This document shows positions 1 through 64,000 of a stretch of DNA of 64,000 nt, in pieces. A program made the translations under genes and the position numbers. The notes beneath the pieces were generated by a model. The model searched no databases. It saw only the letters and a list, made by a program, of their open reading frames with translations, and was not told where the DNA came from. Source of the DNA: a virus (Duplodnaviria; Heunggongvirae; Uroviricota; Caudoviricetes); the IMG/VR virus record IMGVR_UViG_3300001528_000174, positions 1 to 64,000 of that record, one strand, 5' to 3'. How positions within the stretch are numbered: position 1 is the first letter of the stretch; the number at the start of each line of letters is the position of its first letter.

Positions 1-28581: not shown

Positions 28582-29439
28582 ATTGCTAATATTTTTTTTA
28601 GAACTCTAGCCAAGTTACAACCTTGGTACAATGCTGTTATTTACTAGAGTTTGAATAAGATTAGTTTAGATCCCATTCAGTAAGAGCTACTTCAGGAGTC
28701 ATACCTGAGTTAATACTCTCAGAAACTTCAGCTTCTAAGCCAAAGTTCTTAGCGATGTGTAATGCTTGTTCTTTTGTCATTTTGTTTGTTTGTTTTGAAT
28801 TTTTATACTTAGCACTTTAGTTTTAAAACCTATAAACCACGTTGAGGTATGCTTTATGATATAGGATTTCGTCTAGATGTGATCAGCACCTAGACAGGAA
28901 TTTCAACCTTAATAACAAAAACCAACTATTGTAGTGATTTTGTTTAAATTTGTTTTGTTTTGTTTGTTGTTTTTGTTTTTTAGTTTAACACCCAATATAA
29001 AATAAAAATATAGTGTTGTTTTATTTTTGTTAGGTATTGAATGTTGTATTGTGATTTGAAGAGGATAATTGGATTGCAAATGAGAGGTGAAAAATGGGGA
29101 AAGTGAGATTAGTGTTTGGGTTGGATTTGGGGTAGTGTGCTCATTCACATTCACATTAATCCATAATACCAACTCACTTTCCTAATCCATTCCCAACTTA
29201 TCCCCCACCAACTCCAACTATCTCTCCAAATAGCGTACTTAACCACTAAAACTTTATCATTTTCAATCATCAACATAAAAATTCCGACAGTTTGAATCGT
29301 CATTTCAATGTGATAAATTTCTAAAGTTTCGAGGTCAACAAGCTTATTTTTCCCACAAACTCCCTTGATAGTCTTGAACATACAAAGAATTAATGAAAAA
29401 AAATTTTAAAAAAGGGAGAGATTTCTCTCTCCCCTTATG

Positions 29440-29841
29440 TTACGACAAGCGAATGTTACTGAAACGCTTGGCGTTGTTGAAATTCGCCAAGGTTTCAATA
29501 TCCACTGTAATAGTGGTTATTCCCTTGTCTGCGAGATACTTAGCACAAGCCTCAAGGTCATTGCAACCTGGACAAGATTGCGCTAAGATGCGAGTTACGT
29601 TAACAGTACGCTCACCCTCAAGACCCTCGATGGTGATACCTGATGCTGAAAGTACTATTACCGTTTGAGCAGGCTGTCCCGTCATCATATTGGCAGGGAT
29701 AGTACGCTCATTAGCATCAAGCTGCACGTTATCACCGAGTGTCATAACGATGTTGGCACTCTTGTTAAGGGCTGTCTCAATTTGGACAGCCGACATGGCG
29801 CTGTGGTTCACAGTGCCATTCTTTCCTACTGAAATTTTCAT
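29440..29841 (-). CDS. Hypothetical protein encoded by an anomalously GC-rich gene (~45-50% GC), probably acquired horizontally
   Basis: 133-aa intact ORF (MKISVGKNGTVNHSAMSAVQIETALNK...SCPGCNDLEACAKYLADKGITTITVD). Its composition contrasts sharply with the ~28% GC flanks. Confidence 0.45.
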   Translation of the reverse strand: MKISVGKNGTVNHSAMSAVQIETALNKSANIVMTLGDNVQLDANERTIPANMMTGQPAQTVIVLSASGITIEGLEGERTVNVTRILAQSCPGCNDLEACAKYLADKGITTITVDIETLANFNNAKRFSNIRLS

Positions 29842-30242
29842 TTTGTTTTGTTTTTTAAATTGTTGTTAATTTTTGTTATGGTTTTTATACCAAATATGTG
29901 GGGGGCTCTGGAGGGCAGTGAAAGCACGGGTAAATTACTAAATTACATTTAAATATTAACCTCTCCAATAAATATACTATTAAAATACAAATATAATAGT
30001 TTCTAAAAATAACCCCTAAAAAATTTGTATATCTGAATAAAATATTATAATAAAGTATGACAAATAAAACTATTATACAATACTTTAATTAAAAATTGAT
30101 CCAGGGGGGGCTATATAAATCTGCCCTAAAAAAATTTTAAAATTTTTATTTAAAAATTTCTAAATATTAACTTTTACAAAATTTAACTTTTACTATTTCA
30201 CTCCTCGACTATATTACTCGTGTAATCAAAAAGAAATAATAA

Positions 30243-30551
30243 ATGACGAAAGAACAACTAATACAAAGTATTGATGAACTTCCTGATTAGTATAATATAG
30301 GTTTATAGGTTATTGGAAATGTTATTCATATAACTTTAACTAAAAAGGTAGATGAATTTGAAGAATATTGTAATAAATTAGATGATGATATATTCAGTAA
30401 TGCTTGTTCAATATTTGGAATTATTTCGGATATATCTTTAGAAGAATTTTCTTCTAATTTAAATAATCCAAATAATAAAAAATATAAGCAAGAGTTTAAA
30501 CAAATAGTAAATTTTTTGAATGGATTTAACGAAACTAAAAAAGATTAGTAA
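30243..30551 (+). CDS. First TAG-recoded gene of the late region. Hypothetical protein of ~102 aa with 3 in-frame TAG codons.
   Basis: Hand translation from ATG 30243 reads MTKEQLIQSIDELPD(TAG)YNIGL(TAG)VIGNVIHITLTKK...NGFNETKKD(TAG) and ends at TAA. Confidence 0.4.
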
Positions 30552-30732
30552 TATTGCTCCTAATCTTACTATTAAGCAATTAGTAGAAATTATGGATATA
30601 AGTAATAACTCTTATATAACTATTATTGATAGTGCTATAAATGGTAAAATAAATAATAGAATTATAGACAATAGAACTACATCAACTGGTCTTGGTGATA
30701 TAGTATATGGAACTACTAGTGTAACAAAATAA
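30520..30732 (+). CDS. Hypothetical small protein
   Basis: 70-aa track ORF with no TAG, ending TAA. Confidence 0.35.
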   Translation: MDLTKLKKISNIAPNLTIKQLVEIMDISNNSYITIIDSAINGKINNRIIDNRTTSTGLGDIVYGTTSVTK

Positions 30733-30743
30733 TAGATAATTAT

Positions 30744-31034
30744 TCTCTTATGGTGTAATGGTTAGCACAGAAGACTCTTAAAATAGGAGCTTTATATGGC
30801 GACATATATTGGAACTCTTCCCCTAATAAACCGAAGCCTCGAATATAGTAATATATTCTTTGGTGAGGGCTTACTAAATTAACTTAATGTTATAAATGGC
30901 GTAGAGACTATATAGGGAAGCATCTCTAGCAGATGAAGAAATAGTCCAGACTACAACATCCTATTAGGATGGCTTATGTAAAAGTAAGAGTAGTATGAAA
31001 TCTTTTAGTCTGGGTTCGAATCCTAGTGGGAGAA
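30744..31034 (+). tRNA. Split tRNA. Read as an amber-suppressor tRNA with anticodon CUA, interrupted in the anticodon loop by a ~219-nt intron.
   Basis: 5' half at 30744-30778: acceptor tctctta, D arm gtgtaatggttagcac, anticodon-stem strand gaaga, then ctct. 3' half at 30998-31034: aaa, then tcttt which pairs with gaaga, then T arm ctggg-ttcgaat-cctag, then tgggaga which pairs with tctctta (two G-U pairs), then discriminator a. Joining ctct|aaa gives the loop cuCUAaa. Confidence 0.4.
30779..30997 (+). other. Candidate self-splicing (group I-like) intron within the tRNA anticodon loop
   Basis: A ~219-nt insertion between loop positions 35 and 36. The 5' exon ends in U and the intron ends in G (tatg|aaa), as group I splicing requires. 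Internal P-elements have not been verified. Confidence 0.3.
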
Positions 31035-31035
31035 C

Positions 31036-31317
31036 ATGATAGCAGCAATTTATGAATTAAATGGTAAGGTTTTAAAAACAACTAATCTTACTAAGAAATT
31101 AAAACGATTAAAATCAGAACCTAAGATTCTATTTCAATTAGAGAATGGAACAGAAGCTGATTTAGACCAATGGATTAAAGACAACCAAAATATAAAATCT
31201 AATTCAGAAGAAGATATTGAAATTAAAAAGTATCATTATAGAAATCCAATTACAGGATATACAATAACTTCTATATATGATAATCTAGATGTTAATGGTT
31301 ATATAAAAATTGATTAA
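31036..31317 (+). CDS. Hypothetical protein
   Basis: 93-aa track ORF ending TAA. Confidence 0.4.
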   Translation: MIAAIYELNGKVLKTTNLTKKLKRLKSEPKILFQLENGTEADLDQWIKDNQNIKSNSEEDIEIKKYHYRNPITGYTITSIYDNLDVNGYIKID

Positions 31318-31475
31318 TGACTAACAAAGAATTAAAAGACTTAAAGTCTAAAATGAACAAAGTACTTAATGAAGTACAGTAGATTATTGATACTATAGGA
31401 GATAATGATTTACAAGATAATCAATTAACTCTTAATTTTTGTGATAAGTTAAATGAATTATCTGTTGCTTATTAA
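31317..31475 (+). CDS. Hypothetical small protein with 1 in-frame TAG
   Basis: Reads MTNKELKDLKSKMNKVLNEVQ(TAG)IIDTIGDNDLQDNQLTLNFCDKLNELSVAY. The ATG overlaps the upstream stop as taATG. Confidence 0.3.
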
Positions 31476-31512
31476 TAAATATTTGGGGATGAGTATTTAT
31501 TAATTTAAAAAA

Positions 31513-31550
31513 AATAGCCGAGGCTTCTCATTTGAGAAACTTCGGCTATT
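31513..31550. terminator. Bidirectional rho-independent terminator between convergent plus and minus gene blocks
   Basis: Long near-perfect hairpin atagccgag-gcttctca-tt-tgagaaac-ttcggctat. It is flanked by aaaaaaaa upstream (a T-run for minus-strand transcripts) and tgtggtttt downstream. Confidence 0.5.
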
Positions 31551-31556
31551 GTGGTT

Positions 31557-32300
31557 TTAATGTCCCAACTCCTACAAAAACTATCTAAAATGGTAAGAAC
31601 TAGTCTGAGGATAATACTCCCGATTATTCATATTGTTATATATATCTATAAAACCTCCAATAGTACCTGTACTTACTCCTATAGGAGTGCCATATTTATT
31701 CCACTAATACTAAATATTACCAACTTTTCTTTGTGGTATTACAGAAAAATCAGTTTGCCAAGTATGTGTACGACTTTCCTAAAGTTTTTTATTCCATTTT
31801 CTATACTAAGGATATTTATAATAAGCTTTAGTATAATCATACTGAGGCTTAGAAGAATAGACATAATTACTAATAAGAGGACTATATTCTGTAGTCTATT
31901 TTACTTTAGGTCTAAATCCACTATACTTTACATATTTACCCCATCTCATAGGAGCCGTATGAGGGTTAATAACTTGATATTCAGGGAATCCCATGCTTGT
32001 ATAATCTCTAAAATCAAATCTAGGATTTGAACCTATTTCTAGCATATTAATAGCTCCTGACTAAGATCCTGAAGAGTAACTTTTTAATCCGATAGTAGGC
32101 TACTACAAAGCACCAAAATATCTACTTTCATTATATGCCTCTCCATAATATCCATTTATATTTAATTTTTTAGCTAACTCTGTAGTCTATTTGGTACCTT
32201 CTTCTATAGATAAAGTGCCCTAAGCTACTTTATTATTAATATCATCAAATAACTAATAATTTGGGTCTGTTCTCTATAATCTATTTTTTATAGAATTTAC
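31557..32300 (-). CDS. TAG-recoded minus-strand gene I, a virion-type protein. Its start is unresolved and it may be fused to gene H by a frameshift.
   Basis: Open frame with many in-frame TAGs ending at TAA (plus-strand tta at 31557-31559): ...GFPEYQVINPHTAPMRWGKYVKYSGFRPKVK(TAG)TTEYSPLISNYVYSSKPQYDYTKAYYKYP.... The frame stays open for ~100 codons upstream of the first ATG and overlaps the end of gene H. Confidence 0.3.
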
Positions 32301-34388
32301 ATATTCCTAAAAAGAATTAATACCAACTCTATTATTTAATATTGCCGTAACATCTCCTCCTAAACCTCCTCTTGAAGAATTTAATAACTAATTACCTCCA
32401 ATTCCTGAAGCCTATCCATTAAATGGAGCTACTACGGAACGAAGAGCATTATTTTCTGTAGTAATATCCCATTTTGGAGTAAATTTAGAAAACCAGAATG
32501 CTGTTCTTATTCCCATATTATCTGCTATTAAATTCTAATTAACTATAGATTCTACAGCATCGTCACTATAGCTCTATGGAATACCCCATATAGTTCTAGC
32601 TTCTTGAATTTCCTAAGGAGTTAACTTTAGTCTAGCCCAATCATTAGTAACAGCATTAGTATTCATTTTCTAGATTCTATTAGTTAGCCAAGGACTACTA
32701 AACATTTGAGCTTGTCTACCTACTTGCTTAGATTTAAAACCATTATAGTTATCCATAGCTACCATTAAATCATATATTCTAGGATGTTTCTATAATTGGG
32801 TATATAATTCTTCAGCTTTTATAGGTAGAGCCTACTCTGTAGTATTAAATACTTGACCTTTCTATATAGCTGTGTTACCTAGTGATTCCCACTATTTCTA
32901 TAACTATTTATATTTCTATGGGTATAGTCTAGAATAATAATTATGAGCTAACTATCCTGTAGCATATCCTTTAGCATCTTCTCCAATAGTCTAAACATCG
33001 ATTACATGATTCCCATCAGAGTTAAATACTTTGTTATTACCTTCTAAGGACTATTTAAAACCATTAGATGGTCCATATTGAGATCCTTCTTTACCAATAC
33101 TTTTCTAAACTGCTCCTAATCTAGATTTAGTTGTTAATAACTCTAAGTCGTGAGGTACTCCGTTAATAATTCCAGAACCATATAATCTTGTAGAACCTCC
33201 AACAAGGGCACTTCCATTTAAAGTAGTTTCTAAGTCTTTTAAATATTGACCTAATTCAGGAGAGCCTGAAGTAACTTTACCAGTAGTATAATTTATCTTA
33301 GGGCGAATAGTCACTTCCTAACCATTTAAATTAATAGTTGCATTAGGGTCTTTACGTGTCTTTAAATTTGCAGCATAGTTAGCATGCCACTATTTTCCAC
33401 TTTCAGCAGTAGCTTCCCAATCAATTTTAGGATTATGAGTTCTAATATATTTTATATCTCTATATTTAGATAGAGCATTAGGATAAGTCGCCTCTAAATC
33501 AGACATTTTATTTTGTAGCTACTATTCATAAGCTTCTTTAGATGCAGATCTAGCCTCACCTATACTACTCCAAGTATATTTTTTATTAATTATATCAGAT
33601 AATCTTTTAGCGGGTTTCCAAGATTTATAAATTCTATTAATACCATAAGGAGCAAAAGTAAAAGCGGTATTTAATCCAGCACTTGCATAATTATTATCTT
33701 TTACATCGTGATGTATATCAGCAAGATTCTAACCTATAAACATAGCATTACCTATACCTCTAGCAGTAGCACTAGGTAACATACTGAGTACCATAGAAGT
33801 ACCAGTATTTATATCATGTATAGATTTTAATAATCTATAACCTAAGGGAGCATCCCACTAAGAATTATTTATAAGGTTTCCATTATTATCTTTTAAATAT
33901 TGCCCGGTTTCTAAATCTTTTAAAAATGGATCTTCAGGATTATAATCTATAGATCTATCAGAGTGTACAGTGGGAGATACTTTATAAGTACTTCTATACT
34001 CATTTTCAGCTTTATCCCTAGCTTTTTTAGCTAATACTTTACTCCCAGAACTTTTTGAAGACTCTAACTCAGCATCAGCACGTGCTTTATTAATATTTAG
34101 TTTATGTGCATTACTAAAACCCTAGTTTACTTCCTATTTATTAGTTCCTCCAGTATTTATTAATCTATTTTTTCTATACGTAGGGGCATAAAATGTTTTT
34201 ACTCTAGTACTATTATTCTATTCAATATGCTGAGGCACCACTTCTACCTAAGGTCTCTATAATTTCTAAGTACTCTTCTAAAGACCCTAATATAAAGATT
34301 TTACTGAAGCACCATTATCTTTGGAATTAAATAAATTTATTCCTCCCCAAGACTATTTATAATTATTATCTTTTATCTATACAGCCAT
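32297..34388 (-). CDS. TAG-recoded minus-strand gene H, a large (~696 aa) hypothetical virion protein
   Basis: Hand translation from the ATG (plus-strand cat at 34386-34388) through the track fragment 33105..33314 to TAA. It contains more than 30 in-frame TAGs and sequence such as ...NAMFIGQNLADIHHDVKDNNYASAGLNTAFTFAPYGINRIYKSW.... Confidence 0.4.
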
Positions 34389-34513
34389 GGTGTTCTTACT
34401 ATTACTGGAGTTCCTAATTTATCTAACATTTTTAATCCTAATATAGCTTTATTGTCTAAGTCAAATGAACGCCATTTCTTTTTATATTCATCAGGATTAA
34501 ACTTCCAAATATC

Positions 34514-35509
34514 TTATGCTCTATATACTTTTCTACCATTAGATGTTCCTTCCTAGATCAAATGTCCAGCAGCATCAACTCCTCTATCTCCAAAGTCTAA
34601 ATTATTATTAGCACTTTTCCAAGAAGTCTTATTAGTTACATTAGTTGCTTTCTATAAAGGTTTCTTAGTAAAGAAATCTAAAGTTTCAGTATTCTCATAT
34701 ACTGGAACATCTTTATAAGGATATACTTTTCTTATATAATTTTCATGTGGACCATAATCTACATTTACCTTTCTTACTCCATAGGAAGGGTTGATAGTTT
34801 TATTATATAAATAAGCATCAATCATATCATTACCTTTAGCTGCTTTCTAAAATCCAGTGTATGCTTCAGGAGCATAGGTATTATAACCTACACCTGTTGA
34901 TACGTAAGATAATACTCCAGCATGTTTCTTTGGAGTAGCCTTATGCATATTATATAATATATCTTCTATAGGATTTGCATCATTAGAAGTTCTCATAGCT
35001 ACTTCTATACTTCGTTTTAAAGGAGCTTTCATGGAATATCCAACCATAGGTATCATAAATAAATAATTACTAGCTTTAGTCGGATTTTTAGAAACATCAA
35101 TAGCTCCTTTAGTATAATCATAAACTGCTTGAGCCATAGGAGCTAAAGCATACCCTATACCTGAATTAGCTAATGCTTTTATTGGACTAGTATTATTATT
35201 CCAACTATCTACTTCTCTAGCATAAGCTCCTTTAATAGGATGGTTTCTATTCTTATTACTATAATTATATAATTTAGAATTGGTGTGTCCTCCCTATTGT
35301 ATAGTTCCTCTATTATCTACAAATATATCTTGTATTCCATTTACTGTTCTTATAGGAATTACTCTCTACTAAAACTTAGCTCCTATATAAGGGGATTTAA
35401 ATCTAGACTATCTTTGTCTAGAATAATATTCCATATCTATAGCTGCCTATTTATTTTGAGTATTATTATTTACTCCTTTATTTTGTTTACTTTCATCTAC
35501 CCTTGGCAT
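34514..35509 (-). CDS. TAG-recoded minus-strand gene G, a ~331-aa hypothetical protein
   Basis: Runs from ATG (MPRVDESKQNKG...) through the track fragment 34847..35137 in frame to TAA. It has about 10 in-frame TAGs. Confidence 0.4.
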
Positions 35510-35675
35510 ATTTTAAATTTTATTTTTCCAAATACTAGTTACACTATCTATACCTAATAATCCCATGCAGCAATAAAGCACAGTATCAACCATTTCAGGA
35601 GCTTGTATCTAATTAATAGAGCAATATATAAGTATAGCTAAACTAATTACCCATCCAAGTATCCCGCATACTCTT

Positions 35676-35861
35676 TTACTACTTATTCCTGTATGGGCTG
35701 TTATTAAGTTTATTAAGAATTTCTTCATTGCCCATTAAAAAGAATTTAAACAATAATCCTACAAAAGAATCAGGTGCTAAATTAGCCAATTCTTCTATAG
35801 GAATATCTGGATGAGTATCTACATATTCAGATACTTCCTCAATAGTTTTTAATTTATCCAT
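35676..35861 (-). CDS. Small hypothetical protein F (MDKLKTIEEVSEYVDTHPDIPIEELANLAPDSFVGLLFKFFLMGNEEILNKLNNSPYRNK)
   Basis: Part of track ORF 35679..35942, ending TAG then TAA. An overlapping alternative-frame small TM ORF (MKKFLINLITAHTGISSKRVCGILGWVISLAILIY...) at ~35505-35723 is also possible. Confidence 0.25.
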
Positions 35862-36079
35862 TATATAAAAATTAATATCGTGATAATTTGTAATATCTAT
35901 CCAATTAGTCCTCCTATCATAGTAGCAGCTATATCTAACCAATCAAATTTGTTTCCATATTGTTTATCCTTAAACTCCATTCCAAATGCACATCCTAATA
36001 CAGCCAGTATAGTAAATATTAATCCAATAGGAATAGCACATAATAAATGTTTTGGACGATTACTTTCTTTTAGCCACAT
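35860..36079 (-). CDS. Holin-like small membrane protein with two TM helices and 1 in-frame TAG
   Basis: Reads MWLKESNRPKHLLCAIPIGLIFTILAVLGCAFGMEF...WLDIAATMIGGLIG(TAG)ILQIITILIFI then TAA. Confidence 0.35.
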
Positions 36080-36155
36080 AGTTACTAACTCTTAATAAAT
36101 TTTTCCACAGCTATTGATCTCTTTCATTTACAAAATCAAAGAACTTTTGTAATTC

Positions 36156-36660
36156 ATTAATCTTCTCTGTCAGAATATACGTATCCATTATTATTTTTAT
36201 TAAGTTTTAAATTAAATCCAGAACCTCTAGTTTTAGTAACATATAAGGTAGGTAATATATTGGCTCCATCATAAACTATTTTAGTTCCTCCATTATTATA
36301 ATCATAATCAGAACCTAAATAATCCATGATATCATCTAATGACTTACCACTATTAGGATTTATATACTAATCTTTACTTAAATGATATATCTAATTATTA
36401 TTACTCCAAGATTTATTACCTAACCAAGGATAAGTAGGATGAGACTTAGTTTTATAAGTTCCTGATTTTCCTTCATCAGGAAAATGCCCAGTAGGAATAT
36501 AGTTATTCCAATTATGTGCTAAGATATTATTTAATTGTAACCAAGCAACAATAGGTTGGTCATTATAATATTTTCTATAGTCATACGAATCCTTAGATAA
36601 ATCTTGATTATTCCAAGCTCTAGATAATTGCTTACTCCAAGTATTATATAAAGATGGCAT
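36156..36660 (-). CDS. TAG-recoded gene D, a hypothetical protein
   Basis: Track fragment 36391..36660 (MPSLYNTWSKQLSRAWNNQ...) continues through TAG for ~75 more codons to TAA at ~36156. Confidence 0.35.
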
Positions 36661-37088
36661 TATGGTAAAATTGCGTTAATAATAGGATATTTAGCTTGTA
36701 TTCCATAGTATTTATCTATTAACCAACTAATAGGGGAAGTTACGTAAAAATCAGGTAACCTAGTATCCATTACCATTTTTCTAGCCTCCTAAGGATTTTT
36801 ATTCCAACCATTTTTATCTCTAAATGCTCTATAACTTGATTGAGCTTCTTCTCTATTATAATCTTTAATAAATTTACTATAAGCTAAAGCTCCTCTTGCT
36901 ATAGGTAATCCATAAGCCACTGCCTTAACATAAGCTTTTCCAACAGGGTCAGTATTACTTAAAGGCTTCTTTAAATCATTATCTCTTACTCTAGCATACT
37001 AAGGATATTTTTTATCTATGGCTTGCTACATCTATTGTGGAGTCCATACAGCTTTACCTTTTTGATATTTAGGAACCAGTTTAAGCAT
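36660..37088 (-). CDS. TAG-recoded gene C, a ~142-aa hypothetical protein
   Basis: Reads MLKLVPKYQKGKAVWTPQ(TAG)M(TAG)QAIDKKYP(TAG)YARVRDND... then TAA. The stop overlaps the ATG of D as taATG. Confidence 0.35.
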
Positions 37089-37734
37089 TTCTAAATTTAT
37101 TTATATATTTAACAATAGTAGTACCATTAGCATCAGAGCCTCCAACTTTTCCATATTTATAATAGTTTTTAGCCCATTTTGGATTTAGCCATGATGCTGC
37201 TATAGCTTCTCCAGTAGCTGCTATGCCATTACTTCTTAAGAATCTTGCATTATCATCATAAAACTATGATGCAGCTAATACTTGAGCATCAACATTGTTT
37301 TTAAACTATTCTCTAGATAAATTAGAATATTTACTTCTAGTACTATCTATAAACTAAAACCATCCAGCAGCTGAACTATTTTTTGATTGAGCCCTTGAAT
37401 TATATCCAGATTCCAAATGAGCTAGCTTCATTAAAGTAATTTTCTTATCACCAGTGATACCATATTTATCTAAGGTCTATTCAAGTATCTATTTATTACC
37501 TCCAGTATTATGATTTAATGTTAAAGATTCATTATTTGTTTCCATAGATGTTTTACTATTAGAGAAATATCCATCTAGATTTAAACCATTTGTATGAAAA
37601 TCTCCCGTATTTAATTCAGGAAACAGTTCATACTATTTAAGAGAGTAGTCTAAATCAATTCCTTTACTTTTTAATACTTCTGTAGCAGGTTTATCAGGAA
37701 TATCTAAAGCCTCATATTTAAAATATTCACTCAT
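37081..37734 (-). CDS. TAG-recoded gene B, a ~217-aa hypothetical protein
   Basis: Reads MSEYFKYEALDIPDKPATEVLKSKGIDLDYSLK(TAG)YELFPELNTGDFHTNG...AASWLNPKWAKNYYKYGKVGGSDANGTTIVKYINKFRNA then TAA. Its ATG overlaps the HNH stop as ATGA. Confidence 0.4.
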
Positions 37735-37976
37735 AATTTTATTAAGCCATTATGTATTTTAGCATGGCAATTCTTACAAACACAAACTGTTTGAGATAAT
37801 TCTTTAATAAATAAATCTGTAGGTATATGACTTACAGCTTGAGATATATTAAATAATTTTTCTCCAATGTGATGAAATTCTAAACAACATTTAGTACTCT
37901 CTCCACATATTATACATTGTGTTTTATGCTCATTTAAAATCTTTTTATTTTCTTTATAATACTTATTCTTTTTCAT
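37731..37976 (-). CDS. HNH homing-endonuclease-like protein
   Basis: 81 aa intact with no TAG. Motifs are C-x2-C (QCIICGE), EFHHI, and a C-x2-C-H-x3-H tail (CKNCHAKIH). Confidence 0.7.
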   Translation of the reverse strand: MKKNKYYKENKKILNEHKTQCIICGESTKCCLEFHHIGEKLFNISQAVSHIPTDLFIKELSQTVCVCKNCHAKIHNGLIKL

Positions 37977-50935: not shown

Positions 50936-52239
50936 TGGGACTTAAATATTAGGGTGACTCAACTCTTGGAGTTTCATTAACTATGCAAACTCCAAAACCT
51001 TTAGATGCAAGATTAGTTGTAGATACTAGAGCAGATTTATATACTATTCCTGCAAAATATGCTTATAATGGAATGCCTGTAGTATGTGTTGCAGATGGTA
51101 ATATTTATACGTTAATAGATAAAAATAACATAAAAGAAGCTGTTGGATGGAAGGCTTCTTACGAATCTATCTAGATAATAACTTGTACAGAGTAGGAATA
51201 TAAATAGTGGTAGAGCAATACTAACGAGAACTTTACTCCTAAAGATGATAGTTAGACTTGGTTACATCAAGATACTTATTATTACATATATGAAGGTAGC
51301 ATTGATGATAAGGGTCAATATTATGTTTCATATTCTTAGTTTGAAGACTTAACTAATTAGGTAAATAAGAAAGCTACTATATCATCTTTAAATAATTTAT
51401 CTGAAAAAACTGATAAAGCTCTACAAGATTTAGCCAATGTATATGCTACTCTTGATGATATAGATAGTTCTAATCCAGATTCTAAACTATCTAAAACTCT
51501 TGATAATTACTACACTAAAGAAAAAGTAGATGATACTTTTGTAACCAAAGAGAGCCTTAGAGGTGAAGGTATAGAAGGAGATGATTTTGTATTTGTAACA
51601 TAGACTACCTATAATAAAGACCAGCAGAATCTAGAAGAGTATAAGAAACAAACTTTAGAAGAATTATTCAATAAAGTTGATACTAACAGTGATGCAGAAT
51701 TAAAGTCTATATCTAATAATGGTAATAAATTAGTTATTAATAAATAGCTTACTATCAATGGGGATTCTTTAGCTTTAGATAAGAATGTCCCTAAAATAGT
51801 AGTGATGGATTAGCAGGAATACGATAACTTAGAAACTAAAGACCCTGACATTTATTATATGACTCATGGTACGGAATCGGATAATGGAGGTATGATTACT
51901 AGTGAGTTTTTAGAAACTAATTATTATAGTTAGGCATAGGTAATTGATTTATTTAATCAAGCTTTAAATAATTTATTTACTGTTTCTGGAAAGGTATTAG
52001 AATTAGGAACAAGTGCATTAAATATGATTTTGGTAGATAAACCTACTGATTAGATTTTTGAATATGATGGAGAAATTCATACTTTAAATAGTACTGATAA
52101 TTATAATGTCGTAGGTGAAGGAGGGTCAGAACCAGGAACTTATAGATTTAAAGTGGCTTTAAGAGCTGGTAAAAGATGGAAGGATAATACCAATACTCCG
52201 ATATTTATAACTTATATTATTAATTAGAAAACTGAATAA
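50935..52239 (+). CDS. TAG-recoded tail-fibre-associated protein of ~434 aa
   Basis: Includes track ORF 50983..51174 in frame. Ends TAA, overlapping the ATG of the DGR target as taATG. Confidence 0.4.
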
Positions 52240-54293
52240 TGCAAACATTAAGTCAATTAAAAATTGGTGATATTATATATGATTTAGCTGCTAAATTTGA
52301 TGCAAATGATAATAATATCCAAGATACTTATTCTACAAAAGAATATGTATCATAGAAAATATCTGAACTAGTAGGATCAGCACCTGAAACTTTAGATACT
52401 TTAAATGAATTAGCAGAAGCTTTAGGAAAAGATCCTAATTTTGCAACTACTATAGCCACTCAATTAGGAAATAAAGTAGATAAAGTAGAAGGTAAATAGT
52501 TATCTACAGAAGATTTTACAACTGCTTTGAAAGTATTATTGGAAAGTCTTCCAGAGCAAATAACTAACAAGTATAATAAACCTTCAGACGGTATTCCTAA
52601 AATAGATTTATCAAAAGAAGTTTAGAACTCTTTAAATAAAGCAGATAGTGCTATACAAGATATTTCTAGTAAATTAGATACTTCTATTTATGAAAGTGAT
52701 AAAGAGACTTTTGCTTTAAAAACAGAAATACCCACTACATTACCAGCTAGTGATGTTAGTACTTGGGCTAAAGCTTCTACGAAACCTGTATATACTGCTG
52801 AAGAAATTGGTTTAGATAAAGTGAATAATACCTCCGATATAGATAAACCAATATCAACAGCTACTTAGACAGCGTTAAATTTAAAAGTAGATAAAGTAGA
52901 AGGTAAATAGTTATCTACTAACGATTACTCTAATGAAGAAAAAGAAAAAGTACAGTAGTTAGGAGCAAGTGTACAATCATTAACTTAGAGTGTAGCTGAT
53001 ATTCAAGGTATAGAAGAATTATTATCTTACGGTATTAGTTTTGATTCTACAGTAGCTGACCCTAAATGTACTAGAGTCGGTAATCCTCTACTACATAAAT
53101 CTTTACCTATACAATCTTAGTACAAAGGTTGTATTGTTAAAGATGGAGTTTTACAATATTATTTGGACCCAAATGATTGGTCTAAAAAAGCGAACTCTGG
53201 AGTTATTGCTGGAAATAATGGCACAGAAGCAGGTTCAGGAGTAACTGTTGGTAACTCTTCTTAGGAGGATGCTGTTTTGGATGGTACAGATGGAGAAGTA
53301 TGTGTGGAAACTCCAGAATTTTATTTAAAATGTACTACTGTAGGGAATATTACTACTATTCGCGAATCATTACAATAGATAGATGCTGATTATAAGAAAA
53401 TCCCATCTATGTTTATAGACGCTTATAGAGGTACTGTAAATGACTCTAAATTACGCTCTGTAGTAAATACTAGTGCAGAATTTAGGGGAGGTGCTAATAA
53501 CTCAAGTTATGATTCTTATTTAGAATCCGACCCATTTAAATGTTTACTTGGAAAGCCTAGAACCAATATCACAAGAGCAAATTTCAGAACTTATGCTAGA
53601 AATATTGGTAAGGAATTATTATCTTATGATCAATACAAAGCAATATTCTATTGGAATTATATAATTGAGTATGCTAATTTTAATTCTTAGTTAGATTATA
53701 ATGCCAATTTAACTTCTGAAGGCTATCATCAAGGGGGTCTTGGAGCAGGACTTACGACATGGGATTGGTCAAGTTGGAGTACTTATAATGGTAATAATCC
53801 TATTACTCCATGTGGTTACGGTAATAATATTGGTAATTTTACAGGCATTAAAACTATCACAGCAGGCAATAAGACTTTCTCAATGCCTCGTTGGAGAGGA
53901 TTTGATAATCCTTTTGGTGATATTTGGACAAATGTTGATGGATGTGTTTTGAAGATTCCAAATATGTATATAATATTAAATAAAGATGATTATACAGACA
54001 ATTTAGATAATATTAAGTACAGTCGTATGTATTCTAACTTACCTACCTCAGAAGGTTATATAAAATCATTTTAGTTAGGTGAATATGCAGATATGGTTCC
54101 TAAAACTGTCGGCGGTAACGCTTCTATATATATGTGTGATTATTATTGGCAAAATTCTAACTTAAATACACTGCTGGTGGGGGGCAGCGTGGATAATGGT
54201 TCTAGTGCGGGTCTCACCTACTTCAACGGCGACCTTTCCGTCGGCAGCACTTACGCCACTGTCGGCGCGCGCGGCGTATGTTTGAAGAAGTAA
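52239..54293 (+). CDS. Tail fibre / receptor-binding protein of 684 aa that is the DGR target gene. It carries a C-terminal C-type-lectin-fold variable region and is TAG-recoded.
   Basis: The length 2055 nt equals 685 codons. Track fragments 53409.., 53883.. and 54093..54293 all fall in frame 0 and are linked by TAG codons. The N-terminus has a tail-fibre motif SAPETLDTLNELAEALGKDPNFATT and repeats KVDKVEGK(TAG)LSTEDFT / LSTNDYS. The C-terminus ...GGSVDNGSSAGLTYFNGDLSVGSTYATVGARGVCLKK is encoded by VR1. Confidence 0.7.
54180..54275 (+). repeat. DGR variable repeat VR1 (96 nt), inside the 3' end of the target gene
   Basis: Aligns ungapped with TR 54486-54581. Every one of the ~22 mismatches is at a TR adenine (A to G/T/C in VR), the signature of DGR adenine mutagenesis. 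Confidence 0.8.
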
Positions 54294-54485
54294 TATAATA
54301 CATAGATACAATATAAATTTTAAAATATAGTTGCTGAATATAGTTGTAATTCGGCGGCGTCAGATAAAATACACTGGGTAAAGCTACCAGGGGAAGCGTA
54401 AATTTTGATACTACAGAATCCCAAAGCCTTGGTATAAATAACTGATATAATAGATTTTCCGCTATAGAGAAAAACTAGGCTAGTA

Positions 54486-54581
54486 GGAGGCAACGTGAAT
54501 AATGGTTCTAATGCAGGTCTCACCAACTTCAACAGCAACAATTCCGTCAGCAACACTAACACCAATGTCAGCGCACGCAGC
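54486..54581 (+). repeat. DGR template repeat (TR)
   Basis: The sequence ggaggcaacgtgaataatggttctaatgcaggtctcaccaacttcaacagcaacaattccgtcagcaacactaacaccaatgtcagcgcacgcagc is rich in AAC codons. It is non-coding in its context and sits 165 bp upstream of the RT. Confidence 0.8.
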
Positions 54582-54746
54582 TTATTATTATAGTTAAAAA
54601 TATTATAGTCCGTTTTATGAGAATATTGTGCTATTTATACCATGCCTCTTGGCAAAAAATAACGTGGATTATAAGTCTTCATATCTGGCTTAGTAGTTAC
54701 GGCGAAAAATCAGAATTTATAATAATACTAATTTAAAATAAGAAAA

Positions 54747-56006
54747 ATGAAACGGAAAGGTGGCTTAATAAAAGAAATTAGCAGTTTTTCTAATGTAAGA
54801 TTAGCTGATAATTATGCAAGACAAAATACTAAAAGTAAACATGAAGTATATGTGCACGACAGTAACCAAGATGAAGAAAATATTATGTTATCAGAGAGTT
54901 TAAAAAATGGAACTTATAAAACCTCTAAATATAAAACTTTCTCTATTTTTGAACCTAAAGAAAGATTAATATTTAAATTACCTTATTATCCCGATAGGAT
55001 AGCACATCATTCCATAATGAATGTGCTAAAACCTATTTGGATAAAAACTTTTATACATCAAACTTATTCTAGTATAGAGGGAAGAGGTATTCATATGTTA
55101 AAACATGAATTATATAAAGTATTAAAAGAACACCCTGAAGAAACTACATATTGTTTAAAAATGGATGTGCATAAGTTTTACCCATCTTTAAATCATGAAA
55201 TATTAAAAACTTAGGTACGAAAGAAAATAAAAGATCCAAAAACATTAGTACTATTAGATGAAATAATAAATTCTACAGATTCTCTAACTCCTGGAGTTGG
55301 AGTTCCTATAGGAAATTATTTATCTCAATATTTTGCTAATGTATATTTATCTGAGTTTGACCATATTATGAAAGAAAAATGGAAATGTAAATTTTATTTT
55401 CGATATGCTGATGATATGGTAGTATTATCTAGTAGTAAGGAGTGGTTACATAATATTTTAGATAAAATAAAAAATTATTTTGAAGTTAACTTAAAACTCG
55501 AATTAAAACCTAATTATCAGATATTTCCAGTGGAATCTAGAGGTATAGATTTTGTTGGATATGTATTTAGACATGATTATGTACTACTTAGAAAATCAAT
55601 TAAAAAGAAACTTAATAAATTAGTATCTAAATATTAGAAAAAGAAAATTGATAAAGAGACTTTTAAAAAATCTTTAATGTCTTATAAAGGATGGCTATAG
55701 CATTGTGATGCTATACATTTAGCTAATTCTATATATAATAAAACTAAAATAAGAGTCTTTATATGGAATGGAAAAAAAGTAAATATATCTTCTTTCTATA
55801 ATAAATATATATGGGTAATTCGATTAACTAGACATAAGAAATTCTTTGAAATATGTTTTAAATATAAAGGTCAAAAATATATAACTAAATCTCAAAATTG
55901 GTTATTATATAACAAGATAAAATTTAGAAAACGACCATTTTATTTTAAATATGACAGAAATAAATTCAAACTCACCTCTCTAGAAGATTTAGAGATTGGG
56001 AAATAA
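54747..56006 (+). CDS. DGR reverse transcriptase of ~419 aa, itself containing 3 in-frame TAG codons
   Basis: Track fragments 54747..55214 and 55368..55637 share a frame. Motifs are FEPKERLIFKLPYYPDRIAHH (RT domain 1-2), GVPIGNYLSQYFANVYL, and the catalytic FRYADDMVVL (YxDD). A C-terminal extension SLMSYKGWL(TAG)HCD reaches TAA at 56004-56006. Confidence 0.85.
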
Positions 56007-56300
56007 TACTTATTATTATAATTATATAATTGAAGTAACTGAAATAATTACTTAGGAAAATGAAACTGTTCCTTTATATAGGTATATTCAGGTACATCTT
56101 AATGGGCAGCCTGAATATAAGCAAATAGTACAAGCAGTTTTAAGAGAATATATTAGTCAAAATGAAGAATTTGATTTAATAAATTCCTATAATAGTTATC
56201 AGAATAAATTGATAGATGATGAATCTGTTGTTACTAAGTATTTAAATTATTTAAAATTAGTTTAGGAAATTAAAACTAATATTAAAAAAGACATAAACAA

Positions 56301-56522
56301 ATGATATATCGAAACGGTAAATTAATTACAGAAGTTCATTAGAATCTTAAAGAATTTATCAATTAGGTATAGCAAATTGTTTAGAGAGATATTGGTGCAA
56401 TATATAAAGGTTCTTAGTTAGTCTGGGTAACTGTTTATAATGCTATTAAAAGTTGTTTTGGTAGTGGTACATGGTTACAAGATAAACCTTGGTTAGATAA
56501 TGACTTTTGGAAAAATAATTAA
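56301..56522 (+). CDS. Small hypothetical protein of ~73 aa with several in-frame TAGs
   Basis: Reads MIYRNGKLITEVH(TAG)NLKEFIN(TAG)V(TAG)QIV(TAG)RDIGAIYKGS(TAG)LVWVTVYNAIKSCFGSGTWLQDKPWLDNDFWKNN. Confidence 0.25.
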
Positions 56523-56572
56523 TACAAATGGCAATTTAGAATTTAAATAAACAAGATTAGCTAGATTTAACA

Positions 56573-59500
56573 ATGAATTGGGATGGTACTACAGGTTAGT
56601 AGGTAGAAGATTTAATATCAAGACATTTACCTGCTAATATGGAGTATGATGGTACTGACAATATACTTACTATTTCCAATAGCAATGGAGATACTATTGT
56701 CTCAGCAGAAGTAAGTGTTGCTCAACCTATATATACTCACTCAATTCAAATTGAAGGAATTTACTTTAATAATACTAGCTCTGAAAATTAGATAAATAAA
56801 GATTCAATACTTTGTAAACTAGGTACTAGGATATATCTTGGAGTTAGATATACCTACACTGCTACTAATCCGTTAACTAATAATACAACTCATGTCGGAA
56901 GTACCCAGAAGGTATTTATAAACATTGGAAATGGATATATTTAGTTAGAATCAGGTATTAAGTCCTCTCCTGATGTATAGTATATAGAAATTACAAACTT
57001 ATATACTAAAGTAACCTCTTCTAATGTATCTATACGTGTTACTGCTTCTGCTGATATAGAAGATAAAACAGTAACAGCTACAACTCCGAAGAAAGTATAG
57101 GTAATCAATCCTATATTAAGGTATTCAAATGATAGCTATATTGTTTCAGGTACAGCTAGTTTCCAAGTATAGGATGGGGGCGACGTATCTTATTTACTTT
57201 ACTATAAAATTAATGATTCAGTAGTTAAGAATCAAGATAACTTAACTTTAGCATTAACTGAATCTGGAGTAAATAAGATTGAAGCTTATGTAGAAGTAGC
57301 TAATAATGCTTCTATCAAGTCTTAGACTTTAAATGTGTAGGTAATAAATACTGGTGGTGTTACAACATTTGATAAAGTATTATATGCAATAAATGAAATT
57401 AGTGCTGATGTAAATAACTGGGAATTTAGTAAGCTATATAAATTATCTATATACTTCAAAGGGTAGTCTTAGGAGGAATCTACTATAATTACTAAACTTA
57501 CTGACACAGGTAACTCAGAATCATACCATTTAAATAAAACTAAGACAATAACTCTAACTGGAGATACTGGTGTAATTGAATAGGATATTAGTTACTTCTT
57601 AGGAATAACTGCATCCTAGAAAGATTTTAGTACAGTCTTAGTAGTAAATATAGATGGTGAAGATACAATTTCTTTTGATAATTCTACTATTATTAAAATC
57701 TTCAATGAAGGCTCATATAGTTATACTCCTAACTGTGCTTATTACTTTGATTAGTATTCTCCTGACAATTCTAATATTGTAACGAAAGATGTTATTGCCA
57801 AAACGATTTCTCCTGATGGATTAATTACTGATGATACTTTAACGGTATTTAGATTGTCTGCTGGAAATTACCCTAATAATATTATTAATTTAGATTTATC
57901 TAATTAGCTAACTACATAGGGATTTACTTTTGAATTAGATTTTAAATCCTATAATATTAGTGATGAATCTAAACCTTTATTAAAGTTAGGTAGATTCATA
58001 TTATATCCTACAGAACTTAATTGGCAGTATGGTAATGTAGATACTTCTTAGGTAGATACTACTGCTAAGAGTTCTATATTTTATGGAGATACTAGAACAC
58101 ATATTTTAATTGAAGTTGTTCCTAATTTTAAAATACCTAAGAGAGAGTTCCCAAAAGATACCATTTCATTGGTAGATAAGACTATAAATTTAGTAAGAGT
58201 ATTTATTAATGGTTGTATCGCCCGTGAGTATAAATATGATTACTTACAAGATTTTTAGTATAATGGATTTAACCTAGAAATTAATCCTGAATCTGCTGAC
58301 TTTGATATTTATGGAATTAGGGTATATAACAAAGCTTTAACATTAAAAGAAATACAAGATAATTATGTATCTACAATGTCTTCGGTCACTGAAAAATCTA
58401 AATTTTAGTAGTTAAATGATTTAGTAGCTACAGATTCCAATAATGATACTTACATATCTTATAATAAAGTTAAGTAGCTTTATAATACTTTAGTATATAT
58501 AATTCCTAATAGACCGAAAGAATTAACTAGATATGAATACCCTCATTAGTTCTCTTTGAAGAAAGGAGAAGTTCTAGAAGGTTGTACCGTATTTATTAAT
58601 TATGTAAATAGTATAGCAACTGATAGTTCTCATATCTTAACGGATGCTTAGATAAATCGTTGTTCTGGTAGATTTATTAATGCTAATGTAAGTGGTCAAG
58701 GAACTTCTGCAATGAAGTATTACTGGTATAATATTCAAATGAAGAAACCTAAGTTTACTTCGTAGGGATGTTATAATGAAGAACTTGATGATTATGTAGA
58801 ACCTACAGATGAAAATCCAAATAACTACTAGTACAATAGTAAATACTACTATATGCCAGAGGATGAAAATTGTACTATTGGTATAAATAAGTCATGTGGT
58901 AAGTTTAATTATGCTTCCTCTATGCAGTCTCATAAGATAGGAGCTGTTAAGGCTTTTCATGATTTGTGGAATGCTTGTGTTGATAAATCCGATTTTACAG
59001 AAGATGAAATAAAAGGAAGAAAAGCTTGTCTCGAAGATGTATTTATAGCATTCTATGTTAATTCAGATTTAGAGGATGTGTCTAACTATAAGTTATCTGA
59101 CTTAGCTTAGTTAGATGATTCTAAAATAATGTTTGCAGGATTCTAGACTTGGGGTTCAGCTAAGGGGGATAAGAATACATTTGGCTATTCCGATGAAACT
59201 CCTGGATATATCTTATTAGAAGGTGCTGAAAATAACGGTGAACTATGTAACTGGTTAGCTCCTTGGAGTCCTAATGTAGTGGAATTAAGTGGAGAAACTT
59301 GGAAAACCAAATAGTTAGAGGTAAGCTCTGATGGTTCTACAAAGTATTCTTTATCTGATTCATTTGATGTAGACTTTGGATTAAATGATGCTGATGAAAC
59401 AGGCAGCACAATGTCTACTGAAGGATAGAAAACTTTAAATAAATTTATAGAAGCATATAATTTTGCTTATATGCATACTATTAATTTATTGCCTTATAAA

Positions 59501-62500
59501 GAGACTTATTCATTGAATGATTCTCGTAATAGTCTTGACCCTAATAAGAAATATTATATTACAAGTATTAACTATTAGGATAACACATATTTTAAAGGCT
59601 CTCAATGGGATGTATTTAGATATGATACATATTCTAAATTATGGGTTCCTGCTGGTTTACCTGTTTTAAATGAAAATGGTACTTAGAAACTATCCTCTGT
59701 TAGAAGTGCTTATAATACTGATGTCTATGAGTATGAAACATTTAACTTAAAGACATTCCATCAATAGTTAGGAACTTCTGGTACTGAGAATATTAACACT
59801 TATATATCTGATTTAAAAACCGATTTTAAAAATAACTTTGGTAAATACTATCATGTAGATGATATAATTTATCATCAAGCTTATATTAGATTATTTGCGG
59901 GTACTGATAATAGAGCTAAGAATACTTACTTTAAATTATTTAATAAAGACTGTAAGATTTAGTTGCTACAAGATGACCTTGACACCATTTTAGCTACTGA
60001 TAACCGAGGTCTTTAGAATAAACCTTATTTCTTATTAGAACCTTCTCTAGAATCTGATAAAACATATCAATCAATGTGGGGCGGTGCTAGTGCATTCTTT
60101 GAGTTAATAGATATAGCCTATAAAGAAGAAATAGATGCTATGTTACTAAAAATGTTAACTCAAATGAAATTTACAGATGGCAGTAACACTTCTCTTGATT
60201 CTTGGATGACTAAGTATTTCTATTATGTACAAAATTATTATCCAGCTGTAACATTTAATTATGTAGCAAGATTAGCTTATGAAGCAGCATAGTTATTCTA
60301 TGACAATCGTTCAATAACTGGAAAAAACTGGACTAATAATGGACAAGACCCACTATCACAAGAACATGGAAGTTGTTTACCAAGTGAAATTGCTTTTATG
60401 CGGAAGCGTTTGACTATGTTTATTAGTTAGGCACGATTAGCACAATTTGGTAGAGAAGGTGTAGGTATACCACTTAAAGTATCGGAAAATTCTTCGGAGG
60501 ATGCTCAACATTATGATGTTAATATTACTCCATATTAGTATTTATACTTGGGCTATTTAGTTGGTAGTGTAAGTAACTTATATACTAATAAGAGAATTGC
60601 TGCTGGAGAAACTTTAAAAGTAACTGTTGATATGCCAAATGGTACACCATCGTACTATGTAACAGGAGATGAATATATTTCTAAGTTTGATAATTTTAGT
60701 CAGGTATTATTTAATAAAGGAACTTATTCACTTACTACTCCAAAATTATTAGAGTTTTCTGCCAATACAGGTACAGATGAATTACCTTTATTCTAGCCAC
60801 CATATTTAACCCTTGATTGCAAGGTTTTAGAGAAGTTAGATTTAACTAATGTACGTTCTTTAACTACTATAAATCTTGACTCAGACCATACTCCTAAATT
60901 AAAGGAAGTTATTTTAACAGGAACTAATATATCTAATGTTACTTTACCTATTGGTAGTAGATTAACTAAGATACATTATCCAGCTGCTTTAACTAATTTA
61001 GTTATTTCTAATAATGAAGGACTTGAAGAAGTTAAGTTTGAAGGATTAAATAATTTAGAGACTGTTGATATTAACTGTGCTAAAGTTGGACAATTTGATA
61101 TTACAAACTTCTGTGAATAGTTAATATCTTGTCCTAGTCTTAAGTCTGTTACTTTGAGAAATCTAAATAATAAGATTTCACTAGAAGCATTAGAGAAACT
61201 TATATTATTGCAAGCAAAACTTACAGGTACATTAACTATTGCTAATTCAGGTAACTAGTTAGAAGGTATTAGTTATACTGATAAGATTAATTTAGTTAAT
61301 TTATATGGAAATATAGACTCTGATTCTAATAGTTTATACATTAAATATAAAGAGACTATTGCTTATAGTATTTCTTGTGAAACTGAAATATCTATCTATG
61401 GTCAAGGATATTCAGGAAATCCATTTGGTTTAAGCCTTGATGGTAACAATATAGCTTTAATCACAGAAGGTGGTAAAGTAATTCCCGATATTACTTATAG
61501 ATTTAATACAGACGTATCTGATGTAGCTACTATAAATAACAGAACAGGTGTTATTACTTTGAAACAAGCATCTTCTTCTAAAACTACTACAGCTACAATC
61601 ACTGTAAAATTAAAGAATGGAAATACTTTAACTTCTAAGACTATTAATATTTATTTTGCTTGGAAAGCTCCAGAAATAGGAAACTTTGTATATGCAGATG
61701 GTACTTATTCAAGTGCATATATGACCAGTAAGACATTAATGGGATTGATATTTGCTATAGATAAGACTACGGATAACTCAGGTACTGCTTATATCGTGGG
61801 TAAAGAATATCTAGACCCTCAATATGTAGGTTATTCAAATGAAGCAAATCAAGAGGCTTCAGATGCTAGAAAAGACTTATATAATGTTAAATTCTGGCTA
61901 AATAATCAAGTTTCAGGTTTAGGAGATACATATTACAATAGTAAAAATGTAACAAGTAACATGGACTCTGATGCTAGTTAGGCTATTACATTAACTTCAT
62001 TTAGTTAGAAGAGTCCTTCTACATTTACAGGTAAGGCTGATACTAAAGCGTATGTGGATAATGTAAACAATACCTTACTGCCTCTTATAGTAAAAACGTA
62101 CCCATCCTTAATTAATGCTTCAGGTGATACTTATAGTATAACTTCTAGATAGAACTTAGATGCATTATTAAATAGTATACCTAATATAGCTAGTTAGAGT
62201 TTAGAGTAGATGTAGTGTTTACTATATCCATACTTCTATGAGACTTACTTATATGAACCTACAGTGACTGATTCTGAAAGGAATACAGAAGTTTTTTAGA
62301 CATATTTTAGTAAAGGTAACTGGTATGTCCCATCTTATTAGGAGCTAGCTACTTTGATTTATTATAGAGGCTATAGTGCAGCTGGAGATAATTTCTCTAC
62401 TGGCGATATTCCATTGAAATCTAACATATCAGATTCTATAACCAAAGGTTCAGGCGATTTAAAGAATCCTATTTTCTCTACTGCTTATAAAAATGCAGGT

Positions 62501-62761
62501 AATTATATGCCAGCAGTATGGAATACCTTAGCAGATTCTAATAACTTATGTACTAATGTAGATATTAGTAGTCATAACTATACTTATTAGGAGATAAGCA
62601 ATTATTCTTCTAGTGGTTATTTATATAGTTATCAATGGGTGCCGGGAACTAATGACGGAAATAACATTGGAATGGGTACTTCAGCAGCTGCGTATAATGG
62701 TTGGAGATTATTAAAACATAGACCTTTACCATGTGTACAATTTAAATATCAATAGAAATAA
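56573..62761 (+). CDS. Giant tail / virion protein of ~2062 aa with ~60 in-frame TAG codons and a leucine-rich-repeat region
   Basis: Track fragments 58853.., 60074.., 60548.., 61559.. and 62354.. are all in frame 2. TAG positions 57323, 58256 and 61118 were verified in frame. There is an LRR-like stretch near 60.8-61.2 kb (LDLTNVRSLTTINLDSDHTPKLKEVILTGTNISNVTLPIGSRLTKIHYPAALTNLVISNNEGLEEVKFEGLNNLETVDINCAKVGQFDITNF). Ends TAA at 62759-62761. Confidence 0.55.
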
Positions 62762-63266
62762 TGGAATAGTTAAATATTAATATAGTCAAAAATTCTTCAT
62801 ATACATTAGATGAAATATTTAATATATATAAAGAAGCATTTCCAACTAATGAATAGTGGGCTGAAATACTTAAAATGAGAGAAGGAGTTTTAAATTTCTT
62901 CTCTCTAAAAGATATTTTTAAAAAAGCCATAAGTCATTATGATAAGTCTATCTATGTTAATTCTTTCTATTACTAGAATAAATAGTACTGGTTAGACAAA
63001 GATACTAGAATTGGACTTTTTAGATTGATAGATAGTGGGGCTACATAGATTACTCTTTAGTTAAATGACAACTATTTGATTATTAACTCTGACAAGTTAA
63101 AAGAATTTCTTAACTAGTTAGAAATATATGCTGGTAAATGTTTTGCAATTACTGCCGAGCATTTACAAAATATAAAACAATTAGGTACTACTGAAGAATT
63201 ACTTAACTATGACTACACTGCTAAATATCCAAATAAGGTTATTTTAAATGAAAATTAGTGTTAAAA
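62761..63266 (+). CDS. TAG-recoded hypothetical protein of ~167 aa
   Basis: Reads ME(TAG)LNINIVKNSSYTLDEIFNIYKEAFPTNE(TAG)WAEILKMREGV.... The ATG overlaps the upstream stop as taATG. Confidence 0.35.
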
Positions 63267-63843
63267 AAGATATTGGGCTAGGAGTCAAAGATTCTTAGCC
63301 CAATTCTGTTTCTATACGTGTTCAGCTACCGAAAGAACCCTCAACTATTAAACCTAAAATAACTATTCCGGTAATAAAAAAAGAAGAAAAAATATTGGAT
63401 AAAGAAATTATTCAATTACCTAAAATAGTTGAACCTATTAAACAAACTTACGGAATAATTCATAATGAGCAGCCTGTTATTAAATAGGAACCTTCTAAAG
63501 AGCTAAATAAAGACTCTATCCTGGATAAAGTAGAAACAGGATTTGGTGATGAAAATACATTACATAAAGAGTGTCCAAAACCTAAATTTCATTAGCACCT
63601 ATGTAAGGAGAATTTTTTTAGTGAGTTTAAAACAGAAATAGAAAAGTAGTTAGCTAGAGATAATCTAGGAGTATATAGTAAACTTCAAATAGACTAGTTT
63701 TTAAAAGATTTAACTAATATAGATACTTCATCATTTATTACCAAAGATGACTTTGAAGCAGCTATATAGGATTTAGATTTTGTTAAATCTTCTTTAAAAG
63801 CTAATATAGATTATAATATACCAGAAAATTTATTTAAATTATG
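63248..63843 (+). CDS. TAG-recoded hypothetical protein of ~198 aa
   Basis: Reads MKISVKKDIGLGVKDS(TAG)PNSVSIRVQLPKEPSTIKPKITIPVIKKEEKILDKEII... and ends TGA. Confidence 0.35.
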
Positions 63844-64000
63844 AGTACTCAAATAAAGAGATTATATCAAAATAGTAAAGAGTTTGTACCTATAACGTTA
63901 GCAGAAGCAGTAGTAGTTAATACTACTAATATACCAGGTTTGCAGTCTTTAGGAATTACTACTTTAGATAAAGTATTAAGAACTACACTGGGAATAGTAG
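63841..64000 (+). CDS. Hypothetical protein, 5' partial since it runs off the window end
   Basis: Reads MSTQIKRLYQNSKEFVPITLAEAVVVNTTNIPGLQSLGITTLDKVLRTTLGIV.... Confidence 0.3.
   Translation, partial: MSTQIKRLYQNSKEFVPITLAEAVVVNTTNIPGLQSLGITTLDKVLRTTLGIV

Follow-up and report, generated by a model that had tools for sequence, protein, structure and literature searches.

The 64,000-nt stretch of DNA analysed here (the window) makes up roughly a third of the ~180 kb genome of a crAss-like gut phage, and the use of TAG as a sense codon in its late region, with TAA and TGA still acting as terminators, is confirmed. We assign a probability of about 85% to the explanation as a whole, i.e., a crAss-like phage with two codes, in which TAG stands for glutamine in the late genes and is decoded by the phage's own tRNA(CUA), the gene of which is split by an intron. 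Recoding itself is already well described; the new part is the intron-split suppressor tRNA(CUA).

TAG is a sense codon in the late region

The leftward block of the window (1–29865, minus strand) is in the standard code and encodes NAMPT, an SPFH/flotillin protein, an AAA ATPase, a LytTR protein and many unknown ORFs (Pfam); it also holds two tRNA clusters and a tmRNA. In all, 13 tRNAs were found besides the tmRNA. A tRNA-Gln(UUG) at 21825–21896 (minus strand; ARAGORN) is an ordinary phage tRNA reading CAA and CAG. Pfam searches of this block gave no match to a release factor, an aminoacyl-tRNA synthetase or a peptidyl-tRNA hydrolase, and the searches of the 64-kb window revealed neither RF2 nor an RF1 antagonist nor GlnRS.

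Gene density changes with the code in one part of the window only. Between positions 30001 and 64000, stop-to-stop ORFs of at least 100 aa cover 0.243 of the sequence under the standard code and 0.919 with TAG as sense, while reading TGA as sense gains no coverage (0.27); between 1 and 30000, the corresponding values are 0.614 (standard code) and 0.673 (TAG sense). In 30 mononucleotide shuffles of the 30–64 kb region, TAG-sense coverage averaged 0.068 with a maximum of 0.118, and the longest TAG-sense ORF had at most 173 codons, as compared with 2080 codons in the actual sequence. A previous sequence-only reading of this DNA had held that the genes beyond ~30.2 kb appear as mere fragments in the standard code and are read through TAG to a TAA or TGA stop, and the unequal gain in coverage, 24% standard-code coverage and the termini of the recoded ORFs given below bear this out. 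The standard code leaves three quarters of the 30–64 kb region outside ORFs of at least 100 aa, and code-aware gene calling is therefore essential.

The 28 ORFs of the recoded block (10326 codons) contain 277 TAG, 202 CAA and 39 CAG codons, i.e., TAG makes up 53.5% of the pooled glutamine codons, and they terminate in TAA (21) or TGA (7), never in TAG. The terminators of 38 standard-code ORFs in the early block (6345 codons) are TAA in 24 cases, TGA in 11 and TAG in three; these ORFs lack in-frame TAG by construction, because they were called under the standard code. The previous description of 1–29.9 kb as a standard-code region in which TAG stops are rare thus stands, but its figure of one TAG in seven stops gives way to 3 of 38. 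Since TAG read-through hardly alters coverage in 1–30 kb and 277 TAGs fall in the structural block, recoding is restricted to the structural module.

The first TAG-bearing ORF (30243–30551, plus strand; 102 aa, three TAGs) starts a short unit that carries the suppressor tRNA, and the gene is found at the same position in the relatives L015, L020 and L022 (100–102 aa). With three TAGs in its first ORF, this unit is not cleanly a standard-code module. Recoding spans both strands: besides the plus-strand genes there is a recoded minus-strand block (31557–38866), which encodes, among others, a 943-aa protein with 48 TAGs and an SLT-type transglycosylase (PHROG and Pfam matches). The plus-strand structural block (39013–63844) includes TerL (42875–45307; PHROG 5e-67), the portal (45551–47722; PHROG 6e-48), tail proteins (one with a PHROG match at 2e-91), a DGR and its RT, and a giant protein. 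The DGR target lies at 52239–54293; adenines of the TR account for 22 of the 25 mismatches between TR and VR. The RT (54747–56006) contains three TAGs and a GNYLSQ motif. Five in-frame TAGs in 39013–39723, a TerL gene that is open throughout when TAG is read, and a glutamine-rich C-terminus of the portal were all as the sequence-only reading had described them; our counts add 13 TAGs in TerL and 37 in the portal gene. The giant protein is likewise TAG-rich; however, it measures 2077 aa with 52 TAGs (56528–62761) rather than the ~2062 aa and ~60 TAGs given earlier. Judging from its gene content, the recoded block is probably expressed late.

Some genes inside the recoded block are free of TAG. 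A PD-(D/E)XK-type exonuclease (39701–40618, plus strand; phrog_298, 1.8e-26) uses TAG for none of its 12 glutamine codons (P=1e-4), and a 193-aa ORF (40894–41475, plus strand) for none of eight (P=0.002), both P values being computed against the pooled TAG share of 53.5%; a 90-aa ORF between the two has one TAG. The gene order of this region (39701–41475) is the same in a standard-code relative, MT835470. Two short ORFs are also without TAG, i.e., an HNH-like ORF of 81 aa (37731–37976) within the minus-strand recoded block, and 31036–31317.

These data bear on the possibility that no code switch takes place and that the whole phage follows a host that itself reads TAG as glutamine. Recoded hosts were considered in earlier literature (summarised in bioRxiv 10.1101/2021.08.26.457843); however, such a host would not readily account for a gain in coverage from 0.243 to 0.919 in one region and from 0.614 to 0.673 in the other, for three leftward ORFs that end in the very codon that provides more than half of the glutamine codons of the other block, for the conserved TAG-free genes within the recoded block, or for the phage carrying a tRNA(CUA) of its own. 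Published surveys furthermore predict standard-code hosts for such phages, and we regard this explanation as very unlikely.

Glutamine is the predicted meaning of TAG

Two independent comparisons support glutamine as the residue that TAG specifies. In a codon-by-codon alignment with MT835539.1, at about 83% nucleotide identity, window TAG codons lie opposite TAG (139), CAA (35) and CAG (11), with any other codon occurring at most twice, and in the reverse direction, TAG codons of MT835539 lie opposite CAA (60) and CAG (10) in the window. CAA and CAG thus account for 46 of the 61 changed codons opposite window TAGs and for 70 of the 96 opposite those of MT835539. The step from TAG to CAA takes two base changes, and the one-step neighbours TAT, TAC, TTG, TGG, AAG and GAG are rare.

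The second comparison used tblastn to MT835470.1, a 117-kb standard-code relative without tRNAs, the TerL of which is 41% identical. Eighty TAG columns contain Q (17), E (12), K (11) and N (6) in this relative, a profile like that of the CAA/CAG columns (Q 32, E 15, K 10, N 6), and the share of Q, with a background of 4%, is enriched 5-fold. Gaps occur at 5 of the 80 TAG columns, near the rate in CAA/CAG columns. TerL and portal each align with MT835470 in a single HSP that spans all of their TAGs, and both match their PHROG profiles end to end. The exchange of TAG with CAA and CAG, together with Q as the top residue in TAG columns, upholds the assignment to glutamine that was first proposed from the alternation of these codons in the portal. 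Alignments of the RT and a tail protein to crAss phage cr7_1 were uninformative as to the residue, their TAG columns being poorly conserved. The translation of cr7_1 has in-frame stops at those RT and tail-protein positions too.

A different residue (Tyr, Trp, Leu, Lys, Glu or pyrrolysine) or skipping of the codon is extremely unlikely in the light of these alignments. ARAGORN labels the tRNA 'Pyl', but it gives this label to any CUA anticodon, and the many TAG columns that face E, K or N at about 40% identity are matched by an identical E/K/N pattern in genuine CAA/CAG columns. The codon swaps with CAA and CAG and not with its one-step neighbours, most TAG columns face residues and not gaps, which speaks against skipping, and the suppressor tRNA described below agrees with the phage tRNA-Gln in its D arm and in its U1-A72 pair.

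The same alignments, together with the shuffles, effectively refute a decayed or mis-assembled late region in which the TAGs are true stops in pseudogenes, and its probability is negligible. The fragmented standard-code ORFs are all that speaks for it. Against it, a single codon type causes the interruptions, TAG-sense coverage is 92% as compared with 7% in shuffles, 139 TAG codons recur at the same positions in a relative that is 83% identical, and the same genes occur in many independent assemblies.

A suppressor tRNA gene split in its anticodon

The suppressor tRNA(CUA) gene is present at 30744–31035 (plus strand), between the standard-code and the recoded blocks, and it is intact. Exon 1 (30744–30778) ends in ...GAAGACUCU, just past the anticodon U35, and exon 2 (30998–31035) provides A36 and the following bases, the T arm, the acceptor strand, A73 and one extra C. 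Joined in silico, the two exons form a canonical 73-nt cloverleaf with anticodon CTA (ARAGORN), and the spliced junction, marked ^, would read ...GAAGACUCU^AAAUCUUUU with 219 nt removed (CUCU^AAAUC). The suppressor shares with tRNA-Gln(UUG) U1-A72, A73 and a near-identical D arm (UAUGGUGUAAUGGU(U)AGCAC).

A tRNA with anticodon CUA was missed in the window by ARAGORN with default settings and in intron mode (0–120 and 0–300 nt), and by Rfam at the gathering threshold, evidently because a group I intron splits the anticodon of an otherwise canonical tRNA. The gene surfaced via synteny with relatives alone. ARAGORN calls tRNA(cta) in five relatives, in the same orientation and one gene from the same 93-aa ORF, and by BLAST the uninterrupted tRNA(CUA) of L015, L020 and L022 and its flanks match the window at 88–92% up to position 30781. 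Exon 2 is 89–95% identical to the relatives, so that the window matches both halves of their tRNA, 219 nt apart. The T stem carries a compensatory change relative to L030 (CUGGG/CCUAG vs CAGGG/CCUUG). The sequence-only reading, to which the gene was invisible because of the split, had likened the window to phages that switch on a suppressor late in infection, and a phage-borne suppressor is indeed found.

The last 27 bases of exon 1 have exact matches in 13 IMG/VR contigs, with one match per contig, and no second copy with this exon 1 sequence is therefore present in them. A scan for sigma-70 promoters around the tRNA gave fewer sites than in shuffled sequences; other promoter types lie outside such a scan, which is uninformative as to the mode of transcription.

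Three tRNA-like genes with enlarged anticodon loops, found by Rfam only (22720–22803, 23234–23314 and 22268–22389, minus strand), were considered as suppressors and rejected. None of their loops contains CUA, the loop sequence varies between orthologues, and ARAGORN is inconsistent about them (Stop-tta, or Trp-cca with an 8-nt intron).

A group I intron between U35 and A36

The intron (30779–30997, plus strand; 219 nt, no ORF) lies between U35 and A36 of the anticodon. Its boundaries are unambiguous, as they are set by comparison with intron-less alleles, of which 14 (five public-assembly loci and nine IMG/VR contigs) read ...GACTCT^AAATCTTT. The sequence displays the architecture of a group I intron, and the comparison among relatives shows its presence/absence polymorphism. 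P1, P2, P3, P4-P6, P7, P8 and P9 can be drawn in canonical order; P1 is formed by exon CUCU and GGAG, and its pair at the splice junction is U.G. The conserved P7 (GACUA...UAGUC) and the UGAAGAAAUAGUCC segment are present, and the intron ends in ...UAUG with G as its last base. Rfam Intron_gpI (RF00028) is matched only weakly, with 17 bits (E=0.056) where the gathering score is 50.

A homologous intron of 212 nt occupies the same anticodon position in L039, a locus of another contig of about 161 kb, in a tRNA(CUA) with a different body and a long variable arm. The U.G pair and the terminal G are present there as well, and P2, P3, P5 and P9.0 remain complementary with different sequences, i.e., they have undergone compensatory changes. 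The 18-nt core pattern was also matched in L038, but this candidate homologue was discarded as a chance match, the surroundings being without similarity.

Nine of the 13 IMG/VR contigs lack an intron; of the other four, one carries a homologue of 223 nt, while an intron of 1003 nt occupies this site in three. MT835539.1 also has a 1003-nt intron at this site of the tRNA, for which no Rfam family was matched; the 1003-nt intron encodes an HNH endonuclease in a TAG-free ORF.

The occurrence of introns at one site in two unrelated tRNA(CUA) bodies, and of a second, HNH-bearing intron at that site, is the basis of a tentative and rather speculative proposal that group I introns home to CUCU^AAA in amber suppressors, that they may account for many undetected suppressors and that they may delay the code switch. 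Were it to hold, split suppressors could account for a substantial share of the recoded phages without a detectable suppressor tRNA, and self-splicing might slow the transition from the standard code to TAG=Gln or serve as a checkpoint in it.

A model for late decoding of UAG

In the mechanism that we propose, the leftward block (1–29.9 kb), being in the standard code, would be readable by the host's unmodified translation apparatus, while the virion, packaging, tail and cell-wall-degrading genes (30.2–64 kb, both strands) have UAG at more than half of their glutamine positions. The decoder would be the phage tRNA with anticodon CUA at 30744–31035 (plus strand), expressed from the short unit between the two blocks. 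With an intron between U35 and A36, its transcript would have to self-splice and thereby restore C-U-A before it could decode. Self-splicing in vivo is predicted, and any regulatory role of the intron is conjectural. The mature tRNA would be processed at its ends, receive CCA and be charged with glutamine, most likely by the host GlnRS, and it would then compete with host RF1 at UAG. As decoding needs the spliced suppressor, full-length late proteins would presumably appear only after it has accumulated.

Decoding by this tRNA presupposes that the split gene is functional. If it were instead an inactivated pseudogene, UAG would have to be read by a second suppressor, a host suppressor or a near-cognate tRNA-Gln. 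There is room for such a factor, as 64 of about 180 kb were examined and the other ~116 kb could hold a divergent suppressor, a release factor or code-change genes; host-encoded or undetectable suppressors are held possible in the literature (PMC7886860), and the window itself contains odd tRNA-like genes. The latter, however, have neither a consistent anticodon nor CUA. Both exons of the split tRNA are intact, with a compensatory change in the T stem, all parts of a group I core are still present in the intron, and none of the 13 IMG/VR contigs, among them the intron-bearing contig of 159 kb that contains L030, matches the exon 1 pattern more than once. The arrangement recurs with two or more types of intron and in a further tRNA(CUA) lineage, as is expected of mobile introns that are tolerated; the gene would not be expected to die repeatedly in genomes that write over half of their late glutamine codons as TAG. 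Inactivation of the gene is therefore unlikely, and the spliced phage tRNA remains our preferred decoder.

Relation to known recoded phages

Assignment to the crAss-like phages is in agreement with tblastn of TerL, which finds many Crassvirales TerL genes at 25–28% identity over ~75% of its length (E down to 6e-42). Within this group the window probably belongs to Zeta rather than to another large crAss-like lineage. TerL homologues at 91–92% identity are on contigs of 175–185 kb, the DNA of which does not yield the recorded products under the standard code, and proteins identical to the AAA ATPase and to ORF 23931–24443 of the window are each on a 180,499-nt JGI contig. An IMG/VR search seeded with the protein of ORF 23931–24443 returned no close relative. 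Searches for exact copies of the protein of ORF 1624–2235, and of P0121, a protein identical to one of the window, gave no match. Overall, close relatives are on contigs of 175–188 kb, within the Zeta range of 145–192 kb, which is an indirect indication of genome size. The window and its relatives also display traits of the Zeta type, i.e., a tRNA intron, homing endonucleases, tRNA blocks and a DGR with a GxxxSQ RT (here GNYLSQ).

Late-gene recoding of TAG to glutamine is known in crAss-like phages, especially Zeta (Yutin 2021 PMC7886860; Babkin 2025 PMC12386605), glutamine at TAG has been proven by proteomics in two crAss-like phages (Peters et al. 2022, PMC9523058), and a regulatory model of phage recoding has been put forward (Borges et al., bioRxiv 10.1101/2021.08.26.457843). 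As in code 15 crAss-like phages, the early block of the window is in the standard code, TAG interrupts the reading frames of the TerL, portal, tail and RT genes but rarely terminates a gene, and the phage encodes a tRNA(CUA). The window also resembles the Zeta group in genome size (~180 kb), tRNA blocks, homing endonucleases and the GxxxSQ motif of the DGR RT. In contrast to described code 15 phages, its suppressor is split by a group I intron and escapes ARAGORN and the Rfam tRNA model; no description of an intron-split suppressor tRNA in recoded phages was found in the literature searched.

This difference matters for a gap in the field, since many TAG- or TGA-recoded phages have no detectable suppressor tRNA, for which host-encoded suppressors, divergent or non-canonical phage tRNAs and incomplete sequences have been offered as explanations (PMC7886860, PMC12386605, bioRxiv 10.1101/2021.08.26.457843); a suppressor tRNA was found in only 40% of TAG-recoded genomes (Borges, bioRxiv 10.1101/2021.08.26.457843). 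An intron-split gene is one concrete explanation for suppressor tRNAs reported missing, and the question becomes testable through intron-aware searches for split tRNA(CUA) and tRNA(UCA) in recoded phages. Code switching would moreover hinge on an RNA-catalysed step that is open to experimental probing.

Group I introns in tRNA anticodon loops are found in cyanobacterial and plastid tRNA-Leu(UAA) and in Azoarcus tRNA-Ile. They are compact, ORF-less ribozymes of about 200–250 nt with a terminal G; the exon base before the 5' splice site is a U, paired with G in P1, and splicing creates the anticodon. The intron of the window is similar in being compact, ORF-less and situated in the anticodon loop, with the U.G pair in P1 and the terminal G. 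It differs in that the gene is a phage nonsense suppressor and the insertion is between positions 35 and 36, in that it is polymorphic among close relatives, and in that its site is also used by another, HNH-bearing intron to which it is unrelated.

In the TGA-recoded Jade phages, the lysis genes are preceded by a module of suppressor tRNA, TrpRS and RF1 (bioRxiv 10.1101/2021.08.26.457843). Like this code-change module, the suppressor of the window is located at a boundary and adjoins recoded genes; unlike in that module, no synthetase or release factor was found beside it or elsewhere in the window, and the first ORF of its unit already uses TAG.

At about 30%, the GC content of the window is slightly lower than the 31–36% of tabulated amber-recoded Zeta genomes. 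In L015, a GIY-YIG gene adjoins the tRNA. Relative to the window, MT835539 carries insertions of about 1 kb, and its TerL gene contains two of these.

Reading of TAG between 30 and 64 kb

Reading through TAG alone raises the coverage of positions 30001–64000 by stop-to-stop ORFs of at least 100 aa from 24.3% in the standard code to 91.9%, versus 27% when TGA is read through, and shuffled versions of this region (n = 30) reach 6.8% (maximum 11.8%), with a longest ORF of at most 173 codons compared with 2080 observed. Comparison of the two codes in both regions shows a large gain only here; at positions 1–30000 the coverage is 61.4% in the standard code and 67.3% with TAG read through. This is in agreement with the sequence-only reading, which had proposed that TAG is a sense codon, most likely for Gln, from about 30.2 kb onward: the observation is confirmed and its interpretation supported.

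With TAG as sense, the region holds 28 close-packed ORFs on both strands, commonly overlapping by a few bases, and these contain 277 TAG, 202 CAA and 39 CAG codons, TAG thus making up 53.5% of the presumed Gln codons. The Gln share of codons is 5.0% when TAG is counted and 2.3% when it is not, with 2.8% in the early genes. All 28 ORFs end in TAA (21) or TGA (7) and none in TAG, and the two codons remain terminators, as had been claimed. PHROG profiles match the terminase large subunit TerL (42875–45307; 5e-67), which is open through its 13 TAGs, the portal (45551–47722; 6e-48), whose 37 TAGs include those of the previously described Q-rich C-terminal stretch, a tail protein (2e-91), a transglycosylase and an exonuclease. 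The five in-frame TAGs described for 39013–39723 are present, and a 943-aa product carries 48. The giant TAG-rich ORF (56528–62761) also exists, its product being 2077 aa with 52 TAGs rather than about 2062 aa with about 60. Some genes inside the recoded block are free of TAG, i.e., the exonuclease (0 of 12 Gln codons, P = 1e-4), the ORF at 40894–41475 (0 of 8, P = 0.002) and an HNH-like ORF, which suggests that these conserved genes are required before suppression is established.

In the early block, 38 ORFs (6345 codons) were called with the standard code. TAG is a rare stop there, as first noted from seven stops with one TAG, the exact figure being 3 of 38. The three TAG-terminated ORFs, 4184–4564, 19863–20315 and 20688–20984 (−), would be lengthened by suppression by 20, 9 and 1 codons, respectively, to the next TAA or TGA.

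Two independent tests indicate that TAG encodes Gln. The first uses MT835539.1, an unannotated 54.9-kb human-gut phage scaffold that is collinear with window positions 19.7–64 kb at about 83% identity. Over 7763 aligned codons, TAG in the window is matched by TAG 139 times, CAA 35 times and CAG 11 times, with two matches or fewer to each remaining codon; in the reverse comparison, TAG of MT835539.1 lies opposite CAA 60 times and CAG 10 times. Exchange with the single-step neighbours TAT, TAC, TTG, TCG, TGG, AAG and GAG is almost nil, and the dominance of the two-step partner CAA over them is the signature of synonymous change. The second test uses MT835470.1 (117 kb), a more distant relative with a TerL of 41% identity that is fully open in the standard code. 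Thirteen window proteins can be aligned to it, TerL and portal each in one HSP covering all TAGs. The 80 TAG columns show Q 17, E 12, K 11 and N 6 times, against a background of 4% Q, and the 94 CAA/CAG columns show the same ranking (Q 32, E 15, K 10, N 6).

A suppressor tRNA gene split in its anticodon

None of the 13 tRNAs that ARAGORN calls in the window has a CUA anticodon. Rfam adds one tmRNA and three odd tRNA-like genes; the latter were examined as suppressors and rejected, two families having no consistent anticodon. In the neighbourhoods of homologues of window ORF 23931–24443, however, ARAGORN finds a 74-nt tRNA(cta) in five relatives' loci (L015, L016, L020, L022 and L023), about 6.5 kb from that homologue on the opposite strand and flanked by homologues of window ORFs 30243–30551 and 31036–31317. 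BLAST places this tRNA in the window in two pieces, one extending to 30781 and the other starting at 30998. Uninterrupted alleles set the boundaries unambiguously: exon 1 at 30744–30778 (+), ending in GAAGACUCU, a 219-nt insert at 30779–30997 (+), beginning with UAAAAUAGGAGC and ending with GUAGUAUG, and exon 2 at 30998–31035 (+), beginning with AAAUCUUUUAG.

Joined in silico, the exons give a canonical 73-nt cloverleaf with the anticodon loop CU-CUA-AA. The identity elements of E. coli GlnRS include a weak 1–72 pair and U35, and Gln is readily attached to CUA suppressors. The U1–A72 pair, A73 and a D arm near-identical to that of the phage tRNA-Gln(UUG) are consistent with such charging, and the suppressor is probably a Gln acceptor.

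The insert is predicted to be a group I intron. At its 5′ junction, P1 (exon CUCU with GGAG) pairs a G with U35, the base that closes exon 1; the final base of the insert is G, and helices can be drawn in canonical order: P2 (GCGA loop), P3, P4/P5 (GUAA loop), P6, P7 (GACUA/UAGUC), P8 and P9.0/P9/P9.1. The Rfam model Intron_gpI aligns the conserved segments AGAGACUAUA and UGAAGAAAUAGUCC at high posterior probability; the overall score, 17 bits (E = 0.056), falls short of the gathering score, which is 50. The comparative evidence is stronger than this match. An IMG/VR search with the last 27 bases of exon 1 matched 13 contigs, of which nine carry an uninterrupted tRNA and one (L030) a 223-nt homologue of the window intron; in the other three, precisely this site is occupied by a 1003-nt insert of another kind. 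The 1003-nt insert, also present in MT835539.1, contains an HNH endonuclease gene without TAG and has a GAUAGUC...G core at its end. Each IMG/VR contig gave a single match, so the intron-bearing contigs hold no second copy of that exon 1 sequence. An 18-nt intron-core pattern search further identified L039, from another contig (IMGVR_UViG_3300021400_001615, 160,883 nt). Positions 437–750 of L039 contain a different tRNA gene, characterized by a long variable arm and interrupted at the identical anticodon position by a 212-nt homologue of the window intron; spliced in silico, this tRNA is 93 nt long and likewise has the anticodon CUA. P2, P3, P5 and P9.0 differ in sequence between the two introns, yet remain fully complementary, and P7 is identical. 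The L039 tRNA appears to be a second kind of amber suppressor, and the occurrence of the window/L039 type and the 1003-nt insert at one site indicates that the CUCU^AAA loop of amber suppressors is a target for two or more intron lineages.

Many recoded genomes have yielded no suppressor, as the recoded-phage literature notes repeatedly, and the causes proposed there are suppressors encoded by the host, phage tRNAs that are highly divergent or non-canonical, and sequences that are incomplete; the intron-split gene provides one simple cause. The literature searched, mostly outside subscription journals, contained no description of a group I intron within a suppressor tRNA, and an earlier one is possible. 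The split suppressor is the new part and is worth modest follow-up.

Proposed code switch

Beyond the gene structure, we infer the following steps. The leftward block would be translated by the host machinery upon transcription, and the short plus-strand unit 30243–31317, in the gap between the leftward and recoded blocks, would supply the suppressor precursor. Intron excision would create the CUA anticodon, and the tRNA would be matured, completed to CCA, since the gene encodes only C74 after A73, and charged with Gln to compete with RF1 at UAG. The 943-aa product, the portal and the 2077-aa protein would not be completed without efficient suppression, and the code would in this way gate virion production, in line with the model of Borges et al. 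Three TAGs already occur in the ORF that opens the suppressor's own unit; together with the TAG-free genes of the recoded block, this complicates a simple early/late picture. A scan of 30 ORFs, 29 of them from the leftward block, gave no hit to a release factor, a synthetase or a peptidyl-tRNA hydrolase.

Relatives and other RNA genes

Public assemblies contain many TerL homologues of 91–92% identity, located on contigs of 175–185 kb. Translation of their DNA under table 11 does not yield the 803-aa product on record, and these relatives are therefore also recoded; in public protein collections, a TAG-sense code has apparently already been used to call their genes. TerL is 25–28% identical to many Crassvirales terminases, and the phage probably belongs to the Zeta crAss-like group, with which it shares a GC content of about 30%, tRNA blocks, a DGR and homing-endonuclease traffic (PMC7886860, PMC12386605). 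It is well documented that phages of that group reassign amber or opal codons, "mostly in late genes" (PMC7886860, PMC12386605); the recoding here is a rediscovery of a known phenomenon, ordinary for these phages.

The DGR at 52239–56006 (+) is complete, comprising a target tail gene (52239–54293, +) with the VR at its end (54164–54279), the TR (54470–54585, +; 22 of 25 TR–VR mismatches at TR adenines) and an RT with a GNYLSQ motif and three in-frame TAGs (54747–56006, +). The segment at about 52.9–56.3 kb is wholly missing from MT835539.1, which carries three insertions of about 1 kb (about 25.4–26.4, 30.4–31.5 and 31.9–33.1 kb) that the window lacks, corresponding to window positions 40.29, 43.59 and 44.02 kb, two of them within TerL; these are probably mobile introns, inteins or homing-endonuclease genes. 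In crAss phage cr7_1 (NC_055895.1, 3744–7045; RefSeq Suoliviridae), tblastn with window proteins finds in-frame stops in the tail, RT and neighbouring genes, one on a window TAG column, and the annotated RT CDS is apparently shortened at its N-terminus, which suggests under-annotated recoding.

The tmRNA (16249–16632, −; Rfam 54 bits, gathering score 47) has canonical GGGG...CCACCA ends and the tag frame (G)RVNNSSVSYAVAA with a TAA stop; ARAGORN gives the tag ARVINMTPAYQAAA* for its orthologue in four further loci (L011–L014). A link to ribosome stalling from UAG read-through is speculation. Two tRNA-like families (22720–22803 and 23234–23314, both −), with orthologues in MT835539.1, L015–L023, L029 and L035, are normal in the acceptor, D and T arms; their acceptor stems show compensatory changes from one orthologue to another, and the T stem is conserved and includes two U·U mismatches. 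Their 'anticodon loops' of 17–20 nt vary in sequence by lineage, and ARAGORN labels many copies 'tRNA-Stop(tta)'. A 122-nt tRNA-like gene (22268–22389, −) has an insert of about 48 nt replacing the anticodon arm, and near it lies a mini-element of acceptor stem and T arm only (about 22530–22585, −; GGTTCGAATCC). MT835539.1 also encodes a 91-nt tRNA (c6082–6172) that has a long variable region, resembles the neighbouring phage tRNA-Ser in its D arm and bears the anticodon CCA (Trp); if charged by SerRS, it would place Ser at UGG.

Follow-up and report, generated by a model that had tools for sequence, protein, structure and literature searches.

Positions 30744-31034 of the window, by which I mean the whole 64,000-nt stretch of phage DNA analysed here, very probably (roughly 0.85) hold the phage's amber suppressor gene, a Gln-type tRNA(CUA) split by a 219-nt group I intron that is itself a selfish mobile passenger. 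The source is most likely a gut phage that reads TAG as glutamine. The locus is laid out as follows:

30744-30778, + strand: 5' exon of tRNA(CUA), with the 5' strand of the acceptor, the D arm, the 5' strand of the anticodon stem and C32 U33 C34 U35
30779-30997, + strand: group I intron of 219 nt without an ORF, tRNA-Leu(UAA) (IC3-like) family
30998-31034, + strand: 3' exon of tRNA(CUA), with A36 A37 A38, the 3' strand of the anticodon stem, a 4-nt variable loop, the T arm, the 3' strand of the acceptor and discriminator A
31036-31317, + strand: TAG-free ORF of 93 aa, starting 2 nt past the tRNA and used as the anchor for orthologous loci
31557-63844, no strand assigned: TAG-recoded late region (TerL 42875-45307, portal 45551-47722, others)

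A split suppressor gene and the code it serves

An earlier note, made from the bare sequence, had taken the two tRNA halves facing each other across 219 nt for one gene, and its coordinates and length were right. An uninterrupted 72-nt gene (...GAAGACTCTAAATCTTT...) corresponding to exon 1 joined to exon 2 occupies the same locus in six closely related IMG/VR contigs, and the 5' exon of the window matches the 5' part of these intronless alleles save for one acceptor-stem base. The intronless allele scores 63.6 bits against the Rfam tRNA model (E 4e-14, model positions 1-71). Joining 30744-30778 to 30998-31034 yields, in ARAGORN, a canonical 72-nt cloverleaf with the loop CUCUAAA and the anticodon CUA. 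The spliced sequence has every element expected of a tRNA (RF00005), namely a 7-bp acceptor (UCUCUUA/UGGGAGA), a D arm with stem GUGU/GCAC, a 5-bp anticodon stem (GAAGA/UCUUU), a 7-nt loop with U33 and a purine at 37, and a T arm (CUGGG-UUCGAAU-CCUAG) with GTTCGAATC, followed by discriminator A; CCA is not encoded in the 3' exon. The intron lies between anticodon nucleotides 35 and 36 (CUCU|AAA). That a U before the intron and a G at its end would pick out this junction had been proposed beforehand, and the intronless orthologues agree with it exactly; from both, positions 34-36 of the mature RNA are predicted to read CUA, the anticodon of an amber suppressor. Furthermore, the T stem is CUGGG/CCUAG in the window and CAGGG/CCUUG in relatives, a compensated pair which argues that tRNA(CUA) is under selection.

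Neither default ARAGORN nor Rfam at its gathering threshold reports anything at 30744-31034. The intron mode of ARAGORN, the check that the earlier note had proposed, does recover a single split tRNA at 30744-31035, though it places the junction arbitrarily and names the product 'His(atg)'; homologous split genes are likewise misnamed as Ser, Leu, Arg and others. The 64-kb window, part of a genome of ~160-185 kb by comparison with relatives, gives 17 tRNA hits, and ARAGORN (including intron mode) and Rfam find no second CUA tRNA within it.

The gene sits where the TAG-recoded part of the window begins, as had been noticed, with one exception. The minus-strand genes up to 29841 need no TAG read-through, and neither do the plus-strand ORFs at 30520-30732 and 31036-31317. 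From ~31.5 kb onward TAG is a sense codon: the long ORFs between 31557 and 63844, those of TerL and portal included, exist only if TAG is read as sense, and their in-frame UAG codons require decoding. The exception is a candidate plus-strand ORF at 30243-30551, upstream of the tRNA gene, which as called contains three in-frame TAGs. The true start of this ORF may lie downstream of two of the three. A sigma-70 promoter scan returned 8 sites against 14.7 in shuffles, and no promoter was assigned.

Several comparisons bear on the meaning of TAG, which is most likely Gln (genetic code 15). Where a TAG differs between the window and MT835539, its partner is CAA or CAG in 46/60 and 69/93 cases (74-77%). 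Homologues of TerL with 90% identity, which may themselves be code-15 translations, carry Q at 10 of the 13 TAG positions. The tRNA points the same way, as its D arm (UAUGGUGUAAUGGU-AGCAC), U1-A72 pair and A73 are those of the phage's own tRNA-Gln(UUG), and its closest uninterrupted relatives are annotated as tRNA-Gln. Descent from either a Gln or a Lys tRNA had been suggested; the D arm, U1-A72, A73, the relatives' annotation and the CAA/CAG exchange favour Gln.

Architecture and family of the intron

The insert was read against the group I layout, with the following elements:

30775-30789, + strand: P1, in which CUCU and the intron's first UA (30775-30780) pair with the guide UAGGAG (30784-30789), from direct reading and Rfam alignment
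30793-30808, + strand: P2 hairpin UAUAUG-GCGA-CAUAUA with a GNRA loop; both-side changes in 6/6 pairs
30817-30822, + strand: 5' strand of P3, CUUCCC, partner 30915-30920; compensatory changes in 5/6 pairs
30828-30872, + strand: P4-P5 domain, with a weak P4 (30828-30833 with 30867-30872) and P5 (30837-30838 with 30862-30863)
30841-30858, + strand: P5a hairpin GAAUAUA-GUAA-UAUAUUC; 6/7 pairs covary, 93% of cells paired
30880-30892, + strand: P6 hairpin UAAC-UUAAU-GUUA; 4/4 pairs covary
30906-30911, + strand: 5' strand of P7, GACUAU, within the conserved GUAGAGACUAUA; partner 30941-30946
30915-30920, + strand: 3' strand of P3, GGGAAG, partner 30817-30822
30921-30935, + strand: P8 hairpin CAUCU-CUAGC-AGAUG; 4/5 pairs covary
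30936-30946, + strand: J8/7 and 3' strand of P7, AAGAAAUAGUC, a conserved core that fits the Rfam consensus AAGAUAUAGUC and is part of a shared 19-mer
30950-30994, + strand: 3' domain, with P9.0 (ACUAC 30950-30954 with GUAGU 30990-30994) around P9 and P9a
30957-30971, + strand: P9; 5/5 pairs covary
30973-30988, + strand: P9a with the conserved loop UGUAAAAG; 4/4 pairs covary
30997, + strand: omega-G, the last intron base; G in 17/19 aligned family members, boundary fixed by the intronless alleles

The claim that the insert follows group I rules holds. The 5' splice site falls at the wobble U30778.G30786 in P1, as group I introns demand, and all 14 CUA-type introns have the guide GGAG or GGAC with G opposite U(-1). 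The catalytic core consists of the P3-P8 and P7 pseudoknot with its conserved strands AGAGACUA and AAGAnAUAGUC; P7 is invariant in 19/19 sequences, 100% paired, and its alignment to the RF00028 consensus has a high posterior probability. Two members, L007 and L016, have A instead of the terminal G. When the pairings were tested across the 19 family sequences, 85.6% of cells paired, against 37-43% with partners slid, and 44 pairs changed on both sides, against 15-25; 0/500 shuffles attained the observed values. Compared with L019, the closest relative of its intron, the window differs in loops or joining regions only.

Among the helices P1 to P9 that the earlier note had proposed to look for, P1-P3 and P5-P9 are supported (P5 is 100% paired, and P9.0 is paired in 98% of cells) and P4 is weak. 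It is paired in 62% of cells in the subfamily, where a conserved A.C stands together with a G.G or A.G mismatch, and is canonical in the relatives L025 and L026. An alternative register, AAGCC with GGCUU, is perfect in the window, but has an A.C mismatch in most relatives and leaves no J4/5; I adopted the register homologous to L025 and scored it as weak.

The proposed search with the Rfam group I model RF00028 succeeded in part, since it aligned the core with high posterior probability but gave the window only 17 bits (E 0.058), under the 50-bit gathering threshold; the best family member, L025, reaches 49.1 bits (E 3.6e-11). By minimum free energy the folded precursor does not stand out from shuffles (z = -1.1), a measure that carries no information for an AT-rich ribozyme with a pseudoknot. 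Judged by its conserved and covarying structure, the 219-nt insert is a group I ribozyme, and presumably a self-splicing one.

Its relatives are found in viruses and bacteria. The window intron matches an nhmmer family profile with E 2e-55, and the same profile aligns introns of the CUA and Leu types nearly end to end with E 1e-28 to 1e-60, values that are partly circular as the members are in the profile. An exact 19-nt core (GAAATAGTCCAGACTACAA) is shared by 39 viral and 84 genome stretches. In 18 of the viral cases the core lies in a CUA tRNA (Lak megaphages, cr115_1-like phages, others); the genome stretches are nearly all tRNA-Leu(UAA) genes of Bacteroidales interrupted at CUU|AAAA. The phage intron thus shares the sequence homology of the Leu family and not its insertion point, U34|A35, lying instead at 35/36 of tRNA(CUA). 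On these alignments it belongs to the Bacteroidales tRNA-Leu(UAA) intron family, with the guide retargeted from ACUU to CUCU.

The present analysis also found that the CUA gene of Lak-B1, B3, B6 and B9 is split by a 245-nt group I intron; in the collection searched their records come without annotation, and in RefSeq the homologous split gene of cr115_1 bears none either. Uninterrupted CUA homologues occur in the crAss-like phage cr7_1 and in Lak-B2 (loop CUCUAAA) and in MT836720 (loop CUCUAAC). I considered the Lak-B2-type CUA gene of other Lak-B genomes as the intronless counterpart of the Lak-B1 gene and rejected it; it is a different tRNA, so it provides no test of the Lak junction.

In the course of events that I infer, which extends to self-splicing, charging with Gln and the time of expression, rightward transcription would begin in the divergent intergenic region at ~29.85-30.24 kb and take in the small standard-code ORFs along with the tRNA gene. 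The intron would fold and excise itself by the usual two transesterifications. The ligated exons would give tRNA(CUA), to which the host would add CCA and which host GlnRS would most likely charge with Gln, and the charged tRNA could then decode the in-frame UAG codons, several hundred in number, that the late genes contain.

Alleles at the locus and what the intron is for

Orthologous loci were located through the ORF immediately downstream of the tRNA gene (94-97% amino-acid identity); the small flanking ORFs have no PHROG matches. Thirteen such loci were compared. Six are intronless, three carry the short intron (one of these in a more distant relative), and four carry, at exactly the same site, a different intron of 1003 nt with an HNH endonuclease gene, whose ORF matches PHROG 10822 with E 2e-42. 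The whole HNH intron of MT835539 has no Rfam match and its 3' 286 nt reach only 13.6 bits (E 0.35) against group I, making it a putative group I intron. The family profile finds no likeness between the two introns by nhmmer, and no second copy of the short intron in the window. Both intron-bearing and intronless alleles are present in one IMG/VR dataset, 3300045988.

The site is thus polymorphic for the presence of an intron, as in homing introns. The 219-nt intron has no ORF and therefore no homing endonuclease gene of its own, which leaves its present mobility uncertain. The intronless state of 6/13 loci, together with the unrelated intron in four others, is the pattern of a mobile element that can be done without and not of a conserved regulatory device. 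Thus, the 219-nt intron is best regarded as selfish and mobile, a passenger that is tolerated since it splices and that regulation does not need.

Compatible with this explanation is a role in competition between phages, which I regard as possible though somewhat doubtful. The intron would fill, and so immunize, a site recognized by a homing endonuclease (the HNH enzyme, for example), and the endonuclease would cut the essential suppressor gene of intronless co-infecting relatives, in a manner resembling marker exclusion in T-even phages. Such a role would account for two unrelated introns, one of them armed with an HNH endonuclease, at exactly one site, and for the coexistence of both allele types in a single dataset; the absence of an endonuclease gene from the window intron speaks against it.

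The earlier note had gone further in another direction, proposing that an intron-gated suppressor adds a second, RNA-level control over recoding. Slow or conditional splicing would then delay the suppressor tRNA and act as a timer for the switch from the standard code to TAG=Gln. The gene does stand at the boundary of early and late genes with TAG-free ORFs on both sides, and several phage lineages that recode TAG and are unrelated to one another have this intron in their CUA suppressor genes. However, the common target CUCU|AAA explains this recurrence equally well, the intron is a minimal group I core without added domains, and the same family is present in ordinary bacterial tRNA-Leu genes. 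Among near-identical phages six of the 13 loci are intronless and four have the unrelated intron, and recoding therefore works without the short one. A regulatory gate is improbable, and the proposal finds no support.

It is also very improbable that the gene is a decaying pseudogene whose intron no longer splices, with suppression supplied by the host or by a tRNA outside the window. The low Rfam score and weak P4 would fit decay, L007 and L016 with their terminal A suggest that inactive copies may exist, and most of the genome lies beyond the 64 kb covered. Against this, the window intron keeps every core helix, its U.G wobble and its terminal G, the differences from L019 avoid the helices, the exons form a perfect cloverleaf in which the T-stem change is compensated, and no further CUA tRNA appears among the 17 hits.

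Finally, the insert could be something other than a group I intron. A protein-spliced bulge-helix-bulge intron is one such candidate, and bacteria are not known to have a splicing endonuclease for that type. An insertion like the 'enigmatic' ones of Lak phages, which do carry short tRNA inserts of no type stated in the available text of their description (PMC6784885), is the other; both can be dismissed, since the failure of bacterial tRNA finders and of Rfam at its gathering threshold to call the gene is outweighed by the covarying P2-P9, the invariant P7 and J8/7 core, the wobble, the terminal G and the homology to the introns that occupy the classical position in tRNA-Leu(UAA).

Missing suppressors and known tRNA introns

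Surveys of recoded phages detect a suppressor tRNA in 35-40% of genomes and put the remainder down to 'noncanonical' or 'extremely divergent' tRNAs (Borges 2021 preprint; Yutin 2021, PMC7886860; zeta crAss paper). This locus offers a concrete, checkable reason for part of that gap, a gene that is present yet split: a suppressor interrupted by a group I intron is skipped by bacterial-mode tRNA finders and by Rfam at its gathering threshold. Split genes may therefore help to explain why many TAG-recoded phages seem to lack a suppressor tRNA, and intron-aware scans of recoded phage genomes would improve both code assignment and gene calling. A search of the literature, with subscription journals outside its coverage, found no description of an intron-split suppressor tRNA. 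The locus also shows that a classical Bacteroidales tRNA-Leu intron family has acquired, in viruses that infect Bacteroidales, a new target in both tRNA and site, and it singles out the suppressor gene as a mobile-intron hot spot. A much broader conjecture, and an unlikely one in its full extent, is that intron-split suppressors are general and overlooked in stop-codon-recoded phages, that they explain a sizeable share of the ~60% without a suppressor, and that CUCU|AAA is a battleground of competing introns and endonucleases or that splicing times the code switch. If it were true, introns and endonucleases would be attacking or protecting the sole gene behind a rival phage's late-gene translation.

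The closest known system is the tRNA-Leu(UAA) group I intron (IC3) of cyanobacteria, plastids and other bacteria, catalogued as 'Leu.3Ug' (Williams 2020, doi 10.1101/2020.01.27.920355), which likewise has its site in the anticodon loop, a U(-1).G pair in P1, a terminal G and a compact P1-P9 layout; the 19-nt core is common to the CUU|AAAA introns of 70-odd Bacteroidales assemblies. The phage intron differs in having an amber suppressor as its host gene, a site one nucleotide further 3' (35/36 rather than 34/35), the guide GGAG in place of GAGU, and a degenerate P4. The introns of Azoarcus tRNA-Ile(CAU), Agrobacterium tRNA-Arg(CCU) and cyanobacterial tRNA-fMet are also small, mostly ORF-less group I introns of the anticodon loop that leave the anticodon stem intact beside P1, and they self-splice. 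They reside in other tRNAs, at other insertion positions and on chromosomes, and no sequence relationship to the phage intron was detected.

Uninterrupted tRNA(CUA) genes of crAss-like and Lak phages with TAG recoding (Yutin 2021, PMC7886860; Devoto 2019, PMC6784885; Borges 2021 preprint) have the same mature product, with the same presumed role of reading UAG as Gln in late genes. The window tRNA shares 83-94% identity with its uninterrupted counterparts from cr7_1, MT836720 and the sister contigs. Unlike them it is split, and is therefore missed by tRNAscan-type searches. The 'enigmatic' tRNA introns of Lak megaphages, too, interrupt tRNA genes carried by phages that recode TAG (Devoto 2019, PMC6784885). 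In the portion of that paper available, the insert in tRNA-Tyr(GTA) is ~93 nt long and was mapped with a eukaryotic model, no intron type is given, and others lie in tRNA-Phe, Gly and Thr; the 245-nt CUA intron of Lak-B1, B3, B6 and B9 is absent from the inserts given in the accessible parts of the paper and its supplement.

The homing group I introns known from protein genes of phages (T4 td, nrdB and sunY, and the many introns of zeta-group crAss-like phages) resemble the window intron in being mobile and in their presence/absence polymorphism between close relatives. Here, by comparison with introns of the td, nrdB and sunY type, the alternative allele is also endonuclease-bearing (HNH), and the target is not a protein gene but the tRNA gene that underlies the code switch.

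The split tRNA gene, its alleles and its junction

Direct reading confirmed the sequence at 30744-31034 as the earlier note had given it. The elements of the locus are:

30744-30778 (+), exon 1 of the tRNA gene
30779-30997 (+), intron of 219 nt
30998-31034 (+), exon 2
31036-31317, 93-aa ORF starting two bases past the tRNA

Default ARAGORN found 13 tRNAs in the window, none of them at this locus: they span 8 to 23.5 kb and are all encoded by the minus strand. Rfam at gathering thresholds gave no match at the locus either. With introns allowed, ARAGORN recovered one split tRNA (30744-31035), but named it His(atg) from a junction that ignores group I chemistry. Joined, the two exons give a canonical cloverleaf in ARAGORN whose anticodon loop, C-U-C-U-A-A-A, holds the anticodon CUA. 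Neither ARAGORN nor Rfam found a second CUA tRNA within the 64 kb window.

Using the 93-aa ORF as an anchor for orthologous loci, I identified 11 loci in IMG/VR, with 94-97% identity of the anchor protein in ten of them, and three alleles at the site upstream of it. Six contigs (L046, L047, L052-L055) carry an uninterrupted 72-nt gene (...GAAGACTCTAAATCTTT...) that is exactly exon 1 plus exon 2 and covers the full Rfam tRNA model (63.6 bits, E 4e-14). L051, the contig of L019 (the closest intron relative), carries an intron of 223 nt that is a close relative of the window's, while three contigs (L048-L050) and GenBank MT835539 (L003) have, at the identical position, a 1003-nt intron encoding a 272-aa HNH endonuclease ORF (Pfam HNH; PHROG 10822, E 2e-42). 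L056, which is more distant (contig of L018; anchor protein 51% identical), carries the short intron in another CUA tRNA. A U precedes the window's intron and its last base is G; the intron is placed at 30779-30997 because only these boundaries yield the uninterrupted sequence. At the level of sequence, the junction is fixed by comparison with relatives, beyond the splice rule alone.

Several other RNA elements were seen. Three Rfam tRNA matches missed by default ARAGORN (22268-22389, 22720-22803 and 23234-23314, all minus; 39.7-46.5 bits) are each some 8-50 nucleotides too long around the anticodon; the surplus could represent short insertions similar to the 'enigmatic' tRNA introns of Lak megaphages. 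Between them, at ~22530-22560 (-), lies a T-arm-like AAAGGTTCGAATCCTTT with acceptor-like flanks and no complete tRNA around it. A tmRNA-like element at 16249-16632 (-) matches all of RF00023 (54 bits, gathering 47) with no ARAGORN call. The related phage contig L018 has a hammerhead ribozyme of the RAGATH-1 type at 1110-1213 (-) (Rfam 73.3 bits, gathering 56.3), within a few kb of its own split suppressor gene.

Group I structure of the intron

RF00028, the Rfam group I intron model, gave a full-length but weak match to the 471-base stretch around the locus (17 bits, E 0.058), with high posterior probability over the conserved strands AGAGACUAUA and GAAGAAAUAGUCC. P1 is evident from the sequence itself: UAGGAG pairs with CUCU/UA (the slash marks the splice site), with G opposite the last exon U. 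L025, one of 39 IMG/VR stretches sharing the 19-nt core GAAATAGTCCAGACTACAA used as the family search word, reaches 49.1 bits (E 3.6e-11) against RF00028.

For a covariation test, a P1-P9 structure was drawn by hand on an alignment of 19 family members and compared with controls in which the 3' partners were slid by 1-3 columns, and with 500 shuffles. Standard pairs fill 85.6% of cells (37-43% with slid partners), both sides change in 44 of the 62 pairs (15-25 with slid partners), and the covariation score is 0.369 (0.06-0.13); none of the 500 shuffles reached the observed pairing or covariation values.

Helices of the intron in the 19-member alignment
P2: compensatory changes in 6/6 pairs
P3: 5/6 pairs
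P5a: 6/7 pairs
P6: 4/4 pairs
P8: 4/5 pairs
P9: 5/5 pairs
P9a: 4/4 pairs
P7: no variation, fully paired
P9.0: 98% paired
P4: the weakest helix, 62% paired in the window's subfamily, canonical in family members L025 and L026

Differences between the window's intron and L019 are confined to loops and joining regions. The P1-P9 pairings looked for in the insert, together with the RF00028 match, support a group I intron, and the earlier note's structural interpretation (split tRNA, group I intron, CUA junction) stands. Two CUA-type members (L007 ~781-996 and L016 ~8927-9144) have A instead of the intron-terminal G (GUAGUACA/AAC) and may be inactive copies or use an unusual 3' splice site.

TAG recoding and the identity of the tRNA

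Under the standard code long ORFs end at ~29.8 kb; with TAG as sense they fill 31.5-64 kb and include TerL (13 TAG codons), the portal (37) and a reverse transcriptase. Translation of these genes requires a tRNA that decodes UAG. The code boundary is not perfectly sharp, because a candidate ORF upstream of the tRNA gene (30243-30551) has three in-frame TAGs as called. The reverse transcriptase gene (54747-56006, +; PHROG 1423, E 1e-113), inside the late recoded block, probably belongs to a diversity-generating retroelement. A 943-codon ORF at 31557-34388 (-) contains 48 in-frame TAGs. PHROG yielded no match to it, and MT835539, a close relative, has nothing that matches it at the nucleotide level; either this late gene is variable or the call is doubtful.

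When the window and MT835539 are compared codon by codon, a TAG present in one genome only is partnered by CAA/CAG in 46 of 60 and 69 of 93 cases, despite CAA being two substitutions away. The suppressor matches the phage's own tRNA-Gln(UUG) in the D arm, the U1-A72 pair and A73, with an overall identity of 72% to tRNA-Lys versus 67% to tRNA-Gln; its closest uninterrupted relatives have CUA anticodons and are annotated as tRNA-Gln. The codon exchanges, the tRNA-Gln features and these annotations make TAG=Gln the best reading, with the tRNA presumably charged with Gln.

TerL shares 25-28% identity with Crassvirales terminases, a distant relationship, and close relatives come from contigs of 160-185 kb, which would fit a placement in the large 'zeta' crAss-like group. 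In MT835539.1 (29742-34313, within L057) the match to the window's 2.4-kb TerL falls into three pieces over 4.5 kb, so MT835539 has at least one insertion (an intron or an intein) that is absent from the window.

Distribution, retargeting and role of the intron

The 19-nt core also occurs in 84 stretches of bacterial genome assemblies (L058-L137 among them), nearly all Bacteroidales, many of them gut assemblies, and including one complete chromosome. Wherever both exons are legible the intron interrupts a bacterial tRNA-Leu(UAA) gene at the classical site CUU/AAAA and measures about 210-440 or about 680-755 nt; a 2020 preprint (Williams 2020, doi 10.1101/2020.01.27.920355) lists 21 tRNA/site types in bacteria. 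Four contigs with the core (L060, L100, L107, L121), binned as archaea or Clostridium, have different exons (e.g. tRNA-Lys) and could be phage DNA assigned to the wrong bin.

Among viral contigs, family members interrupt tRNA-Leu-like genes, a number of other tRNAs, and CUA tRNAs (at CUCU/AAA or CUCU/AAC); the CUA tRNAs account for 18 of the 39 stretches. These CUA-type hosts comprise the window's lineage, four Lak megaphage contigs plus GenBank Lak-B1, B3, B6 and B9, five cr115_1-like Suoliviridae contigs, and several others including L039. Reading TAG as sense raises long-ORF coverage around all 13 CUA-type loci examined (e.g. 0.10 to 0.81, 0.54 to 0.90). In the crAss-like phage cr115_1 the split gene lies just upstream of TerL, where the RefSeq record has no annotation. 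The family's target has thus changed from ACUU (guide GAGU) to CUCU (guide GGAG), which places the insertion one nucleotide further 3'.

In L039 (~8278-8501, -) an intron of the window's family sits at CUCU/AAA in a class II tRNA(CUA) with a long variable arm, as in Ser/Leu/Tyr tRNAs, hinting that some phages may read TAG as a residue other than Gln. Suppressors also differ between sister Lak-B genomes at nearly the same genome position: uninterrupted and of 'UGGGGAUUAGUAUAG...' type in Lak-B2 (L043 3048-3120), intron-split and of 'UGCCCUAUGGUGUAA...' type in Lak-B1 (L001 ~1490-1810), B3, B6 and B9.

The most economical reading is that the intron is a putatively self-splicing, selfish element, which would be tolerated because splicing restores the tRNA. 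A part in phage-phage competition, by protecting the site or by endonuclease attack on a rival's suppressor gene, is possible and compatible with a selfish intron. The regulatory gate on recoding suggested in the earlier note is unsupported, and three facts speak against regulation as an obligatory function: sister phages carry intronless alleles, a second, unrelated intron with an endonuclease takes the same site, and the family also inhabits ordinary bacterial tRNA-Leu genes. The tRNA gene lies in a short rightward unit with small ORFs that starts at a divergent intergenic region (~29.85-30.24 kb); a promoter scan for this unit gave none assignable.

No account of an intron-split suppressor turned up in the literature searched, which excludes most subscription journals. 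The case is that of a tRNA-Leu-family intron whose target has become a phage amber suppressor and whose position is new; it is polymorphic, and a second intron uses the same site. In the parts of Devoto 2019 (PMC6784885) covered here, some Lak tRNAs for Phe, Gly, Thr and Tyr have 'enigmatic' introns (an insert of ~93 nt in the supplement), Sup(CTA) genes are uninterrupted, and a group I intron in a CUA gene is not mentioned; a 2026 jumbo-phage survey treats tRNA introns in general terms only. Most recoded phages lack a detectable suppressor, and undetectable tRNAs have been suspected (Borges 2021, preprint; Yutin 2021, PMC7886860), also in a 2025 paper on zeta crAss-like phages. The locus offers a testable explanation for these 'missing' suppressor tRNAs.

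Follow-up and report, generated by a model that had tools for sequence, protein, structure and literature searches.

The window, by which we mean the whole 64,000-nt stretch of phage DNA analysed, carries on its plus strand a cassette in the order target gene, variable repeat (VR1), template repeat (TR) and reverse transcriptase (RT), the order given in a preliminary description of the locus. Target gene 1 (52239-54293) encodes a tail-fibre protein of 684 aa when TAG is read as glutamine; the length reported earlier stands, but only if the 12 in-frame TAG codons are translated. VR1 (54173-54275) ends 18 nt before the target stop codon, the non-coding TR occupies 54479-54581, and the RT gene (54747-56006) begins 165 nt after the end of TR, the distance given previously. 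The RT gene encodes 419 aa and is likewise open only with TAG as a sense codon (three in-frame TAGs). On the minus strand, target gene 2 (1624-2235) encodes a 203-aa protein with no in-frame TAG and contains VR2 (1722-1801, minus strand). The putative diversity-generating retroelement (DGR) therefore has two targets, a tail-fibre tip and a small protein 52 kb away on the opposite strand.

An ungapped comparison at an offset of 306 placed the repeat pair where it had been reported, at 54180-54275 and 54486-54581, with 18 mismatches over the 96-nt span, each on an adenine of TR. The adenine-only stretch reaches 7 nt further 5', giving a 103-nt pair (54173-54275 and 54479-54581) with 20 mismatches (15 A to G, 3 A to T and 2 A to C). 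The count of substitutions is thus 18-20 rather than the approximately 22 first proposed. The adenine specificity itself is a direct observation: all 20 mismatches fall on TR adenines, for which the chance probability is about 2e-10 given that adenine accounts for 34 of the 103 TR bases. The first non-adenine mismatch 3' of the pair is at 54276 (G in VR, T in TR). Both repeats are GC-rich as described, at 65% for VR1 and 49% for TR compared with 29.8% for the window (about 28% had been given for the genome). The hypervariable core of VR1 spans 54186-54259, and its 5' (54173-54185) and 3' (54264-54275) ends contain fixed A to G differences only. The diversified codons had been described as AAC only, but in the VR frame TR contains both AAC and AAT (ten AAY codons together) as well as ACC and ACT. 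The sequence at the 3' end of VR1 includes a GC-only 13-mer, GGCGCGCGCGGCG (54264-54276), whose TR counterpart is AGCGCACGCAGCT; the three A to G differences between them are invariant across all VR1 and VR2 copies. This pair resembles IMH and IMH*, and by its likeness to the Bordetella element (PMC3240598) the 13-mer may serve as an IMH. No clear cruciform was seen 3' of VR1.

VR2, which the preliminary description had named in passing, pairs with TR 54482-54576. All 21 mismatches within this span are on TR adenines, and the copy carries a 15-nt in-frame deletion. In two related loci (L098 and L099) VR2 is full length and nearly all its differences from the TR of the window are at adenines, and 20 near-identical homologues of target 2 (P0124-P0143) vary at VR positions only. 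The deletion is private to the window and common to no homologue, so the window's own VR2 may no longer be a good substrate. Target 2 is a member of a family of small second DGR targets and matches VR-bearing ORFs of approximately 135 aa that adjoin TR in other phages (hhalign probability 96%, E 1.9e-9).

In a model built on an 86%-identical homologue of target 1, not on the window's own protein, the C-terminal domain that bears VR1 has a C-type-lectin fold, the scaffold suggested earlier, and the variable residues are predicted to sit on this fold. The domain has 10-20% sequence identity to the solved DGR variable proteins TaqVP, TvpA and Mtd; in contrast to these, it forms the end of a phage fibre of 684 aa whose N-terminal repeats are coiled.

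The RT matches Pfam RVT_1 (E 5.5e-16) and phrog_1423 (E 1.4e-113). Its nearest solved relative is Bordetella bRT (8ub7_A, E 9e-40, residues 2-325), compared with 4e-15 for the next RT class, which bears out the earlier assignment to the DGR type. The motifs cited in support of that assignment, PIGNYLSQYFANVYL, FRYADDMVV and SYKGWL(TAG)HCD, are present, and the catalytic Asp (D140), IGNxLSQ (residues 188-194; PIGNYLSQ) and YADD (220-223) show little or no variation among 34 relatives. The bRT-like core (residues 1-325) is followed by a basic C-terminal extension of approximately 95 aa, conserved in the window's clade of crAss-like-branch RTs and lacking in bRT. Linkage of TR to RT and placement of VR at the 3' end of the target are found in nearly all of 66 related loci. 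The locus thus combines the features by which a DGR is recognized: a TR/VR pair, an RT of the DGR clade, a non-coding TR beside the RT, and a VR at the 3' end of its target.

Diversification is directly observed when related genomes are compared. TR is identical over 103 of 103 nt in 10 related loci, where the RT is 95% identical. Across VR1 of the window and eight related copies there are 23 variable columns, all 23 of which correspond to TR adenines, and the nine copies represent six distinct alleles. The VR heterogeneity that had been put forward as a test of the preliminary description is therefore found, between assemblies and genomes rather than within one sample. The flanking DNA is approximately 93% identical, TR is identical, and VR1 is 84-87% identical with differences at adenine columns only. 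The constancy of TR while VR1 differs only at adenine columns points to repeated recent retrohoming in the lineage, in which the DGR appears to be active, diversifying VR at A-templated positions. Eleven TR adenines, including one at a synonymous site (54515), are G in every VR copy, a pattern not predicted by purely random A-mutagenesis.

The preliminary description had proposed that GC patches in the VR-TR spacer may form the RNA structure for priming. These patches (54350-54363 and 54385-54397) are instead arms of local hairpins that only close relatives retain. RNA elements conserved throughout the family are found between TR and RT, at 54632-54714, and for pairing with them the spacer supplies a single 11-nt arm (54430-54440). 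The first patch is included in a local hairpin, GUUGCUGAAU / AUUCGGCGGC (54330-54358), found in both the minimum-energy and centroid structures of RNAfold. One relative (L010) has the same stem with a different loop; covariation was not seen, and distant relatives have nothing equivalent. The hairpin may terminate transcription of the target gene or, alternatively, form the 5' portion of the TR transcript.

The spacer arm, UGGUAUAAAUA (54430-54440), pairs with UAUUUAUACCA (54632-54642) to form an 11-bp duplex that brackets TR (inverted repeat I18), a length reached in 0 of 100 shuffles. Analogous duplexes of other sequence occur in 22 of 61 related loci, with covariation at the level of the helix and a fixed position beside the hairpin P1. 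In the window the 3' arm directly abuts P1; members of the window's clade have a gap of 0 or -1 nt between the two, and those of a second clade always have +5 nt. P1 (54643-54660), UGCC-UCUU-GGCA followed by an A-run, is seen in the RT-17 alignment and in family alignment A9, and no other non-coding motif of the family is as well conserved; in L018 a G-C pair is changed to A-U. The P2/P3 element (54684-54714) consists of P2 (UCUGGCU : AAUCAGA) enclosing UAGUA, then P3 (GU[UACG]GC) and then GAAA. In register, 73% of P2 is paired, against 34-54% for shifted registers; each position shows 3-6 types of pair, and P3 hairpins covary across the family (U.G in the window, C-G in L010 and U-A in L003). 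Conservation of these elements is also directly observed: in L003 the non-coding region 54369-54746 is 95% identical, while the RT is only 86% identical. The alignments thus indicate cis-acting RNA elements flanking TR, an upstream:downstream duplex and a stem-loop with adenosines, such as DGRs are expected to have. No template:primer duplex was located above chance.

A 521-nt search matched the full length of the Rfam model RT-17 (RF03020) at 25.3 bits (E 0.013), short of its gathering score of 40.4 bits; one relative (L063) scores 40.4 bits at the equivalent position, and a manual parse of the window against RT-17 found all three helices. RT-17 is located between TR and RT, as in the window, and shares with it the P1 hairpin CC-UGCC-loop-GGCAAAA and the UGGUA-hairpin-GAAR core, although the window has UAGUA for UGGUA and a UACG-looped P3 of 2 bp. 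Weinberg et al. 2017 assigned no function to RT-17, and RT-10 was the sole motif they connected with a DGR (PMC5737381).

Reading through TAG doubles the total ORF length, and the longest ORF then measures 2080 aa instead of 680 aa. Only ORFs at 31.5-64 kb contain in-frame TAGs. At a conserved EYANFNS-Q site the last residue is encoded by TAG in 18 loci and by CAG or CAA in seven. These patterns point to a phage in which TAG is recoded to Gln (genetic code 15); a suppressor tRNA with anticodon CTA was not found among the 13 tRNAs of the 64-kb window. Near-identical proteins are encoded on contigs of 178,517 and 180,499 bp. Over approximately 77% of its length, TerL is only 26-28% identical to annotated, classical Crassvirales TerL proteins; the search gave no annotated relative nearer than these. 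Membership of the zeta crAss-like phages is defined by a TerL within the zeta clade and a genome of 150-190 kb. We regard the phage as a large crAss-like phage of the gut.

We consider it highly probable that the locus is an intact DGR in a crAss-like phage of approximately 180 kb whose late genes are translated with TAG as glutamine. In the mechanism we propose, a transcript covering at least 54430-54714 and including the non-coding TR (54479-54581) would be made, and the duplex 54430-54440 : 54632-54642 would close TR into a loop. This loop would be followed by P1, with its A-run, and by P2/P3, a combination similar to Rfam RT-17 and to the 'cPRT Stop' of Bordetella. The RT would make cDNA from TR, misincorporating opposite adenines, and this cDNA would replace VR1 in the lectin fold at the C-terminal tip of the fibre protein and, likewise, VR2 in the 203-aa protein encoded on the opposite strand at a distance of 52 kb. 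Rewriting of ten AAY and three ACY codons would allow about 4e13 possible peptides. Because the RT gene has three in-frame TAGs, synthesis of the enzyme would have to await TAG suppression late in infection. We infer both the transcript ends of the TR RNA and the priming site.

Could the cassette be a relic that formerly worked and left its adenine-patterned differences behind, with no diversification now in this genome? The private deletion in VR2, the eleven adenine positions fixed as G across VR copies, and the finding of neither a suppressor tRNA nor Avd within the window would fit such a history, and the zeta crAss-like phage study asks whether such cassettes still operate (PMC12386605). 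We nevertheless regard a relic as improbable. At least 10 close relatives share with the window a full-length RT ORF that retains every catalytic motif, conservation of the non-coding RNA elements exceeds that of the RT protein, and TR is identical despite flanks of approximately 93% identity, VR1 having diverged to 84-87% in adenine columns only. Some database records label homologues of the RT 'retron-type RNA-directed DNA polymerase' (H14), which would suit an RT from a retron, group II intron or defence system lying beside an unrelated duplication of the fibre 3' end. This reading has a negligible probability and is refuted by the match to bRT, 25 orders of magnitude above retron or group II RTs, by the DGR-specific SQ motif, by the TR-RT linkage in nearly all of the 66 related loci, and by the adenine-only mismatches and population variation, which are not products of duplication and drift.

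A further alternative concerns the mechanism of the element and not its identity. Avd is present in most, though not all, DGRs. Neither the local ORFs nor 38 ORFs of 85-200 aa of the 64-kb window gave a Pfam match to Avd, and approximately 116 kb of the genome lies outside that window; within this scope the earlier statement that there is no recognisable avd holds. The VR-TR spacing is 150-300 nt in 51 of 66 related loci, which leaves no room there for avd. Since Bordetella bRT requires Avd for catalysis and is inactive without it, either an accessory protein is unrecognised or distant, or this clade works differently. An active DGR that needs an accessory could draw on an Avd encoded outside the window, on a non-Avd protein, for which the 117-aa ORF overlapping the end of the RT gene (55951-56304) is a candidate, or on the RT's own extension, and we give this a chance approaching, though not reaching, an even one. 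The 117-aa ORF lies directly 3' of the RT in 65 of approximately 97 related loci and in 78 of the 80 loci retrieved with the ORF itself, the basic extension absent from bRT is conserved, and two zeta crAss-like phages, Lera and ct1yV3, do encode Avd according to PMC12386605. However, neither the 117-aa family nor the extension gave a sequence match in the PDB. In the two RT-less loci a homologue of the 117-aa ORF comes directly after a fibre gene whose product bears this lectin domain, so the ORF tracks the fibre and not the RT. Relatives with a short RT that lacks the extension likewise have compact cassettes devoid of avd; the extension is thus uncorrelated with the absence of avd. PMC12386605 reports Avd as absent from all but two of 18 zeta crAss-like DGRs.

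The DGR of the window may be independent of Avd. A stronger proposal, which we think rather unlikely, is that its RT clade carries out mutagenic retrohoming with no Avd at all, the TR-bracketing duplex and RT-17-type RNA, perhaps with the RT extension, replacing the positioning by the Avd pentamer seen in Bordetella, and that a second, non-fibre target, from a family of small proteins each with its own VR, is obligate. If this were true, target 2, which lies 52 kb away among unrecoded and presumably early genes, would be a diversified protein acting inside the cell and not on the virion.

The DGR of Bordetella phage BPP-1 (mtd-avd-TR-brt) likewise transfers adenine-specific changes from TR to VR in the C-terminal lectin fold of a tail fibre. 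Its RT core is homologous to that of the window over its whole length, and in both systems the GC-rich 3' end of VR differs from the TR copy. The arrangement of the Bordetella ribonucleoprotein is the same as that of the TR-bracketing duplex and P1: TR is bracketed by a duplex, as by the 11-bp duplex here, and the stem-loop and adenosines of the cPRT Stop are matched by P1 and its A-run. The window differs from BPP-1 in that avd is absent from the VR-TR interval, no Avd-binding stem-loop was recognised, the RT has the additional C-terminal extension of approximately 95 aa, a second target lies 52 kb away, and expression of the genes depends on TAG suppression. At the corresponding site BPP-1 carries the Rfam motif RT-10 instead of RT-17.

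DGRs of this architecture have already been published for crAss-like phages (PMC7290462; PMC12386605), including, in 2025, those of zeta crAss-like phages with amber-interrupted RTs and without Avd (PMC12386605). The window adds a good example to this kind, which is not itself new. According to PMC12386605, the genomes of the zeta crAss-like carriers measure 155-190 kb, are low in GC and are recoded at amber or opal codons; their cassettes have the order tail-fibre target, VR, TR and RT, a lectin-fold target C-terminus, and RTs of up to approximately 414 aa with a GxxxSQ motif, interrupted by amber codons in seven cases. Recoding, gene order, an RT with amber codons, the absence of Avd and the lectin-fold target are thus common to these phages and the window. 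The GC content of the window (29.8%) is below the 34-35% of the amber-recoded carriers tabulated there, and the passages of that study searched mention no remote second target and no RNA elements. There are also DNA-level matches to two other crassphages: LMMB (crAssphage, Carjivirus) and cr7_1 (Burzaovirus coli) are 68-69% similar over parts of the target and RT genes and have the same target-RT synteny. Like the window, cr7_1 has TAG in its target and RT and a 117-aa ORF after the RT; LMMB is without this ORF. Both phages have genomes of approximately 100 kb and are placed in different families from the window's phage (Intestiviridae, Suoliviridae).

Ungapped comparison of VR1 (54173-54275) with TR (54479-54581), at an offset of 306 nt, revealed 20 mismatches, all 20 of which fall on adenines of TR (15 A to G, three A to T and two A to C). 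As TR holds 34 adenines in 103 nt, the probability of this distribution is ~2e-10. The first difference off an adenine occurs at position 54276. This bears out the near-identical repeat pair with adenine-only differences put forward in the preliminary description; the ~22 substitutions given there were an overcount, the number being 18 in the 96-nt span used and 20 in 103 nt, with every one on adenine. The pair was recovered independently as repeat family D1, and the GC content of VR1 and TR is 65% and 49%, respectively, against 29.8% for the window. A window-wide scan for the non-adenine positions of TR returned no VR other than VR1 and VR2. An exact-pattern scan of IMG/VR with the non-adenine positions gave no match because the single close relative carries a G to A change.

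At least 10 contigs, from several samples, carry the cluster nearest to the window's RT (P0001, 95% identity). All 103 nt of TR are identical to those of the window on every one of these contigs. The eight that include VR1 are ~93% identical to the window over the 300 nt 5' of VR1 and, together with the window, hold six distinct VR1 alleles, which vary at 23 columns; all 23 are TR adenines. Confinement of VR heterogeneity to A-templated positions, as anticipated earlier, was thus observed between assemblies rather than within one sample. Ten AAY and three ACY codons span the variable positions, allowing ~4e13 possible peptides. Eleven of the TR adenines correspond to G in all VR copies. Replacement plausibly extends no further than the fixed sites at the 5' end (54482-88); those at the 3' end (54570-79) fall within a GC-only 13-mer, GGCGCGCGCGGCG, whose counterpart in TR is AGCGCACGCAGCT. 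The arrangement resembles the IMH/IMH* pair of Bordetella, and by analogy the two sequences may have that function. The fixed site in the middle of the repeat, 54515, is synonymous.

The RT (54747-56006, 419 aa) matches Pfam RVT_1 (E 5.5e-16) and phrog_1423 (E 1.4e-113). Surveying all solved structures returned the 328-aa RT 8ub7_A as the best match (E 9e-40, residues 2-325), the next-best class being retron and group II RTs (E 4e-15). Residue numbers I181, G182 and Q187 of 8ub7_A fit those published for bRT, the RT of the Bordetella phage BPP-1 DGR. Across 34 relatives there is little or no variation at D140, the PIGNYLSQ motif (187-194) and the YADD motif (220-223) of the window's RT. Unlike bRT, the window's RT continues in a basic C-terminal extension (residues 326-419), which is conserved within the crAss-like branch (RTs of 405-431 aa) and missing from a sister branch (316-361 aa). 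Target 1 matches the tail protein family phrog_5302 up to its final residue (E 1.8e-91), and numerous tail-fibre families match its N-terminal repeats. Its C-terminus was modelled via a homologue, P0158, with 86% identity over the 286 C-terminal residues; the model, built with 38 homologues, has a pLDDT of 80 and a pTM of 0.83.

Under the standard bacterial code this region splits into short ORFs. Target 1 (52239-54293) and the RT are open only when TAG is read as sense, with 12 and three in-frame TAGs, respectively, so the 684-aa target described previously stands on that reading of the code. Across the window, TAG readthrough doubles the total ORF length and extends the longest ORF from 680 to 2080 aa. 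In-frame TAGs are limited to ORFs at 31557-64000, on both strands and up to 52 per ORF, and are almost absent from ORFs at 1231-31317. The DGR RT and target 1 lie inside the recoded block, and target 2 lies outside it. Such a sharp split in code usage has been described for phages with stop-codon recoding in their late genes. The conserved target 1 site EYANFNS-Q is encoded with TAG in 18 loci and with CAG or CAA in 7; therefore, TAG specifies glutamine. The window contains 13 tRNA genes in two minus-strand clusters (8384-9947 and 21060-23489), the second of which includes a tRNA-Gln(UUG) (21825-21896, minus strand). None of the 13 is a suppressor with a CTA anticodon, and the TAG suppressor must thus come from elsewhere in the genome or from some other supply.

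VR2 (1722-1801, minus strand) was found by the scan with the non-adenine positions of TR. Relative to TR 54482-54576 it has 21 mismatches, 21 of 21 on adenine, and a 15-nt in-frame deletion with short TR repeats on its flanks. The protein that contains VR2 near its C-terminus is 203 aa long (1624-2235, minus strand), has no in-frame TAGs and is encoded 52 kb from the cassette, on the opposite strand and amid unrecoded genes. This protein has 37 homologues, mostly on ~180 kb contigs, 20 of which are near-identical to one another save at hypervariable VR-encoded positions. In two related genomes VR2 is full length, and nearly all of its differences from the window's TR are at adenines; the deletion is private to the window's copy. 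Together, the VR-only variation and the adenine-patterned full-length copies indicate that the family is a genuine diversified target. Other phages of this RT clade have, between TR and the main target, a ~135-aa ORF with a VR of its own that matches the same TR (YYPWF..SSGFGFS..VGSRLC; L073, L076, L080, L084, L091, L082 and L090). Homology of this ORF to the 203-aa protein (hhalign 96%, E 1.9e-9) argues that small second targets recur within this DGR lineage. Targets 1 and 2 share no similarity beyond the VR-encoded stretch, and an AF2 model of the 203-aa protein (pLDDT 45) did not permit a fold to be assigned. A 14-nt near-palindrome (1697-1718; TATTTCTAGAGAAATA on the coding strand) is located a few bases past the 3' end of VR2 and has no equivalent at VR1. 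It may represent a target-recognition hairpin for the remote target. There is no convincing cruciform immediately 3' of VR1, and no pattern there is common to VR1 and VR2.

The non-coding stretch 54369-54746 is 95% identical in a related locus, L003, though the RT of that locus is just 86% identical. Between TR and the RT, the RT-17 motif (Rfam RF03020) scores 25.3 bits in the window, below the threshold of 40.4; the related locus L063 scores exactly at that threshold. Three helices, P1, P2 and P3, recur in 48 distinct spacers taken from 80 related loci. P1 (54643-54660) reads UGCC-UCUU-GGCA and is followed by an A-run. P2 (54684-90 with 54708-14) is 73% paired in register, whereas shifted registers give 34-54%; single positions show as many as six pair types. 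The small hairpin P3 has a UACG loop in the window and a GNRA loop in most relatives; at its second pair, the U.G of the window is replaced by C-G in locus L010 and by U-A in L003. Directly 5' of P1, 54632-54642 is the perfect complement of 54430-54440, 39 nt upstream of TR, and none of 100 shuffles reached the 11 bp of this TR-bracketing duplex. An equivalent duplex of other sequence occurs in 22 of 61 related loci, each matched by at most 5 of 100 shuffles, and the 3' arm of these duplexes is always at a fixed distance from P1. Similar TR-flanking duplexes have been predicted in 207 other DGRs (bioRxiv 10.1101/2023.10.23.563531). Weinberg et al. placed the RT-10 motif at the equivalent position of BPP-1 and guessed that other RT motifs belong to DGRs (PMC5737381). 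Our RNA comparison suggests that RT-17 is probably a DGR RNA scaffold downstream of TR.

This comparative evidence points away from the GC patches of the VR-TR spacer, which the preliminary description had proposed as a possible structure for cDNA priming, and toward elements elsewhere. The first of the patches makes up the 3' side of a local hairpin (54330-54358) conserved in close relatives only. Candidates of 5-7 bp for the template:primer duplex and priming nucleotide were no better than shuffles, and single-sequence folding of 54330-54750 was uninformative (z-score 0.33). A promoter and terminator scan, whose scope excludes Bacteroidetes-type promoters, gave counts near the shuffle expectation.

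Searches for the accessory variability determinant (Avd) family in the local ORFs, in 38 window ORFs of 85-200 aa and against PDB sequences gave no match, in agreement with the earlier statement that the cassette has no recognizable avd. VR and TR are 150-300 nt apart in 51 of 66 related loci, too close for avd to fit between them. We considered whether another protein fills this role. A 117-aa ORF (55951-56304, plus strand; four in-frame TAGs; phrog_11557) overlaps the 3' end of the RT and has a homologue directly 3' of the RT in 65 of ~97 related loci; it has no Pfam or PDB sequence relative. Despite this tight synteny with the RT, in the two loci without an RT (L171 and L176) the homologue is immediately 3' of a homologous fibre gene, so the ORF is more likely a fibre partner than the missing DGR accessory. 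In some relatives the homologue is fused to an extra ~150-aa domain.

The C-terminal extension of the RT is a further candidate. Relatives with a short RT have compact cassettes too, and the extension therefore does not correlate with the absence of Avd; that it stands in for Avd is improbable. Seven loci with a long VR-TR spacer (L058, L061, L068, L071, L082, L087 and L090) contain at the usual avd site a conserved ~111-aa ORF (DDGSL..FNC..FFTNS..FPRKVTM) without a Pfam match, which may be an undescribed DGR accessory protein. The RT extension and this ORF look alike by eye, but homology was rejected as the hhalign probability is only 0.07%.

The element has those defining features of a DGR that were testable, Avd excepted, and Avd is not universal among DGRs. 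By analogy, it would work like the Bordetella prototype, RNA layout included. The window also encodes TerL (42875-45307, plus strand), uninterrupted apart from 13 in-frame TAGs, and a portal protein (45551-47722), both assigned by PHROGs. The closest annotated relatives of TerL are from Crassvirales, at 26-28% identity. The TerL of an 89%-identical unannotated relative, MT835539.1, matches in three pieces across 4.5 kb, suggesting an insertion there (an intron, intein or homing-endonuclease gene). Homologues of window proteins with 95-100% identity sit on contigs of 178,517 and 180,499 bp, and the crAss-like phages cr7_1 and LMMB share cassette DNA similarity and target-RT synteny with the window. 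According to PMC12386605, zeta crAss-like phages, a group reported in 2025, have genomes of 155-190 kb with amber or opal recoding; DGRs are present in 18 of 43 genomes, with amber codons within seven RT genes and Avd in only two genomes. The traits of the window match this group, to which it is putatively assigned by those traits.

We regard the locus as a clean, well-supported example that introduces no new principle. It unites three features usually handled apart: recoding of a stop codon, which would gate RT expression; a cassette without Avd whose RNA nonetheless has the architecture of the Bordetella ribonucleoprotein; and a second target belonging to a small-protein family found repeatedly in the RT clade. 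crAss-like phages are among the most abundant human gut viruses, and a working tail-fibre DGR bears directly on their ability to keep up with variable Bacteroidales surfaces. The segment 54430-54714 plus the RT provides a defined construct for asking whether a DGR RT works without Avd. DGRs of crAss-like phages have been known since 2020 (PMC7290462); a large recoded genome with an amber-interrupted RT and no Avd was described for zeta crAss-like phages in 2025 (PMC12386605); and remote and multiple targets are already known for DGRs generally. What this locus adds is modest: a remote target family of small proteins, and a connection of RT-17 to the DGR RNA scaffold.

Directly 3' of the cassette is a 2077-aa ORF (56528-62761, plus strand) with 52 in-frame TAGs, presumably a large tail or structural protein. 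The unrecoded block contains, all on the minus strand, a protein with a LytTR DNA-binding domain (21440-21799, E 1.6e-12), an SPFH/flotillin-like protein (13268-14821; Band_7, E 3e-22, plus Flot) and a transposase-like ORF (6872-7882; phrog_10081, E 1e-15).

Follow-up and report, generated by a model that had tools for sequence, protein, structure and literature searches.

The window that we analysed, 64,000 nucleotides of viral DNA (IMGVR_UViG_3300001528_000174:1-64000), carries an active DGR whose reverse transcriptase (RT) gene contains three in-frame TAG codons, and comparison with homologous RT genes indicates that these codons mean glutamine. Our best explanation of the whole, to which we assign a probability of about 0.8, is a recoded gut crAss-like phage with an active, Avd-less DGR in which the TAGs of the RT are read as Gln. 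Under this explanation, a large (~175-180 kb), AT-rich crAss-like phage would use the standard code in a block of non-structural and tRNA genes (1-31 kb) and would translate TAG as Gln in the genes for structure, lysis, and tail (31.5-64 kb). The tail module would contain a compact, Avd-less DGR, arranged as a tail-fibre target with its variable repeat (VR1), the template repeat (TR), and the RT. TR RNA would be reverse-transcribed with adenine-specific errors, and the cDNA would replace VR1 and, at least historically, the remote VR2. If suppression is on only late, retrohoming would be confined to late infection. The TAGs in the RT would be a by-product of its location and expression in the recoded late module, not a dedicated control device.

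The RT gene and its landmarks are as follows.

54747..56006, plus strand: DGR reverse transcriptase gene, 419 codons and a TAA stop, with three in-frame TAGs
55212..55214, plus strand: TAG codon 156, within RVT_1 and 5' of GxxxSQ and YADD
55311..55328, plus strand: GNYLSQ (the GxxxSQ motif), aa 189-194, from sequence and alignment
55404..55415, plus strand: YADD catalytic motif, aa 220-223, from sequence and alignment
55635..55637, plus strand: TAG codon 297, in the C-terminal region at a variable position
55698..55700, plus strand: TAG codon 318 (GWL-Q-HC), from translation

Translation of 54747-56006 revealed three internal stops, all of them TAG, and no TAA or TGA before the terminal TAA. 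In each of its other five frames, this DNA has 17-57 TAA/TGA codons, and shuffled versions of the gene had a mean of 33.7 in-frame TAA/TGA codons, with none at all in 0 of 20,000 shuffles. The open frame is not due to chance. When TAG was read through, the product matched Pfam RVT_1 at aa 73-272 (E 5.5e-16), a match that spans TAG156, as well as phrog_1423, “Reverse transcriptase” (E 1.4e-113). An RVT_1 domain, IGNYLSQ at aa 188-194, and a YADD box make this an RT of the DGR type; GxxxSQ is the motif typical of DGR RTs. Protein searches returned more than 6,500 homologues at E <= 1e-10, and the best 120 were mostly 390-430 aa long and covered 90-100% of the query. We aligned 32 of the best homologues. 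All 32 are collinear across the three TAG sites, none of which coincides with a break or a domain boundary, and G189, N190, L192, S193, and Q194 are invariant among them.

The frame proposed in the original prediction, running through 55212-55214 and 55635-55637, is thus the frame of collinear single proteins in the homologue alignment. That prediction had placed the TAGs at about 55212, 55635, and 55703; the first two positions stand, and the third TAG is at 55698, about 5 nt from the expected site. It had also proposed that the protein would be truncated at ~155 aa, ahead of YADD, unless TAG were decoded, and this agrees with what we found, as TAG156 precedes both GxxxSQ and YADD. A stop at codon 156 would lose GNYLSQ (aa 189-194) together with YADD (aa 220-223). 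Because the first TAG comes before both motifs, no active RT would be made without TAG decoding, and DGR activity therefore depends on a source of amber suppression.

A different reading of the same DNA is that the DGR is a fossil and its RT either a pseudogene or a pair of independent genes (54747-55214 and 55368-56006). The standard code does break the ORF at codon 156, as this reading requires. Against it, the RVT_1 domain extends over that break, every aligned homologue is a single collinear protein, and 419 codons contain no TAA or TGA where ~34 would be expected. A hypothetical product starting at Met208 (55368) would be only 89 aa long before it reached the next TAG. Relatives swap these TAGs with CAA/CAG, and VR1 is diversifying at TR adenines in otherwise near-identical genomes, both of which are described below. 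A split or decayed RT is hence scarcely credible. The RT is one 419-aa protein encoded by one gene.

The meaning of TAG was addressed by a codon comparison limited to the RT, using the DNA of homologues from six contigs. Their TAG counts were 0, 0, 3, 3, 7, and 9, at mostly different positions, and only position 297 was common to two RT clades. Four genomes with a 94%-identical RT kept all three TAGs and had no in-frame TAA or TGA. The RT homologue P0007, which is 78% identical and contains no TAG, has CAA opposite TAG156, CAG opposite TAG318, and CGA at 297, and P0011 (67% identical, seven TAGs) has CAG at 318 and TAG at 297. Conserved glutamines are also encoded by TAG in relatives: Gln258, a residue of an NYQ(I/V)FPV motif and shared by at least 90% of the aligned sequences, is TAG in P0011, and both Gln258 and the invariant Gln194 of GxxxSQ are TAG in P0017, which has nine TAGs. 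Because TAG156 and TAG318 align with CAA and CAG, and because relatives encode the conserved Gln194 and Gln258 by TAG, the codon comparison indicates that TAG means Gln in the RT.

The elements of the DGR upstream of the RT are as follows.

52239..54293, plus strand: DGR target gene 1, encoding a 684-aa tail (fibre) protein, with 12 in-frame TAGs and VR1 at its 3' end
54170..54279, plus strand: VR1, variable repeat, encoding the last ~35 aa of target 1
54260..54276, plus strand: GC-rich palindrome GTCGGCGCGCGCGGCG, candidate IMH/hairpin, at the 3' end of VR1
54476..54585, plus strand: TR, non-coding template repeat of 110 nt with 36 A, between the target and the RT

The product of 52239-54293 matched phrog_5302, “tail protein” (E 1.8e-91), and tail-fibre families over its N-terminus. 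About 14 TAGs had been claimed for this gene and we counted 12; with three TAGs in one gene and 12 in the other, the RT and its main target do both need TAG decoding to reach full length, as had been proposed. VR1 aligned with TR without gaps, and 21 of 21 mismatches, within TR 54479-54581, fell at TR adenines. The repeat ends 14 nt ahead of the stop codon of the target ORF. We compared the window with L004-L007, four genomes related to it at 94% that come from different samples, and TR was 100% identical in all five. VR1 differed at 23 columns among them, comprising 23 of the 36 TR adenines and 0 of the 74 other positions (Fisher 8e-15), and the 600 nt upstream of VR1 were 99.8-100% identical among L004-L007. 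The DGR is active, with ongoing A-directed diversification of VR1 in natural populations. All five genomes carry the three TAGs in the RT. Because the DGR is active, these genomes provide strong indirect evidence that the full-length, recoded RT is produced in nature, and therefore that TAG is read through.

The palindrome GTCGGCGCGCGCGGCG was invariant in 5 of 5 genomes, although TR has A at three of its positions, and we infer from this that it is a candidate for an IMH-like boundary element. A Pfam query for a C-type-lectin-fold variable domain found no domain in target 1 or target 2. No Avd-like gene was found either, and the stretch from the target to the RT contains no ORF; a DGR accessory protein (Avd or HRDC-type) is common but not universal. 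A scan for sigma-70 promoters and terminators around the cassette found promoter-like sites no more often than in shuffled sequences. The scan is uninformative because crAss-like phages use their own RNA polymerase.

The RT lies in a genome that is recoded in blocks. The window has a GC content of 30%, and its ORF coverage rises twofold, from 28.9 kb to 60.5 kb, when TAG is read through. Minus-strand genes at 1-31 kb contain 6 TAGs in 5,801 codons. At 31.5-64 kb, where genes lie on both strands, there are 271 TAGs in the 9,631 codons of 24 genes, and TAG makes up 55% of Gln codons. These blocks, which we call early and late on the basis of gene content and TAG use, differ in TAG density as 1.0 vs 28 per 1,000 codons. 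The early block encodes a nicotinamide phosphoribosyltransferase fragment, an ATPase, and an SPFH/flotillin protein, along with 14 ordinary tRNAs, three aberrant ones, and one tmRNA. TAGs in the late block include 13 in TerL, 37 in the portal gene, and 52 in the gene of a 2,077-aa protein, and a transglycosylase-like protein and tail proteins are TAG-bearing as well. Two non-structural genes of the late block, for an exonuclease and a GroES-like protein, are TAG-free; judging by these two, TAG use follows gene class, not only position.

Three of the six early-block TAGs lie near the end of an ORF and are followed 1-20 codons later by a back-up TAA or TGA.

4121-4564, minus strand: ORF apparently ending at TAG, standard-code block
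19833-20315, minus strand: ORF apparently ending at TAG, standard-code block
20682-20984, minus strand: ORF apparently ending at TAG, standard-code block

Because of this position and the stop downstream, these three TAGs look like genuine terminators. Once amber suppression is on, the three proteins would be only slightly extended.

By DNA and TerL similarity, the phage belongs with the crAss-like phages, at a distance from the classical ~100-kb families. Over ~75% of its length, its TerL shares 25-28% identity with Crassvirales TerL; with that of the unclassified MT835539 it shares 89%. The closest DNA similarity of the DGR region is to crAss phages. The contigs of close relatives are 174-180 kb long. 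Taking a crAss-type TerL, portal, and tail module and a genome of 145-192 kb as the criterion for the Zeta type, the phage appears to fit the large “Zeta” crAss-like group (PMC7886860).

Published work on crAss-like phages describes systems like this one. In both Yutin et al. 2021 (PMC7886860) and Borges et al. (bioRxiv 10.1101/2021.08.26.457843), TAG is reassigned to Gln in late genes, and the systems resemble the window in their standard-code replication or early block, recoded structural and lysis block, low GC, and TAG opposite Gln. Both studies propose that proteins with in-frame recoded stops are blocked until the code changes. Both also report that a suppressor tRNA is not always detectable in recoded phages. 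Terms for DGR or reverse transcriptase occur zero times in either text.

Our own search for a suppressor covers the 64 kb of the window, and about 110 kb of the genome lies beyond it. ARAGORN (default settings, with introns, and with -ps90) and Rfam (gathering threshold and E <= 1) found no tRNA-CUA in these 64 kb, where a regular expression for a 5-bp stem around YT-CTA-RN had no match, no intron-bearing tRNA was found, and no Rfam match to a group I intron was obtained. ARAGORN also found no tRNA-CUA in the relatives (loci L003-L010, 50 kb of MT835539, and L012). The original prediction tied retrohoming to a suppressor tRNA being “expressed or spliced”; this wording is without support, because the search of the window found neither a tRNA-CUA nor an intron-bearing tRNA, and no group I intron match.

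The failure to find a phage suppressor tRNA in the window would also agree with an arrangement in which TAG is Gln throughout infection, owing to a host or constitutive suppressor. There would then be no switch and no coupling, and the lack of TAG in early genes would be caused otherwise. Host-encoded or highly divergent suppressors are raised as possibilities in PMC7886860. The sharp contrast between the two blocks speaks against constant suppression, as do the three early ORFs that apparently end at TAG with a back-up stop, and the hosts of such phages are inferred to use the standard code (bioRxiv 10.1101/2021.08.26.457843). We regard constant suppression as distinctly unlikely, and our preferred reading remains a phage that recodes TAG in its late genes.

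Three odd tRNA-like genes and a tmRNA lie in the early block.

16249-16632, minus strand: tmRNA, Rfam RF00023, 54 bits vs a gathering threshold of 47
22268-22389, minus strand: tRNA-like gene with well-formed acceptor, D, and T arms, Rfam 39.7 bits
22720-22803, minus strand: tRNA-like gene, Rfam tRNA, 46.5 bits, paralogous to the next
23234-23314, minus strand: tRNA-like gene, Rfam tRNA, 39.9 bits, paralogous to the previous

The paralogous pair has normal acceptor, D, and T arms and an anticodon arm consisting of a 4-bp stem and a ~19-nt loop. ARAGORN calls the two Trp with an intron and Val with an intron in the window, and “tRNA-Stop(tta)” in a relative. Counterparts occur in L011 (6356-6440 and 6869-6950), and in the 82%-identical MT835539 the arms of the pair are conserved and the loop sequence is almost entirely different. 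The gene at 22268-22389 has ~48 extra nt between its D arm and T arm, and no clean anticodon arm can be drawn for it. CTA is absent from the anticodon region of all three. It is conceivable, at long odds, that read-through comes not from a conventional tRNA-CUA but from an unrecognised factor, such as one of the tRNA-like genes at 22720-22803 and 23234-23314 with their fast-evolving loop, with the TAGs in the RT timing retrohoming to the making of progeny genomes. The tag peptide of the tmRNA was predicted by ARAGORN, at a lowered threshold, as GRVNNSSVSYAVAA followed by a stop. That a phage with a reassigned stop codon also carries an RNA for ribosome rescue may deserve attention.

Whether the TAGs of the RT do more than follow the code of the late block can be judged from their number and distribution. 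They could form a selected translational gate, which keeps retrohoming off until the suppressor is active and ties tropism diversification to the late state. Consistent with such a gate, the four 94%-identical genomes have kept all of the TAGs, the first TAG is located before the catalytic motifs, and the TAG-free exonuclease and GroES-like genes of the plus-strand block show TAG use tracking gene class. A similar argument has been made for an intron's homing endonuclease that is recoded and is described as kept back until late (Borges et al., bioRxiv 10.1101/2021.08.26.457843). Set against this, TAG accounts for 3 of the 10 Gln codons of the RT, a share that is not above the 55% block average (binomial P(X<=3) = 0.11), and the number and positions of TAGs vary by lineage. 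The same figure was considered as a sign that the RT is TAG-depleted through recent acquisition, which was not significant in this genome (p = 0.11).

A further point against a gate comes from a relative whose DGR region is as follows.

L016, 482-4787 of ENA ERZ27279233 k141_165658: recoded relative with a TAG-free DGR RT

Its RT has 0 TAG/15 Gln codons, and the next large gene has 12 TAG/35 Gln codons. Because this relative is recoded yet its RT is TAG-free, amber dependence is not a conserved property of these DGRs. A standard-code phage may have been the recent source of the L016 RT, or selection may disfavour TAG in it. Either drift or recent import of cassettes from standard-code phages would produce such a gene, and this one relative hints that TAG in the RT genes of recoded phages is neutral or depleted. 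A selected gate is therefore unlikely, and from these comparisons the TAG pattern of the RT looks like drift after recoding, not a conserved gate. Amber dependence is not special to the DGR, as the RT is recoded like its neighbours; its need for amber decoding would come from its membership of the recoded late module. Retrohoming restricted to the late phase would be a corollary of the published model in which recoding acts as a timer.

The second target lies far from the RT, in the standard-code block.

1624..2235, minus strand: DGR target gene 2, 203 aa, TAG-free, standard-code block
1713..1807 (about), minus strand: VR2, remote variable repeat, in the C-terminal third of ORF 1624-2235

The remote VR2 was proposed to lie in a standard-code gene without TAG, and this is correct: ORF 1624-2235 on the minus strand has zero TAGs. 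VR2 differs from TR by 24 mismatches at adenines, 7 elsewhere, and a 15-nt deletion relative to TR. The 203-aa protein had no match in Pfam or PHROG, and its AlphaFold model was unusable (mean pLDDT 45). Its homologues, found on many 180-kb contigs, are near-identical outside the VR2-encoded segment, and this confinement of variation to one segment has the appearance of a typical DGR footprint. The window's copy is alone in the protein alignment in having a 5-aa gap in that segment. Because of the deletion and the seven non-adenine mismatches, the VR2 copy of this genome may no longer be renewed from TR. This copy may have escaped TR renewal, or the deletion may have arisen during retrohoming.

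The prototype DGR is that of Bordetella phage BPP-1 (Brt/Avd/TR/VR-Mtd). As in the window, its adenine-specific TR-to-VR retrohoming enters a tail-fibre receptor-binding gene at the 3' end, and the VR has a GC-rich element at its own 3' end. The window differs from BPP-1 in that no Avd-like gene was found, a second VR lies 52 kb away on the opposite strand, and the RT and target need amber suppression.

The closest GenBank relative, MT835539.1 (~82% DNA identity, collinear over 44-64 kb), is without the entire DGR module (window 52943-56269 vs L003 6943-7024): after the first 704 nt of the tail-fibre gene homology breaks off, to begin again at 56270, and 81 nt stand in place of 3.3 kb. Because MT835539.1 lacks the whole module, the C-terminal receptor-binding part, TR, and RT together appear to be a swappable cassette. 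The TerL of MT835539.1 falls into three tblastn pieces over 4.5 kb (29742-34313), and that of the window (42875-45307) is uninterrupted over 2.4 kb, which suggests that the MT835539.1 gene has introns or inteins, as reported for Zeta crAss-like phages.

One further ORF adjoins the RT.

55951-56304, plus strand: 117-aa ORF with 4 TAGs, overlapping the RT 3' end by 56 nt

A Pfam search with its product found no match. Its homologues overlap the RT end in cr7_1 and cr55_1, and we considered whether it encodes a DGR accessory protein; this was rejected, as homologues trail tail genes without an RT in IAS virus and cr111_1. Judging by these homologues, it is a conserved crAss tail-module gene, with the RT inserted on its upstream side. 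The layout in cr7_1 (NC_055895.1, Burzaovirus coli, Suoliviridae) is the same as in the window, with a tail protein, a TR region, an RT, and an overlapping small ORF downstream that is homologous to 55951-56304. In its RefSeq annotation, 3 in-frame TAGs interrupt the RT CDS and 15 in-frame stops the tail protein. Unlike the window, cr7_1 is a ~104-kb phage of another crAss family, with ~68% DNA identity in the RT and with its TAGs elsewhere.

A close published parallel is a 2025 paper about Zeta crAss-like phages (PMC12386605), for which we draw on portions of the text. These report DGRs in 18 of 43 Zeta crAss-like genomes, seven of them with amber suppression in the RT gene, and most without Avd. 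As in the window, the genomes described there are large (~156-189 kb), have many tRNAs, and use block-wise TAG or TGA recoding, and the DGRs have tail-fibre targets, a GxxxSQ RT, and mostly no Avd. In those portions, the genomes combining amber suppression with a DGR all have a tRNA-CUA, whereas none was found in this 64-kb window, and the timing of retrohoming is not discussed. An explicit limit of retrohoming to the recoded state was not encountered in the literature compared, including these portions. The amber-recoded DGR RT is a further example of a situation already described, because late-gene TAG recoding and amber codons in Zeta DGR RTs have both been published.

For annotation, the consequence is that DGR finders and gene callers using table 11 will break up or overlook both the RT and its target. 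With TAG translated as Gln, a complete DGR with two targets comes to light, and it is demonstrably active. Mutagenic retrohoming thus works in a genome with amber-recoded late genes, and the phage's diversifier therefore depends on its code switch, a dependence that follows from late-gene TAG recoding and amber-bearing Zeta DGR RTs.
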